NCBI GenBank assembly: GCA_949297015.1
Contig: CASFRF010000050.1
Location: 903-64,902, forward strand
Reading direction: 5' to 3'
Length of the DNA: 64,000 nucleotides
Source: an uncultured bacterium
Lineage (GTDB): Bacteria; Verrucomicrobiota; Lentisphaeria; Victivallales; Victivallaceae
In this document: positions 1 through 64,000 of the stretch, piece by piece
Numbering within the stretch: the stretch's first letter is position 1
Layout of the letters: each line of letters opens with the position of its first letter
Notes under the pieces: model-generated
What the model was told of the DNA's origin: nothing
The model's database searches: none
The model's input: only the letters and a program-made list of their open reading frames with translations
Position numbers and translations under genes: made by a program

Positions 1-966
1 GGAGGTAAGCTCCGGCGGCTCTTCAACGCCGGAACGGGGTTCGACGACTCCGAACCAGCTGAAGAATGAGCAGCTCTCCTCGCGGTCCGCGGTCTGTTCG
101 CGGAAACGACGGGCTCCGGGCAGTTCCGGGGGCAGCAGCTCAGCCACTGCCCGGGGATGGACGGCAAAGTAGAGTTCGTCACAGGGCAGCTCGGCGCCGT
201 CGGAGAGCAGTACCCGGTGGCACCGCCGGTCCCGGAGCTCCAGCAACCGCGTTACCCGGACTCCGGTCCGCAGCTCGATTCCCAGTTCCCGCGCCCGTTC
301 CCGGAAACCCTCCAGAAAGGCGTCTCCGCCGTGCTCGACCCGGGCGAGATGATCGAAAAGTCCGTGACTGACCCGGCTGTGAAACGCCAGCGGCACTTCG
401 CAGGGGGCCGAACCATGACACAATGCGGCGCTGCCCAGCACGGTCCGGACCTCCGGCGAAAGCCGTAAGTGGTCGAGCCATTGGTCCAGCGTGATGAATT
501 CATTTTCATCGAAGGCCAGGGGATCGGACGGAGCGCTGCGCAGGTCGAACATCGGAGTGCGCTGGACGATCGCCTTTTCTCGCTCGAAATAGCGCCGGAT
601 GCCGTCGGCCTCGGCCGGGAATTCGGCTTCGAGTGCTGCGCCCACCGCGTCGATGCCGCCGGTGGGCAGCGCAATCCGGCGGCCGGTTTCAGCCAGCAGC
701 AACCGGCTGCGGAAGGGGGTTTCACGTACCGCCGCGGAGAGACCGAGCACCTCCAGCATCTGATTCAAGACGCCGCCGAAACCGCCGGTGAAGTGGAATC
801 CGGTATCGAAAGGAATGCCGTGGCGGTAAAACCGCTGGAGCAGACCGCCGGGATGGTCCTGGCATTCGATGACCGTGACCCGGCGACCGGTTTCAGCCAG
901 CAACAGCGCCAGCGACAGTCCGCCGGCGCCGCTGCCGAGTACCAGAGTGGAGGCCCCGCCGGTCAC
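1..966 (-). CDS. NAD(P)/FAD-dependent oxidoreductase, phytoene-desaturase (CrtI)/amine-oxidase-like; partial, C-terminus lies beyond position 1
   Basis: Absent from the ORF track because no stop codon falls inside the window. My translation of the minus strand from GTG 966..964 reads MTGGASTLVLGSGAGGLSLALLLAETGRRVTVIECQDHPGGLLQRFYRHGIPFDTGFHFTGG... This shows a GxGxxG Rossmann fold plus the acidic residue/HPGG block typical of CrtI-type flavoenzymes. The frame stays open down to nt 1. The GTG overlaps the fabG stop (ATGTGA). Confidence 0.7.
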   Translation of the reverse strand, partial: MTGGASTLVLGSGAGGLSLALLLAETGRRVTVIECQDHPGGLLQRFYRHGIPFDTGFHFTGGFGGVLNQMLEVLGLSAAVRETPFRSRLLLAETGRRIALPTGGIDAVGAALEAEFPAEADGIRRYFEREKAIVQRTPMFDLRSAPSDPLAFDENEFITLDQWLDHLRLSPEVRTVLGSAALCHGSAPCEVPLAFHSRVSHGLFDHLARVEHGGDAFLEGFRERARELGIELRTGVRVTRLLELRDRRCHRVLLSDGAELPCDELYFAVHPRAVAELLPPELPGARRFREQTADREESCSFFSWFGVVEPRSGVEEPPELTS

Positions 967-1694
967 ATCACCAGCCCGCCGTTGACCGCCAGCACCTGGC
1001 CGGTGAGGTAGGTTGCATCCGGACCGCACAGGAAGGAGACCGCCCCGGCCACCTCTTCAACCGTTCCGGCCCGGCGCAGGGGAATCAGCGGCAGTACCCG
1101 GTCGAGCGGAATTTCCCGGGTCAGATCGGTGTCGATGAAGCCCGGCGCCACTGCATTGACCGTGATCCCTTTGCGTCCGACTTCGCGGGCCAGCGCCTTG
1201 ACGGCGCCGATCAGGCCGGCCTTGGCCGCCGAGTAGTTGACCTGGCCCGGTTGCCCGGTCTGACCGGAGGCGGAGGCGATTGCGACGATACGGCCGTGTC
1301 GCTGCGCCAGCATCCCGAACAGCAGCGGCTGGACGACATGATAGAAGCCATCCAGATTGGTGGCGAGCACCTCGCGCCACTCCTCCGGACTCAGAAAGGC
1401 GAGCAGATTGTCCCGCACGATTCCGGCATTGTAGACGATCACCTCCGGTGCGGTGTCGGCGAAATGCTCCGACAACAGTCGCGAACACGCCTCTCGGTCG
1501 CACACGTCGAAGGCGAGAAAGGTGCCGTTCCGTCCGCAATTCCGCACCGATGCCGCCAGCTCGGCCACAGCCGGAGTTTCGCGGCGCCCGGTAAACACCA
1601 GATCGAAACCGTCGCGCGCCAAGCGTTCGACAATGGCACGCCCGATGCCGCGGGTTCCCCCCACGACCAGGGCGACTCTGGAATTTCCGGTCAT
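963..1694 (-). CDS. fabG: 3-oxoacyl-[ACP] reductase, short-chain dehydrogenase/reductase (FabG-like; ketoreductase of the lipid cluster)
   Basis: SDR hallmarks: VALVVGGTRGIGRAI cofactor site, YNAGIV, catalytic Ser...YSAAK, PGFIDTD. Track ORF is 963..1745. Start trimmed to ATG 1694 (MTGNSRV) because a GGAAGG RBS precedes it and a predicted -10 box lies inside the longer ORF. Confidence 0.85.
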   Translation of the reverse strand: MTGNSRVALVVGGTRGIGRAIVERLARDGFDLVFTGRRETPAVAELAASVRNCGRNGTFLAFDVCDREACSRLLSEHFADTAPEVIVYNAGIVRDNLLAFLSPEEWREVLATNLDGFYHVVQPLLFGMLAQRHGRIVAIASASGQTGQPGQVNYSAAKAGLIGAVKALAREVGRKGITVNAVAPGFIDTDLTREIPLDRVLPLIPLRRAGTVEEVAGAVSFLCGPDATYLTGQVLAVNGGLVM

Positions 1695-1745
1695 CTTTTG
1701 CGCCTTCCGCCTGTTTACCCTGAGGATTCTGTGAAAGTGTGGCAT

Positions 1746-1774
1746 AAAATACCCGGCCTTGTTTGAAAATGCAA
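1746..1774 (-). promoter_or_regulatory. predicted sigma70-type promoter for fabG/oxidoreductase operon
   Basis: Minus strand reads TTGCAT (1774..1769), 17-nt spacer, TATTTT (1751..1746). About 50 nt leader with RBS before ATG 1694. Motif reading only. Confidence 0.4.
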
Positions 1775-1827
1775 ATCCTTTCCGGGCACGTCCGGCGGGA
1801 CAAGACCGGTTTTTTCGGGGGGGATGA

Positions 1828-1855
1828 TTGTTTTTGCCGCGAATGGGGGTACATT
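1828..1855 (+). promoter_or_regulatory. predicted sigma70-type promoter for the long plus-strand lipid operon
   Basis: TTGTTT (1828..1833), 16-nt spacer, TACATT (1850..1855). The same TACATT -10 hexamer recurs upstream of two other operons (19543, 28540). GAGG RBS at 1883..1886. Confidence 0.35.
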
Positions 1856-1885
1856 ACGGGGAGTCCCGGGGGGTGAGAATGCGAG

Positions 1886-3334
1886 GTGTTCATGTTTGAT
1901 CCGAGTCGATTTGATTATACCGGAGAGGAGATTGCGGCGGCGGCCGCCGCGGATCGGCTGTTGTCGTTGGAGCTGGAATTCAGTCGCCGCTGCAACTATC
2001 GCTGTCCTTATTGCTACACCGGAACCGCGGAGCCCGCGCCGGATGAACTCTCCGCCGCGGAACTCGATGACGTGATCGGCCAGGCGGCGGAACTCGGCGC
2101 GCGCAAGATCGTGATTCTGGGCGGCGAGCCGTTGCTGGTGCCCGGACTCTTCGACCATTTGGAGCGGATCCGGGAGCTGGGGCTCGGAGCCGAAATTTTC
2201 ACCAACGGTTCGCTGATTACCGCCGAAACGGCCGCCCGGCTCTACGCTGCCGACGCCCGGGTGGTGGTCAAGCTCAATTCGTTGCAGCCCGAGGTTCAGG
2301 ATCGGTTGACCGGACGTCCCGGGTCGCTGGCGCGGGTGATGCGGTCGATCGAATGGTTGCAGCGCGCGGGATTTGATTCGCCAGAGCGGCTGGGGGCCAG
2401 TACGGTAATTTCGAACGACAACATCGGGGAGCTGGCCGGACTCTGGCGTTATCTGGTCGAACGTCGGATCGATCCCTATTTCGAGATGCTGACGCCGCAG
2501 GGCCGGTTGCTCGACCACCCCGAGCTGGGGGTGGCTCCGGCCCGGGTCCGGGAACTGTTCGAGGAGTTGTCCCGTTACGATGCCGGGCGCGGCCGTCACT
2601 GGGAGCCGCAGCCGCCGCTGGTTGGAGCCAGCTGTTTCCGCCATCTGTACAGTTGCGTGGTCACGGCGACCGGCCGGGTCATGCCCTGTGTCGGCGTGAC
2701 GGTGGAGCTCGGAAATGTCCGAGAGACTCCGCTCGGGGAGATTCTGCGCGAGAGCAGCGTGCTGCGCGATCTCAAGGACTACCGGAACCGGATCAAGGAG
2801 CCCTGTGCCGGGTGCGAAAAACGGGAGCACTGCTACGGTTGTCGCGGAGCGGCCTATCAGTTGACCGGCGACTATCTGGCGGCCGATCCTCTGTGCTGGC
2901 GCAATGAGGCGAAGCGTGAGCAGATCGCGGTGCTGCCGGTGCCGCTGGCTCCGTTGCTGCCGCACCGGGCTCCGGCGGCTTTTCCCGGCTCGCTGGTCGC
3001 CGTCGGCGCCCGGAGTGTGGCCGAGGTGACAATTCCTCCCGACTCGCCGTACGGCGAAACCACCGGCGAGCTGGTGCCGGCGGCGCTGGTCGAACTGGCG
3101 GCGCAGGTGGCCGCGGCGGCTGATGCCTTCCGGCACCGGGGAAAATCGCGGCCGGGACTGCTGGTCGAAGCCCGCGAAGTGCAGTTTTACGCCACCGTCC
3201 GGGTGGGCGAGAGGTTGCGGATCGAGGTGATGGAGACGGCGAATTTTGACTGCTGGTATCTGGTCCGGTTCCGGATCGAACGCGAAGGAGCGGCGGTTGC
3301 CGGAGGAGGCTTGAAGTTATGCGTGGCGGAGTAA
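1886..3334 (+). CDS. radical SAM / SPASM-domain enzyme fused to a C-terminal FabZ-like (His-less, ApeI-type) hotdog domain
   Basis: CNYRCPYC (CxxxCxxC, nt 1991..2014); GGEPLL block; Cys-rich SPASM-type tail (CFRHLYSC..MPC, CAGCEKREHCYGCRGAAY, DPLCW). The last ~126 aa (nt 2954..3331) begin LLPHRAP..LV and continue ELVPAALVELAAQ...VQFYATVRVGERLRIEV. That is the FabZ/FabA hotdog pattern without the GHFP histidine. GTG 1886 is the longest start; ATG 1892 lies 5 nt after a GAGG RBS and may be the true one. Confidence 0.8.
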   Translation: MFMFDPSRFDYTGEEIAAAAAADRLLSLELEFSRRCNYRCPYCYTGTAEPAPDELSAAELDDVIGQAAELGARKIVILGGEPLLVPGLFDHLERIRELGLGAEIFTNGSLITAETAARLYAADARVVVKLNSLQPEVQDRLTGRPGSLARVMRSIEWLQRAGFDSPERLGASTVISNDNIGELAGLWRYLVERRIDPYFEMLTPQGRLLDHPELGVAPARVRELFEELSRYDAGRGRHWEPQPPLVGASCFRHLYSCVVTATGRVMPCVGVTVELGNVRETPLGEILRESSVLRDLKDYRNRIKEPCAGCEKREHCYGCRGAAYQLTGDYLAADPLCWRNEAKREQIAVLPVPLAPLLPHRAPAAFPGSLVAVGARSVAEVTIPPDSPYGETTGELVPAALVELAAQVAAAADAFRHRGKSRPGLLVEAREVQFYATVRVGERLRIEVMETANFDCWYLVRFRIEREGAAVAGGGLKLCVAE

Positions 3335-3936
3335 TCGGTGTCGGTGTGCTGTTGCTGCTGCTCGGTCTGGCCGCGGCGGGAAGCGAGTTCAGCGCGGCCA
3401 TTCAGGAGCGGTTTTCCGGATTGCGCACGTTGCGGGCGGAGTTTGTTCAGCGCAAGCAACTGAAGCTGCTGAATCACGAGCTGAAGATCTCCGGAGAGTT
3501 CTGTCTGGAAAAGGGCGGCCGGCTGGCCTGGCGGGTGGCGGAGCCGATGCGTTACAATTGCATTCTGGAGGAGGATAAGCTCACGCAGTGGGACGAGGAT
3601 ACCGGCCGGGTATTGGAACTGCCGGCTGGAAAACTTCCCTGGTTGAGCATGCTGTTCCGGAGTCTCGACAGCTGGTTGACCGCCGATTTGAAGGTGCTGT
3701 CCCGCGATTTTGAGGTGCGCGAGGAGCCGGCGGCGCGGCGCTTGCTGCTGACTCCCCGGTCGGGGACTCTGGCGGAACTGGTCCGGGAGCTGGAATTCAA
3801 CTTCGATCCGGAATTGACCCGGCTGGAGCGGGTCCGGATCGTTGAAGTTAATGGCGACGTGCTGCTGATTGAATTCCGGGATCTCCGGTGGAATCAGCCC
3901 ATCCCGGAGGAGAAATGGCGGCCCGACGCGCGTTAG
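3319..3936 (+). CDS. LolA-like outer-membrane lipoprotein-carrier family protein
   Basis: Signal peptide (GVGVLLLLLGLAAAGSE). LolA-like N-terminal pattern (ERFSGLRTLRAEFVQRKQLKLL...ISGEF). GGAGGAGG RBS 9 nt upstream; start overlaps the end of the preceding gene. Sits directly before an MMPL exporter, as in aryl-polyene-type clusters. Call rests on motif plus context. Confidence 0.6.
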   Translation: MRGGVIGVGVLLLLLGLAAAGSEFSAAIQERFSGLRTLRAEFVQRKQLKLLNHELKISGEFCLEKGGRLAWRVAEPMRYNCILEEDKLTQWDEDTGRVLELPAGKLPWLSMLFRSLDSWLTADLKVLSRDFEVREEPAARRLLLTPRSGTLAELVRELEFNFDPELTRLERVRIVEVNGDVLLIEFRDLRWNQPIPEEKWRPDAR

Positions 3937-6900
3937 AGCAGCGGATCACCCGGTTGCTGGTCCGGAGTGTCCGGCATCGCCGGGCGTTGTGGGTGACCCT
4001 GATGGTGCTGCTGGCGCTGGCACTGGCGGCGATCGGCTTGTGCGGGCGCTTCGGCAACGATGTCTCGCAGTTGTTCCCGGAGGGATCAGAGTCGGGGACT
4101 GCCTTCCGGTGGATGCGTCGCAGCGGACTGGCGAACAAGGTGATCCTCGAATTCACCCCTCCGGCGGAACAGTCCCTGCCGGAGCTGGAACCGTATCTGA
4201 CGGAACTCGCGGAACATCTGGCCCGCTCCCCACTGATTGAGTCGGTCGATTTCCGGTTCCGTGCCGATCAGCTGTTGGAGACGGCACAAAAACTGGTCGC
4301 AGCCGTGCCGCTGATCACCTCTCCGGAGATGTTGTCGGCGGCGGTTCCGGCGGAGACCGTGGACCGGATCTATCGGCAGCTGCTGAAACCGGGACTGGGC
4401 AGCGGCGAATTTCTGCGGCTGGATCCCTTCGGTCTGACCCCTCCGATCCTGGCGCAGCTGACCAAACTGCAGGAGCTCTCCGGACTCGCCTTTTCGCCGG
4501 AACTGCCGTTCCCGGCCACGGTGGACGGTCGTCGGGCGGCGTTGCTGCTCGACGTCCGTCCGGCCTGTTCGGAAATTTCCGGCAGCCGGGAGCTGCTGAC
4601 CTTTCTGCGGCAGGAGCTCGCCACGGTGCCGCCGGGGGTGACGACCCGGATTCTCGCTCCGCATGTCCGGACCGTGGGCAACGAGGAGGTGATCAAGCGT
4701 GATCTGGGCGTTGCCGGAGCACTTTCGCTGCTGCTGCTCCCCGCGTTGTTCCTCTATTGCTACCGCGCGAGTTGGCCTTCGCTGTGGATCCCGCTGCTGC
4801 CGGTGCTGGCCGGGATCTTGGCGCTGGGGGGACTTTCGCTGGTGCTCGACGAGATCTACTTTTTCGTGATCGGCATGGGCGGGGCGGTGGTGGGGCTGGC
4901 CGTTGACTACGGAATTCACATCTATGCCGCGCGGCGGGGACGCAGCGGACTGCGTCGGGTGGGCCGGATCGCGTTGCCGGTCGCGGCGGGCGCCACGACC
5001 AGCTGCGGGGTGTTTCTGCTGCTGACCGGGACCGGCATTGCCGCGTACCGCCAGCTCGGAATCTACGCCGCTATGGCTCTGGCGCTGAGTTTGCTGCTGT
5101 TTCTGATGTTGCTCCCGGGATTGCTCGGGAGCCGCGGCGGGCGCTGCCGTGAACTGCGGGGCGTAACCTGGTCGCCCCGGCAGCGGCGGGTGGTGCTGCT
5201 GATCTGGGGCGGCTTGCTGCTGCTGGCGCTGCCGGCGGCGATGAAAATCCATTTTTCGACCGGCATGGAACAGTTCGACGGCGCCCCGGCGGAGGTCCGG
5301 CGGGACGAGGCGGAGTTCAACGCCGCCTGGCGGCGGGCACCGGCGCCGGCAGTGGTCATAGAACTGGCCGATTCGCTGCCGGAACTGGAGACCCGGCTGG
5401 AACAACGTTACCGGCAGTTGCTGCCGCTGGCGGGAGAGTCGGAGATCTTCGGCCCTTCGGCGCTGTGGCCGGCTCCGGAAGTCCGGGCCCGGAATCTCGC
5501 CGCCTGGCGGGCGTGGCTGGACTCCGGGCACGGCGGGGCGTTGTTCCGGGAATTGCGCCGGGCGGCGGTGGCTCGGGGCTTTGATCCGACGTTTTTTGCG
5601 CCTTTTGAACAGACTTTGAAAGCGGGTATTGCGGCAGGAGAGCAGCAAGTGTTGCCCGAGCCGATCGATTCGTGTCTCAAGCGGACCCGACGGCGGACGC
5701 CGGAGGGGGGCTGGGCTGGAGTGCTGCTGGTGCGCGACACGCCGGAGACGGTGCGGCAGGTCCGTGCGGCGCTGGCGGCGGAGCCGGGGGCGGCGGTTTT
5801 GTCGCCGGTGGCTTTTGAGCAGATGCTGGGCACGGAGTTCGGACAGCGGTTCCGGTATCTGCTGCCGTCGGCCTTGGTGCTGATCGCGGTCTGTGCGATA
5901 TTTTTTCTGGGATCGTGGCGCCGGGCGCTGGCGGCGCTGTCGGTGCCGGCGACCGCGCTGCTGCTGGTGCTGGGAGGCTACGCGTGGTGGGGGGTGGAGC
6001 TGAATATGGTCTCCGCCTTTGCCGGGTTGGTGCTGGCCGGACTGGCCATCGATTACGGTATTTTTGCGGTTCATGCGTGTGCAGAGGGACGACACTCCGG
6101 GTTGTGGACTGCCCTGCTGCTTTCGGCGGCAACGACGTTTGTCACCGGGGCGGCGGTGCTGTTTTCCAGACATCCGGTGCTGTTCTACACCGGACTGACG
6201 CTGTCGCTGGGAATCCTGATCGCCTGGTTGACCGCGGTGCTGGCGGTCCCGGCGCTGCCCCGCCGCTGGCTGGCCGGGTGCGCCGGGGTGCTGCTGCTGA
6301 CGGTGGTCGGAGGCTGCCGGACTCCGGCCTTTACACGCGGAACGTTGCCGGAGTTGGAGCCGGAGCAGGCGCTCCGGGAGTACCGGCAGTGGCGCGAGCG
6401 CGGATTGGAAGCGGCGACTTGGGAGGCGGGTCTGGTCTTCGAGTACGGATTCTGGCAGTTCCCGCTGCTGACGGTGGGCCAAGTGGAACCGGCTGCCGAG
6501 GCATTGCGGCTGGTCGGTCTGAGTCCGGCGGGGGGGACGGTGTTTGAATTGGCGGGCCGGGGGGAGAAGCTGGAATCGGTGGCGACGCTGCCGTTTCTGA
6601 AGTTGGAGGACCCGGAGGCTGCCGGACGGGTGCTGTACCGCGATTTCGCCAATCTCTATTTCGGCAATGCTCCGGCGGTGGAACCGGAGGTCCGGGGACA
6701 GTTTCTGTACAGTACGGTGGAACTTTCCGACGGTGACCGTCTGCGGTACACCTTCGGCGGTCGTCCTCTGCGGCTGCTGCAAAAGAGCCGGAGCGGCTTC
6801 TGGCACGAGCGCTGGCGGGCGGAGTATTATGAGTATCAGTGGCGTCACGGGCGCTGGTTCCCCGGAGAAATTGACTACGAAAACGTGGCCGGAGGGTATC

Positions 6901-6944
6901 GGCTGATTGTCCGCCCCCGGCGATTGACGGAGGAGGAGAAATGA
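3915..6944 (+). CDS. MMPL/RND-type lipid exporter fused to a C-terminal DUF3261-like soluble domain
   Basis: Two helix bundles each carry the MMPL-type motif (GLAVDYGIHIYAARRG; GLAIDYGIFAVHACAEG), separated by a large soluble loop. After the last helix, a lipobox-like LLTVVGGC (Cys codon 6315..6317) is followed by a 208-aa Trp/Tyr-rich soluble domain. Start set to ATG 3915 (GGAGGA RBS just upstream); the track start GTG 3888 lies deeper inside the LolA-like gene. Confidence 0.7.
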   Translation: MAARRALEQRITRLLVRSVRHRRALWVTLMVLLALALAAIGLCGRFGNDVSQLFPEGSESGTAFRWMRRSGLANKVILEFTPPAEQSLPELEPYLTELAEHLARSPLIESVDFRFRADQLLETAQKLVAAVPLITSPEMLSAAVPAETVDRIYRQLLKPGLGSGEFLRLDPFGLTPPILAQLTKLQELSGLAFSPELPFPATVDGRRAALLLDVRPACSEISGSRELLTFLRQELATVPPGVTTRILAPHVRTVGNEEVIKRDLGVAGALSLLLLPALFLYCYRASWPSLWIPLLPVLAGILALGGLSLVLDEIYFFVIGMGGAVVGLAVDYGIHIYAARRGRSGLRRVGRIALPVAAGATTSCGVFLLLTGTGIAAYRQLGIYAAMALALSLLLFLMLLPGLLGSRGGRCRELRGVTWSPRQRRVVLLIWGGLLLLALPAAMKIHFSTGMEQFDGAPAEVRRDEAEFNAAWRRAPAPAVVIELADSLPELETRLEQRYRQLLPLAGESEIFGPSALWPAPEVRARNLAAWRAWLDSGHGGALFRELRRAAVARGFDPTFFAPFEQTLKAGIAAGEQQVLPEPIDSCLKRTRRRTPEGGWAGVLLVRDTPETVRQVRAALAAEPGAAVLSPVAFEQMLGTEFGQRFRYLLPSALVLIAVCAIFFLGSWRRALAALSVPATALLLVLGGYAWWGVELNMVSAFAGLVLAGLAIDYGIFAVHACAEGRHSGLWTALLLSAATTFVTGAAVLFSRHPVLFYTGLTLSLGILIAWLTAVLAVPALPRRWLAGCAGVLLLTVVGGCRTPAFTRGTLPELEPEQALREYRQWRERGLEAATWEAGLVFEYGFWQFPLLTVGQVEPAAEALRLVGLSPAGGTVFELAGRGEKLESVATLPFLKLEDPEAAGRVLYRDFANLYFGNAPAVEPEVRGQFLYSTVELSDGDRLRYTFGGRPLRLLQKSRSGFWHERWRAEYYEYQWRHGRWFPGEIDYENVAGGYRLIVRPRRLTEEEK

Positions 6945-7291
6945 GCATTCCCGATGCGCTGCGTGCGGCGTTGAAAATGACGGCTCCGGACCGGGGGTCG
7001 TTGTGTTTTGACGCCTCGTTTCCGGGGTTCGCCGGACATTTTCCGGAGCAGCCGGTGGTGCCCGCCGCGGTGTTGTGGCAGGCGGCGCAGCTGCTGGCGG
7101 AAAAGAGCGTCGGAGCCCGGCTCCGGCCGGTGCGGCTGATCCGGGCCCGGTTTTTCCGGGCGCTGGTTCCCGGCGATACTGCGGAACTGCGGGTGAGTTC
7201 CGGTCCGGAGTGTCGATGGCAATGCCGGATCGAGCGCGACGGCGTTCGGGCGGCGGAACTGGAGTGGGAGGTGGCGGATGCGAAGGCTTAA
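6941..7291 (+). CDS. FabZ/FabA-like 3-hydroxyacyl-ACP dehydratase (single hotdog, catalytic His present)
   Basis: FPGFAGHFPEQPVVPAAVLWQAAQLL matches the FabZ active-site block (GHFP..P..P). 116 aa. ATGA overlap with the exporter gene. Confidence 0.7.
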   Translation: MSIPDALRAALKMTAPDRGSLCFDASFPGFAGHFPEQPVVPAAVLWQAAQLLAEKSVGARLRPVRLIRARFFRALVPGDTAELRVSSGPECRWQCRIERDGVRAAELEWEVADAKA

Positions 7292-7751
7292 GCTCTATTT
7301 CCCGCGGGAGGAGGGGGTGCCGCCGCCGGTGATCGCGACGGTCCGGCACCGGTTGCGGTTCAGCGAGGTCGATGCGTTGGGCATCGCCTGGCACGGCCGG
7401 TATCCGGCCTTTTTCGAGAAGGCGCACACCGAACTCGGGCACAAGTGCGGACTCACCGCCGCGGCCTACCGGGCGGCCGGACTTGGGGCGCCGGTGGTGC
7501 AGTTTCACACCGACTACTATCAGGAGTTGCGGCTCGATGAGATTTTTGAAGTGCAGGCGGCGTTGATCTGGACCGAGGCGGCGCGGCTCAACGTCGAATA
7601 CCGGTTGACCGGCGCGGCGGGCGAGGTGGCCGCGACCGGCTATACGGTGCAGCTGTTCTATCGGCTCGACACCCGGGAGCCGCTGTGGTTTTCGCCGCCG
7701 TTGTGGGAGGAGTGCCGGGCCCGCTGGCGCCGGGGGGAGTTCCATGGCTGA
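7278..7751 (+). CDS. acyl-CoA/acyl-ACP thioesterase, 4HBT (YbgC-like) hotdog family
   Basis: RHRLRFSEVDALGIAWHGRYPAFFEKAHTEL fits the 4HBT/YbgC N-terminal catalytic block. 157 aa. 14-nt overlap with the dehydratase gene. Confidence 0.7.
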   Translation: MRRLKLYFPREEGVPPPVIATVRHRLRFSEVDALGIAWHGRYPAFFEKAHTELGHKCGLTAAAYRAAGLGAPVVQFHTDYYQELRLDEIFEVQAALIWTEAARLNVEYRLTGAAGEVAATGYTVQLFYRLDTREPLWFSPPLWEECRARWRRGEFHG

Positions 7752-8811
7752 AGCGGCGATTCCGATTCTCGGCTGCGATCTGATTACGCCGCTCGGGCAT
7801 GGCTTGGAGGCCAATTGGGAAGGTCTGCTGCGTGGTATTCGGCCCTTTGCTCCATTCGCCCGCTGTGAGCTCCCGACCGGACCGGAACCGCGGGCGGTTC
7901 GGCTGCTGACGGAGCTGGAACTGGAAGCGGATGAACCACCGGTGTTGTATGTGGGGACCACCGTCGGCGCGATTGAGCTGGTGGAGTCGGCGGTCCGGGC
8001 CGGGACTCCGCCGCCCGACCCGCTGGATGTGTTGTTGACGTGTGCCCGCCGCCACTTCGGGGCGACCCGGGCCGAGCTGGTTTCGGCGGCCTGTTCCTCC
8101 GGTCAGGCGGCGCTGGCGGCGGCAGTCCGGGCGATCCGGAGCGGCGAAGCGACCCGGGCGCTGGCGGTCGGCTGCGACGCGGTAAGCGAATTTGCGGTCT
8201 CCGGATTCACCACGCTGGGCGCGGTCTCCGCGACCGGGTGCCGTCCCTACGCGGTGGACCGGGATGGACTGACGCCGGGGGAAGCGGCGGCGGCGCTGCT
8301 GCTCGGATCGCCGGAATCGGTGTCGGAACGGGGGCTTCCGGTTGCCGGGTGGGTGCTCGGATGCGGCGCCAGTTGCGACGCGGAACATGCCACGGCTCCC
8401 CGGGCTGACGGCGAACCGCTGGTTCGGGCCATCCGGCAGGCGCTGGGCGAGGCCGGAATCGGACCTGCCGCGGTCTCCGCGGTGCTCGGACACGGTACGG
8501 GCACGGTCCATAACGACGCGGCGGAACTGGCGGCGCTGGAGAAATTGTTTCCGCCGGAGCTGCCGCTGTTGTCGATCAAAGGTCAGTGTGGTCATCCGCT
8601 GGGAGCTTCGGGACTGGTGCAGACGGCACTGGCACTGGCCGTGCTGCAACACCGGAAGCTGCCGCCGCAGGCCGGGTGCAGACACCCCGAGACGACGGCG
8701 CAAAAGCGGGTGGGAGCGACGGTGCGGGAGCTGGGGCCCGGGGTTGTGCTTTCACTGAATCTGGGCTTCGGGGGGCTGAACAGCGCGGTGGTGATTGGAG
8801 GCGCGACATGA
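7744..8811 (+). CDS. beta-ketoacyl-ACP synthase (short KS with Cys-His-His triad)
   Basis: Active-site Cys in SAACSSGQAALAAA; His blocks CDAEHATAPR and GHGTGTVHNDAAE; C-terminal SIKGQCGHPLGASG and LNLGFGGLNSAVVIG. 8-nt overlap with the thioesterase gene. Confidence 0.8.
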   Translation: MAEAAIPILGCDLITPLGHGLEANWEGLLRGIRPFAPFARCELPTGPEPRAVRLLTELELEADEPPVLYVGTTVGAIELVESAVRAGTPPPDPLDVLLTCARRHFGATRAELVSAACSSGQAALAAAVRAIRSGEATRALAVGCDAVSEFAVSGFTTLGAVSATGCRPYAVDRDGLTPGEAAAALLLGSPESVSERGLPVAGWVLGCGASCDAEHATAPRADGEPLVRAIRQALGEAGIGPAAVSAVLGHGTGTVHNDAAELAALEKLFPPELPLLSIKGQCGHPLGASGLVQTALALAVLQHRKLPPQAGCRHPETTAQKRVGATVRELGPGVVLSLNLGFGGLNSAVVIGGAT

Positions 8812-9413
8812 GGTGTTTCCCGTTGACGATTGTGGGCGGGGCCCGACTCGGCGCGGCGGAGTATCGACTCTACCGGCGAAAAGGCGTGTGCAACCGGCCC
8901 GCGGCGGATTCGGGGTTGTTGGCGGAACTGGCGACGCAGACGTGGATCCCGCCATGCCGTTCCGGCAATTTCCGCCGGGCGGGGGGCGCGGCCCGGAGCG
9001 CGGTACTGGCCGCGTTGCTGGCCGCCGGAGACGCGGGAGAGCCGATTCCGCCCGACGCCGGGATTCTGGGGTGGAACGGTCGCGGCTGTGTGGCCGAGGA
9101 TGAGGCCTATTTCCGGGACTATCTGGAGCATGGCGGAGAGCTGGGGCAGGGACGACTTTTCGTGCCGACGCTGCCGACCGCGCCGCTGGCCGAAGCGGCG
9201 ATCGCCCTCGGTCTGGGCGGCGAGGTCGCCTACTGGCGGACCGCGCCCGACACCGGGCGGCTCTTTGAACTGGCGGCGGACCGGCTGCGGCGGGAGCCGC
9301 GGGTATTGCTGCTGGAGTTGGGGTGTCAGGAGGTCACGGCGTTGTTCTGTGCTCCCGGATCATGGTTGCACGAACCCTGTTCCGCATTGGCGGAAGTGGA
9401 GTTTCCGGAATGA
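8808..9413 (+). CDS. Cys-less KS-partner protein (chain-length-factor-like)
   Basis: Start moved to ATG 8808 (ATGA overlap with the KS stop); the 74 upstream codons of track ORF 8586..9413 lie inside the KS gene. About 200 aa with no catalytic Cys/His. Block LFVPTLPTAPLAEAAIALGLGGEV parallels FAHSVYNAASAVAALELGLHGPV of the second partner at 14017. Function inferred from position and this similarity. Confidence 0.5.
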   Translation: MRCFPLTIVGGARLGAAEYRLYRRKGVCNRPAADSGLLAELATQTWIPPCRSGNFRRAGGAARSAVLAALLAAGDAGEPIPPDAGILGWNGRGCVAEDEAYFRDYLEHGGELGQGRLFVPTLPTAPLAEAAIALGLGGEVAYWRTAPDTGRLFELAADRLRREPRVLLLELGCQEVTALFCAPGSWLHEPCSALAEVEFPE

Positions 9414-10741
9414 GAATTCTGTTGTTTTCGATCAATTTCTGCACCTCTCCGTATCCGGTCTATCCGCTGGGGATGAGTGTGGTCGCCGGCGCGTTGACCG
9501 CGGCCGGACACGAGGTGCTGCAGTTTGACGCTTTGCCATACGGGCCTGAACGCTGGCTGGAGGCCGCCGCCGGCGCGGTGGGCCGGTTCCACCCCGACGT
9601 ACTGGGTGTGAGCTGGCGCAATCTCGACACCGTGGACAGCTCCGATTCCGCCGGGAGTTTGTTCCACGAGAGCGTGGCGCGGGTGCGCCGGATTCGTGCG
9701 CTCAGTTCTGCCCCGCTGGTGCTGGGCGGCGCGGGGTTTTCGTTGCAGCCGGAGCACTTGCTGGAGCTGACCGGCGCCGATTACGGGGTGGTGGGCGAGG
9801 GCGAGAAGGCGCTGGTGGAACTGGTTTCCGAACTTGCCGCGGGGCGGCGGCCGGAGGCGCGGTTGCGCCGCGGGACGGGCGGACCTCAGGTGGCCCCGCT
9901 TTATGTCCCGGAACTCATCGCCTACTACGGTGGGGAGACCCATTTGATTCCGGTTCAAACCAAGCGCGGCTGTCCGTTCCGTTGCGCCTACTGCACCTAT
10001 CCGGCGCTGGAGGGTCGGCGGGTCCGGCCGCGTCCCGTGGCCGAGGTGCTGGCCGACCTGGAACAGATCCGCGAGGCGCAGCCCGAGGCGATGATCTACT
10101 TTGTCGATGCCGTGTTCAACGACCCCGGCGGCAGTTGGCAGGCGCTGGTCGACGGCTTGATCGAGCGGAACTGGCAGTTGCCCTGGACCGCCTTTCTCAC
10201 CCCCTCCGGATTGACCGCGAAGGACCTGGAGCGGATGGCCCGCTCCGGTCTGGTGACGGCCGATCTGGGCGTCGATGGAGCGACCGACGAAACCCTTGTC
10301 GGGCTGGCCAAGGACTTCACCTTCGAGGCGGTGCGCCGGAGTTGTCAGACGTTGGCCGGCCTGGGAGTCGGGATCTCCGCCAGTGTGATGTTCGGCGGCC
10401 CCGGCGAGACGGCGGAGACGATCCGCCGGGGAATCGACAATCTGCGCGCACTGCCCGCCTGTTCGCTGATCTACGCCGGAATCCGGCTGCTGGCCGGTAC
10501 GCCTCTGCTGGAGCGGGCGCGGCAGGAGGGGCAGGTTCCGCCGGACTGGGACGGGCTGCGGGCGCTCTACTACTACGCGCCGGGCATCGATCCGGACCGG
10601 CTTGACGCCGAACTGAAAAGCGGCTTTGCCGGCTGCCGGAACTGCGTCTATCCCCCCTCCGGCCGCGACGCTGAGCTGCGGTTGCTCTATAAATTCGGTT
10701 ATCCCCGGCTCCGGCAGCTGTTGCAGCAGGAGATGTCATGA
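9410..10741 (+). CDS. B12-binding-domain radical SAM enzyme
   Basis: Start at ATG 9410 (ATGA overlap), MRILLFSINFCTSPYPVYPLGMSVVAGAL..GHEV, a Rossmann-like cobalamin-binding-type N-domain. Then KRGCPFRCAYCTY (CxxxCxxC) at the start of the TIM-barrel part. 443 aa. Confidence 0.8.
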   Translation: MRILLFSINFCTSPYPVYPLGMSVVAGALTAAGHEVLQFDALPYGPERWLEAAAGAVGRFHPDVLGVSWRNLDTVDSSDSAGSLFHESVARVRRIRALSSAPLVLGGAGFSLQPEHLLELTGADYGVVGEGEKALVELVSELAAGRRPEARLRRGTGGPQVAPLYVPELIAYYGGETHLIPVQTKRGCPFRCAYCTYPALEGRRVRPRPVAEVLADLEQIREAQPEAMIYFVDAVFNDPGGSWQALVDGLIERNWQLPWTAFLTPSGLTAKDLERMARSGLVTADLGVDGATDETLVGLAKDFTFEAVRRSCQTLAGLGVGISASVMFGGPGETAETIRRGIDNLRALPACSLIYAGIRLLAGTPLLERARQEGQVPPDWDGLRALYYYAPGIDPDRLDAELKSGFAGCRNCVYPPSGRDAELRLLYKFGYPRLRQLLQQEMS

Positions 10742-11898
10742 GAACGCTGGTGGCGATTCCGGTCTACAATCACGGCGCCACGGTGCTGGAGGTGGTACGG
10801 CGGACTTGCGTCGTGCACCCTGAAGTGCTGGTGGTGGATGATGGCTCCACCGATCTTGGCCCCGACTTTGAACGGGAGCTGGCGGCCGCGGGGGTGGCGC
10901 TGGTCCGGCATCCACGCAACCGGGGAAAGGGGGCGGCGCTGCGCACCGCGTTGACTTGGGCTCGGGAGCACGGGTTCGATTATCTGGCGACCATTGACGC
11001 CGACGGCCAGCACGACCCCGGAGATCTGCCCCGGCTGCTGGCGGTGGCGGCTGCCGCGGCGCCGGAGCCGGTGCTGGTGGTCGGGTGTCGCGACTTCTCC
11101 GGGCCGGGAATTCCGGAAAAGAGCCGTCGAGGTCGGGAGATCGCCAATTTCTGGCTCCGGGTCGAGTGCGGAGCCGACTGTGCCGACTGTCAGAGCGGTT
11201 TCCGGCTCTATCCGGTGGCGGCGCTGGCTCCGCTGAAATTTCTGGGGCACGGCTACAACTTTGAAGCCGAGGTGCTGACCCGGGCGGTCTGGGCCGGAAT
11301 CGTGCTCCGGAACGTCCCGGTCCGGGTTCACTATCCACCGCCCGGGGAGCGGGTCAGTCACTTCCGGCTCGGACGGGACAATCTGGCGCTCGGGCTGATG
11401 CACTTTCATCTGGTCGGCCTGCGGCTGCTGCCGTTGCCGCGCCGGGGATCCTGGCGGGCGGTGCGTTCGGCGGCGCAGTCGCTGCGTCATCCGCTCCGGT
11501 TGCTGCGGGCGTTGCTGGCCGAGAACTGCACGCCGGGCGGACTGGCGGCCGCGGCGGCCGTGGGAACGTTGCTGGCGGTGATTCCGATCCCCGGCTTTCA
11601 CTCGGCGGCCATTGTCTATGCGACGCTCCGGCTTCATCTCAACAAGGTGATGGCACTGGCGATTCAGAATCTCTTCATGCCGCCGTTCACGCCGTTTCTC
11701 TGCATTGAACTGGGATATTTTCTGCGGTATGGACGCTGGCTTACCGAATTCAATTTCGATACCGTGGTCCGCGAACTCGGCTTCCGGCTCTGGGAGTGGC
11801 TGCTGGGCAGTCTGGTGCTGGCTCCGCTGTTTGCAGCTGTGGTGTTTGTGCTGGTCTACGCGACAACCGCATGGCTGCAGCGGAGGAGGTCGGAATGA
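10738..11898 (+). CDS. family 2 glycosyltransferase fused to a C-terminal DUF2062-like membrane domain
   Basis: AIPVYNHGATV, VVDDGSTD, NRGKGAAL and IDADGQHD are the GT2 (GT-A) blocks. The C-terminal ~130 aa form hydrophobic helices (LLAVIPIPGFHSAAIVYATL..., LVLAPLFAAVVFVLVY). ATGA overlap upstream. Confidence 0.8.
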   Translation: MRTLVAIPVYNHGATVLEVVRRTCVVHPEVLVVDDGSTDLGPDFERELAAAGVALVRHPRNRGKGAALRTALTWAREHGFDYLATIDADGQHDPGDLPRLLAVAAAAAPEPVLVVGCRDFSGPGIPEKSRRGREIANFWLRVECGADCADCQSGFRLYPVAALAPLKFLGHGYNFEAEVLTRAVWAGIVLRNVPVRVHYPPPGERVSHFRLGRDNLALGLMHFHLVGLRLLPLPRRGSWRAVRSAAQSLRHPLRLLRALLAENCTPGGLAAAAAVGTLLAVIPIPGFHSAAIVYATLRLHLNKVMALAIQNLFMPPFTPFLCIELGYFLRYGRWLTEFNFDTVVRELGFRLWEWLLGSLVLAPLFAAVVFVLVYATTAWLQRRRSE

Positions 11899-12785
11899 GC
11901 ACGGCCTCCGGAAATCTCAGCGCCCGGCGGGGGCCGGGCGCCGGAATCGCCTTTTTCCGGCTGCTGCTGGCGCTGCCCGGGGGCTGTGCAGCAGCTCTTC
12001 AGCTGGTGGCTCCGGTGGCCGGGTGCTATGCGTTGTTTGATCGCCGGGCCCGCCGGGCGGCGGGGTGGTATTTGCGTCACCGGTTCCCCGGAGCCGGACG
12101 GTTCCGGCTCGGCATGCACGCCTGGCGGCTGATGACGGCCCAAGGGCGGGCGCTGGTGCTGGCGGCGTGGATCGGGCGACGTGGTCTGCCGCCGATCCCC
12201 AGGGTGACGACTCCCGTCGGAGAGGCGTTGCTGCACGACTCTTCGCGGGGCGTGATCCTGCTGATTTCGCACTTCGGGTGCTGGCAGGCGGCGTTGGCGG
12301 GGGTGGGCTCCTGCGGTCGCCCGGTGACGGTGTTGGCTCAAGCCGACCTCAACGCCCGGCTGGATAAGCGCACGCTGGCATTGCGCGAGCGGGAAGCCAT
12401 CCGCTTTCTGGACGCGGAGTCCGGCGTCGACGGCGGGTTGTTCGAGTGTCTGGAGGCGCTGGCGCGCGGCGAACTGGTCTGTTTGATGGGGGATCGTCCG
12501 GCGGGGCCGGTGGTGGAGCTGCCGTTTCTGGGGGGACGCCGGGCCTTTCCGCTTTCGCCCTGGTGGCTGGCGGCGCGGAGCGGTGCGCCGGTGCTGCCGC
12601 TGTGGCTGGCGCTCGAAGGGGGAACCCGGATGAAGTTCTATTTCGGGGAGCCGATTCACCCGCCGCAAACGGTCGGGCGCCGACCCGATCCGGAGTCCGT
12701 CCGACGGGCAGCGGAACCCTATCTGCGGCGTCTGACGGAGCTGGCGCACGACTATCCCTACGAGTTTTTCTGGTTCGATTCGTGA
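11895..12785 (+). CDS. lysophospholipid/lipid-A-type acyltransferase (LpxL/HtrB-like LPLAT family)
   Basis: Start at ATG 11895 (ATGA overlap). N-terminal anchor IAFFRLLLALPGG. GVILLISHFGCWQAALAG corresponds to the H-x-G-N-W-E-type catalytic block of lauroyl/myristoyl acyltransferases, followed by LVCLMGDRP. Confidence 0.6.
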   Translation: MSTASGNLSARRGPGAGIAFFRLLLALPGGCAAALQLVAPVAGCYALFDRRARRAAGWYLRHRFPGAGRFRLGMHAWRLMTAQGRALVLAAWIGRRGLPPIPRVTTPVGEALLHDSSRGVILLISHFGCWQAALAGVGSCGRPVTVLAQADLNARLDKRTLALREREAIRFLDAESGVDGGLFECLEALARGELVCLMGDRPAGPVVELPFLGGRRAFPLSPWWLAARSGAPVLPLWLALEGGTRMKFYFGEPIHPPQTVGRRPDPESVRRAAEPYLRRLTELAHDYPYEFFWFDS

Positions 12786-12795
12786 GTCGGAGCGC

Positions 12796-12823
12796 TTGAC
12801 TTCCGGCGGAGCACCATTACAAT
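12796..12823 (+). promoter_or_regulatory. predicted internal sigma70-type promoter in front of the second KS gene
   Basis: TTGACT (12796..12801), 16-nt spacer, TACAAT (12818..12823), in the only non-overlapping junction (38 nt) of the lipid operon. The -10 abuts ATG 12824 and is 6 nt from ATG 12830, implying a leaderless transcript. Confidence 0.4.
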
Positions 12824-14020
12824 ATGAGTATGAGTGAGACGAGAAAACGGTTTCCGGTGATCACCGGCTGGGGATGTCGCTCAGCTCTGGGGCGGACTCC
12901 GGAGTCGACGCTACGGGTGTTGTCCGGTCAGGCCCCGGCGCCGGAACCGCAGCTTCCGAAACGGTTGCGGACGACGCTGACCCTGCCGGTATTCGAGCTT
13001 CCGGATGAGGAGCTGCCACCCGGGCCGGGCGGACGTGAAAACGGCTTGCTGCGGGCGACGCTGGTGGAGGCGCTGGCGGCGGCGGGGCTCGAGGCCGCCG
13101 CCTTGCGGGGACAGCGCGTCGGGGTGGCGGTGGGCACCACCGGAAAAGTTCAGTTCCACGACTTTGAATTTTGCGCGCGATTGCGCCGGGGGGAGCAGCC
13201 GGATGCGGCATCGCTCCGGGATTTTGTCGACGGTTCGCCGGCGGAGTGTCTGCAGCGGGAACTGGGAGTCTGCGGCCCGGCGTTGACGATCTCCACGGCC
13301 TGCGCTTCCGGCGCCGATGCCTTGGGCGTGGCCGCCGGTTGGCTGCTGGCCGGGAGTTGTGAGCTGGCGATCGCCGCCGGCGTCGACGTGCTCAGTCCGG
13401 TGGCGCTGGCCGGCTTTCATGCGCTCGGAGTGTGCTCCGCGACGCCTTGCCGTCCCTTTGACGCACGTCGCAGCGGGCTGAACTTGGGGGAGGGGGTCGG
13501 CGTGTTGATTCTCGAATCTCCCGCCCGGGCGGCAAAACGCGGCCGCGGGGACGGTTTGTTTCTCGCCGGGTACGGCAAAAGTTTTGACGGTTATCACCTG
13601 ACCCGGCCGGCCCCGGAGGGCCGCTACCTGGAACAGGCGATCCAGCAGGCGCTGGCGGGGGCGGGCCTGACCCCGGGGGAGATCGCACTGGTGAACGCTC
13701 ACGGCACCGGTACCCGGCTCAATGACGCCGTGGAGGCGAAGACCCTGTACCGGGTATTCGGAGTTGGGGTTCGCTATCACTCGACCAAGGGTCTGAGCGG
13801 GCACACGCTGGGTGCGGCCGGAGCGCTGGAAGCGCTGTTCTGCGGGTTGATGCTGCAATCCGGAATCGCCGCTTCCAGCCGGGGATTTGAGGAGCCGGAT
13901 CCGGAGTTGCCGGTCTCTCCGCTGCGTCACCCGACGGCGCTGGAGGGGCGTTTTGTTTTGTCGCTTTCAATCGGTTTCGGCGGTTCCAACAGTGCCTTGA
14001 TTCTGGGGAGAGACCAATGA
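12824..14020 (+). CDS. beta-ketoacyl-ACP synthase, FabF/FabB-like
   Basis: TISTACASGADALGVAAGWL (active-site Cys), GYHLTRPAPEG and NAHGTGTRLND (two His), STKGLSGHTLGAAG, SIGFGGSNSALILG. 398 aa. Confidence 0.85.
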   Translation: MSMSETRKRFPVITGWGCRSALGRTPESTLRVLSGQAPAPEPQLPKRLRTTLTLPVFELPDEELPPGPGGRENGLLRATLVEALAAAGLEAAALRGQRVGVAVGTTGKVQFHDFEFCARLRRGEQPDAASLRDFVDGSPAECLQRELGVCGPALTISTACASGADALGVAAGWLLAGSCELAIAAGVDVLSPVALAGFHALGVCSATPCRPFDARRSGLNLGEGVGVLILESPARAAKRGRGDGLFLAGYGKSFDGYHLTRPAPEGRYLEQAIQQALAGAGLTPGEIALVNAHGTGTRLNDAVEAKTLYRVFGVGVRYHSTKGLSGHTLGAAGALEALFCGLMLQSGIAASSRGFEEPDPELPVSPLRHPTALEGRFVLSLSIGFGGSNSALILGRDQ

Positions 14021-14571
14021 TCCGGGCATTTGAACTGCAGCTCGACCCCGGGGAGTTGACTCCGGACCGGCTTCGGGCGCTGCGTACCGGCGCATTCCGG
14101 CGGCTGGACCGCTACGGGACGCTGGCGCTGGCGGCGGCCCGGCGTTTCCGCACGGAGTTGTCGCGGCCGTTGAGTCCGGAGTCCGCGTTGCTGACGGTCA
14201 GTTCCTTCGGCCCGCTGACAACCTCGTTCGGGGTGCTGGCCGAATTGTTGACGTATTCGGAGGAGGAGTTGTCGGCCGGTGGATTTGCCCATTCGGTCTA
14301 TAACGCGGCCTCGGCGGTGGCGGCGCTGGAGCTCGGTCTGCACGGCCCGGTGCTGGCTCTGGGCGGTTTTGAACAGCCGGAACCGGCGGCGCTGGAGCTG
14401 AGTCGGTGCTGGCTGGCGTGCGGCTGGGTTCCGGCGGTGGTGTTGATGATTCTGGAAGAGGCGTCGCCGGTGACCGAGCTGGCGGCGCAATGGTATCCGG
14501 AACGGTTTCCCGAACCGGTGGTCGAACGGCTCCGGGTGGTTTTGCTGCGAGCGGGGGAGGAAGGAGAATGA
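14017..14571 (+). CDS. Cys-less KS-partner protein (chain-length-factor-like), second copy
   Basis: ATGA overlap with the KS gene. 184 aa. GFAHSVYNAASAVAALELGLHGPVLAL resembles the KS active-site neighbourhood but lacks the Cys. Same position relative to a KS as the 8808 gene. Confidence 0.5.
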   Translation: MIRAFELQLDPGELTPDRLRALRTGAFRRLDRYGTLALAAARRFRTELSRPLSPESALLTVSSFGPLTTSFGVLAELLTYSEEELSAGGFAHSVYNAASAVAALELGLHGPVLALGGFEQPEPAALELSRCWLACGWVPAVVLMILEEASPVTELAAQWYPERFPEPVVERLRVVLLRAGEEGE

Positions 14572-14819
14572 GGATGGAAACGGAGATCTTACATGCCCTG
14601 ATCGAGGAGATCGCGCTGATTACCGGGTGCGAGTGCGCCCAGGTGAAGCCCGATGCCGATCTGGCCGAGAACGGGATTCATTCGCTGGGCTTTATCGAAC
14701 TGCTGCTGGCGGTCAAGCGGCGCTGGCAGCTGGATCTGACTGGGGGCGAGCTGGGGCCGGAGGACGTCGCATCGGTGACGGCGTTGGCCCGCCGGATCGA
14801 AGTCGGACTGCAAAAATGA
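14568..14819 (+). CDS. acyl/peptidyl carrier protein (Ser in an HSL rather than DSL motif)
   Basis: Start at ATG 14568 (ATGA overlap, AAGGAG RBS). 83 aa. LAENGIHSLGFIELLLAVKRRW is the phosphopantetheine-attachment helix, and G-x-H-S-L is the variant typical of NRPS thiolation domains. Confidence 0.7.
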   Translation: MRMETEILHALIEEIALITGCECAQVKPDADLAENGIHSLGFIELLLAVKRRWQLDLTGGELGPEDVASVTALARRIEVGLQK

Positions 14820-16042
14820 ACGGGCGGCTCTATCTCGGGAGTTTCGATTACGCCGCGGCGGCGCTGGACCGGGCCTGTATCCTGACTCCGGCCCGGGGCA
14901 ATCCCTTTTTGTTGATGGTGGACGGCAATCTCCCTTGGGCCGAACGGCTGGCGGAACTTCCGGAGGAGGCCTTGCGCTTGTTGCACGGCCGTCGACGGCG
15001 GGCCTGGCAGCTGGCGCCTTACTGGCAGCCGGGCGCGGCCGATCCGGTTTTCGTGGAAACCGTGAGCGCTGCCGCGGCAGACCGCGAGCGGGCGATCGCC
15101 GATTACTGGAACACGCCGCTGCCGCCGGGTGCGCATCTGGCCTGCCGCCGGTTGACTTCTGCGGAGGGGAGCGGACCGTGGCTGTTCAAGTTCAGTCATC
15201 AATTGTTCGATGGCGGCGGGGCCGAGCTTTTTGTCAAAACCTTGTTGCGGAATCCGGCGGAACTGGGGCCGGGAAACTCCTTTTTAAATCATCCGGAACT
15301 TCGGGATTGGAGCACCAAGTTCCGTTCAGGACAGCGGGTGAATCGCTTTCTGCGGGCGTTGCCGCCGATTTCGGCTCTCCCCGCCGCTGCCCCGAACGCG
15401 GCGTCGCGGTTCCGGCGTTTCGAGTTTGAGGTTGCTCCGATCCGGGAGCGCAGCGACCGGCTGGCCGGGCCGCTGATGCTGGGCGTCTATCTGGCCGCGG
15501 TGGCGGGGTGCGCGTTCGGAGAACTGTCCGCTCCGCCGGGGGCGCTGTTGCTGCCGGTGACCGCCGACCGGAGGCAGCGACGGCGCGGGAGGGGGCATTG
15601 CTACGGCAACCACTGGAGTTGTCTGCCGCTGCTGTTTGAGCGACGTCCCGAGTGGCGCTTCGCGGACTATCTGGCGGCGGCCCGGGTGGGATTCACCCGG
15701 AGTGTATCCGAAGGGATTCCGGTCGATTTTGAGAATGCCAACTATCTGACCCGGATTGCGCCGTTGAACTGGTTTGCCGCGCACTGCTCCGGGCTGTTCC
15801 ACGGCACCGGCGGGAGTTTGATGTTCTCGTTCATCCCCGACTCCGGTGCCTGGGACGACGCAATTTCCGGGGTCAGCCATCTGCCTGCGATGCCGCCATC
15901 CCCGGGGCTGGGGGTGGTGTTCAGCCAGTTTCGCGACCGGCTGTTTCTGGTGTTGTCCTATCGGGAGGGAGTGTTGCCGGAGCCGGAAATCGAACACCTC
16001 GCCGGAGCACTGGTCCGGCGATTGCAGGAAGGAGAGGCGTAG
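14816..16042 (+). CDS. stand-alone condensation-domain-like acyltransferase (HxxxDG motif)
   Basis: Start at ATG 14816 (ATGA overlap). FKFSHQLFDGGGAELF (nt 15194..15220) places H128/D132 where NRPS C domains, PapA5 and WS/DGAT enzymes carry HHxxxDG. About 408 aa, the usual size of such domains. Confidence 0.5.
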   Translation: MNGRLYLGSFDYAAAALDRACILTPARGNPFLLMVDGNLPWAERLAELPEEALRLLHGRRRRAWQLAPYWQPGAADPVFVETVSAAAADRERAIADYWNTPLPPGAHLACRRLTSAEGSGPWLFKFSHQLFDGGGAELFVKTLLRNPAELGPGNSFLNHPELRDWSTKFRSGQRVNRFLRALPPISALPAAAPNAASRFRRFEFEVAPIRERSDRLAGPLMLGVYLAAVAGCAFGELSAPPGALLLPVTADRRQRRRGRGHCYGNHWSCLPLLFERRPEWRFADYLAAARVGFTRSVSEGIPVDFENANYLTRIAPLNWFAAHCSGLFHGTGGSLMFSFIPDSGAWDDAISGVSHLPAMPPSPGLGVVFSQFRDRLFLVLSYREGVLPEPEIEHLAGALVRRLQEGEA

Positions 16043-16043
16043 G

Positions 16044-17465
16044 GTGAATCTTTATCAGGAGATCCGGCGCGAAGTCGGGATTTATCAGGGACCTGCGGTG
16101 GCTGACGGGGAGGCGCTTTACAGCTATCCGCAGCTGTTTGCCGCGGTTGCAGGATGGAGTGGACAGCTGGCCCGTTGCGGAGTGGGGCCGGATTTCCGCG
16201 TCGGGGTGGAGGTGGAGAACTCGGCTGACTATCTCGCCTTGTCGCTGGCGATTCTGAAGCTGGAGGCGGTGATCGTGCCGATTTCGGTGCAGAGCTCGCC
16301 GGACGAAGTGTCCGAACTGGTGGACCGGATCGGTGTCAATCTGCTGCTTACCCAGCGCACGCTGCCGGACTCCGTGGAGTTGATGGGAGAACTCGACTCG
16401 GAGTTCCGGATCCGGGCGCTGCGGCTGCCGGCGCCGGTTTCTCCGGTAATGCTGACCGAAGGGGACCGCGCGGCCTTTATCCGATTCTCCAGCGGGACCA
16501 CCGGCGGCAGCAAAGGGGTGGTGCTTTCGCACCGGACGGTGCTGGAGCGGACTTCCGCCTGCGTCGGGTTGCGGATCGGCGAGGGGGAGGCCGTGCTCTG
16601 GGTGCTGGATATGGCCTTCCACTTTGTGGTGACCATTCTGCTCTTTTTGCGCCGCCGGGCACTGCTGGTGCTCTGCCGCGCGCCTCTGGAGCAGAGCATG
16701 GCGCGGGAGCTGCGCCGGCACCGGATTTCTCTGCTCTACGCCACGCCTTATCACTACCGGCTGCTGACCCGGCAGGAGGCGTGCCCGAAAGAGCTGCTCG
16801 CTTCCGTGCAACAGGCGATCTCCACGGCCATGCGTCTGGACCGGGCCGAGGCGGAGGCTTTCGCCGCCAAATTCGGGTTTCCGCTGACCCAGGCCTACGG
16901 GATCATCGAGGTGGGGCTGCCCTGTCTCAACAGTTCGGTGGAGCCGGAGCGCCTGGAGTCGGTAGGCCGTTTGCAGCCCGCCTACCGGTTGGAGCTGCGC
17001 GAACCCGATGCCGCGGGAATCGGCGAAATCTGCCTGGCCGGACCGGGGCTCTTTGACGCCTATCTTTCGCCTTTTGAGCTGCGCACCGCCCGGTTTCCCG
17101 ATGGGTTCTTCCGGACCGGTGATCTCGGGCGGCTCGACGCGGAGGGGTATTTGTTCATTTCCGGACGCTGTAAGAGCGTGATCAACTTTCTGGGAATGAA
17201 GATCTTTCCCGATGAGGTCGAAACGGTGTTGAACGCGCATCCGGCGGTGCGGGAATCCCGGGTGTCGGGCCGTCCGGAACCGGGGTTCGGCGAGTTGCCG
17301 CAGGCGGAGCTGGTACTCAATCCCGGTTGGAATCCCGGTCCGGAGTTGTGGCGTGAGCTGCGAAAGTACCTCCTGGCCCATCTCCCCGGGTACAAGGTGC
17401 CCAAGGAGTTCTCCACGGTTTCCGAACTGCCCCGGACCCGCAGCGGCAAGTTGATCCGGCACTGA
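16044..17465 (+). CDS. AMP-dependent synthetase/ligase (ANL superfamily; acyl or aryl-ACP/CoA ligase)
   Basis: GTG 16044, 1 nt after the preceding TAG. FIRFSSGTTGGSKGVVLSHRT, QAYGIIEVG, FRTGDLGRLDAEGYLFISGRCKSVINFLGMKIFPDEVE and PRTRSGKLIR are the ANL core motifs. Confidence 0.8.
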   Translation: MNLYQEIRREVGIYQGPAVADGEALYSYPQLFAAVAGWSGQLARCGVGPDFRVGVEVENSADYLALSLAILKLEAVIVPISVQSSPDEVSELVDRIGVNLLLTQRTLPDSVELMGELDSEFRIRALRLPAPVSPVMLTEGDRAAFIRFSSGTTGGSKGVVLSHRTVLERTSACVGLRIGEGEAVLWVLDMAFHFVVTILLFLRRRALLVLCRAPLEQSMARELRRHRISLLYATPYHYRLLTRQEACPKELLASVQQAISTAMRLDRAEAEAFAAKFGFPLTQAYGIIEVGLPCLNSSVEPERLESVGRLQPAYRLELREPDAAGIGEICLAGPGLFDAYLSPFELRTARFPDGFFRTGDLGRLDAEGYLFISGRCKSVINFLGMKIFPDEVETVLNAHPAVRESRVSGRPEPGFGELPQAELVLNPGWNPGPELWRELRKYLLAHLPGYKVPKEFSTVSELPRTRSGKLIRH

Positions 17466-17481
17466 GCTGCCGGGCGTGGCG

Positions 17482-18486
17482 TTACACCGGCAGCCAGTGG
17501 CGGAAAAGCGCCAGAGTCCAGACCGCCGCCGGCACCAGCCAGAACGTGATGCCGAGCAGCAGCGGCCGCCAGGCCAGCTCCCGGAATTTCCCGGGATGCA
17601 GTCCGCATCCGGCCAGAAACAGCGCGGCAATCGCCAGCGCCTGCGCCGGAGCGCGGAGCGTCACCGCCAGAGTCCGGAGCCCGGGAACGAGATTCCCCGC
17701 CGCCAGCGCCAGCAAAAAGAGCGGCAGCAGCCAGAGCAGCCCCCACCGGGAGCGCCGCGGCGCCCGCTCCGGATGACGCCGGGCCGCCGCATGACGGAGC
17801 AGCAGAATCGCGGGCAGCAGCAGCCAGCTCCGCGCCAGTTTGACCGCCGCGCCCAGTTCCGGCGCCAGGATGCCCGGCACGCACAGAGCAGCCCCCACCG
17901 TCGCCGCCGTGTCCGGGAGCGCCAGCCCGACCCAGCAGCCGAACGACTCCGCATCGAACCCGAGCAGTCGACTCAGCGGGGGGAACAGCAGCAGCCCCAC
18001 CGCGTTGATCACCAGCAGCGTGCTCTCCACCGGCGCGGTCTCCCGGGGCTGGGCCCGGAGCGCGGGCGCCGCCGCGACGATCGCCGGCAGTCCCCCCAGC
18101 GCGGTCCCCAGCAGCAGCAGATCGGTGCGGTCGGGCCCCGGGCGGAAACGACGGGCGATCAGGGCGATCGGGAGCGTCAGCAGCAGACCCGCCGGAGCCA
18201 GAACCAGCCCCAGAATCAGACCGCGCCGCCCCTGCGGCCAAGTCAGATCCAAGCCCAGCCCGAGCACCGCCAGCGCCAGCAACAGAAAGCACCCCCGGGC
18301 CGTGTGCCGGGGATAGGGATTGCCGAAGACGGCGGCGAAGACCACCCCCGCCAGAAACGCCGCGCCGGGCAGGAGGTGGCGACCTTCCGGCAGCAGTACC
18401 GGCAGCAGAAACGCGAGGGACAACAGCATCCAGAAGATGAGCTCCGGAAATCGTGGATCCGGACCGATGGCGGGTTTGTTGCTCAT
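17482..18486 (-). CDS. polytopic membrane protein, YeiH/UPF0324-like (putative sulfate-exporter family)
   Basis: Start at ATG 18486 (MSNKP; ATGA overlap with the upstream gene). About 10 hydrophobic helices. Blocks VFAAVFGNPYP, GCWVGLALPDTAATVGAA, VKLARSWLLLP and RPLLLGITFWLV line up with my recollection of E. coli YeiH. Confidence 0.5.
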   Translation of the reverse strand: MSNKPAIGPDPRFPELIFWMLLSLAFLLPVLLPEGRHLLPGAAFLAGVVFAAVFGNPYPRHTARGCFLLLALAVLGLGLDLTWPQGRRGLILGLVLAPAGLLLTLPIALIARRFRPGPDRTDLLLLGTALGGLPAIVAAAPALRAQPRETAPVESTLLVINAVGLLLFPPLSRLLGFDAESFGCWVGLALPDTAATVGAALCVPGILAPELGAAVKLARSWLLLPAILLLRHAAARRHPERAPRRSRWGLLWLLPLFLLALAAGNLVPGLRTLAVTLRAPAQALAIAALFLAGCGLHPGKFRELAWRPLLLGITFWLVPAAVWTLALFRHWLPV

Positions 18487-18968
18487 GAACGCCTGATCTT
18501 CTCCAGCAGCCGGGTGGTGGAAAAACCGTCGACAAAGGGTTGGAAGACAATCCGGGTCCCCGCCGCCAGCAGCGCGGCGCGCTCTCCGGGATCGAGCTGC
18601 TCGAGCGTGTAGTCGCCCCCCTTGATGTAGCAGTCCGGCTGCAGCGCCGCCAGCTCCCGGTCGCACCGGGGCGCGTCGAAGATCAGCGCCCGGTCCACCG
18701 CCCGCAGCGAGACCAGCAACAGCGCCCGGCTGTACTCGTCGACCAGCGGTCGCTGCGGTCCCTTGAGCTGCCGGACCGAGGCGTCGGAGTTGACCAGCAC
18801 CCAGAGTTCGTCGCCCTGTTCGCGCGCCGCCGCCAGATAGGCGGCGTGCCCCCGGTGCAGCAGGTCGAAACAGCCGTTGGTGACCACCAGACGACGCCCG
18901 GCCGCCCGGAGCTTCGCCCGCTCGGTCACCGCCTGTTCCAGTGTCAGAATGCGCTCCTCAGGCCTCAT
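18483..18968 (-). CDS. D-glycero-beta-D-manno-heptose-1-phosphate adenylyltransferase-like cytidylyltransferase (RfaE domain II type)
   Basis: VVTNGCFDLLHRGHAAYL (nucleotidyltransferase HxGH motif), LWVLVNSDASVRQLKG, YIKGGDY. Start trimmed to ATG 18968 (MRPEERIL). Confidence 0.7.
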   Translation of the reverse strand: MRPEERILTLEQAVTERAKLRAAGRRLVVTNGCFDLLHRGHAAYLAAAREQGDELWVLVNSDASVRQLKGPQRPLVDEYSRALLLVSLRAVDRALIFDAPRCDRELAALQPDCYIKGGDYTLEQLDPGERAALLAAGTRIVFQPFVDGFSTTRLLEKIRRS

Positions 18969-19428
18969 CGCGACGGGCTCCTTCCTCCAGCGGCCGCACC
19001 CGGACTCCCGCCTCGCGCAGCAGCCGCATGGCCGAGTCATCGATCGAGTAGCGCTGATGGTACACCACTTCCGTCACCCCGGCGTTGATGATCATCTTCG
19101 CACATTGCAGACAGGGGCTGAAGGTGGTGTACAGCGTCGCTCCCTTGACCGCAATGCCGTGATAGGCGGCCTGCACGATCGAGTTTTCCTCGGCGTGGCT
19201 GCAGAAACACTCCCCTAGGTTGTGTCCGGAGGGAACTTCGGAGTTGCAGCGCGGACACCCGCCTTCCGAACAGTTCCGGATGCCGCGCGGCGTCCCGTTG
19301 TAGCCGGTAGAGATGATCCGCCGGTCGCGAACCAGTACCGCCGCCACCTGCCGCCGGCGGCAGTTGCTGCGCGACGCGGCGACTTTGGCGATGTCCATAA
19401 AGTAGTGATCCCAGTCCGGACGTTCCAT
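18958..19428 (-). CDS. deoxycytidylate (dCMP) deaminase, ComEB-like
   Basis: CSHAEENSI (H-A-E zinc site) and SPCLQCAKMI (PCxxC). WDHYFMDIAKVAASRSNC N-terminus. Start set to ATG 19428 (MERPDWD), which has an AGGA RBS and a promoter further upstream. Confidence 0.8.
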   Translation of the reverse strand: MERPDWDHYFMDIAKVAASRSNCRRRQVAAVLVRDRRIISTGYNGTPRGIRNCSEGGCPRCNSEVPSGHNLGECFCSHAEENSIVQAAYHGIAVKGATLYTTFSPCLQCAKMIINAGVTEVVYHQRYSIDDSAMRLLREAGVRVRPLEEGARRDEA

Positions 19429-19473
19429 CGTCTGAATCCTGTAGTTCCCGATTGTTCGGATATTTTTGGAAAT

Positions 19474-19502
19474 AATATACACGGTTCCCACCGTAAAATC
19501 AA
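19474..19502 (-). promoter_or_regulatory. predicted sigma70-type promoter for the dCMP deaminase operon
   Basis: Minus strand: TTGATT (19502..19497), 17-nt spacer, TATATT (19479..19474). Confidence 0.45.
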
Positions 19503-19519
19503 GAATTTCACCGGAGCTC

Positions 19520-19548
19520 TGGACATCCGGGGTCCGGGGTGCTACATT
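19520..19548 (+). promoter_or_regulatory. predicted sigma70-type promoter for the ABC exporter/hrpB operon
   Basis: TGGACA (19520..19525), 17-nt spacer, TACATT (19543..19548). Only 8 nt separate the -10 from ATG 19557. Confidence 0.4.
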
Positions 19549-19556
19549 ACCTTGTT

Positions 19557-21353
19557 ATGAAATTCATGCTGCTGCGACAACTCTGGGCTTTGTTCACCCG
19601 CCGTGAACGGCGCTTCCTGCTGCTGCTGTTGCTGCTCGATTTCGGCGGTGCGCTGCTGGAATTGGTCGGGATCGGCGCGGTGGTTCCCTTCGTGCTGTTT
19701 CTGGCGACGCCGGGCGCGCTGGAACGCAACCGCTTTCTGCACGAGCTCTACCTCTTCTTTGAGCCCGCCTCGGAGCGGAACTTCCTGCTGCTGCTGGCGG
19801 CGCTGGCCGCGGCCTTCTTCGTGCTCAAAAACCTCTATCTGCCCGCGGTCTTCTACTGTCGGCAGAGTTTTCTGCGTCGCAAATATCTGCAGCTGGTGGA
19901 GACGCTTTACGCCAATTATCTCTATTTGCCCTACGTCGAGCTCTGCCGCAAATCCGGCGCCGAACTGCTGCGCAACGTGCAGCTGACCGCCAGCGTGTCG
20001 TTGGGCTTGCTGACGCCCGCCTTCAATCTGGCGACCGAGGCGCTGACGGTGCTGGCGATCTTCGGTTTTCTGGTGGTGTTGAATCCGGTCGGCGCGCTGG
20101 TGGTCTCCGGCGTCTTCGCCGTGGTGGTGCTCGGCTTTATGCAGTTGCAGCGCAACTGGCTGCGGCGCTTGGGCGAGCGGCGGCTGGCGGCCGACGCCGA
20201 GATGATTTCCGGCGTGACTCAGAGCTTGAGCAGCGTGCGCGAAACCCGGCTGCTCGGCGTCGAACCCGAGTTCCGGCGGCGCTTCGGGCGCAATGCTGCT
20301 GAGGTCGGCTCGCTCAACGTCGCCAGCGATCTGGTGGCGGTGCTCCCTCGCTATGTGATCGAGACGCTGGCGGTGGTGTTTCTGATGGCGGTGCTGGCCT
20401 TTCTGGTCTGGCGGGGCGCCCCCTCCGAAGAGCTGGTGATCGGCTTGACCGTGCTCGGCATGGCGGCGATCCGGCTGATGCCGGCGGTGACCCGGGCCAG
20501 TGTGGCGATCGCCAATATCCGGCACTATCTGCCCTCCTTCAATCTGGTCTATCACGACTGGCGGACCCTCCGGAAGGAGCCGGAGTCCCCGGCCCCGGGC
20601 GGAGCGGGGACCTTTTCCCGGGAGCTGCGTCTGGAGCACGTCGGCTTTACCTATCCCGGGCAGTCGGCCCCGGCGCTGAGCGACGTTTCGCTGACCATCC
20701 GCCCCGGCGAGCGGATCGGGATAGTCGGCGGCTCCGGCGCGGGCAAGTCCACGCTGCTCGATCTGATTCTGGGGCTGCTGGAGCCCGAAAGCGGCACCCT
20801 GACGCTGGACGGCGAGGCGCTGGCGGCGGTGCGCGGGAACTGGTGGCGGCAGCTCGGCTGCGTGCCGCAGAAGGTCTTTTTGTTCAACGACACCATCCGG
20901 AACAACATCGCGCTGGGTGTGCCGCCGGAGCGGATCGACGAGTCGGCGCTGCGCCGGGCGGCGCACCTGGCCAAGCTCGATGAGCTGCTGGCCCGGCTGC
21001 CGCAGGGGCTGGCGACCCGGGTCGGCGACGGCGGCGTGCTGCTCTCCGGCGGCGAGCGGCAGCGGATCGGCATCGCCCGCGCGCTCTACCGCGATCCGGC
21101 TGTGCTGGTGCTGGACGAGGCGACGGCGGCGCTGGACAATGTGACCGAACGCAAGCTGATCCGGAGTCTGGAGGCGCTGCCGGGTCGGCGGACGCTGCTG
21201 ATGATCGCACACCGCTTGAGCACGGTCGAACACTGTGACCGGATCCTGCTGTTCGACCACGGCCGACTGGTGGCCGCCGGCAGTTATCAGGAGCTGCTGG
21301 CGACTTCGGCGCGGTTCCGGGAGCTGGCGTATGCGCCGGAGGAGAGGGCGTGA
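19557..21353 (+). CDS. ABC transporter, fused permease/ATPase (MsbA-like exporter)
   Basis: Six N-terminal helices. Walker A GGSGAGKST, signature LSGGERQRIGIARAL, Walker B VLVLDEATAALD. The track start GTG 19539 would lie upstream of the predicted -10, so ATG 19557 (MKFMLL) is preferred. Confidence 0.8.
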   Translation: MKFMLLRQLWALFTRRERRFLLLLLLLDFGGALLELVGIGAVVPFVLFLATPGALERNRFLHELYLFFEPASERNFLLLLAALAAAFFVLKNLYLPAVFYCRQSFLRRKYLQLVETLYANYLYLPYVELCRKSGAELLRNVQLTASVSLGLLTPAFNLATEALTVLAIFGFLVVLNPVGALVVSGVFAVVVLGFMQLQRNWLRRLGERRLAADAEMISGVTQSLSSVRETRLLGVEPEFRRRFGRNAAEVGSLNVASDLVAVLPRYVIETLAVVFLMAVLAFLVWRGAPSEELVIGLTVLGMAAIRLMPAVTRASVAIANIRHYLPSFNLVYHDWRTLRKEPESPAPGGAGTFSRELRLEHVGFTYPGQSAPALSDVSLTIRPGERIGIVGGSGAGKSTLLDLILGLLEPESGTLTLDGEALAAVRGNWWRQLGCVPQKVFLFNDTIRNNIALGVPPERIDESALRRAAHLAKLDELLARLPQGLATRVGDGGVLLSGGERQRIGIARALYRDPAVLVLDEATAALDNVTERKLIRSLEALPGRRTLLMIAHRLSTVEHCDRILLFDHGRLVAAGSYQELLATSARFRELAYAPEERA

Positions 21354-23788
21354 AGTTCGATCCTGCCGTCTACCCGGTGTTGACCGGTTACGCGGAACTG
21401 CATGCGGCGTTGCTGAATCCCGGCTCGGCGGTGCTGACGGCGCCGCCGGGGGCCGGCAAATCGACCGCGCTGGTGCTGCAACTGCTGCTCGATCCGGCGT
21501 TCTCCGGAAAGATCGTGATGCTCGAACCGCGCCGGGTGGCGGCCCGCGCCATCGCCGGACGTCTGGCCGCGCTGCTGGGAGAGCCGGTGGGACGGCGGGT
21601 CGGCTATCGGGTACGGGGTGAGGTCCGGGTGTCGGCGGCGACCCGGCTGGAGCTGTTGACCGAGGGGCTGCTGACCCGGCGGTTGCAGCAGGATCCCGGT
21701 CTGGACGGGGTGGAGCTGGTCATTTTCGATGAGTTTCACGAGCGGAGTCTGGCCGCGGATCTGGCGCTGGCGCTGACCTGTGACGTCCGTTCCGGATTGC
21801 GCCCCGACTTGAAAGTGCTGGTGATGTCGGCCACGCTGGAGGCCGAACCGGTGGCGGCGCTGCTGGACCAGGCGCCGGTGATCTCGATCGCCGGGCGGCG
21901 GCATCCGCTGGAGATCGTCTACGGCGAGTCGGCTCCGGCGGAGGAGCTGGCCCGGGTGGTGGCGCGGACCACCGCCCGGGAGCTGAGTCGGGGCGAGGGG
22001 GGAGTTCTGGTCTTTCTGCCGGGGGCCGGGGAGATCGCCGCGGTGGAGCAGCTGCTGCGGCCCGGACTGCCCCCGGCGGTGGAGCTGTATCCGCTCTACG
22101 GCAATCTGGATGCCCGCACTCAGGATCGGGCGGTGGCCCCGGCGGCGCCGGGGTTTCGCAAGGTGGTGCTGGCCACCAATCTGGCGGAGACCAGTCTGAC
22201 CATCGACGGCGTTACGACGGTGGTGGACAGCGGCTGGGAGCGGCGGCTGCGCTTCGATCCCGGTTCCGGACTGCCCCGGTTGGAGCTGGCGCGGATCTCC
22301 CGGAGTTCCGCCGATCAACGGGCGGGGCGGGCCGGACGGACCGGTCCGGGGCGGGCGGTGCGCTGCTACAATCTCTGGGAGTATCAGGCGTTTCCGGAAC
22401 GTCGCCCCCCGGAGATTCTGAGCGCGGAGCTCTCCGGTCTGGCGCTGGAGCTGGCGGCTTGGGGCGCGGAGGTGCAACAGCTGCGCTGGCTGGATCCCCC
22501 GCCGGAGTCGGCGCTGGGCGCGGCGCGGGCGTTGCTGACCAAGCTCGGTGCGCTGATGGAGGGGCGGCTCACGCCGCGCGGCCGGGAGCTGGTCCGGCTG
22601 GGGGTTCATCCCCGGCTCGGAACCATGCTGCTGCGGGCGCGCGACGGCGGATGTGCGCCGCTGGCCGCCGAACTGGCCGCGTTGCTGGAGGAGCACGACT
22701 GGACGCTGGAGCAGGTCGGCGTCGATCTGCGGGAACGGCTGGAGCGGTTCCGGGCGCAGCCGGAACGGCACGTTGCGGTGCTGCGATTGCGCGACCAGCT
22801 GCTTCGCTTGCTTGGCGAGCGTTATCGGGAAGGCTCCGTCGACGCTTCGGGGTTGCTGCTCGCCTACGGGTATCCCGATCGGATCGGTCGGGCGCGCGAG
22901 CGTCACGGTGCGGAGTACACATTGTCCGGCGGCCGGTCCGGAAAGCTGCCGGGAGGCGATGAACTTTGCGCCCATGAGTTTCTGGTGGTGCCTCAGCTCG
23001 ACGGAGCCGGAGCCGACGGCCGGATTCAGGCGGCGGCGCCGTTGTCCGAATCGGAACTCCGGCAGTATTTCGGCGATCAGCTGGAGGAGAGGACGGAGCT
23101 TGTTTTCGAGGAGGCGACCGGGCGGGTCCGGGCGGAGCGGTTGACCGTTCTGGGCGCCCTGGTGCTGACCCGGAAGCCGCTGCCGCAGCCGCCGTCGGAG
23201 GCGTTGCGCGAAACCCTGCTGGCGGCGCTGCCCGGACGCCCGCTCCGGGACTGGATCGGGGAGGAGAGTCTGGCCTATCTGGAGCGGCTGGCCTTCGCCG
23301 CGCGGACGGTGCCGGACGCCTATCCGGCGCTGGAGCCGTCGCAGCTGCTGGTCCGGCTCCGGGATTTTTTCAGCGGTCAGCGCAGTCTGGAGGAGCTCCG
23401 ACAACTGGATTGGAAATCGCTGCTGGGCTATGATTTGCAGCAAAGGCTGGAACGGGAGTTTCCGGCGCGCTGGACCACTCCCGGAGGTTCTCGGTTGAAA
23501 ATCGATTACACCTCGGCAGATACCCCGGTACTGGCGGTCCGGGTGCAGGAACTGTTCGGTTTGACCACCCATCCGGGGGTGGGGCCCGGCGGTCGATTGC
23601 CGCTCCGGCTGGAGCTGCTCTCACCGGCGGGGCGACCGATTCAGATCACCTCCGATCTGCCGGGCTTCTGGCGCGGCAGCTGGGCGCTGGTCCGGCGCGA
23701 AATGCGCAGCCGGTACCCCAAACATCGCTGGCCGGAAGATCCGGCGAGTGCCGTTCCGGGTGTCCGACTCCGGCGGACCGGCGAGTGA
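21350..23788 (+). CDS. hrpB: ATP-dependent RNA helicase HrpB (DEAH box)
   Basis: LTAPPGAGKST, DEFHERS, SATLE, TNLAETSLTIDGV, QRAGRAGR. 812 aa with the long HrpB-type C-terminal extension. GTG start overlaps the ABC gene stop (GTGA). Confidence 0.85.
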   Translation: MKFDPAVYPVLTGYAELHAALLNPGSAVLTAPPGAGKSTALVLQLLLDPAFSGKIVMLEPRRVAARAIAGRLAALLGEPVGRRVGYRVRGEVRVSAATRLELLTEGLLTRRLQQDPGLDGVELVIFDEFHERSLAADLALALTCDVRSGLRPDLKVLVMSATLEAEPVAALLDQAPVISIAGRRHPLEIVYGESAPAEELARVVARTTARELSRGEGGVLVFLPGAGEIAAVEQLLRPGLPPAVELYPLYGNLDARTQDRAVAPAAPGFRKVVLATNLAETSLTIDGVTTVVDSGWERRLRFDPGSGLPRLELARISRSSADQRAGRAGRTGPGRAVRCYNLWEYQAFPERRPPEILSAELSGLALELAAWGAEVQQLRWLDPPPESALGAARALLTKLGALMEGRLTPRGRELVRLGVHPRLGTMLLRARDGGCAPLAAELAALLEEHDWTLEQVGVDLRERLERFRAQPERHVAVLRLRDQLLRLLGERYREGSVDASGLLLAYGYPDRIGRARERHGAEYTLSGGRSGKLPGGDELCAHEFLVVPQLDGAGADGRIQAAAPLSESELRQYFGDQLEERTELVFEEATGRVRAERLTVLGALVLTRKPLPQPPSEALRETLLAALPGRPLRDWIGEESLAYLERLAFAARTVPDAYPALEPSQLLVRLRDFFSGQRSLEELRQLDWKSLLGYDLQQRLEREFPARWTTPGGSRLKIDYTSADTPVLAVRVQELFGLTTHPGVGPGGRLPLRLELLSPAGRPIQITSDLPGFWRGSWALVRREMRSRYPKHRWPEDPASAVPGVRLRRTGE

Positions 23789-23810
23789 GGAGTCTCCGGC
23801 ACCGGAAGAC

Positions 23811-23838
23811 TTGACTTTCCGTACAGAGGCTTTATGGT
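23811..23838 (+). promoter_or_regulatory. predicted sigma70-type promoter for the alpha-galactosidase gene
   Basis: TTGACT (23811..23816), 16-nt spacer, TATGGT (23833..23838). GGAGG RBS 8 nt before ATG 23868. Confidence 0.45.
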
Positions 23839-23867
23839 AAATCCGGCGTTACGATGGAGGTCGGATC

Positions 23868-25892
23868 ATGACGAAAGACTGGTTGTCGGCGGCTCGGGCG
23901 TGGTTCAGCGGCGAGGGGATGGATCCGGAAGTGCAACCGGGGTTCGGCCCCGTCTTTCGGTACCGGGGGGAGGCGGCCGACTGGCGCGGCTGGGCGCATC
24001 GGCTGGAACCGGAGGAGCCGCCGCCGGGGGGGAGCGCCTTCCGGGCCGTCTACGTCGCGCCGGACGGTCTGCTGGAGCTGCATTTGAGCGTCCGGCTGGA
24101 TCCGGAGTTCGGGGTGGTCGAGTGGCTGCCCCGGCTGCGCAACGGCGGGGACGCGGTCAGCGGCGTGGTCGAGGATTTCCAGTCGCTGGCCTTGGTGCAA
24201 CCCCTGGCGGAAGCTCCCGATCAGGGACGCTCCGGGCAACGGGTGACGTTGCGCCGGGCGCTGGGTTCCAAGTGTTCCTACAGCGATTTTCTGCCCGAGT
24301 CCCGGGTCTTGCGCGACCGTTATCCCCGGAATGTGGCGGTGTTGGAGACCGATGAGGGGCGCTCCTCCTCCGCCTGGCTGCCCTTTTTCGGACTCGATTT
24401 CGCGGCGGATCGGGGATTGATCGGCGGCATCGGCTGGTCCGGCGCTTGGCGTGCCGAGTTCCGGCTGGAGTCCCGGCGGCTGCTGGCGACCGCCGGGATG
24501 CGGCGCACCCACTTCCGGCTGTCCCCCGGGGAGGAGCTGCGTCAGCCGTCGATCTATCTCCTGGATCGTTCCGGTGAAACGGTGCAGGCCGGTCAGAACC
24601 GCAACCGGAGGTTTCTGCTGGCCCGGCACAGTCCGCGCGACCGGGCCGGGAAGTTGCAGGAGGTGCCGCTCTCGTTTCAGGTCTGGGGCGGCGTCTCCAG
24701 CGCCGAGATGCTGGCGCAGCTGAAGCTGATCGAAACGCAGCGGCTGCCTTATGACGTATTCTGGATCGACGCCGGCTGGTACGGCCCCGACTCCGCGCCC
24801 GCGCCCGACGTCCATCACGACGACTGGTATCTCCACGCCGGGGACTGGCGGATCAACCGCGGCCGTCACCCCGAAGGGCTCACCCCGGTGGCCGACGCCG
24901 CGCACCGCCTCGGACTCCGGACGCTGCTCTGGGTGGAGATCGAGCGGGCCCGGCGCGACTCCCCGGTGGCGCAGGCCCATCCGGAATGGTTTCTGGCGAC
25001 CTCCGACAACCCGGACAATCTGCTGCTCAATCTGGGCTGTCCCGAGGCCCGGAACTGGGCGGCCGACACGGTGATCCGGCTGTTCCGCGAGAACCATCTG
25101 GACTGCTACCGGCAGGACTTCAACTTCAACACCATTCCGCACTGGGAGAACGCCGACGCCCCCGACCGGATCGGCGTCACCGAGGCCCGGTATATCGACG
25201 GGCTCTATCAGCTGTGGGACACGCTGCGGGAACGGATCCCCGATCTGCTGATCGACAACTGCGCCAGCGGCGGCCGCCGGATCGACTTTGAAACCATGTC
25301 CCGCAGTCTCCCCTTGTGGCGCAGCGATGTCCAGTGCTTCCCCGGCTTCGATCCCATCGCCAATCAGCTGGAGTGCTGGGCGCTCGCCCCCTGGGTGCCG
25401 CTGCACAGCGGCGGGCTCGATCTGAGCTCCGCCGCCACCTGGCAGGACGAATACGCGGCATTGAGCGCCCTGGGGCCGGGCATCGCCTATTGCCTGCCGC
25501 CGCCGGAGCAGCCGGTGCCGGCGGCCCGACATCGGCGGTGGGTGGAGCTGGCCCGGCAGCTGCGGCCGCTGTTCCGCGGCGATTTTCTGCCGCTGACCAC
25601 CGAGCCGGAGGATCCGACCGGCTGGCTGGCCAGTTGCTATTGCCGTCCGGAGCAGGGCGATGGCGTGGTGCTCGCCTTCCGGCGTCCCGGGGCTCCGGCG
25701 GAACACTTGACCGTCGAACTGTCCGGAGTCATTGACCCCACCGCGGAATATGAGGTGGAAGACGAACAGGGCACCGTGACCCGGCAGACCGGAGCTGAAC
25801 TGCAACGCTGGACGCTGCAACTGCCGCCGCGGACGGCGGCTCTGCGCTGGTTCCGACTCCGGGGACGTTCTCAGTCCGAGCCCAGCAGCTGA
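23868..25892 (+). CDS. glycoside hydrolase family 36-like alpha-galactosidase
   Basis: DVFWIDAGWY, LDCYRQDFNFN (nucleophile region) and IDNCASGGRRIDFE (acid/base region) resemble the GH36 catalytic blocks. 674 aa, no signal peptide. Confidence 0.65.
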   Translation: MTKDWLSAARAWFSGEGMDPEVQPGFGPVFRYRGEAADWRGWAHRLEPEEPPPGGSAFRAVYVAPDGLLELHLSVRLDPEFGVVEWLPRLRNGGDAVSGVVEDFQSLALVQPLAEAPDQGRSGQRVTLRRALGSKCSYSDFLPESRVLRDRYPRNVAVLETDEGRSSSAWLPFFGLDFAADRGLIGGIGWSGAWRAEFRLESRRLLATAGMRRTHFRLSPGEELRQPSIYLLDRSGETVQAGQNRNRRFLLARHSPRDRAGKLQEVPLSFQVWGGVSSAEMLAQLKLIETQRLPYDVFWIDAGWYGPDSAPAPDVHHDDWYLHAGDWRINRGRHPEGLTPVADAAHRLGLRTLLWVEIERARRDSPVAQAHPEWFLATSDNPDNLLLNLGCPEARNWAADTVIRLFRENHLDCYRQDFNFNTIPHWENADAPDRIGVTEARYIDGLYQLWDTLRERIPDLLIDNCASGGRRIDFETMSRSLPLWRSDVQCFPGFDPIANQLECWALAPWVPLHSGGLDLSSAATWQDEYAALSALGPGIAYCLPPPEQPVPAARHRRWVELARQLRPLFRGDFLPLTTEPEDPTGWLASCYCRPEQGDGVVLAFRRPGAPAEHLTVELSGVIDPTAEYEVEDEQGTVTRQTGAELQRWTLQLPPRTAALRWFRLRGRSQSEPSS

Positions 25893-26335
25893 TCCGCCGC
25901 GCCGAAGGCCGCCTCCGGCGAGAAGCCCCGCGCGAACAGAAAGCGCAGCAGCTTCTCCCGGCGTTTGCGCGGATCCGGCTCCCGGCTCAGCAGCCGGAGT
26001 TTGAACTCCGCCGCCGTCAGCGCCCGCTGCGGTTCATCGAGCCGCAGCGCTTCGCGCTGCTCCTCCGGCAGCAGTTGCGCAAGGCGCCGTTTGCGCAGGT
26101 CGTTCTCGATTCGCCGCAGCCCGTAGCCGCGCTGCCCCAGCGCCGCCGCCCGGTCTTCCGCCAGTTGGCGGTCGTCAAGCAGGTGCATCCGTTCCAGCTC
26201 CCGCAGTGCGTCCCGTACCTCGGGGTAGGGATGCCCCGCGGCCAGCAGCTTGGTCTTGAGCTCCGCCGTGGCGTAGGCGCGCCGCGTCAGGTAACGCAGC
26301 GCCCGGTCCAGCGCCCCGGGACGGGAGTCCGGCAT
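25871..26335 (-). CDS. recX: recombination regulator RecX
   Basis: ALRYLTRRAYATAELKTKL.., repeated three-helix units, C-terminal LLRFLFARGFSPEAA. 154 aa. ATG shares one nucleotide with the stop of the upstream acyl-CoA synthetase gene (TGATG). Confidence 0.75.
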   Translation of the reverse strand: MPDSRPGALDRALRYLTRRAYATAELKTKLLAAGHPYPEVRDALRELERMHLLDDRQLAEDRAAALGQRGYGLRRIENDLRKRRLAQLLPEEQREALRLDEPQRALTAAEFKLRLLSREPDPRKRREKLLRFLFARGFSPEAAFGAADQLLGSD

Positions 26336-28002
26336 CAGGCGTGATGCTCCCAGTTGCCCTCTCCGGTTTCGGCATGGCGGCGCAGCACGTCGCGTTTGAT
26401 TTTGCCGGAGAAGGTCTTGGGCATGGAGTTCACGAATTCGATTTCACGCGGATACTTGTAGGGGGCGGTCAGACTCTTGACGTAGTTCTGGAGCTCCTTG
26501 ACCAGCTCCGCCGTGGCCGCGACCCCCGGCTTCAGCACGATGTAGGCCTTGACCAGCGCGCCGCGCATGGGATCGGGCGCTCCGACCACCGCCACCTCGT
26601 GCACCGAGGGATGCTGGGCCAGGACGTCCTCCACTTCGGACGGACCGATCCGGTACCCGGAACTCTTGATGATGTCGTCGCTGCGGCCGATGAACCAGAA
26701 ATAGCCGTCTTCGTCCTGATACGCCCGGTCGCCGGTGTAGTAGTAGCCGTTGATGAACGAGGCGGCGTTCTCCTCGTCGTTGTACATGTAGCGCTTCAGC
26801 AACCCGACCGGCGGACGGGGGGACAGCTTGAGGGCGATCCGCCCGTCCTCTCCGGTAGGCACCGGCTTGCCCTCCTCGTCGTGCAGCTCGATCTCCCAGC
26901 CCGGAGAGGCCTTGCCCATCGAGCCGGGCTTGACCGGCTCCCCGACCTGATCGGAGATCATGCAGACGGTTTCGGTCTGGCCGTATCCTTCGCGGATGGT
27001 GATGCCGGTGCTGTCGCGCCAGATCCGCACCGTTTCCGTATGCAGCGGCTCCCCGGCCGCGGTACAGCTGCGCAGTTCGTGGAAGTCGAACCGGGTGAGG
27101 TCGTTCAGAATCAGCATCCGGTAGACCGTCGGCGGCGCGCAGAAGCTGGTGATCTCATACTTCTCCAGCAGCGGCAGCAGTTCGTCGGCGTGGAATTTCC
27201 CGCGGATGTCGTAGACGAAGACGCAGGCGCCCACGATCCATTGCCCGAAGTAATTCCCCCACAAGGTCTTGGCCCAGCCGGTATCGGCCACGGTGTAGTG
27301 CAGATCGTTGGCGGTCAGGCCGTGCCAGAGCTCGGCGGTGAGCCGGTGCCCCAGCGGATAGTCGAAGCTGTGCAGCACCAGTTTGGGGTGCTTGCTGGTG
27401 CCGGAGGTAAAACTCATCAGCATCGGGGATTCGGAGCGGGTCTCGATTTTGTAGGGGGCCTTGACCTCGTGCCGCGACGGCGGCGCGGCACCGGCCAGCG
27501 CTTCGCTGTAACTGACCCAGCCGGGCCGGGTCCCGTCGGTCAGAATGCGGGTGGCCAGCGTGGGGCACTCATCGTTGATTTCGTCGAACTTTTCGGCGTT
27601 CTCCTGATTGGTGATCACCATCCGGAAGCGCGCGAAGTTCAGACGGTAGAGCAGGTCCACCGGGGTCAGCAGCGTCGGCGAAGAGCACTGCACGGCGCCG
27701 AGTTTGATCAGCGCCAGCGAGAAGATCCACCACTCCGGCACCCGCGGCAGCATCAGCATCACCCGGTCGCCGCGGGAGATCCCGAGTTTGAGCAGGAAGT
27801 TCGCCGCCTGGTTGGAGAGTTTGCTCATCTCGTGGAAGGTGAAGCGCTTCTCCTCACCCTGCTGGTTGACCCAGATCATGGCCAGTTTGTTGCGGTCGCG
27901 CCGGGCCCAGTCGTCGACTACGTCATAACCAAAGTTGAAGTACTCAGGTGCCGTTATCGGAAACCCCTGCGCCCAGCTCGGTCTATCGTTCGTTTCCATC
28001 AT
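26335..28002 (-). CDS. AMP-forming acyl-CoA synthetase (medium-chain/acetyl-CoA synthetase-like)
   Basis: SFTSGTSKHPKLVLHS, YGQTE, YYTGDRAYQDEDGYFWFIGRSDDIIKSSGYRIGPSEVE and PKTFSGKIKR are ANL core motifs. 555 aa. Confidence 0.8.
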   Translation of the reverse strand: MMETNDRPSWAQGFPITAPEYFNFGYDVVDDWARRDRNKLAMIWVNQQGEEKRFTFHEMSKLSNQAANFLLKLGISRGDRVMLMLPRVPEWWIFSLALIKLGAVQCSSPTLLTPVDLLYRLNFARFRMVITNQENAEKFDEINDECPTLATRILTDGTRPGWVSYSEALAGAAPPSRHEVKAPYKIETRSESPMLMSFTSGTSKHPKLVLHSFDYPLGHRLTAELWHGLTANDLHYTVADTGWAKTLWGNYFGQWIVGACVFVYDIRGKFHADELLPLLEKYEITSFCAPPTVYRMLILNDLTRFDFHELRSCTAAGEPLHTETVRIWRDSTGITIREGYGQTETVCMISDQVGEPVKPGSMGKASPGWEIELHDEEGKPVPTGEDGRIALKLSPRPPVGLLKRYMYNDEENAASFINGYYYTGDRAYQDEDGYFWFIGRSDDIIKSSGYRIGPSEVEDVLAQHPSVHEVAVVGAPDPMRGALVKAYIVLKPGVAATAELVKELQNYVKSLTAPYKYPREIEFVNSMPKTFSGKIKRDVLRRHAETGEGNWEHHA

Positions 28003-28044
28003 GTCCGCTTCTTCCGTAAACGTTTTTGGATTATTGCTTGGCGC

Positions 28045-28437
28045 TCAATCGATCAGGGGCGCGCAAAAGTTCCGTTGCCCCGCCGGTTTCGGCGGGGTGA
28101 AAAGTTCAAAATTGCAATCGAAATCGCCGGGCCGATCGTCCGGATTGGCGCCGAGCAGCTGGACATCGATCAACCGGTAAACCAGAATCCCGATGTCCCG
28201 ACCGTCGCGGATGCCCCAGTCGCGCAGCACGTTGTCGGCCAGCGGACCGTATTCGTTATGAGCATATTCGCGCAGTCCGCTCAGCAGTTCCCGGGCGTTG
28301 ACGTGGCGGGCCTCCGGCAGGCGATCGACGGTGAACTCCACCGCCTGAATCACGAAATTATAGGCATCCGGACGAAAATCCCCGTACTCGGCATGCAGCG
28401 CCGCGATTTTCGGCATGATTTCTGATCGTTTCATCAT
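28045..28437 (-). CDS. small conserved hypothetical protein, Minf_1886-like (PVC-associated family, from memory)
   Basis: Start trimmed to ATG 28437 (MMKRSEIM). PDAYNFVIQAVEFTV...ARHVNARELLSGLREYA...FG matches what I recall of the Minf_1886 family. Not verified by search. Confidence 0.45.
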   Translation of the reverse strand: MMKRSEIMPKIAALHAEYGDFRPDAYNFVIQAVEFTVDRLPEARHVNARELLSGLREYAHNEYGPLADNVLRDWGIRDGRDIGILVYRLIDVQLLGANPDDRPGDFDCNFELFTPPKPAGQRNFCAPLID

Positions 28438-28447
28438 AACGTCTATA

Positions 28448-28476
28448 ACAATAACCCCGGAACCGCTTTTCGTCAA
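28448..28476 (-). promoter_or_regulatory. predicted sigma70-type promoter for the Minf_1886-like/acyl-CoA synthetase/recX operon
   Basis: Minus strand: TTGACG (28476..28471), 17-nt spacer, TATTGT (28453..28448). Only 10 nt to ATG 28437. Confidence 0.4.
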
Positions 28477-28517
28477 CCCGGCGGCACGGTTTTTCCCGGT
28501 TTTTTCGCTTTCCTCTG

Positions 28518-28545
28518 TTGAAAAAACGGCCTTGTATTTTACATT
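28518..28545 (+). promoter_or_regulatory. predicted sigma70-type promoter for the second ABC exporter
   Basis: TTGAAA (28518..28523), 16-nt spacer, TACATT (28540..28545). Confidence 0.4.
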
Positions 28546-28607
28546 ATGCCGTAAGCACACCCTGCCTGGAATCCGGCGGGGAAGACGGAGCAAAAGGCGA
28601 CGGCAAT

Positions 28608-30458
28608 ATGGCGAAAATCATCAACTGTGTCTCGGCTTCCAAGCTCGAATCCCGCCCCGGGGAGCCCGAGTTCCGGGTTACCCATTACCACTGGCGCGAC
28701 ATCTGTTCCCGGCTGCGGCGGATGCTGGCCCCGCACTGGCGAAAAATCCTGGTGGCCACCATTTGCGTGGCGCTGGTCGGCATGGCGGTGGCCGCGGTCC
28801 CGCTCTTCCCCAAATATGTGATCGATACTGCAATCGGCGAGCACAAGCTGCATTTGGCGGCGGTGGCGGCGGTACTCTTCATCCTTTCGCAGTTCAGCCG
28901 GATGGGGTTGTGGTATCTGGCCATGCGCAACGTCTATCAGGTGCAGCAGATGGTGGTGTTTCAGCTCCGGGCCGACGCCTTCCGCCATCTGCAGCATCTC
29001 TGTCTGCGCTTTCACAGCCAGTATCCCTCGGGCTTTCTGTACGAGCGGGTGTTCGGGAATTCGATCAATTCGCTGGGGACCTTCATTCAGATCTTCATGC
29101 AGCAGTTCTCGAATCAGATCACCGGGCTGTTCTTCAGTCTGTTCGTCTGCCTCTATTTAAGTCCGCCGCTGACGCTGGTGATCATCGTCGGGGCGACCGG
29201 CTATGTGTTCGCGGCCCGGCGGCTTTCGCCGCGGATCTACCAGCGCAATCAGGCCTCGGCCCAGGCCGGGATGCGCGTCACCGAGATCATCATGGACAAA
29301 TTGCACGGTCAGAAGACCATTCAGGCGCACGCCATGGAGGACCGGGTGCAGGACGAATTCGAGCAGCAGATCTGGGATGCCCAGCGCAAATGGCTGGCCG
29401 GCGTGATGGAGTCGATGAAGCTCGGATTCGTCACCGAGGGCATCGGTTATCTGCTGACCGCGATCATCGTCTTCGGCGGAGCGGTGATCGTGATGTACTT
29501 CCATCAGCCGCTCGGGGTGCTGGTCGCCTTTGTCGGCTATCAGGGGACCTTGATCGGCATCATTCAGTCGCTGACCAACGTCTACGGGCAGTTCACCGCG
29601 GCCCGGGTCGCGTTTGACCAGCTGTTCACGGTGCTGGACACCCATTCGGAGGTGGAGGATGCGCCCGATGCGGCGATGCCTCCCGAGGTGCAGGGGGGGA
29701 TCGAGTTCGAGCATGTCGATTTCGGCTACCGTCCCGATCAGGTGGTGCTACACGACCTCTCCTTTTCGCTGCCGGCGGGCAGGACGGTGGCGCTGGTCGG
29801 GCGCAGCGGCTGCGGCAAGACCACGGTGACCAATCTGATCATGCGTTTTTACGATCCGTTGAAGGGGTCGATCAAGCTCGACGGTCACGATCTGCGGACT
29901 CTGCCGCTGCACGACTACCGGTCGTTGTTCGGGGTGGTGCTGCAGGATCCCTATTTGTTCGACACCACGATTTACGAGAATCTCCACTGCGCGAATCCGC
30001 AGGCGACCGAGGAGGAGATGCGCGACGCGCTGGAGCGGGCCCGGGCCTGGGAGTTTGTCCGCGATCTGCCGGGGCAGTTGCAGTTCCGGGTGGGGGAGGG
30101 GGGGACGCGGCTGTCGGGCGGTCAGCGTCAGCGTCTGGCCATTGCCCGGTGCCTGCTGCTGCCGAGTCGGATCGTGATTCTGGACGAGGCCACCAGCGCG
30201 CTCGATGCCGAGAGTGAGGCGATGATTCAGCAGAGCTTCGAGTCGTTGAGCCGGAACAAGACGGTGCTGATCATCGCGCACCGGTTGAACACGCTCAAGC
30301 GGGCGGATTCGATTGTGGTCATGGACCGCGGGCGGGTGGTGGAGCAGGGGTCGTACGACGAGCTGCTGGCGCGTCGCGGACTGTTTTACGAGCTCAACGA
30401 GATCGCCACCGCGGGCATGGTCCGCGAGGCCCGGATGGCGGAGGCCGGCTTCGCCTGA
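28608..30458 (+). CDS. ABC transporter, fused permease/ATPase (MsbA-like exporter), second copy
   Basis: Walker A GRSGCGKTT, signature LSGGQRQRLAIARCL, Walker B IVILDEATSALD, six N-terminal helices. The track start TTG 28518 coincides with the predicted -35 box, so ATG 28608 (MAKIIN) is used. Confidence 0.8.
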   Translation: MAKIINCVSASKLESRPGEPEFRVTHYHWRDICSRLRRMLAPHWRKILVATICVALVGMAVAAVPLFPKYVIDTAIGEHKLHLAAVAAVLFILSQFSRMGLWYLAMRNVYQVQQMVVFQLRADAFRHLQHLCLRFHSQYPSGFLYERVFGNSINSLGTFIQIFMQQFSNQITGLFFSLFVCLYLSPPLTLVIIVGATGYVFAARRLSPRIYQRNQASAQAGMRVTEIIMDKLHGQKTIQAHAMEDRVQDEFEQQIWDAQRKWLAGVMESMKLGFVTEGIGYLLTAIIVFGGAVIVMYFHQPLGVLVAFVGYQGTLIGIIQSLTNVYGQFTAARVAFDQLFTVLDTHSEVEDAPDAAMPPEVQGGIEFEHVDFGYRPDQVVLHDLSFSLPAGRTVALVGRSGCGKTTVTNLIMRFYDPLKGSIKLDGHDLRTLPLHDYRSLFGVVLQDPYLFDTTIYENLHCANPQATEEEMRDALERARAWEFVRDLPGQLQFRVGEGGTRLSGGQRQRLAIARCLLLPSRIVILDEATSALDAESEAMIQQSFESLSRNKTVLIIAHRLNTLKRADSIVVMDRGRVVEQGSYDELLARRGLFYELNEIATAGMVREARMAEAGFA

Positions 30459-30472
30459 TCCGGGTCGGGCGG

Positions 30473-31498
30473 TCAGCGCAGCGTCCGACCGCGCAGTTCG
30501 GCATTGAACTCCTCCGGCAGCGTGCTCAACACGACATAGGGGCCACTCGACCAGACCGTCACCGGCCGGATCGAACCGAAGTCGCGTTTGCGGACTTCCG
30601 GGTTCCGGCTCTCGGCCAGCCGCCGGTCGGCCGCCAGCCGCCCGGCCACCTCCGCGGCGGTCTTCGGATCGGCATAGGCGGCCAGCAGCAGCGCGTTGCC
30701 GTAGGCGCACCGGTCAAGACCGTTGAGGTAGTTGTCCACGACTCCGGCGTGACCCGGCGCCTCCCAGGCCCCCGGCCGATAGTATTTGAGCAGCAGGACG
30801 CGGTCCGGTTCGCGACCGGCGGTCTGCAGCAGGCCGCGCCCGACGTCGGCGCCGCAGTCGGTGACGCCCAGCAGCAGCCAGTCGGACCAGCTCCGGGGCA
30901 ACGCCGCGGGCAGGGTGAGTTCCGGCGGGGCGGGGGCGCGATCGAGCAGCGTGGTTTCCAGCCGCTCTCCCGTGCCGACCAGCCCGTTGACCAGCTGCGC
31001 CCGGAGAAAGGCCGATACCGCCAGTTCGACTCCCTTGACCGAGGTCCCGGTCAGGATGATCACATTGGTTTCAAACGGCAGTTCGGCGGTGTGTTCGCTG
31101 TGCAGCCAGGGGTTGCTGCCGCTCTCCAGATACCCGAGATCCCCCCGGAACCGGCCGAAGCCGAAGATGTAGACGGAACGGTCGGTCCCGAATTCGGCCG
31201 CATACTGCCGCGCCTCCTGGATTCGCGGATCGTCGGGGAGTCCGACCAGAATCAGATTGGACCGGGCAAGCTCATCGGTTCCGGCTGGAGCCAGCGCTCC
31301 GGCTTCCAGCGTTCCCCGGCCCTGGAGTGCCCGCAGCGTGGGATGGGTGGCGGCCGCCGCTTTCAGGCGGAGCACCGCCTGATGAATGGCGGATGGCGCG
31401 TTCGGGGCGCAGCCGATGCGCAGTCCACGCTCGGGAAGTTCCGCCGCGCCGCTCCCCAGCGCCGCGACCAGCAGACAGATCAGCAGGATTCGGTTCAT
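30473..31498 (-). CDS. secreted hypothetical protein
   Basis: Signal peptide MNRILLICLLVAALGSGAAE. ATGA overlap with the upstream 1249-aa gene. No family recognised. Confidence 0.6.
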   Translation of the reverse strand: MNRILLICLLVAALGSGAAELPERGLRIGCAPNAPSAIHQAVLRLKAAAATHPTLRALQGRGTLEAGALAPAGTDELARSNLILVGLPDDPRIQEARQYAAEFGTDRSVYIFGFGRFRGDLGYLESGSNPWLHSEHTAELPFETNVIILTGTSVKGVELAVSAFLRAQLVNGLVGTGERLETTLLDRAPAPPELTLPAALPRSWSDWLLLGVTDCGADVGRGLLQTAGREPDRVLLLKYYRPGAWEAPGHAGVVDNYLNGLDRCAYGNALLLAAYADPKTAAEVAGRLAADRRLAESRNPEVRKRDFGSIRPVTVWSSGPYVVLSTLPEEFNAELRGRTLR

Positions 31499-34400
31499 AT
31501 CTCCTCCACTACGATCAGAACGCCGTCCCCCTTGCGGAGCGGCAGGCTGATGTTCCAGAAGTCCCCCTCCCGCACGATCGGGAGTTCGTGGTGCGTGTTC
31601 AGCTCCATGGCACGGGCCGCGGACCCCGTCGCCCGGAGCTGGATCTGGACGGTGCGCGCCTCCTCCCGCAGGTCCTCCACGGTGATGAATTTGCGTCCGC
31701 GGGAGGTGAAGCCGTACCCGGCGGTGCCCCCGGGATAGATCAGCTCCGGCGACAGGTGTTCCCGGATCAGGGCGGCGAGCTGGTCGTAGGCCCGACCATC
31801 GAGTTGCTCCAATCGGAAATCGGCCACGATACCGGCGGAACCCACCCGGAAGCGCGGTTCGCCGGGCAGCGGACGGGCGTCGGCGAAGAGCGGTTGAAAC
31901 TCCGGAGCCGGCGTTTCCCCGTCGGTGATCAGCACCAGTGCGTCGCCCCGGCGGCTCCGCTCCACCAGAAATTTCCGCTCTTCGGGGCTCAACGTCGAAG
32001 GCATCGGCAGGATCAGCGGGCTCCGCCCCGGAAATTTCATCAGGGCCGTGGCGTTGGCCGCGAAGGGCAGACTGATCCGGCGCCGGTGGAGTTCCCCGAT
32101 CACCCGGAACAACCGTCCGATCAGGGTATCGGCCAACCGGCTGTCGCCCATGCCGCCGCCGGAGAAGACGGCCCGTTCCGGATCACTCAGCACGGCGGTT
32201 CCGACCACCAGCCCGAAGCCCAGCGGGCCGTCGGGCAGAATCCGGGTCTGACGTTCGGCGGCGTTCCAGTTCTGCTGCCAGTCGTTGACGGTGGCCAGCG
32301 GCGAGTTGTACCCGTTCATGCTGTAGCCGAAAGTATGGATCGAATGGTAGTCGCCACGGTCTCCGACCACGCCGCGCCAGGCCCGGGTGACCTGATGGCG
32401 GCGCGAACTTTCGGTGGTTCCCACCGGCATGAACCAGTGGGGATTGTTCAAACAGGTGTTGTCCCAGCCCCAGACCAGATTCGAGACCAGCTGCCAGCCG
32501 GGGTTGAAGGCCAGATGGATCATCTGTCGCCCGGCGGTGAGCGGGAAGTCCTCTTCGAGCCCGCCCCAGGTGTCGTCGTCGGACATGCCCCGGAGTCGAC
32601 TGCCGATCTCCGCGGCGGCCTCCGGCGGCAGCAGCGGGATGCCCTGAGCGTTGATGCCGAACCTCCGCCCGGTGCCTTCGATCGTCTCGCGGATGGCCCG
32701 GAAGCTGCGCAAATAGCGGTCGAGCTGCCAGGCGTGGAAGGGGTGGAGCAGCCGCTTGTTGAGGTCGGCGATCAATTCCGCCCGGGTCCTGCCGCGCAAG
32801 CCATCCAGCCCCTGCTGTCGCCGGAACCGGTCGAATTCGACCAGCTCCTGCCAGGAGTACATGGAGTTCAATGATGGACCGGTATCCCAGCGGTCACCGA
32901 AGCCGAGAACGATCAGTTTGGCGTTTTGCCAGGCGCTCAGATTCCGGACCCGGTCGAGAAACCGCGGCGCGGCGGCTTCGAAGAACAGTTGACCGTTGGG
33001 AAAACTGCCCCAGGGATTGCCGTAATGGGTGAAGCTGTGTTCACTCAGGAACAGTTTGGCCGGATCGGTCGCGGTGCCGCTGCCGGTCTGTTTGATTCTG
33101 CGGGCGTAGGCGAACACGATGTCCTCCGGCGTGCTCCAGCCGCCTGCGGGGGTGTCGCGGCTGCCGCTGCCGAGCGGCAGCCAGTTCCGGAACCCCCGGG
33201 TGACGATGTGATCGATCCGCCAGCTCTGCCCGGGCGGTTGAATACTGGTGCGCGAGCGCAGACAGCTTCCTTCCCGGTCGGAGACCAGCAGCAGCGGCAG
33301 CTCCGCCAGCACCCGGCCGTCGGCGGTGACCGCTTCGAGACGACCGAAGTCGGGGGCCTCTCCGTTCAATTCCGGCAACCGGCAGGCGAATTCGTGCCGG
33401 ACTTCGCCGCCGGGGGGAACCGATAACCTCAGCGAACCGAGTTCCAGCGCGGGTTTGCCGAACCGGATGAGCCGGAGTTTCAGCTCCAGGTTCTGCGCCG
33501 TCACCTCCGGCGTCGGACCGAAGAGCTCGATTTCGCCCAGTTGCAGTTTGACCCGACGGAGCCCGGCGGGAGCCGCCCGCCAGGGAAAGACCAGTTCCCA
33601 GACCCGGGCGGTCGCCGGTGACCAGTTCAGCGAGGTGCGCAGATGCCGCCGGTTGAATCCGGCGTCGAGATCGTCGCGGCGGAGCACTTCGCGCCCGTCG
33701 GCCAGCACCCGGATCGCTCCGGGGGTGTTGACCAGAGTGGCGTTGCGCTCATAGGTTCCGTACAGCGCCAGTCCATTCAGGGTGACGGGCTGCGGAAATT
33801 CAAACCGGATCCGGTTTTCCGCCTGTTCGCACCCCTCGTAGAAACCGCCCTCCAGCAGGTCGCCGCGGGGACGCATTTGACTTGCCGCCAGATTGTTCAG
33901 AATCCGGGCTGCCTCCGGATTCCCGGCGCCGGGGGCGAGCACCCGGGCCCGGGGCGCCAGATTGCGGCGGCCGTTGCGCACGGTAAGGGTAAAGCGCTGC
34001 TCACTGCCGGCGCGATAGCTGTAGTCGCTGACCGGGAGTCCGCCGCGCCCCTGAAGCGCCAGACTCTCCGGCTCCGGACCGGGCAGCGGCGCGGGATTGC
34101 TTCCGGGCTCGGAGCCCGACAACGTGGCCTCCAGCGGCGGCGTGAAATCGGCAGTCAGCGTGGTTTCCCGCCACACCTCTCCGCCCGAGGGCGCGAGGAC
34201 GCCGACCCGGATCCGGTACTGATCGCGGAAACTCTGGGCCTGGGCCTTGAGAATTCCGGCATCGGGGATGGACAGTACCAGCGTGTTTTCCCGGCCTGCG
34301 GGCAGCTCCAGATCGCCGGTCAGATCCCGTTGCAGCGTTCCGTCCCAGCCGTAGAGCCGGGCGACTACCGGGAGCTTCCAATCCGGCCCCCGGGGATTGT

Positions 34401-35244
34401 TCCCGGTGACGAGCAGCTGCCGCTTTGCCTCGTCGATGGCAAAGGTGAATTCCGGTCGCGCCGCCGGAACCGGATCCGCCGGAGTCGCGCCGCGCAGAAA
34501 GGTGAAGACCGCGCGCCAGAACTCCGGCGTTCCGCTCTCGGCCCCGGAGGCGTAGACCGCCACCCGGCCGGCGCCGTAACGACCGGTGAGCAGGAGCGCC
34601 TCCGCCGCCTGGTCGTCCGCCGCCAACCGGACCTGCCAGTCGCGGTTCAGGAGCGGGCGGCTCAGAAACGGTTCTCCCGACGCGAACGGCAGTTGCAGAT
34701 AGGAGTCGCGCCGGGCCAGTTGCTCCAGCCGGGTTTCGCCGAGTTCGGCGGTGTGAACCGGACGCAGCCGATATTGGTAGGGAACCTGAAAGTCCGGGGC
34801 GCGGGAGAAGAATTCGCGGTCGGCCTTCCCGGCACCCACCGCCGGGGCCGCACCGCCGCGATAGGCCTTGGGCAGCAGCGTCTGCCAGGCGGTGGTGGGG
34901 CTTACCGGAGTCAGCCGGAAGGCGTCGAGCCCCGGTTGGCGCGCCAGCGTCAGCAAGAGGGCGTGGCCGCGCGCCAGATGGGTCTGGAGTTGGGTTGCCT
35001 CCTCCGGGGTGAGGCGGCGACCCCGTTCATCGGCCTGCCAGATCAGGATGGACGGCAGGTGGTCAAATGGGGTAGCGGCGTCGAATGTCAGCGCTACGCC
35101 GGCGGCCTCCGCCCCCTGGCGCAGCGCCGCGCAGGGGGCGGCTTGCAGGTTGACCGCCGCGGCGTCGACCGCCGCCCCCGACGACGAGGTCGCGGCCGGC
35201 AGGGCAAGAAACAGCAGCAGAGAGACGCGAATGCGAATACGCAT
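31495..35244 (-). CDS. large secreted hypothetical protein (1249 aa; possibly glycan-active, family not recognised)
   Basis: Signal peptide MRIRIRVSLLLFLALPAATSS. Balanced, non-repetitive composition, unlike the Arg/Pro-rich antisense ORFs. Sits in an operon behind a GntR regulator and a pilin-leader protein. Confidence 0.6.
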   Translation of the reverse strand: MRIRIRVSLLLFLALPAATSSSGAAVDAAAVNLQAAPCAALRQGAEAAGVALTFDAATPFDHLPSILIWQADERGRRLTPEEATQLQTHLARGHALLLTLARQPGLDAFRLTPVSPTTAWQTLLPKAYRGGAAPAVGAGKADREFFSRAPDFQVPYQYRLRPVHTAELGETRLEQLARRDSYLQLPFASGEPFLSRPLLNRDWQVRLAADDQAAEALLLTGRYGAGRVAVYASGAESGTPEFWRAVFTFLRGATPADPVPAARPEFTFAIDEAKRQLLVTGNNPRGPDWKLPVVARLYGWDGTLQRDLTGDLELPAGRENTLVLSIPDAGILKAQAQSFRDQYRIRVGVLAPSGGEVWRETTLTADFTPPLEATLSGSEPGSNPAPLPGPEPESLALQGRGGLPVSDYSYRAGSEQRFTLTVRNGRRNLAPRARVLAPGAGNPEAARILNNLAASQMRPRGDLLEGGFYEGCEQAENRIRFEFPQPVTLNGLALYGTYERNATLVNTPGAIRVLADGREVLRRDDLDAGFNRRHLRTSLNWSPATARVWELVFPWRAAPAGLRRVKLQLGEIELFGPTPEVTAQNLELKLRLIRFGKPALELGSLRLSVPPGGEVRHEFACRLPELNGEAPDFGRLEAVTADGRVLAELPLLLVSDREGSCLRSRTSIQPPGQSWRIDHIVTRGFRNWLPLGSGSRDTPAGGWSTPEDIVFAYARRIKQTGSGTATDPAKLFLSEHSFTHYGNPWGSFPNGQLFFEAAAPRFLDRVRNLSAWQNAKLIVLGFGDRWDTGPSLNSMYSWQELVEFDRFRRQQGLDGLRGRTRAELIADLNKRLLHPFHAWQLDRYLRSFRAIRETIEGTGRRFGINAQGIPLLPPEAAAEIGSRLRGMSDDDTWGGLEEDFPLTAGRQMIHLAFNPGWQLVSNLVWGWDNTCLNNPHWFMPVGTTESSRRHQVTRAWRGVVGDRGDYHSIHTFGYSMNGYNSPLATVNDWQQNWNAAERQTRILPDGPLGFGLVVGTAVLSDPERAVFSGGGMGDSRLADTLIGRLFRVIGELHRRRISLPFAANATALMKFPGRSPLILPMPSTLSPEERKFLVERSRRGDALVLITDGETPAPEFQPLFADARPLPGEPRFRVGSAGIVADFRLEQLDGRAYDQLAALIREHLSPELIYPGGTAGYGFTSRGRKFITVEDLREEARTVQIQLRATGSAARAMELNTHHELPIVREGDFWNISLPLRKGDGVLIVVEEI

Positions 35245-35259
35245 GATGGCAACTCCGGA

Positions 35260-36057
35260 TCAGTAGGCGAAACGGATCGCGTCGTTGTAGATGTTCAGTT
35301 CCCGGCCCATGCGCACTTTCTGGGTATGGCCGTCGAAGTACACGGCGTTGGCGCCGTAGCCGTTTTCGTGATAGCTGTGCCAGTTGACATTCGGGTAATA
35401 GACGTGGGTATAGTGGGAGACCCGGCCGTAGCCCTGACGTCCATACCAGTGGGAGTCGAGGTAATTGATCACGGCGCCGGGGGAGAGACGGCGGCGGTTG
35501 GGCGAGGTGGATTGCCCCGGCAGTTCGGAGTAGAGCCGTTCCGGATCACGCACCGCGGCGGCGGTGGCGTAGTCGCGGGTGTAGCCGGTGTCAGGCAGTT
35601 TTTCCGCCCGCAGGGCGCCGTTGCCGATCATCATGGAGTAGCTCTGCAGATCGTTGTGGACTCCGGCGTAATTCACCGTACTGTCGGCTCCGGCGCTGCC
35701 CAGATGAACCGGGCAGCGGTAGACTTTGAGCCAGTTGGTGCGGCCGGGGGGATTGTTGATGTCCTTGAGCTGATCGAAGCCGAAGTAGGGGCGCAGCGCG
35801 TCGTCCCAGCCGACGCCGTTGCGGTCGTTGGTCCGGAAGCCGCTGCCGTTGGCTGCCGGGTAGCGACCGTTGAAATCGGCGGCGTAAGCGACATTGGCGG
35901 TCCCGATCTGTTTGAGATTGCTCAGGCAGAAGGTATCCTGCGCCGCCTGCCGCGCCCGGTTCAGGGCTGGGAGCAGCATGGAGGCGAGAATGGCGATGAT
36001 CGCGATTACGACCAGAAGTTCGATCAACGTGAAGTTTCGAGTTCGCATCGTTTTCAT
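35260..36057 (-). CDS. prepilin-type N-terminal cleavage/methylation-domain protein, DUF1559-like
   Basis: Start at ATG 36057 (AAAGGAG RBS). [36 protein letters not shown] is a type IV pilin/pseudopilin leader plus hydrophobic helix. The C-terminal YFDGHTQ-type end is characteristic of the DUF1559 family expanded in PVC bacteria. Confidence 0.8.
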
Positions 36058-36110
36058 GGGAGGCTCCTTTCTGAGCGTTGATGAGCTGTAGCCCGGAAAC
36101 GGTGGCGGAT

Positions 36111-37463
36111 CTAGGCTCCGCCGAGCCAGAAACGTTTCAGGTAGGACTCCCGGGAACCGGCCCCGGGCCGGATCAGCGTGCGAGCGGTCCGGCGGGAACG
36201 GGTCAGCGCCTCCTCCGGGGCGATTCGGTGCAGCAGCAGCGGCAGCAGCGCGGTTTCGATCAGACGCTCGCACAACGTCGGCCAGTGGTTGGATTGCCGG
36301 TAACAGAGCGCCCGGGTTTGGAGCGCCCGGAGCAGCGCCTTCAGGTGCGGAATTTCCGTTTCCGCAACCTGCAGCTCCGGCAGATAGGGGGAGATTCCGA
36401 TGAGCGAACGCATCATCGCCTGCTGGAAGGGCGTGGAGACCAGAAATTCAAAGAAGTTCCGTTCGCCGGTGGTGACCGCATCATCTCCCGCCAGACGGGC
36501 GCAGGGCAGATAGACCAGATCAGCGGACCCGGCGGCAACCTGCAGCGGTGCGAGCCGCAACTCCGGTCGTTGCGGCAGCTCGTATTCCGCCCAGCGGTGG
36601 GTGTGGCACAACGTGGCGCGCAGTTCACCCCGGGTCAGCAGGGCGGATTCCGGGAGTTCGGGCAGATCGGGGGCGATGATTCCGCTCCGGGCGTAAAGTG
36701 TCAGCAGTTCCACAAACCGGGCCAGGGCCGCGGAGTCCGGGACCCGTTCCGGCGCGGTGGCCAGCAGCTCCTGAAGTCCGGAGAGTCCGGCCACGCAGTC
36801 GGCATTCGGCGGAGGGATCGAGCGGGGGCCGAGTTCCCGGCTCAATCGCCGGAACCAGTCCGGGAGCGTCTCCTCCGAACGCGGGGTTAACGAGTGTTCG
36901 TGCCGATAGATCAGGGCGAAGCATTGCAGCTGATAGGGCAGGTCAAAATCCCAGTTCCAGCCGGTGAGTTGCGGCAGCAGTCGGGCGCGCAGCCGGGCCA
37001 GTCGCTCGGGACCGAGAATTTCGCTCAGCGGCACCAGCGGGGTCGGTTGCCCGGATTCCGGCGGCCGGATCAGGATCCGGCCCGGAACCGGCCCGGCGTC
37101 GGTGCGGTTGCGGTAGAACCTGGTCTGCAGCTGGACCCCCGGAAATTGCTGTTCAAAGTGTTGAAATTGTTCCAGCCAGAACCGGATCTGATGCGGACGG
37201 GTCTCAAAGACGGCAACGGCAATTTTCTCCACCATGGTCGGGGCCCCGCCGGTGGTCACCTGCGAGCATTGCCGGGGATGATTTCTCACCATGCCCCGTC
37301 GTTCCAGCTCCGCCAGAGCCAGCTGGACCGAGGCGGTTGAGAGCCCGAAACGCCGGGCCAGTTCCCGGCGGCTGGGCAGGCGGTCGGTAAAACCGGGCGT
37401 TCCCCCGGCGATCAGCCGGGCGATCGTTTCCGCGCACTGTTGAATTTTGGATCCGGTTCTCAT
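36111..37463 (-). CDS. GntR-family transcriptional regulator with a large non-canonical C-terminal domain
   Basis: Start at ATG 37463 (AGGAA RBS, consensus promoter upstream). [31 protein letters not shown] is the GntR winged-HTH. About 370 further residues of unknown fold. The track ORF extension to 38348 crosses the AT-rich promoter region and was discarded. Confidence 0.7.
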
Positions 37464-37491
37464 AACTGATTTCCTGTTGAACACATGTACA

Positions 37492-37520
37492 ATTATAATC
37501 AAGTCGGGGTCCGATGTCAA
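37492..37520 (-). promoter_or_regulatory. consensus sigma70 promoter for the GntR / DUF1559-like / 1249-aa / 341-aa operon
   Basis: Minus strand: TTGACA (37520..37515), exactly 17 nt, TATAAT (37497..37492). It lies in the most AT-rich stretch of the window and is followed by TGTACATGT. Confidence 0.6.
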
Positions 37521-37560
37521 GTGCTTGGCGACAAATAATTCAAAAAAAGCGTATTTGAAC

Positions 37561-37591
37561 TTGAAAAAGGAAAAACCTGCAATACTATAAT
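37561..37591 (+). promoter_or_regulatory. predicted promoter for the divergent 864-aa gene
   Basis: TTGAAA (37561..37566), then either TACTAT (37583..37588, 16-nt spacer) or TATAAT (37586..37591, 19-nt spacer). Confidence 0.35.
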
Positions 37592-37606
37592 TATACAGAT
37601 GTATAA
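37591..37606. promoter_or_regulatory. perfect 7-2-7 palindrome, candidate operator (GntR-type?)
   Basis: TTATACA-GA-TGTATAA. It overlaps the -10 region and lies directly before the AAGGAG RBS (37608..37613) of the 37623 gene. A related half-site, TATAATTGTACA, overlaps the divergent -10 at 37486..37497. Confidence 0.45.
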
Positions 37607-37622
37607 AAAGGAGCGTGGAGTG

Positions 37623-40217
37623 ATGAAGGCGTTGTGGGCAGAGGAGCTGGCCCGGGTCCGCGCCGCCGGCAGCCGGGTCGGCGGCGAGTTTGACCGGTTG
37701 TTCCGGGAACTGGAACGACGTTGTGACCCCGGGAGCTGGCAGCGTTACGATTTCAGTCCGGCCTGCCGCTGTTTCCGGGCCCTGTTGCGCGGCGAGACGG
37801 CGGCGGCCAGAAGTGAATTCGAGCGGGAGTGGCGCGGCGGTGAAGCCCTGAACCGGGGGATTCATTACTGGAACAGCGCCCAGTTCCGCACCGGCGACCG
37901 CTGGATTTGCGCGGCCATGCTGGCGCAGCTGCTGATTCTGTTCGACTTTCTGGCGGCGGAAGGGGCCTTTTCCGAGTCGGAGATCGACGCGGTGGCTGCC
38001 GAGGCGCTGGCGGTGATGGCCGATTTCATCGAACCCCACAATCAGGGGCGCGGCTGTTTCCCGATTCTCCATGAGCCGATCAATCAGAATGCCGCCATGT
38101 GCTGCGGCATGCTCTACGCCGGGTATTGCTTCGGCTACCGGTGGCGGCAGGATCCGGTCGCCCGGCGTTTGTACGGGCGGGGGCGGGAGCTGTTCGCCGA
38201 CGCGCTCGGGCAGTTCCCTGAGAACGGCTTCGACGGCGACGGCTTCACCTACCTGCGCGAAATTCATCTGGCGACCCACACCCTGTCGGTGGCGCTGCTC
38301 GAAAAGAGCGAGGGCGGGGAGTGGTACGGACGCGAATTCCTCCCTCATCGGATCAGTCTGCGGCAGCTGAACGCCCGTCAGCTGGACTTCATTCTACCCT
38401 CCGGTTACAGCTGGCCGCTGGGGCGTTACACCTATGTCCGGATCTGGAACCAGTTCCAGCAGAGTTTCGCCGCCGCCCGCACCGGCGATCCGCGTTATCT
38501 GATTCAGGCGAAATTCGACAACCGCGATTCCGACTACTCCTCGCCCTGGCTGGGGCTGGAACTCCCGCTGGGATTGCTCTGGTATCCGCTGGAACTGAAC
38601 GAGGCGGTCAGTTCGGCCCCGGCGCCGGAACCGCCCCGGCTCAATGAACTCCGGGAACACGACTGGGCGGCCTGTGCGCTGGAGCAGGACGACTTCACCG
38701 GAGTGGTCTCCTGGCTTCCGGGCAAGGCTCCGAACTTCTTTCTGGAGGCCGGCCGGACGCCGCTGATCTTCTGCGACACCGGCTCCTGGGGCTCCGCCAA
38801 CGGAGTTCAGCCGGGGAACTACGACTGGGGTTTTGAGGGCTGGCTGACTCCCGGCGGCCGGGGATTGGGCGGCTTTTTCGACGCCGCGGTGCAGCTGGCG
38901 GCGGCGGAGTTGACCGGGTGTTATCCCGCGTCCGCCGGGGTCCGGCGGGCGGAGGTGTTCTACGCGCAGCTGGCGGGCGTCGGCGCCTTCCGGTTCGATC
39001 GCTATTGCGATGGTCGCGGCGTCGAGCCCCGGCTGCAACTGCTGACCTGGGACGAGGTCGAGCTGACCGGAACCCGGGTCCGGGTCCGGCCGCCGACCGG
39101 CCCGGTGCTGACCATCAGCGCGGAGACTGCGCCCGGCTGTGAAAAGCCCGCGCCCGGCGCGGTCCGGCTGCCGGGCCGTGCCGATCCCGGACTGACCCGG
39201 CTGTTCTGGCGCGGAGAGCCGGGGCGGGGGGAGTTCGGGACTTTGTTCAGTCTCGATCCGGAGGCTGCGGCGGTCCGGCAGGGCGAAACGGTGCAGATTT
39301 CAAGCGGCGGAAAGGGTTACCGGTTGTTGTTGCCGGGGCGGGGCGTCCGCCGGTTCGACGGCTGGGAGACCGATGCCCGGTTCGCCGCCGCCGGTTCCGA
39401 CTGGCGGGTGTTCGTCGATCTCCGCCGGCTTCGGGATGCGGCGGGGCGGGAGGTATTCCGCAGTTCCCGTCCGGTCCGGCTGCTGGTGACTCCGGAGCGG
39501 ATCCGGATCGAAGGGTTGCGCTATGGCGACTTTGCCTGGTACCGGGAGGAGCCGACGGTACATCTGGTGATCCGTTGCGGCAACGGGGTGGAACTCTTCG
39601 GTCGGAGTTCGCCGCCGCGGCAACTGGAGCTCCCCGGCCCCTGGTTCGGGTTGATGCTCAACGACCGGCCGGAACTCTGGAGCGATAAGGGCGTGACCTT
39701 GCCCGGTGCCGCGGAGTCGCCCGCGCCGGAGGCGTTGATCCGGGCGGCGGCGGGGCGGGATTGCGGCGTTTTGATCGAACTGCTGCACCGGGTGCGTCGG
39801 ACGCTGGATCCGCGCTGGATTCCGGCGGTGAGCGGGCTGTTGACCTGGGATCGGGCCGAACCGCGACCGGTGGCGAATTTCGCCGGTTGTACCGAGTCCA
39901 CCTACGTCCGGCTGGAGGCGGTCCGGACCTTGACCGTGCTGCTGGCCGAGGAGTCGATTCCGGCGTTGCTGGCGCTGTTCCGGCGGGAGCAGTCCCAGGT
40001 GTACCAGCGGGAGGACACGGTCTGGGGCAATCAGTTCTGGGGCAGCAGCACCCGGGTGGCGATCACCGAGGCGCTGCGGCTGCTTCCGGGCGGGGGCGCC
40101 GCGCTGCTGGCGGAGTGGGAGACGCTGCGCTCCGGCGAGGTGGTGCCGCACGTTCAGGACGGTCTGGAACGGGTCCGCGCCGAGGAGCTCAGCCGGATCG
40201 AGTTTGAACGGGCGTAG
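37623..40217 (+). CDS. large cytoplasmic hypothetical protein; alpha/alpha-toroid (heparinase II/III-like?) N-part and HEAT-like C-terminal repeats
   Basis: Start ATG 37623 (or GTG 37620), 9 nt after AAGGAG. No signal peptide. INQNAAMCCGMLYAGYCF / GFDGDGFTYLREIHLATH are reminiscent of heparinase II/III-type lyases. The C-terminus (VRLEAVRTLTVLLAEESIPALLALF...RVAITEALRLL) looks like HEAT repeats. Functional call is weak. Confidence 0.35.
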   Translation: MKALWAEELARVRAAGSRVGGEFDRLFRELERRCDPGSWQRYDFSPACRCFRALLRGETAAARSEFEREWRGGEALNRGIHYWNSAQFRTGDRWICAAMLAQLLILFDFLAAEGAFSESEIDAVAAEALAVMADFIEPHNQGRGCFPILHEPINQNAAMCCGMLYAGYCFGYRWRQDPVARRLYGRGRELFADALGQFPENGFDGDGFTYLREIHLATHTLSVALLEKSEGGEWYGREFLPHRISLRQLNARQLDFILPSGYSWPLGRYTYVRIWNQFQQSFAAARTGDPRYLIQAKFDNRDSDYSSPWLGLELPLGLLWYPLELNEAVSSAPAPEPPRLNELREHDWAACALEQDDFTGVVSWLPGKAPNFFLEAGRTPLIFCDTGSWGSANGVQPGNYDWGFEGWLTPGGRGLGGFFDAAVQLAAAELTGCYPASAGVRRAEVFYAQLAGVGAFRFDRYCDGRGVEPRLQLLTWDEVELTGTRVRVRPPTGPVLTISAETAPGCEKPAPGAVRLPGRADPGLTRLFWRGEPGRGEFGTLFSLDPEAAAVRQGETVQISSGGKGYRLLLPGRGVRRFDGWETDARFAAAGSDWRVFVDLRRLRDAAGREVFRSSRPVRLLVTPERIRIEGLRYGDFAWYREEPTVHLVIRCGNGVELFGRSSPPRQLELPGPWFGLMLNDRPELWSDKGVTLPGAAESPAPEALIRAAAGRDCGVLIELLHRVRRTLDPRWIPAVSGLLTWDRAEPRPVANFAGCTESTYVRLEAVRTLTVLLAEESIPALLALFRREQSQVYQREDTVWGNQFWGSSTRVAITEALRLLPGGGAALLAEWETLRSGEVVPHVQDGLERVRAEELSRIEFERA

Positions 40218-40221
40218 GGCT

Positions 40222-41502
40222 TCAGTCCCCGGTGCCCCCGGTCCCCTCCGGCGCGGTTCCCGCGGAGGTCGTTTCGGGGGCAGCGTCGGTTCCGGTTGGA
40301 GCGTCAGCTCCGGCTTGAGCTCCGGCTTTGGCCTGCCGGGCCTTGACCTCCTCCGGCGAGTACCAGCGGCCGTTCTCCTCCTCGTACCCCTCGCTCTTGA
40401 GTTGCGCGAAAAGCCGGGCGTGGCAGAGTTCATCCCGGCGGGGTTCGAGCAGCTGTTCCAGCTCCGCCCGTGTGTAGTACCGCCCCCGGTAGAGATTGAA
40501 ATCGTGCTCCTTCTTGAGCCGGTTCAGAATGGTCGTCCTCTCCGCCGCCCGCCGCTCCCGGTAGGGTGAGCGCCGGGCGCTGACAAACTCTTCGCGATAC
40601 CGCTCGCTGTAGGGCGAAAAATGAGCCCGGCTGACGCTCCGCAACTGGTCGTAGCGGAACTGCACGGGGCCGGAACCCCGGTCGCGAATCAACACGCCCT
40701 CATCGTCAATCACCAGAATGGGCCCCTTGATCCCGATCCCGTCGGTGCCGTACAGCGTCACCTCCTCGTCAACCCGATAGAGCCGGAACAGCTCATCCGC
40801 CTGTTTTTGAACCCGTTCCGCCAGCTCCTGATCAGCCCGGCGTTCAAGTTCCTCCAACGTGCTCCGCTCCTGGCGGATCGGAAAACCCGCGGCGTCGTCC
40901 AGCGTGGCCAGGGTCGGAAGCTCCTGAATCCGGGGCAGCAGGGCGGCCAGCGTCTTCTCCGACCCCTGAAAGCCGAGATCCCGGCCGCACAGCGGACAAC
41001 ACCGGGCCCGCGCCCGTTCCTCCGCCGCGGCCTGCAGTTCGGCCTGACGTTTCCGCGCCTCCTCCCGGAGTTGCTCCTGATAGTCGTCGAAACGCCGTTT
41101 GAGCTCCGGGTAGTAGTAGTAACCGGCTCCGCCCAGTGCCGCCAGCACCGCCAGCCAGAAGATCAGCCAGCAGATGCGCCGGAGTTGGCGACGCCGCTTC
41201 CGGACCCGTTCCGCTGCCGCTTTGTCCGCTCCCGCATTGGCTCCGGCGGCTTTGGCGGCTTTGGCGGCTTGGGGCGGCGTCGGCAGCTGGATCGGACCCG
41301 GCGGAGCCTTGGGTTCGGCCGGAGCCGGAGTCGGCGGAACCACGCTCGCCGTGGACGGGGCGTCCAGCGGCGGGGGCGGCGGCTCCGGCGGCGTGATGTG
41401 AATTGCGATCTTCGGCGGCCGCGGCTCCGGCGGCTTGGACTCGGACGGAGGTGTTTGCGGCGGCTCGGCCGGGGGCTGGGGCATGGTTGATTCTTCGCTC
41501 AT
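40222..41502 (-). CDS. proline-rich bitopic membrane protein, hypothetical
   Basis: About 100 aa Pro/Ala-rich N-terminus (PPEPPPPPLDAP...), one TM helix (ICWLIFWLAVLAALGGAGYYYY), a charged coiled-coil-like stretch (QEQLREEARKRQAELQAAAEERARA), and CCPLCG. Confidence 0.6.
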   Translation of the reverse strand: MSEESTMPQPPAEPPQTPPSESKPPEPRPPKIAIHITPPEPPPPPLDAPSTASVVPPTPAPAEPKAPPGPIQLPTPPQAAKAAKAAGANAGADKAAAERVRKRRRQLRRICWLIFWLAVLAALGGAGYYYYPELKRRFDDYQEQLREEARKRQAELQAAAEERARARCCPLCGRDLGFQGSEKTLAALLPRIQELPTLATLDDAAGFPIRQERSTLEELERRADQELAERVQKQADELFRLYRVDEEVTLYGTDGIGIKGPILVIDDEGVLIRDRGSGPVQFRYDQLRSVSRAHFSPYSERYREEFVSARRSPYRERRAAERTTILNRLKKEHDFNLYRGRYYTRAELEQLLEPRRDELCHARLFAQLKSEGYEEENGRWYSPEEVKARQAKAGAQAGADAPTGTDAAPETTSAGTAPEGTGGTGD

Positions 41503-41511
41503 GGTGAACTC

Positions 41512-42264
41512 CTAGCGGACCAGCACCAGCAGCCGTGCAAAACGGTAGTTGCGGGCGGCTCCGGTATCGGTCCAGTCGGGATTGCCGTTGGGATCCGGAT
41601 TGTTGCCGATTCCAAGATCGCTCTCGCGCCCGTCCCGCCACTTGTTGAAGGCGAAGACGGTGCTCCGGCGATCCAGATTGTGCAGCTGCATCGACCCGTA
41701 ACCCGGATTCGGCTGGTCGCGCCGCTGATCGCCGAAGTCGTAACGGTCGTGATCTCCGCCGGGGTACTGCCGGGCGTTGTACGGGTAGTAGTTCTGCGGC
41801 CAGAACTCCAGCGCCCCCTCCTTGAAACTGCCCGAGGCGACCTCCGGCCGGTTGGAGCGGACCTCCAGATTCTTCACCTTCTGCTGGAAAACCGCACCGC
41901 TGGCCTTGGTGGGGACTCCGAGCTGTTTCGCCTGTTCGGTAAAGGCGTCCATGGTCGCCCAGACGTAGCAGGGCGTACCCTCCTGCGGCTCCAGATAGAG
42001 CAGGTAGCCGACCTTGCTGAACTTTTCGATCTTCGCGCTGTCGTCGCGTTCGTAGCGGACCGCCGCCTGATTCGGCGTCAGCCCGGTGAAGGGATCGTAG
42101 ACATAGACCAGCTGCCAGTCGGCGATCAGCGGCCGGAGCTCCTCACCCAGTTCCGGCGCGGGCGCTTTCCCCTCCGGAAACAGCACCTCCGGCTCCGCCG
42201 CGGCGGCGACCAGAAGTCCGGCTCCTCCCAGCAGCGCCGGAATCAACCCGGCGAGCCGCCTCAT
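41512..42264 (-). CDS. secreted hypothetical protein (250 aa)
   Basis: Start at ATG 42264 (ATGA overlap). Signal peptide MRRLAGLIPALLGGAGLLVAAAAEP. Conserved-looking C-terminal blocks GYGSMQLHN, FAFNKW, GIGNNPDPNGNPDWT. Family not recognised. Confidence 0.6.
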   Translation of the reverse strand: MRRLAGLIPALLGGAGLLVAAAAEPEVLFPEGKAPAPELGEELRPLIADWQLVYVYDPFTGLTPNQAAVRYERDDSAKIEKFSKVGYLLYLEPQEGTPCYVWATMDAFTEQAKQLGVPTKASGAVFQQKVKNLEVRSNRPEVASGSFKEGALEFWPQNYYPYNARQYPGGDHDRYDFGDQRRDQPNPGYGSMQLHNLDRRSTVFAFNKWRDGRESDLGIGNNPDPNGNPDWTDTGAARNYRFARLLVLVR

Positions 42265-42860
42265 TCGTCTTTCCCCCGGCGCACGGCAATGCCGAAGACC
42301 CCGGTCTCCACCTTGACCGTCTCCAGCGTCAGCTCCGCTTTGACGAAGTAGCGCCGCTCCGCCCCCGGCGAAACCTCCAGATCGCGGATAAAGGGCAGCG
42401 CTTTGGGAATCAGCGCCTGATTCCCCGGCATCAGATCCAACGGATAGCGCAGATCGGGATCGGCCGGATCCTCGTTCAGCGGGATCCAGGCTTCGGGATC
42501 GGGCTCCTCGGTGCCGGGAAACCAGTTCTGGATCAGCAGCCGGATGTTGTCCGACTGCTGGAGATGCCAATCCTCGAGCCGGACCGGTTTGCGGTCGGTG
42601 TTCCGCAAAGCGAACACCAGTTCGGCATCTTTCCCGGTTTCAAATTCCCGCCGGGTCGGATAGAGATCCAGCTGATAATTTTTGAGCGGCTTGTAGGTTT
42701 GCGGCTTCCGCCCCCAGGCGTTTCGGGTCCGGAGTGCCGCTTCACTCAGGGTTTCAGTCACCGAACGCTCCCCCCGATCTGACGGCTCGGTCTGATCGCC
42801 GGCGCACCCCGCCAGCAACAACAGGGACGCCGCCACGGCCAGATACCCCCCCCGTTTCAT
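42261..42860 (-). CDS. lipoprotein, hypothetical
   Basis: Start at ATG 42860 (ATGA overlap). MKRGGYLAVAASLLLLAGCAGD is a signal peptide with a lipobox (LLAGC). Confidence 0.65.
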   Translation of the reverse strand: MKRGGYLAVAASLLLLAGCAGDQTEPSDRGERSVTETLSEAALRTRNAWGRKPQTYKPLKNYQLDLYPTRREFETGKDAELVFALRNTDRKPVRLEDWHLQQSDNIRLLIQNWFPGTEEPDPEAWIPLNEDPADPDLRYPLDLMPGNQALIPKALPFIRDLEVSPGAERRYFVKAELTLETVKVETGVFGIAVRRGKDE

Positions 42861-43183
42861 TTGCCTCGTTTCCGGTCGACTTTGACCTTGGCCCCCATCC
42901 GGCTGCGGAAAACCAGAATGGCGATCAGAACATAACTGCCCAGCAGAATCCACAGACTGGTTTCACTTTTGAACAGTTCCGCCGTACTGGTCTCGGCCGC
43001 GCCCTCCATGAAGTTCTTCTTGTTGAAGTTCACCACTCCGACCAGAATGTAGTAGGCGCCGGTCCACAGGCCACAGCAAACCACTGTGGCGACGATCTTG
43101 TACACCTTGTCTCCGAGGAAGTTTCCCGCCTCCTGAGCCGGATAGGTGGTGTAAACCGATCCCAAATGTCGTCTGCGGTTCAT
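42857..43183 (-). CDS. small two-helix membrane protein, hypothetical
   Basis: 108 aa. Hydrophobic helices IVATVVCCGLWTGAYYILVGVV and LWILLGSYVLIAILVF. Basic C-terminus. Confidence 0.55.
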   Translation of the reverse strand: MNRRRHLGSVYTTYPAQEAGNFLGDKVYKIVATVVCCGLWTGAYYILVGVVNFNKKNFMEGAAETSTAELFKSETSLWILLGSYVLIAILVFRSRMGAKVKVDRKRGK

Positions 43184-43227
43184 AACAGCAACTCCTTATA
43201 TTCGGTATTTCACCATAAAATAGCACT

Positions 43228-45027
43228 TCAGTTCAACGATTGCAAGCGCGCGGCCAGCTCGAGCTGCCGGGCCGGATCGGTTTCGCCCCGGATCTCGGCC
43301 AGGAGCCGGAGCCGCTCCTGTCGCAGAAAATCCTGATGGATCGCCTTGACACAGTCGCTCAATACCTGTTCGGACTCCTCCGGGGAATAGGCGGCTTCGT
43401 CCAGCAGCACCCGGCTGAGTTCCGGATCCGGCGTTTCACGCAGCAGCTCTTCGATCCGGGGCAGGGCCTGTTCCGGCTCGCCGTTCAAGGCGCAACCGAT
43501 CACCAGTTCCAGCGTTTTGCCGCTGAGTTCGCTGCTGAGCTCCTCCGCGGGCAGCAGTTCGGATAGACGCCGGGCCGTTCCCGGATCGTGCAACGCCACC
43601 CCCAGCAACGTCAGTTCCGCCCGCCGCCGGGGTGAAAAGATCGTTCGCTGCACCGGCTGTGGCGGCGGCGTGGACGGTTCGCGCCCGCCCGCGCCGTTGA
43701 AGCGCCGCCGTTCCTCCCGGGCCAGTCGGCCCAGTTCGGCGTGAATGGCGCTTTCGCTGACCAGCAACCGGGCAGCGGCCGCCCGCAGATAAAACTCCTG
43801 TCGGACCGGATTCGGCACCAGCTTCAGCAGCGAGACCACTTCGTCCACCGCCTGACTGCGCCCGGAGGCGCGGTTCAGGTCAAATTCCGCCGGCAGCGCG
43901 TCGCAGCACCAGTCAAGCCAGTTGCCCGCGTCGTCCACCGTGCGGCTCACCGCCTCGGGACCGGCGCTGCGGAAGAGTTCATCCGGGTCCTTCCCCCCCG
44001 GAATCCGGATCACCCGGACCTCCAGATCCAGCGGCAGCAGAATCTCCAGGGCCCGGCGGATCGCTTTCTGCCCGGCGCCGTCGGCGTCGAAGGCCAGCGC
44101 CACTTCGCCGGTGTAGCGCCGCAGAATCCGGGCCTGCATTTCGGTGAAGGCGGTCCCCTGCGGGGCCACGGCACAGGTCACGCCAGCGCGGTGAAAGGCG
44201 ATGGTGTCGAGCTGCCCTTCGCAGAGCACCGCCAGCTTGCGGTCGCGGATGGCGGTGCGGGCCAGCGGCAGGGCGTAGAGCAGCTCTCCTTTGCGGAACA
44301 CCGGCGTCTCGGCGGTGTTGACGTATTTGGCGGTGGCCGGATGGGCCTCCAGCGAGCGGGCGCTGAAGCCCACCACCTTGCCGGTCTCGTTCCAGATGGC
44401 GAAGGTGAGCCGCCCCTTGAAGTGATCGTAAAACCGGCCCGAACCCTCGTGTCGGCGGACGATCCCGGCCTGCAGCAGCTCCTGCTCCCGGAAGCCGAGC
44501 GCCCGGCCGTAACGCACGCAGGCGTCCCACTCATCGGGCGCGAAGCCGAGCCGGAACTGCCGCGCTACCTCCTCCGGAATCCCCCGCGAGGCGAGATAGC
44601 GCGCCGCCGGCGCCTCCGGCTGTTCCCGGAGCTGGCGCTCGAAGAAGCGGGCGAACTCCTCGTTGATCTGATAGAGCCGCTCCCGCTCGTCGGCCCGGGC
44701 CCGGTTCTCCCGGGAGGAGGCGCCGGTTTCCGGAATCACCACCCCGCAGCGGGCGGCCAGCAGGTGAATCGCATTCGGAAAATCGACTCCTTCGCGCTCC
44801 ATCACAAACCGGAAGACGTCACCACCTTTGCCGCAGCCGAAGCAGTGGTAGTGGCCGCGGTTCTGGTTGACCGTGAAGGAGGGGGTTTTCTCCTGATGAA
44901 ACGGACAGAGTCCCTTGTAGGTCCCACCGCCCGCCCGGCGCAGCTGCACCACGCTGCCGATCACCTCCACGATGTCGCAGCGGTGACGGATCTCCTCGAT
45001 GATCTCGTCGGGGATCGCGCGGTTCAT
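43228..45027 (-). CDS. dnaG: DNA primase
   Basis: CHC2 zinc finger CPFHQEKTPSFTVNQNRGHYHCFGCGKGGD; Toprim blocks VLCEGQLDTIAFH and ALAFDADGAGQKA. 599 aa. Confidence 0.9.
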   Translation of the reverse strand: MNRAIPDEIIEEIRHRCDIVEVIGSVVQLRRAGGGTYKGLCPFHQEKTPSFTVNQNRGHYHCFGCGKGGDVFRFVMEREGVDFPNAIHLLAARCGVVIPETGASSRENRARADERERLYQINEEFARFFERQLREQPEAPAARYLASRGIPEEVARQFRLGFAPDEWDACVRYGRALGFREQELLQAGIVRRHEGSGRFYDHFKGRLTFAIWNETGKVVGFSARSLEAHPATAKYVNTAETPVFRKGELLYALPLARTAIRDRKLAVLCEGQLDTIAFHRAGVTCAVAPQGTAFTEMQARILRRYTGEVALAFDADGAGQKAIRRALEILLPLDLEVRVIRIPGGKDPDELFRSAGPEAVSRTVDDAGNWLDWCCDALPAEFDLNRASGRSQAVDEVVSLLKLVPNPVRQEFYLRAAAARLLVSESAIHAELGRLAREERRRFNGAGGREPSTPPPQPVQRTIFSPRRRAELTLLGVALHDPGTARRLSELLPAEELSSELSGKTLELVIGCALNGEPEQALPRIEELLRETPDPELSRVLLDEAAYSPEESEQVLSDCVKAIHQDFLRQERLRLLAEIRGETDPARQLELAARLQSLN

Positions 45028-45809
45028 CGGGCGGCGGGGGCGAGCCGGGCCAACCGCGCCCTGACCTGTTCACAGAGTCCGGCCAGTTCCGGTTGCGATT
45101 CGGCGATGGCCAGAAACTGCCGGTAGAGTTGCTGCGCCGTCCGGCCCTGATCCCGGTTGTAGTAGAAGTCGCGGGACACCGCCGCGTTGTAGATGGTCAA
45201 CGGATCGCGCGGCGACTGGTTGTAGGCCGCCGTGAACGCCTGATTGGCGGCGCGGAAGTTCCGTTTCCGGAAGTAGTAGTTGCCGAAAATCCCCTGCATC
45301 CCGGCCGACGCCAGAAGCTGCGGATCGCGGGAGAGCTCCTGCAGATAGGGCAGCGCCTGATCGTAGTTGTTCAGCGCCGTCAGCACGTTGGCCAGCAGAA
45401 TCCGGGTGTTGCGGTCGTCGGGCTTGAGCTGTGCCGCCTTGTAGAGCGGAGTCAGCGCATCCTGCCGCCGGGCCGGATCCTGTGCGTAGAGCCGCCCCAG
45501 CGTGTACTGGGCGGTGAAACTTTCCGGATTGAGTTTGACCGCCTGCCGGGCCGAGTCCAGCGCCGGATCCGGCTTCCCGTTCTGTTCGCAGGCCAGCGCG
45601 CGCATGATCAGTGCCGGAACACTCTCCGGCGCTTTCCGGACCGCCTGTTCGGCGGGCGCCAGCGCCTGATCCCAGCGCCCGGCCGCCGCCTCGTCATGAG
45701 CCCGACGAACCAATTCGTCGGCGGAATCGCCGCAGCCGCCGGCCAGCACCAGCACTGCCGCCGGCAGCAACGGCAGCAGCCGTTTGAAAGTAGAATGCCA
45801 GTTTTTCAT
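45024..45809 (-). CDS. tetratricopeptide-repeat lipoprotein
   Basis: Signal peptide/lipobox LVLAGGCGD. Repeated A..Y..A....P motifs (e.g. AQYTLGRLYAQDP, ALTPLYKAAQLKPDD). ATGA-type overlap with dnaG. Confidence 0.7.
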   Translation of the reverse strand: MKNWHSTFKRLLPLLPAAVLVLAGGCGDSADELVRRAHDEAAAGRWDQALAPAEQAVRKAPESVPALIMRALACEQNGKPDPALDSARQAVKLNPESFTAQYTLGRLYAQDPARRQDALTPLYKAAQLKPDDRNTRILLANVLTALNNYDQALPYLQELSRDPQLLASAGMQGIFGNYYFRKRNFRAANQAFTAAYNQSPRDPLTIYNAAVSRDFYYNRDQGRTAQQLYRQFLAIAESQPELAGLCEQVRARLARLAPAAR

Positions 45810-45818
45810 GATATGATT

Positions 45819-45846
45819 ACCTTACCAGAAAAATTCCGGAATGCAA
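45819..45846 (-). promoter_or_regulatory. predicted sigma70-type promoter for the TPR-dnaG operon
   Basis: Minus strand: TTGCAT (45846..45841), 16-nt spacer, TAAGGT (45824..45819). Only 9 nt to ATG 45809. Confidence 0.4.
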
Positions 45847-45851
45847 GTCGT

Positions 45852-46700
45852 TCATCGTCGTTTTCCGCGCAATCCGGCAGTCCCCAGCGCCGCCAGGTAG
45901 CATACCGCCGCCAAGACCACGATCACCGGCCCGGTCGGCAAATTCCAGCTGTAACTGGCGGCCAGTCCGCCCGCCACCAACACCATGCACCACAGCGCCG
46001 CCGCGATCATCATCGAGTACAAATGCCGCACGAAGCAGCCGGCGGTGGCCGCCGGCAGCGTCAGCAACGCGATCACCAGCACGATGCCCACCACGTTGAC
46101 CATCAGCACGATGGTCAGGGCGATCAACACCAGCAGCAGCAGGTACATCAGCCGCACCCGGACGCCGCGCAGCTCGGCAAAACAAAGATCGAAGGACATC
46201 GCCAGCAACTGGTTGTAGAACAGCGCCGCCGGAATCAGCACCACCGCGTCGAGCGCCAGCGTCCAGTAGATCTCCGGCTTGGAGAGCAGCAGAATGTTGC
46301 CGAACAAATACCCCTGCAGATCGACATAGCCCGGCGTCGCCGCCAGAAACAGCAGTCCGACCGACATGCCCAGCGCCCAGACCACGCCGATAATGGTGTC
46401 TTCGCGCTCCCGGGCGAACAGGCTGACCACCCCGATCAGCAACGCCGCCGCCACCGCCGCCAGCGCCGCCCCGAGCATCGGAGTCAGAAACTCCCAGCCC
46501 CAGACCCGGTTGCAGTAGAGCGCCAGACCGACCCCGCCGAGCACCGCGTGCGAAATCGCGCCGGCGATGGCGGTGATCCGGCGGGTTACCACCAGCGTCC
46601 CCACCACGCCGAAGGGCAGACTGGCCAGCAGTCCGGCGATCAGCGCGTAGCGCAGAAAGATGGTCCCCGGATCGAACAGATCGTGCCAGAACTCAAGCAT
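45852..46700 (-). CDS. znuB: metal (Zn/Mn) ABC transporter permease, ABC-3 family
   Basis: Start at ATG 46700 (GGAGG RBS). MLEFWHDLFDPGTIFLRYALIAG..., about 8 helices, typical ZnuB/MntB layout. Confidence 0.7.
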   Translation of the reverse strand: MLEFWHDLFDPGTIFLRYALIAGLLASLPFGVVGTLVVTRRITAIAGAISHAVLGGVGLALYCNRVWGWEFLTPMLGAALAAVAAALLIGVVSLFAREREDTIIGVVWALGMSVGLLFLAATPGYVDLQGYLFGNILLLSKPEIYWTLALDAVVLIPAALFYNQLLAMSFDLCFAELRGVRVRLMYLLLLVLIALTIVLMVNVVGIVLVIALLTLPAATAGCFVRHLYSMMIAAALWCMVLVAGGLAASYSWNLPTGPVIVVLAAVCYLAALGTAGLRGKRR

Positions 46701-47499
46701 GGTCCCCTCCTTCCTGCCGAGTCGCGGAATGATGCGGGCAATCCTGACAGACACAGGCGTGATCGTGGCGGACCATGTTGACCTGATGGTGATAGATGGC
46801 GTCCGCGGCCGCCGCGTCGAATTTGCTCGCCGCGTGCACCGCCACCTCGCGATTGACGCAGATCACCCGGTCTACCTGACGGTCCACAAAGCCCAGATCG
46901 TGCGAGACGGTCAGCAGCGTCAGCTGGCGCCGCAGCTCGTCCAGAATCCGGTAGAACTCCAGTTCCGCCCCCGGGTCGATGTTGGCGGTCGGTTCGTCCA
47001 GCAGCAGCAGCCGGGGATTTCCGGCGATGGTCCGGGCGATCAGCGCCCGTTGCCGTTGCCCTCCGGAAATGGCCGCGAAGCTGCGCGAGGCCAGATCGGC
47101 GATGCCGAGTTGATCCAGCGCTGCCAGCGCCGCTTCGCGGTCGCGCCGGTCATACCGGCCCAGCAGGCCCCGGCGCAGCCGACCCATCAGCGCCACTTCG
47201 AGCACCGTCACCGGGAAGGCCGGATCGAGCTGATGATATTGCGGCATGTAGCCGATCAGCGGCCGCGCCGCCGTCGGCGACTGACCGAAGATGCGGATGG
47301 TGCCGCGCTGCGGCGAGAGCAGCCCCAGCAGCAGCCGCAGCAAGGTGGTTTTGCCGCCGCCGTTGGGGCCGACGATGCAGTCGAATTCTCCTTCGTGGAT
47401 GGTCAGGTTCACCTGATGCAGAATCGGCGTACCCGGTTCGTAGGCGAAGTCGAGATCCCGGATCTCGATCACCGCCGGTGCTGTGCCGGTCGTGCTCAC
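46693..47499 (-). CDS. znuC: metal ABC transporter ATP-binding protein with Cys/His-rich C-terminal tail
   Basis: GTG 47499 overlaps the znuA stop (GTGA). Walker A GPNGGGKTT, signature ISGGQRQRALIAR, Walker B LLLLDEPTANID. Tail HHQVNMVRHDHACVCQDCPHH. Confidence 0.75.
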   Translation of the reverse strand: MSTTGTAPAVIEIRDLDFAYEPGTPILHQVNLTIHEGEFDCIVGPNGGGKTTLLRLLLGLLSPQRGTIRIFGQSPTAARPLIGYMPQYHQLDPAFPVTVLEVALMGRLRRGLLGRYDRRDREAALAALDQLGIADLASRSFAAISGGQRQRALIARTIAGNPRLLLLDEPTANIDPGAELEFYRILDELRRQLTLLTVSHDLGFVDRQVDRVICVNREVAVHAASKFDAAAADAIYHHQVNMVRHDHACVCQDCPHHSATRQEGGDHA

Positions 47500-48365
47500 T
47501 GGAAACTTTCCTTCAGGGTCCGGCCCAGTTGCCGCAGGTTGGCCGGAGCGTCGGCGGCCAGCGGGTCGAGTTCGGAGACCCGGGCGCCGGTGGTTTCCGC
47601 CAGCGCCCGGGCGGCGCCGGGATTGAACTGCGGCTGCACGAAAATCACCTTGATCTGATCCTTCCGGGCCTGTTTGGCCACTTCGGACAGATGGCGCGGC
47701 GAGGGCTCCCGGCCGCCGAGTTCCACCGCCAGCTGCCGCAGCCCGGTCTCGTGCGCGAAGTAGCCGAACGCCGCGTGATGGACGTAGAAGGCCCGGCCCC
47801 GATAGGGTTCGAGTTCGGTGCTCAGCTCGGCGTGGAGCTGGTCGAGTTCCCGGTGCAGGGCCTGCCGGTTCCGCTCGTAGACGGCGCGGCCTTCGGGATC
47901 GAGTTTGCCGAGTTCGGCGGCGATGTTGTCGGCCATGATCTTCAGATTGGCGGTCGCGAGCCAGACGTGGGGATCGAGACTGTCCGGCGAGTGCCCGTCG
48001 TGGGCGTGCCCGTCGTCGTGATCGTGATCGCAGGCCTGCTCCAGCGGCCGGCGCTCCACCCCCCGGGTGACGTCGACGGCCGGGACTTTGGCGGCGCCGA
48101 GCATGCGCAGCAGATTCTGCTCGAACGGCATATCGGTGTGCAGGAAGAGTCGGGACCGGGCCAGACTCCGGATTTCGCGCGGGGTGGGCGCGTAGTCGTG
48201 CGGACTGCGTCCGACCGGCAGCGCCGAGCTCACCCGGACCCGGTCGCCGCCGATGCGTTCGACCAGGTTCGCCACCGGCGGAACTCCTGCCGTGACCGGC
48301 AGCGGTTCCGCTCCCGGAAGGATCGAGGCGGCGAACAGCGCCGCCAGCAGAAGCAGATGTTTCAT
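47496..48365 (-). CDS. znuA: metal ABC transporter substrate-binding protein with His/Asp-rich loop (zinc-type)
   Basis: Signal peptide MKHLLLLAALFAASILPG. His-rich loop CDHDHDDGHAHDGHSPD, as in ZnuA. HAAFGYF block. Confidence 0.7.
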   Translation of the reverse strand: MKHLLLLAALFAASILPGAEPLPVTAGVPPVANLVERIGGDRVRVSSALPVGRSPHDYAPTPREIRSLARSRLFLHTDMPFEQNLLRMLGAAKVPAVDVTRGVERRPLEQACDHDHDDGHAHDGHSPDSLDPHVWLATANLKIMADNIAAELGKLDPEGRAVYERNRQALHRELDQLHAELSTELEPYRGRAFYVHHAAFGYFAHETGLRQLAVELGGREPSPRHLSEVAKQARKDQIKVIFVQPQFNPGAARALAETTGARVSELDPLAADAPANLRQLGRTLKESFQ

Positions 48366-49912
48366 GCGCGTTTTTGCTCCTCTTTTTCCAGTTCGGCATA
48401 GTGTCGGCGGGCCGCCTCGTAGAGCTCCTGCCGACTGCGGTCCGGTTCGGTCACGTCGCGCGCGGCGCAGAAGGTCGCGGCCAGCTCCGCCAGCGGGATC
48501 GCGGTGACGGTATGGGCCGCCATCAGCGCGGCGCCCAGCGCCGCCGAGTCGCGGATCGCGAGCCGTTCGACCGGCGTCTGGAAGACGTCGGCCAGAATCC
48601 GGCGCAGCGCCCGGCTGTTGGAGGCGCCGCCGGTGATCCGCAGCCGGGTGAAGCGCTCCCCCATCCAGCCGGCGTGCAGCGCCATCGAGAGCGCCTGCGA
48701 CTCCAGCAGGCAGCGGATCTTCTCCTCCGGCCGGGCCGCGGCCGGGTCAAAATTGCAGCGGACGCGGGGGGCGAGCACCAGCGGCGTGCTCTCCGGCGCG
48801 AAGTAGGGGAGCATCAGTTTGCCGTGGTTGCCGGGCGGGGTCAGCTCGATGCTGGTCTCGTCGAAGAAGGTCCAGTCGACGCCGCACTCCTCGCGGACGT
48901 GCTCGCGGGCCAGCGAACCGTTGGTGAAGCAGATCAGGCTCATAAAGCCGCCCGCCGGGTTGCCAAAAACGTGGCCGCAACCGGCGGGATCGGTCTTGTA
49001 GTCGGCCATCGCGCCGAAGAACGTATCGCTGGTGCCGAGGCTGATCACCGCGGTTCCGGGCATCCCCGCCCCGGTCCCGATCAGGCTGGCCGGATTGTCT
49101 CCGGTCCAGGCGGTGACCGGCGTACCGGCCCGGAAGCCGTAGCGCGTGAAGTAGGGCGCGAGTCCCCCGACCACGGTGGCTCCGGGCACCGCGCGCGGGA
49201 GCTTCCGCAACAGGTCCGGCGCGGTGAATTCCGCGATCTCGGGATCCCAGTCCAGGGTGCGGAGATTCAGCAGATTCATCCCCGCCCCGTCGCCGTAGTC
49301 GACGGGGGCGACGCATCCGGCCAGCACCGAGGCCAGAAAGGAGCTGACCAGCTGCACATACGCCGTTTGCGCGTAGGCCTCCGGTTCACTCTTCCAGAAG
49401 CGGCGGATCTGCGGGCCGGTAAAGCGCTCGATCGCCGGCGACCCGGTGTCGCGCTGGAGCCGGTCGCCGAAGCGCTGTTCCAGCTCGTCGCACTCGGCGC
49501 GGGTCGAGCGATCCATCCAGATCGGAGAGCGTTTCCGGCTCAGGACCGGGGCCAGCTGATCGGCCAGCGGCCGCGCCGGATCGAGGTTTCGGAGCAGTTC
49601 GGGAAAGCGGGCGTTGAGATAGACCGAACCGTGCTGCTGCCCCGAACCGGAGATTCCCGCCACCTGGTCCAGCCGGATTCCCGCCTCCTGCAACTTGCGG
49701 AACAGCAGGTCCAGCGCCGCCAGCCACATCCGCGGATCGGCCTGACGGATCAGCGGATCGGGGTCGGGCAGAAAACCGCTGGGCGACCGGTATTCCGGGA
49801 GCTCCTCTCCGAAATTGACCGCTTCGCCGCCGGTGATTTCCCCTTTTTCCAGATCGATCAGAACCGCCTTCAACCCCTGGGTGCTGGAGTCCAATCCGAG
49901 AAAGATACTCAT
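48362..49912 (-). CDS. xylB: xylulokinase-like FGGY carbohydrate kinase
   Basis: FLGLDSSTQGLKAVL, GSGQQHGSVYL, GTAVISLGTSDT, ITGGASNS. 516 aa. Its stop overlaps the znuA start (ATGA). Confidence 0.7.
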   Translation of the reverse strand: MSIFLGLDSSTQGLKAVLIDLEKGEITGGEAVNFGEELPEYRSPSGFLPDPDPLIRQADPRMWLAALDLLFRKLQEAGIRLDQVAGISGSGQQHGSVYLNARFPELLRNLDPARPLADQLAPVLSRKRSPIWMDRSTRAECDELEQRFGDRLQRDTGSPAIERFTGPQIRRFWKSEPEAYAQTAYVQLVSSFLASVLAGCVAPVDYGDGAGMNLLNLRTLDWDPEIAEFTAPDLLRKLPRAVPGATVVGGLAPYFTRYGFRAGTPVTAWTGDNPASLIGTGAGMPGTAVISLGTSDTFFGAMADYKTDPAGCGHVFGNPAGGFMSLICFTNGSLAREHVREECGVDWTFFDETSIELTPPGNHGKLMLPYFAPESTPLVLAPRVRCNFDPAAARPEEKIRCLLESQALSMALHAGWMGERFTRLRITGGASNSRALRRILADVFQTPVERLAIRDSAALGAALMAAHTVTAIPLAELAATFCAARDVTEPDRSRQELYEAARRHYAELEKEEQKRA

Positions 49913-49951
49913 AACGAACGCCCCCTGTTACACTGTTCCAAAAATCATGGA

Positions 49952-49979
49952 AGTATAGCCCGAAATCCATAAATTTCAA
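49952..49979 (-). promoter_or_regulatory. predicted sigma70-type promoter for xylB-znuACB
   Basis: Minus strand: TTGAAA (49979..49974), 16-nt spacer, TATACT (49957..49952). About 39-nt leader with a G-rich RBS. Confidence 0.5.
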
Positions 49980-50067
49980 GCGCCGAACAACTTTTTTCGC
50001 GCGATGCGCCGGGAACCGCCTGCGGACGAGGCGGCGGAACTTTTCGGCAAAATTATCGGCGTGCGAC

Positions 50068-50096
50068 TTGACAAGGAGAAATTTCTTTGCTAAAAT
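50068..50096 (+). promoter_or_regulatory. near-consensus sigma70 promoter for the second GntR regulator
   Basis: TTGACA (50068..50073), exactly 17 nt, TAAAAT (50091..50096). Followed by a GTGCTA direct repeat (50105..50110 and 50114..50119). Confidence 0.55.
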
Positions 50097-50150
50097 AGTC
50101 ATCAGTGCTATCCGTGCTAATCGATTTTTTTTGAAATTCGGGAAGCTTTT

Positions 50151-51290
50151 ATGGATGTCGATTATCAGGCTCTGCGGGCGGAGTGTCCGGACAATCTCCG
50201 CGAGTCCATAACGCTCTATTTCCGGAAGAACATTCTCGCCGGGCGTTTTGCCGTCGGGGAGAAGCTGCCCTCGCTGCGGCGGATTGCGGAGGAGCTGGGC
50301 ACCAGCAATCCGAACGTCCACGCCGCGCTGTTTCCGCTGGTCCGGGAGGGGTTGATCGCCGGCGACCGCCGGACCGGCAATGTGGTGAGCGGGACGAACC
50401 GGCGCCTCACCCGGGCGGCGATCTATTTGATGCACGAGACCATCGACAACCTGACGCCCTATTTGCAGACGTTCATCACGGCGCTCAGCACCGAACTGGA
50501 GGCCCGCCGGATCGCCCCGCAGCTGGTGATCGACAACGCCTGCGGCGACGGGATGAGACAGTTGAAGAAACTGACCGCCGCCGGTGAGATTCAGGGCGTG
50601 CTGTATCCCGGTTCGCTGCAGCGGACCGGGTTCGGGCCGCGGTTGAAAAAACTTCCGCTCCCGGTGGTCGATCTGGATGGCCGGTGCAATCACCTCGTCT
50701 CCGCGCCCCGGAATCCGGTGCCGGGGCTGGCGGTGGAGCAGCTCCACCGGGTCGGAGCCCGGCGGCTCGGCGTGATCTGCACCATTCATCGTTACGAGCA
50801 GCACGATTCCGGCAAGGTGGTGGAAAGTCCCTTTTATCGGAACTTCCGGCAGCGGGCCCGGCAGCTGAAGGCGCAGTGTCGCGACGAGTGGCTCTACGCC
50901 CCGCCGCCGGAGGTCTCCTACATCCCCTCCGACGAGGCGATGACCGAGTTCGCCATGCGGGGGCTGGCCCACTTTGTCCAGCTGCCGCCGGAGCGGCGGC
51001 CGGACGGGTTGTTCATCTTTCCCGATCAGCTGATCACCGGCGTCATGATGGGGGTGCTGCACTATCGGATTCCGGTCCCGGAAAAGCTGAAACTGGCGGT
51101 TTACCGCAACTGGGAGATCCCGGCGACGCTGCTGGTGGATTGCGAGCAGGTCGGGGTCGGCATCCGGGAGGCGGCCCGGAACCTGATCGAAAATCTGTTC
51201 CGGCGGCTCGACGGCCGGGAGGCGCTGCCGTTCGAGCAGTCGCCCACGGTGCAGTCCTTTCGGGCGGCAACCGGCCGGGCGTTCTGGTAG
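50151..51290 (+). CDS. GntR-family regulator with periplasmic-binding-protein (LacI-type) sugar-sensor domain
   Basis: LPSLRRIAEELGTSNPNVHAALFPLVREGLIA is a GntR wHTH. The remaining ~300 aa alternate beta-alpha units like LacI/PBP1 ligand domains (VLYPGS..., RLGVICT...). Confidence 0.7.
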   Translation: MDVDYQALRAECPDNLRESITLYFRKNILAGRFAVGEKLPSLRRIAEELGTSNPNVHAALFPLVREGLIAGDRRTGNVVSGTNRRLTRAAIYLMHETIDNLTPYLQTFITALSTELEARRIAPQLVIDNACGDGMRQLKKLTAAGEIQGVLYPGSLQRTGFGPRLKKLPLPVVDLDGRCNHLVSAPRNPVPGLAVEQLHRVGARRLGVICTIHRYEQHDSGKVVESPFYRNFRQRARQLKAQCRDEWLYAPPPEVSYIPSDEAMTEFAMRGLAHFVQLPPERRPDGLFIFPDQLITGVMMGVLHYRIPVPEKLKLAVYRNWEIPATLLVDCEQVGVGIREAARNLIENLFRRLDGREALPFEQSPTVQSFRAATGRAFW

Positions 51291-51380
51291 CGCGGCGGGC
51301 CGGGGCGGGGCGGTGTTGAAATAATTGCGTTGGTAATCCCGTAGAGAAATCGGAAAATCGAAAACAGAAGAGGCGGAGTC

Positions 51381-54300
51381 ATGGGCGGATCGGGAAAACA
51401 GTGGCTTTGGCTGCTGGCGTTGCTGCTGGCCGGAACCGGCAGCTGGGCCGGGGGCGGACGCAACCGGGCGGTCAACTCGCCGGTATCCATTTCCTACGCG
51501 AGGACGGCGCCGGTGATCGACGGCGACCTCGGGGAGTGGAGCTCGGAGGAGGCGGTCAATCTGGGATTGGCCTACTACGGCGGCGCGGGCGGCAGCATCG
51601 GGGTGTTTCACGACTACTCCTGCCGGGCGCAGCTGCGCTACGATGACCGGAATCTGTATCTGGGGGTGTGGTTCAACCGGCCGGTGCGGTCGACGCCGGA
51701 AGGGGCGGGCGCCCCGACGGTGCCCCCCGGCGACGGGTTGGTGCTGGGGCGGGGGCGGCATCCGTTTATCGCCTTCTACCCGGGGCCCGACGGTACTTTG
51801 CAGGCCTGGGGGCTGAGCGATTCGCTCGGCCGGGGCGAAAGCGTGGCGCTGCCGGAGGTCCGGCAGGCGATTCAGCGGCAGAGTCCGGAGCGCTGGACGT
51901 ATGAAATCGCCGTGCCGCTGTCGCTGCTGGAGCTCGATCCGGTGCGGAATCCGGAAATCCGGCTGGCGCTGGAGGTCTGTTATGCGAATTTCGATCCCGA
52001 AGCCGGTTATCGCGCCTGGTTCAAGACGCCCGAAAGCGGCAACCGCTGGGGCGCGGGCATGGCTTGGGGGATCTCCGACGGGGTGATCGAGCCGACGCTG
52101 CCGGAGGTGCCGATGAGTCCTTCGCGCGGGGCGACGGTGACGCTGGCCGCCGCCGGAACCCGGTCGCCGGGCAATGCGACGGTGGTGCGCTGGGGCAACG
52201 AGCGCACCCTGACCGACCGGCTGATCGCGGTCCCGGCGGGCCAGATCCGGCTCGACGGCCGACTCAGCCCGGGCGAGTGGGCGGAGGAGTCCGGGACGGT
52301 CATCGCCTTTGAGCCGACCCTGCTGCCCGGACGGTACGGGGTCAAGGTCTTTCTGGCCTACGACCAGGCGGGGCTGTACCTCGGGCTGCGGTTCGCCGGG
52401 GGCACTCACCGGAACATCTGCGACCCGGCCGTTTATGAATATGGCTACGAGGGCGGCGACTCCGTGCAGCTGCGCCTGAAAATCGGGGACCGGGTCACCC
52501 ACCTCGACGCCTGGTACTGCGACGACGCCAGAAAAGATGCGGTCGGCATCCAGTACGGCGAAAACTTCAACGAGGGCCGGATCCCCGACGCCATCACCCG
52601 GGGCGGCGCCGTCAGCAAAGTCTCCCCCCGGCCGGAGGGCGGCTACGATCAGGAACTCTTTCTGCCCTGGTCGCTGATCGCGCCGGAGGGGGTGACGCCG
52701 AAACTCGGCGACACCCTGCAGCTGGTCTTCGACCTCTGGTTCGGCGGGCGCGAGGGCAACCGGGTGCCGTTCGTCCTCAACGGCTCCTTTGAACCCGACA
52801 CCGCGGTGGTCAAGCTCCCCTTCACCGCGCCGGTCGACGGGGTGTACAGCGCGATGATTCTCGACGCCTCCGGCCGGGGAATCACCCGGGCGGCCAGCAT
52901 GGTCCGGCTGAAAAAGGGCGAACAGCTCACTTGGGACGGGCGCGACGAATATCACAAGCTGGTCCCGCCGGGGAAATACGCCTTTAAAGGAATTTATCAC
53001 ACCGGAATCGACCTGAAGTATCTGATGACCTACAACTCCCCCGGCAAGCCGCCGTGGCAGACCGCCGACGGCCGCGGCGAGTGGGGCGGCGACCATTCGC
53101 CCCCGCAGGGCGCGGTCAGCGACGGCGAACATCTGTACTTCGCCTGGGTCGGGGCCGAGGACGGCTACAGTCTGCTCTGCACCGATCTGGCCGGGCAGCG
53201 GCAATGGGGCTACTACCAGCAGCCGCGGGGCACGCCCTCGGGCAATTCGCTGCTGGCGATCGACAACGGCGTGATCTATCTGCTCAACGACATCATGACC
53301 CGCCACTGGCACGGCCGGGCGCCGGGGGAGAAGGAGCTGGCCTACTTCGCGACCGTGATCTCGGCCTACGACGCCCGGACCGGTTCGCTGACCGCCTTCT
53401 CGCGGGAGACCCCGGCGGTGACGCTGCGGGAGTTCAGCACCCGGGAGACGCCCAATCACTGGTTCTTCGAGGTCTGGCAGGATCACCGGAACTTTACCGT
53501 GGACAACGCCTGGCACCGCGATTTCTACTGGTTCAGCGACCGCATGACCGGCGGCTCCGGCACCGGCATCGCCGCCCGGGACGGCAAAGTCTACGTCTCG
53601 CTGCGGCTGGACAACGTGGTCAAGGTCTTCGACGGCGCGACCATGCGGGAGCTGCGGGCGTTGCCGCTGCCCAAACCCGGCGCGCTGGCCTTCGACCGGC
53701 AGGGGCGGCTGTTCGCGCTGAGCGGGGATCAGCTCTGCGAACTGGACCCGGAGAGCGGCCGGGTACTCCGGACGGTGGTGACCGGCCTGAAGGCGCCGGC
53801 GGGGCTGCTGGTCGATGACGCCGGGCAGTTCTATGTGTCGCTGTGGGGCGACCGGCAGTGCATCGAAGTGTACGACGCGCAGGGCCGGGCGGTGCGGACC
53901 ATCGGCAAGCCCGGCGGGCGCAACTGGGTCGGCCGCTTCGAGGAGGAGGGCATGCTGTTCCCGCAGCAGATGGCGCTGGATCGGAACGGCGAACTGTGGG
54001 TGACGGAGAACATCGATTCACCGCGGCGGATCAGCGTCTGGAACTCCGCCAATGGCCGCTATCTGCGCGATTACATCGGCAGCACCAACTACGGCGGCAT
54101 CACCGGGGGCTACCTGGATCCGGAGGAGCCCACGATCGGATTGTCGTCCACGACGCTGTTCAAGCTGGACTTCGACCGGAAGACCAGTCGGCCGTTGGCC
54201 ACGCTGTGGCGCCGGTTCGACCGCAATCAATATCTCTCGCCGGAGGTCCAGTTCGGGTCGCTCCCCGGCTTTGTCCGGCACGACGGCCGGTTGTATCTGG

Positions 54301-56015
54301 GGCTCTACTGCCGTTCGGCCTTTGTGGTCGGCGAAATCACGAAGGAGGGGGTGTTCGTCGCCCGGGCGGCGGTCGGCGGCATCTTCAACCGCGGCGACGT
54401 CGAGCGCGCGCTGCCGGACGACAAGCTGGAGTGGCCGATGACCGTGGCGCCGGAGTTCTTCCACCGCAAGGTGGCGCCGCCGCCGGGGTCGAACTACATC
54501 TGGTGCGACCGGAACGGCGACGGCCTGATGAGCGAGGACGAGGTCGAGTTCCGCCCGGCCGACGACTTCATGGGGGTGATGGAAGGCTACTGGGGCGGCG
54601 GTCGGCTGGCGGAGGACTTCACCATCTACAAACCCTCCACCCACGGCGTCCGGCGGATGTTCGGATTCAAGGTCAAGGAGTGGCTGCCCAACGGCGCGCC
54701 GGTCTACTCCTTCGATCAGGTCGAAGCGCTGGCGCCCTTCGTCGGCGAGGTCGGCGGAACGCTGGTCGACCGCGCGAAGAACAGCATCAACAACCAGTTC
54801 GGCGAATGGCGCAAGTGGTCGAATGACGAGACCCGTCTGACCAGCTACGCCCCCGACGGCACCGTCAACTGGAGCTACTTCACCGGCAACGAGGGCGACC
54901 GCACCCCCGGCAACATCGTGGGCGAGAAGTTGATGGGCCCGTTCAAGGTCAACGACGAGCTCGGCGAGATCTTCACCATGACCCAGTGGCACGGCTGCTA
55001 TCTGCCGCTGATCACCACCGACGGCATCTACTTCGGCCGGGTGCTGCGCGATCCGGCCGCGGGCGGCCCGGCGGGGCCGGACATCTATCGCGGCGAGTCG
55101 ATTCAGGCGGCCACGCTGCTCAAGGATGGACGGCTGATCTTCACCCACGGCAAGAACGCCCACAACCTCTTCGAGGTCACCGGGCTGGATCGCGCCCGCC
55201 GCTTCGCGGGGGAGTTTGAACTGACCGCCGCCGATCTCGACCGGGCGCGGGCGCTGGAGGCGCGGCAGCAGGAGGAGGCGAGCCGCCGGGAACCGGTCAA
55301 GCTCATGATCTACCCCGAATGCAAAATCGAAATCGACGGCGAGCTCGGAGAGTGGGATTGGAACACCGCTTCGCGCATCGGCGGCCCGGACCGGCCCCGC
55401 GCCGAAGTGGCGCTGGCCAGTCTGATGCACGACAGCACCCTCTATCTGGCGTTCAAGGTGTACAAGGACGGCCGGTACGTCAACAAGGCCTCCCGGGTGC
55501 AGCAGTTGTTCATCGGCGGTGACGCGGTGGAGCTGCAGTTCAACAACGATCCGCAGCGTCCGGCCCGGCGCACGATGGGCGACGGCGACCGCCGGATCGT
55601 GATCGGCAAATTCGAGGGGCGGCCGGTGGCGGTGTTCTACAACGCCCGGGTGCCGTTCACCAGGCAGCCGGTCGGCTTCTCCAGCCCGGCGCGCACCATC
55701 TACTTCGATCAGGTGCAGGAGCTTCCGGGGGTGCAGATTGCGATCAAGGACACCGACTACGGTTACAACGTGGAGGCCCGGATCCCCATGCACGGGGTGA
55801 TCACCGCGGCGGAGGCTCCGGGCTTCTGGTGGCACGATCAGCTGGTGCGCGGGGATGTCGGCGTGATCATCGGCGACGCCACCGGGCGCCGGGTGCAGCG
55901 GCTTTACCGGTTCAATCAGGACGCCACCATCGTCAATGACATCCCCTCGGAGGCGGAGCTCACGCCGCAGAACTGGGGAACGTTCCAGGTGGTCGACACC
56001 ACGGTGAAAAATTGA
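51381..56015 (+). CDS. giant secreted protein (1544 aa): CBM9/DOMON-like modules, FlgD-Ig-like domain, NHL-like beta-propeller
   Basis: Signal peptide WLWLLALLLAGTGSWA. Three (I/L)DGxLxEW modules (TAPVIDGDLGEW, IRLDGRLSPGEW, IEIDGELGEW). TWDGRDEYHKLVPPGKYAFKG (FlgD-Ig-like). Propeller-like repeats (GQFYVSLWGDRQCIEVYD, NGELWVTENIDSPRRISVWN). Paralogous to the 57614 protein. Confidence 0.7.
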   Translation: MGGSGKQWLWLLALLLAGTGSWAGGGRNRAVNSPVSISYARTAPVIDGDLGEWSSEEAVNLGLAYYGGAGGSIGVFHDYSCRAQLRYDDRNLYLGVWFNRPVRSTPEGAGAPTVPPGDGLVLGRGRHPFIAFYPGPDGTLQAWGLSDSLGRGESVALPEVRQAIQRQSPERWTYEIAVPLSLLELDPVRNPEIRLALEVCYANFDPEAGYRAWFKTPESGNRWGAGMAWGISDGVIEPTLPEVPMSPSRGATVTLAAAGTRSPGNATVVRWGNERTLTDRLIAVPAGQIRLDGRLSPGEWAEESGTVIAFEPTLLPGRYGVKVFLAYDQAGLYLGLRFAGGTHRNICDPAVYEYGYEGGDSVQLRLKIGDRVTHLDAWYCDDARKDAVGIQYGENFNEGRIPDAITRGGAVSKVSPRPEGGYDQELFLPWSLIAPEGVTPKLGDTLQLVFDLWFGGREGNRVPFVLNGSFEPDTAVVKLPFTAPVDGVYSAMILDASGRGITRAASMVRLKKGEQLTWDGRDEYHKLVPPGKYAFKGIYHTGIDLKYLMTYNSPGKPPWQTADGRGEWGGDHSPPQGAVSDGEHLYFAWVGAEDGYSLLCTDLAGQRQWGYYQQPRGTPSGNSLLAIDNGVIYLLNDIMTRHWHGRAPGEKELAYFATVISAYDARTGSLTAFSRETPAVTLREFSTRETPNHWFFEVWQDHRNFTVDNAWHRDFYWFSDRMTGGSGTGIAARDGKVYVSLRLDNVVKVFDGATMRELRALPLPKPGALAFDRQGRLFALSGDQLCELDPESGRVLRTVVTGLKAPAGLLVDDAGQFYVSLWGDRQCIEVYDAQGRAVRTIGKPGGRNWVGRFEEEGMLFPQQMALDRNGELWVTENIDSPRRISVWNSANGRYLRDYIGSTNYGGITGGYLDPEEPTIGLSSTTLFKLDFDRKTSRPLATLWRRFDRNQYLSPEVQFGSLPGFVRHDGRLYLGLYCRSAFVVGEITKEGVFVARAAVGGIFNRGDVERALPDDKLEWPMTVAPEFFHRKVAPPPGSNYIWCDRNGDGLMSEDEVEFRPADDFMGVMEGYWGGGRLAEDFTIYKPSTHGVRRMFGFKVKEWLPNGAPVYSFDQVEALAPFVGEVGGTLVDRAKNSINNQFGEWRKWSNDETRLTSYAPDGTVNWSYFTGNEGDRTPGNIVGEKLMGPFKVNDELGEIFTMTQWHGCYLPLITTDGIYFGRVLRDPAAGGPAGPDIYRGESIQAATLLKDGRLIFTHGKNAHNLFEVTGLDRARRFAGEFELTAADLDRARALEARQQEEASRREPVKLMIYPECKIEIDGELGEWDWNTASRIGGPDRPRAEVALASLMHDSTLYLAFKVYKDGRYVNKASRVQQLFIGGDAVELQFNNDPQRPARRTMGDGDRRIVIGKFEGRPVAVFYNARVPFTRQPVGFSSPARTIYFDQVQELPGVQIAIKDTDYGYNVEARIPMHGVITAAEAPGFWWHDQLVRGDVGVIIGDATGRRVQRLYRFNQDATIVNDIPSEAELTPQNWGTFQVVDTTVKN

Positions 56016-56032
56016 GCGGGAAGGAGATTCAA

Positions 56033-56791
56033 ATGAAGTGGAAATCTGCTCTGCTGATGTTGCTGCTCTGCGGTTGTGTCTTCGGCGAACTGCCGCCGGT
56101 TCCGTTCACCGTCTGGGACCTCGATTTTGAGAACGAGACGGTCGGGGCGCCGCCCCGGAAACTGACCGCCGACGAAATCGAGAAGGCCGGAGCCGAGCCG
56201 TGGGCGCAGCTGCCGGTGAAAACCATCTCCGGAATGGACTTCATCACCGCCGAGAAGTTCGCGGTGATCGAGGAGGCGCCCAACGGCTTCCGGAGCAAGG
56301 CGCTGACCCTGCAGTTCCAGACCACCGCTCAGCCCCACTGGGGGCCGCGGGTCTATGTGCAGGTGCCGGAGGTGGTCCGGAAAAACGCGGAGCTGCTGAA
56401 GCTCACTTGGGAGATGTCCAAGAGCAACCGGAGCCGGGTCGCCGGCATGCAGCTGCAGCCGGTGCTGGAGATCCTTCATTACGAGAACGGCGAGAACAAG
56501 GTCAACGCCCGTTCCACGCTGTCCCGGTACGCCGCCGGGACTCCGAGCCGCTACGAACTGCTTTTGAACTGCCGGACCCGCGAGTTCGAGGTCCGGGCTG
56601 TCGGGGCGGACTCCGAGCCGGTCCGGGGCAAGTGGAACAACCCCGCCGTCGAGGCGCCGCAGGTGTTGATGTTTTCGGGGCTGTTCCCCGGCGGCAACGT
56701 CGGCAGCACCGGCAGTCTGAGCGTGGACAATATCCGATTGACCGTCGAGAAGTGGAAATCACAGCAACCCGGAGGAGAGGAGGGAAAATGA
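56033..56791 (+). CDS. secreted/lipoprotein-like hypothetical protein (252 aa)
   Basis: Start ATG 56033 after a [30 protein letters not shown] signal sequence. Ends [11 protein letters not shown], suggestive of a lectin/jelly-roll-like fold. Confidence 0.6.
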
Positions 56792-57570
56792 AACGGACTC
56801 ATTCGGAATCGTGGCGGACCGGCCTTCCGGCGTTGTTCCGGAGTGCGGTATTCTTCACTTTGATTGAACTGCTGGTGGTGATCGCGATCATCGCGATTCT
56901 CGCCTCGATGCTGCTGCCGGCGCTGAATTCGGCGCGCAGCCGCGCCCACCGGGCGGCCTGCGTCAGCAACCTCAAGCAGGCGGTGCTGACCATGCAGTCC
57001 TATGCCGACGACAACGCGGATATGAGCTGCGGCAAGCACATGTCCGACCCCCGGCTGCCGAACGGCGGTTATGTGCGCTGGTACTACTGGGTGCAGCGCT
57101 ACACCGGGCGCCCGGCCGGGAACAACAACGACAAACTGTTGCGGTGCCTGGGGGACAAGAGCAACTTCAACGGCGGCTATTACAACAACTACGGGTACAA
57201 CGGGGAGACCTGTACCAACGATGGAACTCCCTATATCGGCATGGATTCGCGCAAGGTGTCGCGGATCCGCTACGCCACCGAGATCATGTGGATCGGTGAA
57301 GGGTTCATGACCTCGCAGGGCGGCGACGCCATCAGTATGGACAACTGCGCGGCCCGGATCGCCACCAAATACGGCGACGACACCGTGGGCTGGACCCGGA
57401 CCTACGAGGAGATGCTTCATCACGAGATGAGCGGGAATTACGCCTTTGTCGACGGCCATGTCGCCAACCGGAAACTCAGTCAGCTGCTGCCGGAGATCGC
57501 CAAAGGCATGCAGTGGTGGTCGAGCCCGACGGACGGCTCCAAGTTCTACGATCCGTGGCAGGTCTGGTAG
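56788..57570 (+). CDS. prepilin-type N-terminal cleavage/methylation-domain protein, DUF1559-like (second copy)
   Basis: Start ATG 56788 (ATGA overlap). [29 protein letters not shown], and C-terminal NYAFVDGHV. Paralog of the 35260..36057 gene. Confidence 0.8.
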
Positions 57571-57613
57571 CTCGATTGCCGACGTGTTTTCGGAATAACC
57601 AGCAGGATCTTTT

Positions 57614-60600
57614 ATGCGTAAAATCCATTCGCTTATCGCGTTGCTGGCGCTGGGCGTCGGCGTCGGCGCCGCGCAGTTGAACGAGGTCACCATCCGCCCG
57701 GTGCCCTATGCCGCCCGCCCGCCCTCTCTGCGCGGGGAGATGAAGGAGTACGCCGCCGCCTCCGGGTTCCGCGCCACGCCGCTGGCCGCCGGGGAGGCCG
57801 GGCTGGTGCACGGCGGCGCCCGGACCGGATTCGATTTCCCCGCCGAGGCGACCTATACGGAGGTGAGTTTCTACTTCGATCGCGACCAGTTGTATCTGGC
57901 GCTGGATTGGAACGACCCTACACCCGCCTGCAACGACACCCCGCTCGAGCGGCCCGAAAACTGGCATTCCGGCGACGGCTTCCAATTTTCGCTGGCAGGC
58001 CCGGCGGGGGTGACCGAACTGGTGGCGTTTCCGGTCGAGAAGGGCCGGAAATTGGCGGTGTTCCGGCGGCGCGGAACCCGGTTCGAGCCGCTCTCCGGAC
58101 TCAAAACCGCCATCCATCTGCGGTCCGACGGTTCCGGCTGGAATTGTGAACTGGTTCTGCCCTGGGCGGTGCTGGGGCTGCCGGGGGCGCCGGAACAGGC
58201 GCTGGAGATCGGCTGGACCTTCGCCTGGAGCGGGCTGGGGCTGCCGGTGCTGAACCAATTGACCGAAGCCGAGCTGCGGGAGACCTGCCACACCTCGCTG
58301 TCGCTGGTGGCGCAGGAACAGAAATTCCGGATCAACAATCATCTGCAGCAGCCCGGAGACTGGGGGACGGTCCGTTTCGGCGAGGCCGCCGATCAGGTGC
58401 TCGAGACCAGTCGGGGGCACAACTACACCGCCGTCGGCTGTCCGGCCGGCAGCGCCCGGATCGACGGACAACTGGAGGAGTGGCCGGAGTCGGCGTTCAA
58501 GGCGTTTTCGTCGTTCGGTCCGCTCACGGACGACCTCTTTTCCGGAGCCTTCGCGCTGCGGTTTGACGCGGAAAATCTGTACCTGGCGCTGCGTATGCGC
58601 AGCGAAGCGGGGAGGCCGATCAACTTCGCTACCCAGGAGAGCTGTGCGGGCTACGGCGGCGGTGACTGTTTCCAGGTGCGGCTCGCCGCGCCCAACGGGT
58701 TCAGCACCAGTTTCTGCGCCTGGTATGACTCCAAAAACCGGCGCCCGGCCCTGACCGTGGACGGCAAGGAGTATCCCACGCCGTTTCTGCTCGAGGCCGG
58801 AGCCGAGCTGGCCTTTACCGGCGAGCCGCAACAGAACCGTTACCTCATGGAGCTGAAAGTGCCGTGGAAGGCGCTGCTCAACGGCCGGGCCCGGCCGCCG
58901 CAGGCGGGCGAGGAGTGGTGTTTCACGCTGCAGCCCTGGTGGCGGATGAGTTCGCGTTTCGCCTACGTCTCCCGGCTCGAATGCCAGTCGCTGCCGCCGC
59001 TCTCCTTCAGCTACCGGATGCCTGCGGACGGCCAGCTGGCGCTGGGTATCTTCAACGCCCGCGGCGAGCTGCTGCGCCAGCTGGTGAAAATGGAGTTCCG
59101 GCCGCGCGGACCGAACACCGAATTCTGGGACGGCAAGGATCAGTACGGCAAGGTCGTCCCCGCCGGAACCTACGAGCTCCGGGGCATTGTGACCGACGCG
59201 GTCCACGGCGTCTACGAGTTCACCTTGGGCAATCCGGGCAATCCGCCCTGGCCCACCGGTGACGGCAAGGGCGATTACATTTCCGATCAGGCCAATCTGC
59301 AGTCCGTGGTCACCGACGGGGAGAAGTTCTTCATCGCCGCGCCCGGCGCCGAAAAGGGGTTCGGCATTGCGGCCTTCGACGGTCGGGGCAACCGACTGTG
59401 GGGGTTGAACGAGGCCATCGGCGGGCGCTCGGTGGCGCTGGCGCTCTGTCGGGACAAGCTGTATGCGCTCTATTCGGGGCCTTCCCCCACCGACAACTCC
59501 ATGGTCTACAACGGCAAAAACGCGGTCGGGAAGAACTGGCTGGTCTGTCTGGACAAAAACACCGGGCAGCGGCTGGACTTCTCCCGGCGCGAACCCATGA
59601 CCGAGATCGCCAGCTATCCCTATCGCGAGGAGGTTACGCCGCTCTGGGAGCTGATCGCCGGCCGGAACTTCAGTCTGCGCCGGTACGCCGGGCAGCCCCG
59701 TTATTTCGACGCCGACATGGGCGAATCCACCGCCGGCGTCGGACTGGCCGCGCAGCCGGAGCGGTTGATCGTGGCGGATATCTATCAGAATCGGCTCGAG
59801 CTCTACGAACCGCAGAGCGCCCGCCGGATCGGAGAGTTCCCCCTGCCGCAGCCCGGCGGGCTCCACGCCTTGAACGAGCACGAGATTCTGGCCGTCTCCG
59901 GCCGGAAAGTCGTCAAGATCGATTTCCGGACCAACGCAGTCACGCCGGTGATCGACTCCGGACTGGAGGCCCCGGCCTATGTGACCAGCGACCGCGCCGG
60001 CAACCTCTACGTTTCGGACTGGGGAAAATCCTTTCAGGTCAAGAAATTCGACCGCAACGGCAAATTCCTGCTCGCCATCGGGCGCCCCGGCGGTCGGCCC
60101 TGGCTCGGAAAATTCGACCGCGACGGCATGCTGCTGCCCCGGGGCATCGCGGTCAAGAACGACGGCGAGCTGATTGTGGTCGAAGAGGATCCGCTGCCCA
60201 AGCGGGTCAGTTTCTGGGATGCCGCCTCCGGCCGGTTCCGGCGCGACTGGATCGGACCGACGCCCTACGGCGGAGGCACCTTCTTCTGGGTGGATCAGGA
60301 CGATCCGGCCATCATGCACGCCATGGGCACCCGGTTCAAGGTGGACTGGGAGAACGGCGGGCGCAGTGAAGTGCTGGCCACCGAGATGCGGCGGCTCGCC
60401 GCCGATCAGCTGGTGCCAAACGGACACAGCTGCATGGGGTACGCGCCCAGGGTGCTCCGGCGCGACGGCCGGGAGTGGGTGGCCATCTACACCCGGCGGA
60501 CCTTGATGATTCTGCGGCGCGAGGGCGATCGTTACGTTCCGGCCGCGGCGCTGGGCGGTCTCCACCGCTGGACCACCGACGACGGGACCCGGGAGTATGT

Positions 60601-62788
60601 GTGGGATACGCCGCTGGGGCGCCACTTGTACCCCTTCCGTCCGGCGCTGTTCAAGGGGCATGCGGGCGACAACTTCGCATGGAGCGACGCCAACGGCGAC
60701 GGCTTGATGCAGCCGGAGGAGGTCACCTTTGCCGCCACCGCGCCGCGCGGCGACGCGTTTCAGCCCGGGCGGCAGAACGAGTGGATCACGCAGTGGGGCG
60801 TGGGCGTGGCGGCGGATGGGGCGGTCTTCTTCTCCGGCGGCTGCCGCGATCAGGATGTGATTTACGAGGTGAAGCCGCGGGCGTGGACGCAGTACGGACC
60901 GGTGTACGACATCCGCGACGCCCGGGAGTTTTTCCGGTACGACGTCTACTCCACCTCGGGGCTGTTTGTCGATTCGCAGGACCGGGTCATCGTGGCCGCG
61001 CCGCTGGAAAGTCAGATCCAGTGGCCCGACGACGGCAGGGCCCGCAACGCGCTGATGGCGATCGATCGTCAGGGGCGCGTAGTCTGGGAACAGGCCGCGG
61101 TCTGGGAGCTCAGCGACCGCAATTTGTCCGCCAGCCGGGTGGCCGGGGAGTTCACGGTCAAGGGCATCGGACCGGTGCTCGGGACCTGGAGCTGGTGGTG
61201 GACCTTCAAGGGCTTTCTGGTCAGCGGGGACGGTCTGCACTTCGCCACTTTGCTAGAGGACACCAAGCTGGGGCCGCTGGCGGCGTGGAGCGAGAGCGCC
61301 AACTATTACTTCCAGAAACCCGACGGCAGCGCCTACATCGTCAACGGCGCCAATCAGGCGCTGCATGTGATCCGGATTGAAGGGCTGGCGGGGGCGCAGC
61401 GCTTCACGGCGCCGCTGACGATCTCCCCGGAGGAGGTCTCCCGGGCGGAGCGGGCGCAGCAGGTGGTCCGGAAGGAGCCGCCGCGACCGGTGCTTTACGC
61501 GCCCTGGCTGACCGGCGAACCGAAGCTCGACGGCGAACTTGACGAGTACCCCATCTTCAACCGTCTGGACGACGGCCGCGGCCACCGGGCGGAGATCGCG
61601 CTGGCGGTGGACGGCGAGCACCTCCACGTCGCGGCCCGGGTGCAGGACCCGACCCCGCTGGTGAACGCGGGCAACGACTACCGGACGCTGTTCCTGACCG
61701 GCGACGTGGTGGATGTGATGCTGGGGTTGGATCCCGCTGCGGCGGCGGGCCGCCGCGAGGCGACCTTCGGCGACGTCCGGATTTCGTTGAGCGTCATGAA
61801 CGGTCAGCCGATCTGCGTGCTGACCGTGCCCCGGCTGCGGGAGGGGAGCGACCGGGTTGAGCAGCTGATGGCGGCCCGGTTCGACCGGATTGCGGTGCTG
61901 GAAGAGGCGCGGATCGCCCTGCGGCGGCAGCGTGACTCCTACACGCTGGAGGCGGCGATTCCGTGGCGTGAACTGGGGCTCGACGCGCCTCCGCGGGAGG
62001 TCCTTTCCGGCGACGTCGGGGTGGTCTTTTCGGACAACTCCGGCGGTCGCGAAAAACGCTTCTATTTCTACAACGCCAAAACCGCCATGGTCGCCGATCT
62101 GACCACCGAGGCGACGTTGCAACCGGCGGAGTGGGGGGCGGTCTATCCGGCCCTGGGCCCCAATCTGCTGTGCGACGGTTCCTTTGAGGAGGCGGCCATT
62201 CCGGCTGCGGCGGAGGCCGCCTGGCCGACCGACGGGCGCGGCGAAAACAACGCGGTGCTGGAGCTGGAAAAGGAGTTTGCGGCGTCCGGGCGTCAGGCGT
62301 TGCGCCTGACGCTGCGCCGCCCCACCACCATGAGCGATGCGGGACGGCAGGCTCCGGTCTGGGAGGATTTTTTGAAGTCCGCCAACGACGGGAAGGGGGG
62401 CGAACACGCGGTGGTGGAACAGCACGGCATTCCGGTGAAGTCCGACACCGAGTACTGGTCGCGCTTCTTCTTCCGCGGGGAGAATCTGCGCATGGAGCAC
62501 CGGGGCGCGAACTCCAATCGCGGACACGCCTCGGTGATGGTGTCGATCATGTGGCAGGACGCGAACCGCCGGAACTTGAAGTACGAGCCGATCGCCAAGC
62601 TCGATTTCGACCGCGACCAGTGGACGGTGATCAACAACATCCAGTTCAACAGCGAACACGACGTGGCCAAACCGCTGCGCTCGCCGGAGGGGGCGGCCTA
62701 CGCGATTTTCGGGATCCGTTACAACGCCTGCATTCCGGACGTTACGCCGACGGTCTGGCTGGACAATCTGGAGCTGGTGGAGAAGTGA
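57614..62788 (+). CDS. giant secreted protein (1724 aa), paralog of the 51381 gene
   Basis: Signal peptide MRKIHSLIALLALGVGVGAAQ. ARIDGQLEEW and EPKLDGELDEYP modules. FWDGKDQYGKVVPAGTYELRG (FlgD-Ig-like). AGNLYVSDWGKSFQVKKFDRNGKFLLAIGRPGGRPWLGKFDRDGMLLPRGIAVKNDGELIVVEE aligns residue-by-residue with AGQFYVSLWGDRQCIEVYDAQGRAVRTIGKPGGRNWVGRFEEEGMLFPQQMALDRNGELWVTEN of the first giant protein. Confidence 0.7.
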   Translation: MRKIHSLIALLALGVGVGAAQLNEVTIRPVPYAARPPSLRGEMKEYAAASGFRATPLAAGEAGLVHGGARTGFDFPAEATYTEVSFYFDRDQLYLALDWNDPTPACNDTPLERPENWHSGDGFQFSLAGPAGVTELVAFPVEKGRKLAVFRRRGTRFEPLSGLKTAIHLRSDGSGWNCELVLPWAVLGLPGAPEQALEIGWTFAWSGLGLPVLNQLTEAELRETCHTSLSLVAQEQKFRINNHLQQPGDWGTVRFGEAADQVLETSRGHNYTAVGCPAGSARIDGQLEEWPESAFKAFSSFGPLTDDLFSGAFALRFDAENLYLALRMRSEAGRPINFATQESCAGYGGGDCFQVRLAAPNGFSTSFCAWYDSKNRRPALTVDGKEYPTPFLLEAGAELAFTGEPQQNRYLMELKVPWKALLNGRARPPQAGEEWCFTLQPWWRMSSRFAYVSRLECQSLPPLSFSYRMPADGQLALGIFNARGELLRQLVKMEFRPRGPNTEFWDGKDQYGKVVPAGTYELRGIVTDAVHGVYEFTLGNPGNPPWPTGDGKGDYISDQANLQSVVTDGEKFFIAAPGAEKGFGIAAFDGRGNRLWGLNEAIGGRSVALALCRDKLYALYSGPSPTDNSMVYNGKNAVGKNWLVCLDKNTGQRLDFSRREPMTEIASYPYREEVTPLWELIAGRNFSLRRYAGQPRYFDADMGESTAGVGLAAQPERLIVADIYQNRLELYEPQSARRIGEFPLPQPGGLHALNEHEILAVSGRKVVKIDFRTNAVTPVIDSGLEAPAYVTSDRAGNLYVSDWGKSFQVKKFDRNGKFLLAIGRPGGRPWLGKFDRDGMLLPRGIAVKNDGELIVVEEDPLPKRVSFWDAASGRFRRDWIGPTPYGGGTFFWVDQDDPAIMHAMGTRFKVDWENGGRSEVLATEMRRLAADQLVPNGHSCMGYAPRVLRRDGREWVAIYTRRTLMILRREGDRYVPAAALGGLHRWTTDDGTREYVWDTPLGRHLYPFRPALFKGHAGDNFAWSDANGDGLMQPEEVTFAATAPRGDAFQPGRQNEWITQWGVGVAADGAVFFSGGCRDQDVIYEVKPRAWTQYGPVYDIRDAREFFRYDVYSTSGLFVDSQDRVIVAAPLESQIQWPDDGRARNALMAIDRQGRVVWEQAAVWELSDRNLSASRVAGEFTVKGIGPVLGTWSWWWTFKGFLVSGDGLHFATLLEDTKLGPLAAWSESANYYFQKPDGSAYIVNGANQALHVIRIEGLAGAQRFTAPLTISPEEVSRAERAQQVVRKEPPRPVLYAPWLTGEPKLDGELDEYPIFNRLDDGRGHRAEIALAVDGEHLHVAARVQDPTPLVNAGNDYRTLFLTGDVVDVMLGLDPAAAAGRREATFGDVRISLSVMNGQPICVLTVPRLREGSDRVEQLMAARFDRIAVLEEARIALRRQRDSYTLEAAIPWRELGLDAPPREVLSGDVGVVFSDNSGGREKRFYFYNAKTAMVADLTTEATLQPAEWGAVYPALGPNLLCDGSFEEAAIPAAAEAAWPTDGRGENNAVLELEKEFAASGRQALRLTLRRPTTMSDAGRQAPVWEDFLKSANDGKGGEHAVVEQHGIPVKSDTEYWSRFFFRGENLRMEHRGANSNRGHASVMVSIMWQDANRRNLKYEPIAKLDFDRDQWTVINNIQFNSEHDVAKPLRSPEGAAYAIFGIRYNACIPDVTPTVWLDNLELVEK

Positions 62789-62793
62789 CCGCC

Positions 62794-62826
62794 CCCGGGC
62801 GGCGCGGGGGAGGGGGCGCCGCCGGG
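62794..62826. terminator. GC-rich hairpin between convergent genes (possible bidirectional terminator/stabiliser)
   Basis: CCCGGGCGGCG (62794..62804) pairs with CGCCGCCGGG (62817..62826), 10 bp with one bulged G and a 12-nt loop. It fills the 40-nt gap between the stop of the giant gene (62788) and the stop of the RT gene (62829). No U-tract, so a terminator function is uncertain. Confidence 0.3.
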
Positions 62827-62828
62827 AT

Positions 62829-63782
62829 TCAGCCGCAACCGGGTTTCGGGGGACGGCCGCGGGCGGCTTCGCGGCGGAGCAGTTCCCGGCCCGCCGCCAG
62901 GCACGGATCGTCGGTGACTCCGGCCGCGAAATTGAGCGTTCCGAGCAGGTTGTGGAGATCCCCGTGGAATCGCCACCGGGCATCGCTCCAGCCGAACTTG
63001 GCGATGTAGTGCAGCCGCAGCCGGAGCAGTCGCCGCTGTTCCCGGGGCAGGTTGACCTGCTGATTGACGACCAGTCCGGTCACGATCTGACGCCGTCCGG
63101 AGCCCTGGACCCGGATCTTGTCCCGGTTCAGTCGCAATCCCAGGCGGCCGACCGCCTGGGCGCTGTGATGAATCAGCTCGGGAATCAGGGCTCTGGGGAG
63201 CTCTCCGGAGAAGGTCAGATCGTCGGCGTAGCGGGAGTAGTTGAGCCCGTGCTGCGCCGCCCACGCGGCGAGCTCCTCGTCCACCGGATACAGGATCAGG
63301 TTGGAGAGTTTGGGGCTGGTCGGCGCCCCCTGCGGCAGGTGGTTCCGCCGACAGCACAGATGGGCCAGCAGCGCGGCGACCGGCGGTTCGCAGCCCGCCA
63401 GTCGGAACAGCGGGTAGACCCGGTCGATCCGGAGCGAGGGGAAGAAGTTCCGGAGGTCGAGACCCACCACTCTGGGCTGCCGCACATGGAGTCGGGCATG
63501 TTCCCGGATGCTCCGGCCCGGCTCGAACGCCGTCGCCGCCGGATGGGAGTCCAGGTGGCTCAGAAAGCGGTTCAGCAGCCGTCGCTGGAGGAGTTTGAGC
63601 ACCGGCACCGGCGCCTCGATGGTCCGCACGCCGCCGTTCCGCTTGGGGATGGTGCCGACCCGGTAGAACTCCGCGCTGTGATTGGCGATCCGGTACAGCA
63701 GCCCGGGCGGGCACTGGACCAGTTCGGCCAGCTCTCCGACCGAGCGGAGGAGCGGCAACGATTCCGGGATGATGAGACTCAT
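62829..63782 (-). CDS. retron-type reverse transcriptase
   Basis: All RT blocks in the retron flavour: YRVGTIPKRNGGVRTIEAPVPVLKLLQRRLL, HPAATAFEPGRSIREHARLH, VVGLDLRNFFPSL, LPQGAPTSPKLSNL, YSRYADDLTFSG (YxDD box), LGLRLNRDKIRV, and the retron-specific VTGLVVN motif after the palm. 317 aa with no fused effector, endonuclease or maturase domain. Confidence 0.85.
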   Translation of the reverse strand: MSLIIPESLPLLRSVGELAELVQCPPGLLYRIANHSAEFYRVGTIPKRNGGVRTIEAPVPVLKLLQRRLLNRFLSHLDSHPAATAFEPGRSIREHARLHVRQPRVVGLDLRNFFPSLRIDRVYPLFRLAGCEPPVAALLAHLCCRRNHLPQGAPTSPKLSNLILYPVDEELAAWAAQHGLNYSRYADDLTFSGELPRALIPELIHHSAQAVGRLGLRLNRDKIRVQGSGRRQIVTGLVVNQQVNLPREQRRLLRLRLHYIAKFGWSDARWRFHGDLHNLLGTLNFAAGVTDDPCLAAGRELLRREAARGRPPKPGCG

Positions 63783-64000
63783 GACGATTCCGGGATTTCC
63801 CTGATTTCAGAATAAAGGACAACTGCAGCCGCGACATTACCACTTATCTCTCCCGCAACGCAGGGCGGATGGCGGGCGCCCGTGGCGGACGATGCCGCCG
63901 TGCGACCGATCCGCAGCCGGACTTTTTTACGCCCGGCGTAAGGATGTCCGGCGAGGACGCGGTCACCCGGCGGCGCGGCCGACCGCGCGCTCCGGCGCCG
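63783..64000 (-). ncRNA. candidate retron msr/msd non-coding RNA region (partial, cut by the window edge)
   Basis: At least 218 nt directly upstream of the RT, in a genome where other gaps are mostly under 150 nt. All frames translate to Arg/Ala/Pro-rich low-complexity strings. Contains strong local hairpins (63917..63951; CGCGGTC/GACCGCG near 63958..63987). Retron ncRNAs normally sit immediately 5' of the RT. No a1/a2 repeat pair could be identified inside the visible part. Confidence 0.35.
63917..63951 (-). other. 35-nt two-tier hairpin inside the candidate ncRNA region
   Basis: Plus-strand reading: CCGGAC-TTTT-TTACGCC-C-GGCGTAA-GGAT-GTCCGG. This gives a 6-bp outer stem, a symmetric 4x4 internal loop and a 7-bp inner stem. 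Neither strand has a U-tract downstream of the stem, so it is not a canonical terminator. Confidence 0.5.

Follow-up and report, generated by a model that had tools for sequence, protein, structure and literature searches.

Gene content and organisation of the cluster

The stretch of DNA analysed here (the window) is 64,000 nt long, and all coordinates are positions within it. A preliminary description had placed 17 adjacent genes at its left end. All 17 are real: their positions differ from the coordinates first proposed by a few codons at most, and GC3 in the coding frames is 0.72–0.86. Families were searched with Pfam and NCBIfam HMMs at their curated cutoffs, with profiles against the PDB, and with Foldseek on an AF2 model. 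The family assignment of every gene was backed by HMM, profile or fold searches. The CrtI-like and FabG genes lie on the minus strand and all the others on the plus strand, with overlaps of 4 nt at the junctions among genes 8 to 16. The genes form a compact operon with two radical SAM (rSAM) enzymes, and its product is probably an exported lipid of the polyene type.

The left border had been described as cut by the window, and the cluster does go on leftward for approximately 7–8 genes. These include the remainder of the CrtI-like gene, a third ketosynthase (KS), a second acyl carrier protein (ACP), a PlsC-like acyltransferase and a FlxY-like aryl-acid ligase. The third KS matches PRK09116 (345.8 bits) and keeps Cys-His-His; the ligase scores 402.6 bits against FlxY_rubin, below the curated cutoff of 520. 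The window probably holds most of a type II PKS/FAS-like cluster of about 26 kb, of the aryl-polyene (APE)/flexirubin kind. HMM searches of the 17 window genes and the eight left-arm genes found no ER-type domain, and neither the window nor locus L081 showed an ammonia-lyase or chorismate lyase to provide an aryl starter. The preliminary description had likewise seen neither an ammonia-lyase nor a SAM methyltransferase in the window.

Predicted enzymes of chain assembly

The APE/flexirubin-type gene inventory proposed initially is real, as judged from Pfam and NCBIfam, PF22817/PF22818 and the matches to 6qsr. The FabG-type ketoreductase (ApeQ/FlxB-like; 963..1745) gave 175 bits with adh_short_C2 and 285 bits with the NCBIfam model FabG PRK05653.1-5 (cutoff 273), and 269 bits (268.7) with FlxB_rubin_SDR, below the cutoff of 340.

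Two KS, each followed by a Cys-less partner, had been described, and inspection of active-site motifs agreed: Cys-His-His is present in both window enzymes and in the third KS outside, and none of these motifs occurs in the two small partners. The first KS (7744..8811; Ketoacyl-synt_C, 87.7 bits) has the triad Cys116/His250/His284. Its CLF-like partner of 201 aa (8808..9413) gave no match in the Pfam search, and was assigned from its position, which is conserved (in 52 of 55 loci it follows the KS immediately), and from its similarity to the PF13723 partner (27% identity over 90 aa, E = 8e-5). The second, ApeO-like KS (12824..14020; PRK09185, 279.7 bits) has the triad Cys160/His293/His327, with 9s5h_B as its best PDB match (192 bits) and 6qsp_A at 167 bits. 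It is followed by an ApeC/CLF-like PF13723 partner (14017..14571; Ketoacyl-synt_2, 25.4 bits against a cutoff of 25).

The ApeI-like hotdog (6941..7291; precomputed PF22818) carries the FabZ catalytic His (GHFP), matches FabZ at E = 1e-4 and PDB 6qsr_A at E = 0.055, and is presumed to be the partner of the ApeP-like domain described below. Also encoded are a 4HBT-type thioesterase (ApeK-like; 7278..7751; 4HBT_2, 55.2 bits), an ACP with an 'HSL' serine motif (14568..14819; PP-binding, 28.3 bits) and an acyl/aryl-AMP-forming ANL ligase (16044..17465; AMP-binding, 156 bits; AMP-binding_C, 55.9 bits).

A SPASM radical SAM domain is fused to a dehydratase subunit

The preliminary description counted a His-less hotdog as a gene of its own and the SPASM enzyme as an extra to the canonical Ape set. 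Neither claim stands: the hotdog makes up the last 137 residues of the SPASM protein, which is thus fused to the canonical ApeP dehydratase subunit. The core of the fusion protein (1892..2920; Radical_SAM, 90.9 bits; SPASM, 37.4 bits) has CxxxCxxC at C36/C40/C43 and, between residues 250 and 337, eight more Cys in an arrangement consistent with SPASM; residues are counted from the GTG at 1886. The nearest NCBIfam models, AhbD and NirJ2, gave approximately 130 bits, far under cutoff. In the ApeP-like part (2921..3334; precomputed PF22817) the catalytic His is missing and the conserved Glu is retained, and a profile of 23 homologues matched PDB 6qsr_B at E = 4.7e-17. Of 39 related loci, 38 have the two domains joined in a single reading frame. 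Because the SPASM domain sits at the N-terminus of the ApeP-like subunit, a radical reaction could be applied to an ACP-bound intermediate.

The B12-binding radical SAM enzyme

The gene for the cobalamin-binding rSAM enzyme (9410..10741) lies between a KS partner and the GT2 gene, and overlaps each by 4 nt. The protein has CxxxCxxC at residue 188 and is a full member of NCBIfam TIGR04072 (463.8 bits, cutoff 360), "lipid biosynthesis B12-binding/radical SAM protein", model name rSAM_ladder_B12. A TIGR04072-type family profile matched TsrM best in the PDB (E = 4.9e-52), and the BzaD model gave 152 bits. TsrM and BzaD methylate aromatic sp2 carbons. Both (TsrM, PDB 6WTE) likewise consist of an N-terminal B12-binding and a radical SAM domain, and are the best structural and family matches; the window enzyme, in contrast, scores far under the family cutoffs (450 for BzaD), and has Val in place of TsrM Glu273, an iron ligand that blocks radical chemistry. 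The analogy to polar methylation by TsrM is therefore weak, and a non-methylating radical reaction, or ordinary 5′-deoxyadenosyl radical chemistry, is possible.

CrtI-like and condensation-fold enzymes

The CrtI/amine-oxidase-like FAD enzyme (PDH-like; 1..966; Amino_oxidase, 54.6 bits; NAD_binding_8) is cut at the window edge, leaving the N-terminal 322 of 498 aa; the gene is full length in locus L081. It scores 53 bits against NCBIfam crtI_fam (cutoff 238). Homologues lie between FabG and a KS in loci L083, L084 and L085.

A condensation-like enzyme had been proposed for 14816..16042. The protein gave no Pfam or NCBIfam match above threshold, and the call stood solely through a high-confidence AF2 model (pLDDT 94.9) and Foldseek, which identified a stand-alone condensation-fold (CAT-clan) enzyme. 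There were 308 PDB matches at E ≤ 0.001, the best being 8s6l (E = 5.8e-20, TM 0.72), and those listed were CAT-clan proteins, mostly condensation, epimerisation and cyclisation domains. In alignments His128 and Gly135 are invariant, and Asp132 is at least 90% conserved. AzeD (8S6L), PapA5-type enzymes, the enacyloxin chain-release C domain (6CGO) and WS/DGAT share the two-lobed CAT-like fold and the HxxxD motif, but identity among the structural matches listed is 12–17%, and all sequence models are under threshold. The protein belongs to a small family: 246 representative clusters, among 1.84 billion, matched at E ≤ 0.001. It may act by acyl transfer or by dehydration.

Putative export and anchoring proteins

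The LolA-like periplasmic lipid carrier (ApeL-like; 3319..3936; Pfam LolA, 48.7 bits) scored 75 bits against LolA2_flexi (cutoff 125). An MMPL exporter with a DUF3261-like tail had also been described. The exporter is present, as an RND/MMPL-type, ApeM+ApeN-like protein (3915..6944; HAE3, 53.9 bits), but its MMPL match is weak (E = 9e-4), as is that to ACR_tran, and its C-terminal tail (6288–6944) is sub-cutoff for DUF3261 (E = 0.002, 18.3 bits against 22.3). A homologue in locus L085 has both MMPL and DUF3261 marks. Putative attachment functions are represented by a GT2 glycosyltransferase fused to DUF2062 (ApeJ-like; 10738..11898; Glycos_transf_2, 79.9 bits; DUF2062, 48.2 bits) and an LpxL/LPLAT-type acyltransferase (ApeD-like; 11895..12785; Lip_A_acyltrans, 71.5 bits).

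Conservation of the cluster

The same gene order was found in 80 fetched loci from at least eight phyla, including Lentisphaerota, Nitrospirota, Desulfobacterota, Omnitrophota and Planctomycetota, and at least 597 species genomes, almost none of them from anammox bacteria, encode the B12 enzyme. Both rSAM genes accompany the KS/ACP core across phyla, the SPASM gene being syntenic in 46 of the 55 loci whose flank was long enough. The HxxxD (condensation-fold) gene is syntenic in 41 of 59 such loci, and the CrtI-like gene, which usually lies beyond the fetched flank, was seen beside the cluster in six others, so all four components first listed as additional to the APE core hold.

As the same order recurs across phyla, chance adjacency is excluded. 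It is highly improbable that the rSAM, CrtI-like and condensation-fold genes are accidental neighbours or serve another pathway, with the APE-like core as the only functional unit: the B12 gene overlaps both its neighbours, the SPASM domain is covalently joined to a core subunit, and the FabG-PDH-KS-ACP-PlsC-ligase genes form a conserved cassette of their own, as a rule colinear with the other genes. Three variations speak for that explanation: 9 of the 55 loci with a long enough flank have no SPASM-LolA-RND block beside the B12 gene, some loci (such as Victivallis vadensis L001) lack the condensation-fold and ANL genes downstream, and the FabG-to-ligase arm, including the CrtI-like gene, is inverted in the window's organism.

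The gene combination had been noted before: it is of the kuste3335-3349 type reported by Rattray et al. 2009 as syntenic in Kuenenia, Desulfotalea, Geobacter and Pelobacter (PMC2649909), and NCBIfam has a curated model for its B12 enzyme, TIGR04072. This family has been recognised since 2009, when it was first noticed beside candidate "ladderane" genes, and occurs in many anaerobic bacteria; there are repeated reports of 'ladderane-type' clusters from non-anammox phyla (PMC9902471, PMC11968836). We found no product assignment in the literature for the kuste3335-3349/TIGR04072 family, of which the window cluster is an uncultured Lentisphaerota member.

Kuenenia proteins were compared over their first ~128 residues, and orthology therefore rests on fragments. 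Over these, the B12 enzyme matches kuste3342 (40% identity, E = 5e-24), the SPASM protein kuste3343 (44%, E = 3e-30), the PaaK/FlxY-like ligase kuste3344 (40%) and the GT2 protein kuste3335 (41%, E = 6e-17), the four matches spanning E = 6e-17 to 3e-30. Matches of the CrtI-like protein to kuste3336 and of the 8808–9413 KS partner to kuste3345 (E = 0.003) are weaker. FabG and ACP are also common to both clusters. The Kuenenia cluster (also delimited as kuste3335-3352) differs in having SAM methylases kuste3338 and kuste3347, a deacetylase and a VacJ-like gene, all unseen in the window cluster, whose FabG-to-ligase arm is inverted and whose condensation-fold and ANL genes have no Kuenenia counterpart identified.

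For kuste3335-3349, the counterpart of the window cluster, a 'novel anaerobic PUFA pathway' was proposed (PMC2649909). In such a pathway the CrtI-like enzyme would desaturate acyl-ACP, the rSAM enzymes would act before or after desaturation, and the product would be a modified fatty acid or polyunsaturated membrane lipid and no aryl-polyene pigment. The PlsC-type acyltransferase in the left arm and the similarity of the ANL ligase to long-chain fatty-acid ligases fit this proposal, but the architecture is APE-like throughout (KS with a small PF13723 partner, ApeI:ApeP, LolA, RND-DUF3261, GT2-DUF2062, 4HBT), and the conserved ligase adjoining the SPASM gene is PaaK/FlxY-type, i.e. aryl-acid-type. 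The polyunsaturated hydrocarbon of Desulfotalea, which is explicable by Pfa/Ole genes, also counts against it. Kuenenia kuste3336 and kuste3607 failed to complement CrtI, and no PUFA was seen in E. coli (PMC4790861; PMC10139942). We consider a PUFA-type product unlikely.

Proposed pathway

We estimate a probability of roughly 0.6 that the product is an outer-membrane lipid of the aryl-polyene/flexirubin kind, to which the B12 enzyme adds a C-methyl group and which undergoes radical tailoring on the carrier protein. The following route is inferred from the gene families, motifs, domain fusion, operon structure, synteny and Kuenenia correspondence. The FlxY-like ligase, encoded just beyond the window edge, and/or the ANL ligase would activate an aryl or acyl acid, which would then be loaded on an ACP; the FlxY/PaaK-type ligase is the sole feature that suggests an aromatic head group. 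The three Cys-His-His KS, two paired with small inactive partners as in ApeO:ApeC, would elongate the chain with malonyl units. Each β-keto group would be reduced by FabG, and water removed by a heterodimeric dehydratase with His from the ApeI-like subunit and Glu from the ApeP-like domain. Since no enoyl reductase is encoded, the chain would by default be a conjugated polyene.

The acyl chain would be remodelled by radical chemistry and desaturation. The SPASM domain may act on the ACP-bound intermediate at the dehydratase, the B12 enzyme, whose nearest characterised relatives are TsrM and BzaD, most probably C-methylates the head group or chain, and the CrtI-like flavoenzyme may adjust unsaturation. 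Release and joining to a lipid or glycolipid anchor would involve the thioesterase, the condensation-fold enzyme, the LPLAT and PlsC-type acyltransferases and GT2-DUF2062, and, as has been suggested for APE lipids, the LolA and RND-DUF3261 proteins would carry the product to the outer membrane.

Some observations run against this route: the sub-cutoff scores with the flexirubin models FlxB, FlxY and LolA2, the 9 of 55 loci that lack the SPASM-LolA-RND block, the absence of a visible aryl-starter lyase, and the Val that aligns with TsrM Glu273. Nor has any member of the family yielded an observed product: candidate Kuenenia genes, including those of this cluster, gave no ladderane product when expressed in E. 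coli, where poor protein solubility hampered the work (PMC4790861).

Comparison with known systems

The anammox-specific Cluster I (kuste3603-3608: amxACP, amxFabZ, amxFabF2/FabFmut, PDH and B12 rSAM) is the current ladderane candidate and shares part types with the window cluster: ACP, hotdog dehydratase, KS with inactive partner, CrtI-like enzyme and B12 rSAM. Identity of the window cluster with Cluster I was considered and rejected, the correspondence being to kuste3335-3349. The inactive KS partner here has about 190 residues and is no full-length FabF, the hotdog is ApeI-like rather than amxFabZ-like (E = 0.07–0.16 with amxFabZ), and Cluster I as described is without export or attachment genes.

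Ladderane-like or other small-ring lipids could arise if the SPASM and B12 enzymes closed rings stepwise on the growing enoyl-ACP, by the 'type c' mechanism proposed for ladderanes (PMC10139942). The fragment-based orthologous cluster in Kuenenia, the model name rSAM_ladder_B12, and the fusion of radical enzyme and dehydratase exactly where 2-enoyl-ACP forms are consistent with this. We nevertheless regard it as very unlikely, given the poor amxFabZ match and the almost wholly non-anammox distribution of the family: ladderanes are reported only from anammox bacteria (PMC9902471), and none were found in Desulfotalea (PMC2649909). The first 128 residues of the Cluster I B12 enzymes kuste3608 and kuste2803 showed no detectable similarity to the window B12 enzyme.

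The Bacteroidota flexirubin clusters provide the closest named models for three proteins (FlxY ligase, FlxB SDR and LolA2_flexi), but all three scores are under the curated cutoffs, and no tyrosine ammonia-lyase or DarA/DarB dialkylresorcinol genes were seen. With the APE clusters of E. coli and Xenorhabdus doucetiae (6QSP, 6QSR) the window cluster has in common a KS with a small inactive partner, a further KS, ACPs, the FabG-type ketoreductase, the ApeI:ApeP split dehydratase, the lack of ER, the 4HBT thioesterase, LPLAT, GT2-DUF2062, the LolA-like protein and MMPL with DUF3261. It differs from them in lacking an ApeB-type SAM methyltransferase and in its carriers, which are mostly strict anaerobes. 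Its ApeP carries a fused SPASM radical SAM domain, and together with the left arm it adds a B12 rSAM enzyme, a CrtI-like flavoenzyme, a condensation-fold enzyme, a PlsC-like acyltransferase, a second small KS partner and a second ligase.

Gene content and borders of the cluster

Because of the G+C content of approximately 67% in 1-17465, six-frame ORF lists were crowded, and the frame of each gene was chosen by its GC3 (0.72-0.86). Pfam and NCBIfam scans of this region recovered all of the families named in the preliminary description, which had been made from the sequence alone. The minus strand carries a CrtI/amine-oxidase-like flavoenzyme cut at the window edge (1-966) and FabG (963-1745). 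The plus strand begins with a radical SAM protein with a SPASM domain (1892-3334), LolA (3319-3936), an RND/MMPL-like protein (3915-6944) with sub-threshold Pfam matches to MMPL and DUF3261, a FabZ-like hotdog protein of 116 aa (6941-7291) and a 4HBT thioesterase (7278-7751). These are followed by a ketosynthase (KS, 7744-8811), a small KS partner of 201 aa without a family match (8808-9413), a B12-binding radical SAM enzyme (9410-10741), GT2-DUF2062 (10738-11898) and an LpxL-type acyltransferase (LPLAT, 11895-12785). The last genes encode a second KS (12824-14020), a partner of 184 residues that reaches 25.4 bits against the PF13723 cutoff of 25 (14017-14571), an ACP identified by Pfam (14568-14819), a protein with an HxxxD motif that has no Pfam or NCBIfam match (14816-16042), and an ANL ligase, also identified by Pfam (16044-17465). 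The weakest of these sequence-based assignments are the putative MMPL and DUF3261 matches of 3915-6944 and the candidate partner at 8808-9413.

Genes 8-16 form a nine-gene run (7744-16044) with 4-nt overlaps at 8808/8811, 9410/9413, 10738/10741, 11895/11898, 14017/14020, 14568/14571 and 14816/14819, and with a single intergenic gap at 12786-12823. Such overlaps are typical of a translationally coupled operon. No Rfam family, including the cobalamin riboswitch, was detected in 1-20000, and there is no tRNA in the cluster region. A sigma-70-like promoter was absent from the divergent intergenic region, a search that is uninformative for this phylum.

To the right of 17465 both strand and theme change. 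Minus-strand genes of the right flank (17482-25892) encode a YeiH-like membrane protein, an RfaE domain II-like adenylyltransferase and a ComEB/dCMP-deaminase-like protein; genes for an ABC exporter, the HrpB helicase and a protein of the melibiase family come next, on the plus strand. These are housekeeping genes unrelated to the cluster. As they are not kept beside the cluster elsewhere, the right border at 17465 stands. Further along, G+C falls to 0.59 at 28-30 kb compared with approximately 0.67 elsewhere in the window. Two long ORFs in 26341-29617 (694 and 400 aa) and one of 1249 aa on the minus strand (31495-35244) have no Pfam match at E ≤ 1e-5.

A look-up of the FabG protein led to two ENA assemblies that contain this organism's contig, on which the cluster continues leftwards (locus L081). 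There the full CrtI-like gene encodes 498 aa. After it, likewise on the minus strand of the window, come genes for a third KS (PRK09116, 346 bits), another ACP, an acyltransferase of the PlsC type and a PaaK-type ligase; the ligase scores 402.6 bits with the flexirubin FlxY model (cutoff 520). The arm from FabG to this ligase is inverted in the window organism, and the cluster therefore reads divergently. Past the FlxY-like ligase, on the same strand, lie GNAT_C, DUF4236-TPR and ATP-grasp genes (L081:15880-19333), which were not found beside the cluster in the other loci. It is doubtful that they belong to the cluster; they may have no connection with it, or may have been added in this lineage, for example for amino-acid conjugation.

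Gene order is conserved across phyla

In a scan of one genome per species, at least 597 genomes were found to encode a relative of the B12 enzyme, and the best 80 of these loci were compared with about 10 kb of flank each. They belong to Lentisphaerota, Nitrospirota, Desulfobacterota (Geobacteraceae, Pelobacter, Desulfuromonadales and Desulfobacteraceae), Omnitrophota, Hydrogenedentota, Planctomycetota (Sedimentisphaerales), Kiritimatiellota/Verrucomicrobiota and Spirochaetales, and one is a MAG labelled archaeal. Among the matches listed, the closest B12 enzyme is that of Victivallis vadensis DSM 14823 (58% identity); Holophaga foetida encodes the enzyme too.

Searches of the 80 loci with tblastn revealed a recurring colinear order: FabG, CrtI-like, KS, ACP, PlsC, FlxY-like ligase, SPASM::ApeP (the SPASM enzyme with its fused, ApeP-like hotdog domain), LolA, RND, (ApeI), 4HBT, KS, partner, B12 radical SAM enzyme, GT2, LPLAT, (ACP), KS, partner, ACP, HxxxD protein and ANL ligase. 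Among loci with enough flank, the upstream KS was kept in 55 of 55 and SPASM in 46 of 55. GT2 and the downstream KS were each kept in 57 of 59, LPLAT in 56 of 59 and the HxxxD gene in 41 of 59. The FabG/CrtI-like end lies mostly past the 10-kb flank, and is present wherever the view reaches it (L017, L042, L064, L078) as well as in three loci fetched with the CrtI-like protein (L083-L085). The preliminary description had allowed that its extra genes, those for the radical SAM, CrtI-like and condensation-like enzymes, might prove not to be syntenic with the KS/ACP core; the recurrence of this order across phyla shows that they are. Accidental adjacency is excluded by the synteny, the gene overlaps and the SPASM::ApeP fusion.

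Some loci depart from this arrangement. In two MAGs, from Lentisphaerales and Verrucomicrobiota (L042 and L078), the ApeI-like gene directly follows the FlxY-like ligase, and the locus has the B12 gene and the rest but no SPASM::ApeP-LolA-RND block. The same block is absent within 10 kb in five Victivallales loci (L008, L009, L015, L047 and L059). In the closest cultured carrier, V. vadensis DSM 14823 (L001, NZ_QEKH01000012.1), the cluster spans the FlxY-like ligase through the last ACP. Neither a condensation-fold nor an ANL gene was found within 10 kb downstream in this strain, so these two genes are regarded as accessory.

An aryl polyene-type core with a radical SAM enzyme fused to the dehydratase

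Both window KS proteins and the third KS have an intact Cys-His-His triad, and neither small partner has any of the three motifs. The two partners resemble each other weakly (27% identity over 90 aa, E = 8e-5). The cluster thereby has the ApeO:ApeC type of arrangement of aryl polyene (APE) clusters, a KS with a small catalytically dead partner, together with a further KS. In a PDB search the KS at 12824-14020 matched the APE KS 6qsp_A with 167 bits; the PF13723 partner matched nothing in the PDB. The best solved-structure match of the same KS was a recent entry that bears just the name '3-oxoacyl-(ACP) synthase' (9s5h_B, 192 bits; entries 9s5h_B / 9s5i), which outscored both Thermus FabF and 6qsp_A and may be the anammox amxFabF2 heterodimer of a 2026 preprint.

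A hotdog lacking the catalytic His had been described as a component of its own. It is instead the C-terminal 137 residues of the SPASM protein (2921-3334), and the two halves are joined in frame, without interruption, in 38 of the 39 loci where both were detected. Precomputed annotation places PF22817 (ApeP-like) on the SPASM protein and PF22818 (ApeI-like) on the 116-aa hotdog at 6941-7291. Neither model was returned by hmmscan against Pfam-A, even at E ≤ 1, and the library copies behind the two results appear to differ. A profile of 23 C-terminal domains of SPASM::ApeP matched chain B of 6QSR in the PDB (E = 4.7e-17), which we take to be the structure of the ApeI:ApeP dehydratase, with FabZ proteins next. 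The 116-aa hotdog has the FabZ His (GHFP) and lacks the Glu, and in the fused domain the Glu is invariant in the family and the His is absent; the two halves are thus complementary. From these residues the pair is expected to form a heterodimer with one composite active site. The cluster thus shares the split dehydratase of APE clusters (PF22818/PF22817, 6qsr_B, His/Glu complement), and here a radical enzyme forms part of the dehydratase itself.

The SPASM enzyme has an intact CNYRCPYC motif and eight further cysteines that fit the SPASM pattern. The nearest named models of the SPASM domain are AhbD, NirJ and PqqE, at about 130 bits. These enzymes catalyse oxidative decarboxylation or C-C coupling, and a likeness at this score says little about the reaction of the SPASM enzyme. 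In an 8.1-Mb genome (ENA ERZ25074583; L084:13017-14405) the ApeP fusion keeps the N-terminal SPASM-like domain but has lost the CxxxCxxC segment and has other residues in place of several SPASM cysteines, and is in effect a 'pseudo-radical-SAM'::ApeP. The related APE-like cluster at this locus contains O-methyltransferase, flavin halogenase and HemN-like radical SAM genes. It is an aerobic-type relative carrying a degenerate, motif-less fusion, and suggests that the N-terminal domain of SPASM::ApeP also has a structural role.

The remaining APE-type functions are also present. The cluster has the FabG ketoreductase, and its attachment and export set comprises the thioesterase, LPLAT, GT2-DUF2062, LolA-like, MMPL and DUF3261 components, the last two below the Pfam cutoffs. 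No ER-type domain was found in the 25 genes examined (17 in the window, plus the left arm), no methyltransferase domain corresponding to the SAM-dependent methyltransferase ApeB was present in the window cluster or the L081 extension, and no ammonia-lyase or chorismate lyase was seen with the cluster. The FlxY/PaaK-type ligase is the sole pointer to an aryl starter, at which its sequence hints.

The B12-binding radical SAM enzyme

The B12 enzyme scores 463.8 bits with the NCBIfam model TIGR04072 (cutoff 360), which bears the short name 'rSAM_ladder_B12' and whose product name is 'lipid biosynthesis B12-binding/radical SAM protein'. It has the layout of a class B radical SAM enzyme, with PF02310 (58.8 bits) followed by PF04055 (58.3 bits) and the motif CPFRCAYC at residue 188. 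After TIGR04072 the best NCBIfam models were BzaD (152 bits) and Trp 2-C-methyltransferase (108 bits), and a profile of the family matched TsrM best in the PDB (E = 4.9e-52), followed by AprD4, CysS and TokK.

From these nearest relatives only, TsrM and BzaD, we infer that the enzyme may transfer a methyl group. Since both relatives methylate aromatic sp2 carbons, C-methylation of the ring of an aryl head group would be the most economical guess, and would account for the missing ApeB-type methyltransferase. Substitution of ApeB by the B12 enzyme was considered; it is not required, since Kuenenia has both kinds of methylase. The position of TsrM Glu273, the ligand of the unique iron, is occupied by Val when counted along the alignment, and this argues against a close analogy with TsrM. 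Radical chemistry of the usual 5'-deoxyadenosyl kind, at an sp3 carbon, is possible, as is a reaction without methyl transfer.

The HxxxD protein has a predicted condensation-type fold

A word-indexed search with the HxxxD protein returned only three homologues. Larger sets were assembled from the loci (34 sequences) and by exhaustive search (61 representatives). The family is small: out of 1.84 billion representative clusters, 246 matched at E ≤ 0.001. Both sets show no variation at His128 or Gly135 and conservation of at least 90% at Asp132, in the context F-[DS]-H-x-L-F-D-[AG]-x-G-A-E. No CAT-clan Pfam model exceeded its gathering score when the 34 members were scanned; sub-threshold matches were to WS_DGAT_C (8/34), 2-oxoacid_dh (5/34) and Condensation (4/34). 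Sequence-only PDB searches with the HxxxD profiles gave CAT-clan matches only, all non-significant.

An AF2 model made with 3 sequences had a pLDDT of 51, and one made with 61 sequences a pLDDT of 94.9 and a pTM of 0.94. The confident model matched 308 PDB chains at E ≤ 0.001, the best being AzeD, a stand-alone protein from Pseudomonas aeruginosa (8S6L, E = 5.8e-20, TM 0.72/0.69). The 50 matches listed all belong to the CAT clan; nearly all are from the condensation superfamily, mostly condensation, epimerisation or cyclisation domains, and one is the O-acetyltransferase TRI3. The protein is thus predicted to have a two-lobed CAT-like fold. Given these matches of the model (8S6L, TM 0.72) and the conserved HxxxD, the earlier 'condensation-like' call was right at the level of fold and motif. 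The default reading of the modelled fold would be acyl transfer from an ACP, by ester or amide formation or by chain release; by analogy with AzeD-type and AmbE-type relatives, for which PDB titles report dehydration, the protein may instead be a dehydratase.

Proposed pathway

KR and DH activities are present with no ER among the 25 genes, and so the default product of the three KS proteins would be a conjugated polyene acyl-ACP, as in the APE and flexirubin pathways. An aromatic starter is suggested by the PaaK/FlxY-type ligase kept directly upstream of the SPASM gene. Because it is tethered to the dehydratase, the SPASM domain would be placed to act on an ACP-bound 3-hydroxy or 2-enoyl intermediate. 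The chain would then be joined to its anchor by the thioesterase, the condensation-fold enzyme, two acyltransferases and GT2-DUF2062, and LolA and RND-DUF3261 would export it. We put the probability that the product is an exported polyene-type lipid at roughly 0.6, and regard the particular functions proposed for the two radical enzymes as tentative, and rather doubtful.

Rattray et al. proposed a modified fatty-acid or PUFA pathway. This proposal is weakened by the architecture, which is APE-like throughout, by the aryl-type ligase, and by the negative outcome of the CrtI and PUFA tests in E. coli (PMC4790861). The preliminary description had proposed an exported lipid with an acyl chain remodelled by radical chemistry. 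The cluster that it observed is confirmed and its interpretation was right in kind, although clusters of this type were already known as an uncharacterised family. Added here are the match to kuste3335-3349 of Kuenenia stuttgartiensis rather than to Cluster I (kuste3603-3608), the conserved SPASM::ApeP fusion, the HxxxD fold and the leftward extension; the window itself is one more family member and brings no new principle.

Comparison with known systems

Flexirubin clusters differ from the window cluster. The flexirubin models remain below their NCBIfam cutoffs (FlxY 402.6 < 520, FlxB 268.7 < 340, LolA2 75.1 < 125), and the tyrosine ammonia-lyase and the DarA/DarB dialkylresorcinol genes of those clusters are absent among the genes of window 1-19500 and L081.

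Rattray et al. 2009 (PMC2649909) reported SAM-radical enzymes, phytoene-desaturase-like genes and numerous FabF paralogues in clusters of Kuenenia, and a striking synteny with Desulfotalea psychrophila, Geobacter and Pelobacter that includes a 'phenylacetyl-CoA ligase' and a new membrane protein; in Desulfotalea they detected no ladderanes. Surveys have listed clusters of unassigned function, called 'ladderane' by antiSMASH, in Desulfobacterota, Omnitrophota, Verrucomicrobiota, Planctomycetota and others (PMC9902471, PMC11968836), and such 'ladderane-type' or APE-like clusters recur in genome-mining surveys of anoxic habitats without a known product. According to a 2026 review, ladderane biosynthesis is still unresolved. 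Our searches found no literature on TIGR04072 or 'lipid biosynthesis B12-binding', no characterisation joining ApeP/ApeI with radical SAM or aryl polyenes with the carrier genera, and no paper assigning a product to the kuste3335-3349/TIGR04072 family.

Kuenenia proteins were compared as the first ~400 nt (128 residues) of each synthetic gene in the supplement of Javidpour et al. 2016, translated. The strongest matches were of kuste3343 with the SPASM enzyme (44% identity, E = 3e-30), kuste3342 with the B12 enzyme (40%, E = 5e-24), kuste3344 with the FlxY-like ligase (40%, E = 1.5e-20), kuste3335 with GT2 (41%, E = 6e-17) and kuste3341 with FabG (24%, E = 2e-13). Weaker ones were of kuste3340 with the ACPs (28-30%, E = 2e-6 to 5e-5), kuste3345 with the small KS partner (33%, E = 0.003) and kuste3336 with the CrtI-like enzyme (30%, E = 0.008). 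The traits compared for the kuste3335-3349 type are present: the TIGR04072 B12 enzyme, an adjacent SPASM enzyme and PaaK-like ligase, the CrtI-like enzyme, FabG, KS paralogues and ACPs.

The B12 radical SAM enzymes of the clusters now held to be anammox-specific are kuste3608, in the ladderane candidate Cluster I, and kuste2803. The 128-residue N-terminal fragment of kuste3608 matched no cluster protein at E ≤ 5, and orthology of the window B12 enzyme with this candidate was rejected on that result; the kuste2803 fragment (128 residues) did not match the B12 enzyme and had only chance-level matches elsewhere in the cluster. Cluster I also differs in having amxFabZ, whose chains the window hotdog matches only at E = 0.07-0.16, and a full-length inactive FabF partner, the window partners being of 184 and 201 residues. 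The reading of a ladderane-like product is weakened by this lack of correspondence with Cluster I, by the wide phyletic spread of the cluster family and by the lack of ladderanes in Desulfotalea. It is improbable, in our estimation, that SPASM::ApeP and the TIGR04072 enzyme act repeatedly on a growing enoyl- or polyenoyl-ACP to make C-C cross-links, small rings or methyl branches. If they did, anaerobes of many phyla would have an unrecognised class of radically cyclised or branched polyene outer-membrane lipids, and kuste3335-3349 would be a partner in, or the evolutionary source of, ladderane chemistry.

Since the kuste3335-3349 fragments match and those of kuste3608 and kuste2803 do not, the window cluster is taken as the counterpart of kuste3335-3349, and it very probably belongs to the kuste3335-3349/TIGR04072 family. 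This match, the dehydratase fusion and the existence of cultivable carriers (V. vadensis DSM 14823, H. foetida and relatives of Geobacter/Pelobacter) bring the product and its radical chemistry within reach of study in bacteria other than the intractable anammox group. The widespread family is of the kuste3335-3349 type and not of the anammox-specific Cluster I type, and kuste3335-3349 is the part of the Kuenenia inventory that is common to non-anammox bacteria.

Follow-up and report, generated by a model that had tools for sequence, protein, structure and literature searches.

What is a retron for when no effector gene stands beside it? The purpose of stand-alone retrons is an acknowledged question (Mestre et al. 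2020), and the same one is posed by the locus analysed here, which lies at one end of a 64,000-nt stretch of DNA (the window). Retrons are classed as tripartite systems (Mestre et al. 2020, PMC7736814). The same study reported (msr-msd)-RT cassettes that stand alone, both in reverse transcriptase (RT) clade 11 and in one branch of clade 2. The clade 2 branch is Ec107/Eco5, sister to the PRTase-linked type III-A1, and both effectors acting in trans and another function were left open for such cassettes (PMC7736814). The 2026 SPIRE survey (preprint) describes clade2_Ec107like as abundant and without recurrent accessory modules. Our first-pass annotation of the window recognised a retron RT with a structured upstream region and placed any effector beyond the window edge, at position 64000, with an orphan or non-canonical retron as the alternative.

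Four ENA metagenome contigs (ERZ17292901-4) carry an identical RT, overlap the window almost base for base, and run beyond its edge. Window position 64000 is position 9121 of the extended locus, L001. The features of the locus are listed below, with window positions unless L001 is given.

57614-62788, plus strand: ORF of 1724 aa, convergent with the RT gene and its downstream neighbour, with a signal-peptide-like N-terminus
62829-63782, minus strand: coding sequence of the retron RT, 317 aa with an ATG start, with YADD as catalytic motif, the VTG motif of retrons, and no additional domain
63783-63817, minus strand: spacer of 35 nt from a2 to the RT ATG, which a purine-rich CAGGGAAAT precedes
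63818-64000, minus strand: 3' 183 nt of the ncRNA (msd template region and a2), cut by the window edge
63818-63833 (L001 9288-9303), minus strand: a2 repeat CGCGGCTGCAGTTGTC, the perfect complement of a1
63835-63839, minus strand: UAAUG, which lengthens the a1/a2 stem by 5 bp through pairing with CAUUA just 5' of an invariant unpaired AG
63873-63994, minus strand: long imperfect msd hairpin (predicted msDNA stem-loop), most helices of which have compensatory changes in relatives
63927-63941, minus strand: msd tip hairpin UUACGC-CGG-GCGUAA, with a stem near-invariant among loci with RTs 52-61% identical
L001 8989-9120, beyond the window: 5' 132 nt of the ncRNA (a1, putative branching G, and three msr hairpins)
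L001 8989-9004, outside the window: a1 repeat GACAACTGCAGCCGCG, which pairs with a2

The reverse transcriptase and its host

The motifs that the first-pass annotation quoted for the 317-aa ORF are all present in the translation of 62829-63782 (-): NGGVRTIEAP, RSIREHARLH, LDLRNFFPSL, QGAPTSPKLSNL, YADD, and VTGLVVN. The sole Pfam domain of the protein is RVT_1 (residues 45-225, E 3.3e-19), and therefore no maturase, endonuclease, or effector domain is fused to it, as had been stated. When the RT was scanned with PADLOC, all 25 matches listed were retron RT profiles, led by RT_III-A PDLC02942 (7.3e-85, 283 bits, residues 4-290, near full length) and followed by RT_Ec107-like (1.5e-77, 259 bits); the margins of the query over the other retron RT profiles are modest (283 bits for RT_III-A versus 245-259 bits). 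The top NCBIfam match is retron_St85_RT, at 218 bits slightly below its 235-bit cut-off. Among solved structures in the PDB, the RT of retron Ec86 is the best match (E 2e-39 over residues 9-261), whereas a group II intron RT reaches only 2e-9. The NCBIfam profiles of other RT classes score far under their cut-offs: 48.5 bits versus 300 for the group II intron RT/maturase profile TIGR04416, 36 versus 390 for Drt2, and 17 versus 200 for Drt3a. Because the PADLOC, NCBIfam, and PDB matches all point to retron RTs, the earlier call is sound: the 317-aa ORF is a retron RT, and the scores give no sign of a place among group II, DGR, or UG clades, which would have contradicted it.

Two other long ORFs overlap the RT gene, one of 287 aa in antisense and one of 374 aa in another frame. 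We regard both as high-GC artefacts, as lower-GC relatives have no conserved counterpart; the ORFs overlapping the RT in those relatives are 62-161 aa long, and their positions vary from locus to locus. No second RT was found in the window, either as a YxDD motif or as a phmmer match.

The window has a GC content of 66% and encodes a DnaG primase whose nearest named counterparts are those of Victivallaceae, Lentisphaeria, and Victivallis (54-58% identity). The host is therefore a Lentisphaerota-like member of the PVC group, in line with the first-pass guess of a PVC bacterium. This housekeeping primase (43228-45027) also accounts for the PADLOC RT_UG29 and RTasDnaG-like matches in the window, and the pVip matches probably come from two radical-SAM enzymes encoded there. 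Matches to dCTPase and mad3/8 profiles, also elsewhere in the window, were dismissed.

The msr-msd RNA

The ncRNA had been expected directly 5' of the RT gene, and this is where it lies; the window holds only its msd/a2 half. In the extended contigs the full gene measures 315 nt and is closed by a perfect 16-bp inverted repeat, the a1/a2 pair that the first-pass annotation proposed to look for in the extended region. The two 16-nt arms are 100% complementary and 283 nt apart, and 35 nt separate a2 from the start codon of the RT. Past position 64000, at a distance of 5-132 nt, come a1, the putative branching G, and every msr hairpin. The putative branching G (L001 9010) directly follows the stem and is unpaired in both the consensus and the MFE fold.

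The 315-nt RNA folds with an energy of -170.4 kcal/mol (z = -7.0, matched by 0 of 100 shuffles) into a 16+5 bp closing stem, the unpaired G, three 5' hairpins, and one long 3' hairpin. Strong hairpins had been reported for the 218 nt between the RT gene and the window edge. The long hairpin at 63873-63994 bears this out, but the 218 nt (63783-64000) folded alone are unexceptional at such GC (z = -1.2, with 19 of 200 shuffles as stable). The significance of the fold needs the whole RNA, including the ~132 nt beyond the window, or evidence from covariation.

These 218 nt were also said to lack a credible protein frame, and we agree: from the RT ATG to the window edge there is only a 40-aa ORF with a GTG start, and no ORF inside the ncRNA is conserved across homologous loci. 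A peptide-coding or DRT2-like open frame was considered and rejected, as stop codons break every frame in at least some homologues and none is consistently open. Searched against Rfam, neither the part inside the window nor the complete upstream region scored above noise for an intron or any other family. A scan for the sigma-70 consensus upstream of a1 found no promoter. By eye, L001 has a TTGCAA-N17-TACAGT pair 58 nt ahead of its a1, and two relatives (L013 and L016) have similar pairs 14-15 nt ahead of theirs, none of them supported by the scan.

Conservation across related loci

A search of 5.8 billion proteins recovered a tight clade of RTs around the query, comprising ~15 clusters with 42-61% identity, beyond which the scores are those of generic retron RTs. 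A scan of GTDB genomes with the clade alignment gave, among the matches listed, only generic retron RTs of at most 47% identity and no clade member, and these matches were used solely as an outgroup set. The catalytic and retron-specific motifs are all kept across clade RTs that are 43-61% identical. The retron motif NAxxH reads HAxxH in the query, and the N is present in 12 of 13 clade members. RT_III-A PDLC02942 tops the list for the query and for all nine relatives that were re-scanned (283-337 bits), with RT_Ec107-like as runner-up for the query and seven of the nine (259-301 bits). Because these two profiles rank first and second for the query and most relatives, the clade probably sits in or near the III-A/Ec107 neighbourhood. 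Since the Ec107-like profile ranks second, PDLC02942 is assumed here to represent the III-A1/clade 2 neighbourhood.

Seven distinct clade loci were fetched beside the query (L005, L009, L012, L013, L016, L098, and L099). Their GC content, with that of the other clade loci, ranges from 46% to 64%, and several clade loci derive from human-gut metagenomes. An a1/a2 repeat of 15-23 bp, with arms 250-343 nt apart, is present in six of the seven, and L098 has a weaker version of 12 bp. The sequences of the arms vary between loci, and their complementarity is kept. In the relatives a2 ends 17-29 nt before the RT ATG, and across the clade the ncRNA is 284-385 nt long. Relatives whose RTs are 52-61% identical have the same RNA.

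An RNAalifold consensus of six aligned ncRNAs contains 85 pairs, 43 of them with compensatory changes. Pairing is possible in 92.4% of the consensus cells, compared with 35-53% when partners are slid by 1-3 columns; the structure was scored on its own source alignment, which inflates the 92.4% and not the compensatory count relative to the slid controls. Pairs changed on both sides number 43, versus 8-13 in the slid controls, and the observed values were reached by none of 500 shuffles. The changes are spread over the structure, with 14 of 22 pairs covarying in the a1/a2 helix and 18 of 28 changed on both sides in helices 5-8, within the long msd hairpin. In tip helix 10, A-U, C-G, and G-C pairs are identical in all six sequences. 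The unpaired AG after the stem (alignment columns 23-24) is likewise invariant in 6/6, at the position of the branching G of retrons, so that we treat this G as the putative branch point. Between the four samples that share an identical RT, the sole two ncRNA SNPs sit in unpaired stretches. Helices upheld by compensatory substitutions require selection on the RNA.

A covariance model of the msr half matches upstream of every clade RT tested, including seven loci left out of its building (L101-L107, further copies of the L005-type locus). It has no match in 80 more distant retron loci and none in the window itself. Because of its lack of matches in these 80 outgroup loci, the ncRNA family is not linked to any effector-bearing retron type.

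Genomic neighbourhood

Downstream of the RT gene, the giant convergent gene for a secreted protein reported in the first pass corresponds to the 1724-aa ORF. Any effector had consequently been placed past position 64000, and there the extended contigs contain other genes: a 582-nt intergenic region upstream of the RT is followed by a divergent PFL-like glycyl-radical enzyme with its radical-SAM activase and, past these, by sugar-metabolism genes, none matching an effector profile. The sequence inspected around the query amounts to about 73 kb (the 64-kb window and ~9 kb of extension). No effector-like gene was found on either side of the query RT in the extended contigs, and a PADLOC scan of 46 ORFs from window and extension gave no retron effector match. 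The extended contigs therefore decide in favour of the orphan retron that had been named as the alternative.

The flanks of the clade loci are as follows.

Query: divergent glycyl-radical enzyme on one side, convergent 1724-aa gene on the other
L009: 1.3 kb without genes upstream, convergent LysR
L013: divergent holin-like gene, convergent oxidoreductase
L016: convergent CxxCxxCC protein
L098: divergent LacI, convergent gene
L005-type loci and L012: mobile elements of one mosaic family, carrying AAA+, DnaJ_C, and ankyrin-repeat genes

These contexts are mutually unrelated, most lack a candidate partner gene, and no partner is common to the whole clade. Retron-effector profiles gave no match among the neighbour proteins tested in clade loci, and neither Pribosyltran nor the PADLOC PRTase profile matched any clade neighbour gene or the window. 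The window and the other clade contexts contain no homologue of the neighbour proteins tested, apart from the AAA+ and ankyrin-repeat proteins common to L005 and L012. In L099 a 363-aa ORF overlaps the RT stop on its downstream side, and so the clade may not be uniformly effector-less. This ORF has no Pfam or PADLOC match and no homologue in the other loci or the window. No effector is adjacent to the query RT, and none is conserved across the clade.

The cassette as a transfer unit

Between L009 and L005, a segment of 1362 nt is 89% identical in DNA sequence, and nothing is shared outside it. The segment begins 15 nt ahead of a1 and reaches ~57 nt beyond the stop codon of the RT. Because the homology ends near the cassette edges, the pair of RNA and RT alone is the unit that moved between genomes; the cassette behaves as a discrete transferable unit. 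In phage and plasmid collections the best RT matches are at most 41% identical, and thus a close relative is absent from these collections.

Discussion

The locus shows every sequence-level hallmark of retrons that was tested, lacks the effector genes of type III-A, and by these features fits the stand-alone category. The first-pass annotation had called an orphan retron non-canonical, but stand-alone msr-msd-RT cassettes are a described category (PMC7736814; SPIRE preprint), of which the locus is a new lineage from a PVC host, as placed by profile scores. Like the Ec107 branch (Retron-Eco5/Ec107, clade2_Ec107like), it is a chromosomal (msr-msd)-RT cassette without a recurrent accessory gene. 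Unlike retrons of that branch, whose hosts are Gammaproteobacteria or Bacillota, it has a Lentisphaerota-like host, and its best profile is RT_III-A, with the Ec107-like one second. It shares with type III-A (III-A1, RT clade 2, in which the RT is joined by PRTase-like and winged-helix proteins) the RT_III-A profile that tops the query and its relatives, whereas the PRTase-like and wHTH genes are missing from the query locus, the window, and all clade loci. The a1/a2 stem, the unpaired G after it, the msr hairpins, and the msd hairpin resemble those of retron Ec86 (Eco1, type II-A3). Ec86 has an adjacent NDT-like effector, and its ncRNA and msDNA (86 nt) are far shorter than those of the query.

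We consider it likely that the locus is a self-contained, two-part retron, in which an msr-msd RNA gene is followed by the RT gene on the same strand and no effector gene is attached. As the most likely mechanism we infer that a minimal RT copies a long msd into msDNA in the canonical way, with the steps borrowed from established retron biology. The locus would be transcribed as one RNA, and the 16+5 bp a1/a2 stem would close the ncRNA within it. The RT would dock on the conserved msr hairpins and prime synthesis from the 2'-OH of L001 9010, the invariant unpaired G that directly follows the stem on its 3' side. Starting at the base beside a2, it would copy the msd leftwards and so yield a branched RNA-DNA molecule (msDNA) about 150-190 nt long, most of it one long hairpin.

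As to its role, we tentatively suggest, with somewhat less than even confidence, phage sensing or defence through a partner encoded away from the cassette, which could be a host factor or be supplied by a gene in trans; alternatively, the role could be independent of any effector, or a domesticated one. That the RT-msDNA complex is itself the functional output, with no protein effector anywhere, seems rather improbable to us. If true, it would explain why the 1.36-kb unit of RNA and RT moves between genomes alone. The long msDNA hairpin with its near-invariant tip (UUACGC-nnn-GCGUAA) might then, for example, lure away, sense, or titrate a nucleic-acid-binding protein of the phage or the host.

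Among the other explanations, the one that deserves most attention, although we regard it as unlikely, is an ordinary tripartite defence retron with its effector in trans, for example a type III-A-like PRTase and winged-helix pair or some other protein. The RT-msDNA complex would then restrain the effector until phage infection. Known retron effectors are co-transcribed with the RT or adjoin it, which argues against such an arrangement, as do the 46 scanned ORFs without an effector profile match and the movement of the cassette between contexts without any partner gene. In addition, most chromosomal clade members are flanked by convergent or divergent genes, with no neighbour family common to any two. 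Most genomes with orphan retrons also lack homologues of known retron-associated proteins (Mestre et al., PMC7736814). On the other side, the inspection covered the 64-kb window and ~9 kb of extension only, the top profile is RT_III-A, whose members use PRTase-like effectors, and effectors in trans were explicitly kept as a possibility by Mestre et al. (PMC7736814). Since RT_III-A belongs to retrons with a PRTase and a winged-helix protein, the lineage could simply have lost these partners. A stronger form of this idea, in which the locus is a decaying, functionless remnant of a type III-A or Ec107-like retron after loss of its effector, would agree with the proposed loss of the PRTase partner in the Ec107 branch (Mestre et al., PMC7736814) and with the N-to-H change in the NAxxH motif of the query. 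We find it very improbable, as the catalytic and retron-specific RT motifs are kept across the clade, compensatory substitutions maintain the ncRNA helices, the four samples with an identical RT differ in the RNA by two unpaired SNPs, and the cassette was transferred horizontally intact. Neither dN/dS near 1 nor common frameshifted or truncated copies were seen among the ~15 protein clusters and 20 loci.

There is a slim chance that the partner is an ankyrin-repeat protein (similar to the PADLOC candidate PDC-M72A), an AAA+ module, or both, lost or relocated in the query. L005-type loci contain one to three ankyrin-repeat genes after the RT on the same strand, and L012 has an L005-like AAA+ protein (49% identity) together with an ankyrin-repeat protein. 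These associations are not independent, because a single mosaic family of mobile elements accounts for every such locus. Moreover, neither gene is near the RT in the query, L009, L013, L016, or L098, the window contains no homologue, and the homology between L009 and L005 stops ahead of the ankyrin-repeat gene. The remaining explanation is that the RT is of a different class that also comes with a structured RNA. The locus could then be a fragment of a group II intron, a DGR, or a system of the Abi/UG/DRT kind, the last for instance making a new gene by DRT2-like rolling-circle synthesis. DRT2 (a UG2 RT and an ncRNA) is a two-component system with an ncRNA of a few hundred nucleotides and no separate effector gene, and in this respect the query is like it. 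However, the query RT is of another class, with profile scores for group II, Drt2, and Drt3a that effectively refute this explanation. The maturase or endonuclease domain is also absent, the canonical a1/a2 repeats and the unpaired G after the stem are present, the template has no persistently open frame in lower-GC homologues, and Rfam recognises neither an intron nor another family.

The self-contained cassette overturns nothing: its category was already known, and no new mechanism is demonstrated here. To our knowledge, the retrons studied mechanistically to date all guard an adjacent toxin. The locus enlarges the stand-alone retrons by a well-defined lineage whose host phylum (Lentisphaerota, PVC) is uncharacterised and whose ncRNA structure is backed by covariation, and the clade gives direct evidence that the pair of RNA and RT alone is the unit of horizontal transfer. 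Its long msd template (~180 nt), combined with a compact RT of 317 aa, may also be of interest for DNA production in vivo by retrons.

Genes next to the reverse transcriptase in related loci

Where relatives of the query retron are carried by mobile elements, the reverse transcriptase (RT) is followed by a tandem set of up to three diverged ankyrin-repeat genes (at least one in each case), at the following positions.

L005, 9153-10883: ankyrin-repeat gene(s) after the RT
L101, 6151-10902: ankyrin-repeat gene(s) after the RT
L102, 1403-4856: ankyrin-repeat gene(s) after the RT
L012, 12491-14158: ankyrin-repeat gene(s) after the RT

The ankyrin-repeat copy of L005 matches the PADLOC candidate PDC-M72A at 3e-40. 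These mobile-element-borne relatives also contain an AAA+ gene upstream, which is 49% identical between L005 and L012. Neither an ankyrin-repeat gene nor an AAA+ gene was found in the vicinity of the query. In L099, the locus of the relative P0011 (RT 49% identical), a 363-residue open reading frame (6921-8012) lies on the same strand and overlaps the RT stop codon. It has no match in Pfam or PADLOC, and none of the other loci retrieved encodes a homologue; it could be a lineage-specific partner.

Of the four metagenome samples with the query RT, two also contain a second clade member, P0005 (RT 56% identical; L016 in ERZ17292901 and L017 in ERZ17292902). Its locus has its own a1/a2 repeats and msr, and its contig has a GC content of 61% and a gene context differing from that of the query. 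Another relative, L009, carries a direct duplication of the cassette's left end with its a1 (…AGAAGAATAAAATAAAACAACTGCAACAGT), at 7582-7611 and 7649-7678; the extra copy is 67 nt upstream of the functional one. This duplication could be a footprint of the route by which the cassette was inserted.

Other genes of the window

Further PADLOC matches in the window trace to one gene and probably to two others.

43228-45027, minus strand: housekeeping DnaG primase, the source of the RT_UG29 and RTasDnaG-like matches
1886-3334: radical-SAM enzyme
9323-10741: radical-SAM enzyme

The primase open reading frame is not a second RT. The two radical-SAM enzymes probably explain the pVip matches. The RT and the 1724-residue gene are convergent, with their stop codons 40 nt apart (62789-62828). 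Within this gap lies an inverted repeat rich in GC (CCCGGCGGCGC…GCGCCGCCCGGG), which lacks a T-run and was not called by the scan; it may be a bidirectional terminator.

Variation in the RT and the ncRNA

Residues 93-98 of the query RT (window 63487-63504) read EHARLH, an Asn-to-His change in the retron NAxxH motif, which is kept in 12 of the 13 clade members. The change is not a sequencing error, because the protein is identical in four samples. The ncRNA region of the query is available in five copies, which differ at only two SNPs (window 63862 and 9073 of L001, a metagenome contig with the identical RT); both lie in stretches that the consensus structure leaves unpaired. At the tip of the msd, the hairpin stem (window 63927-63941; UUACGC / GCGUAA) is almost invariant in sequence among RTs only 52-61% identical, whereas the remaining msd hairpin varies through compensatory changes. 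This constancy of the tip stem hints at sequence-specific recognition.
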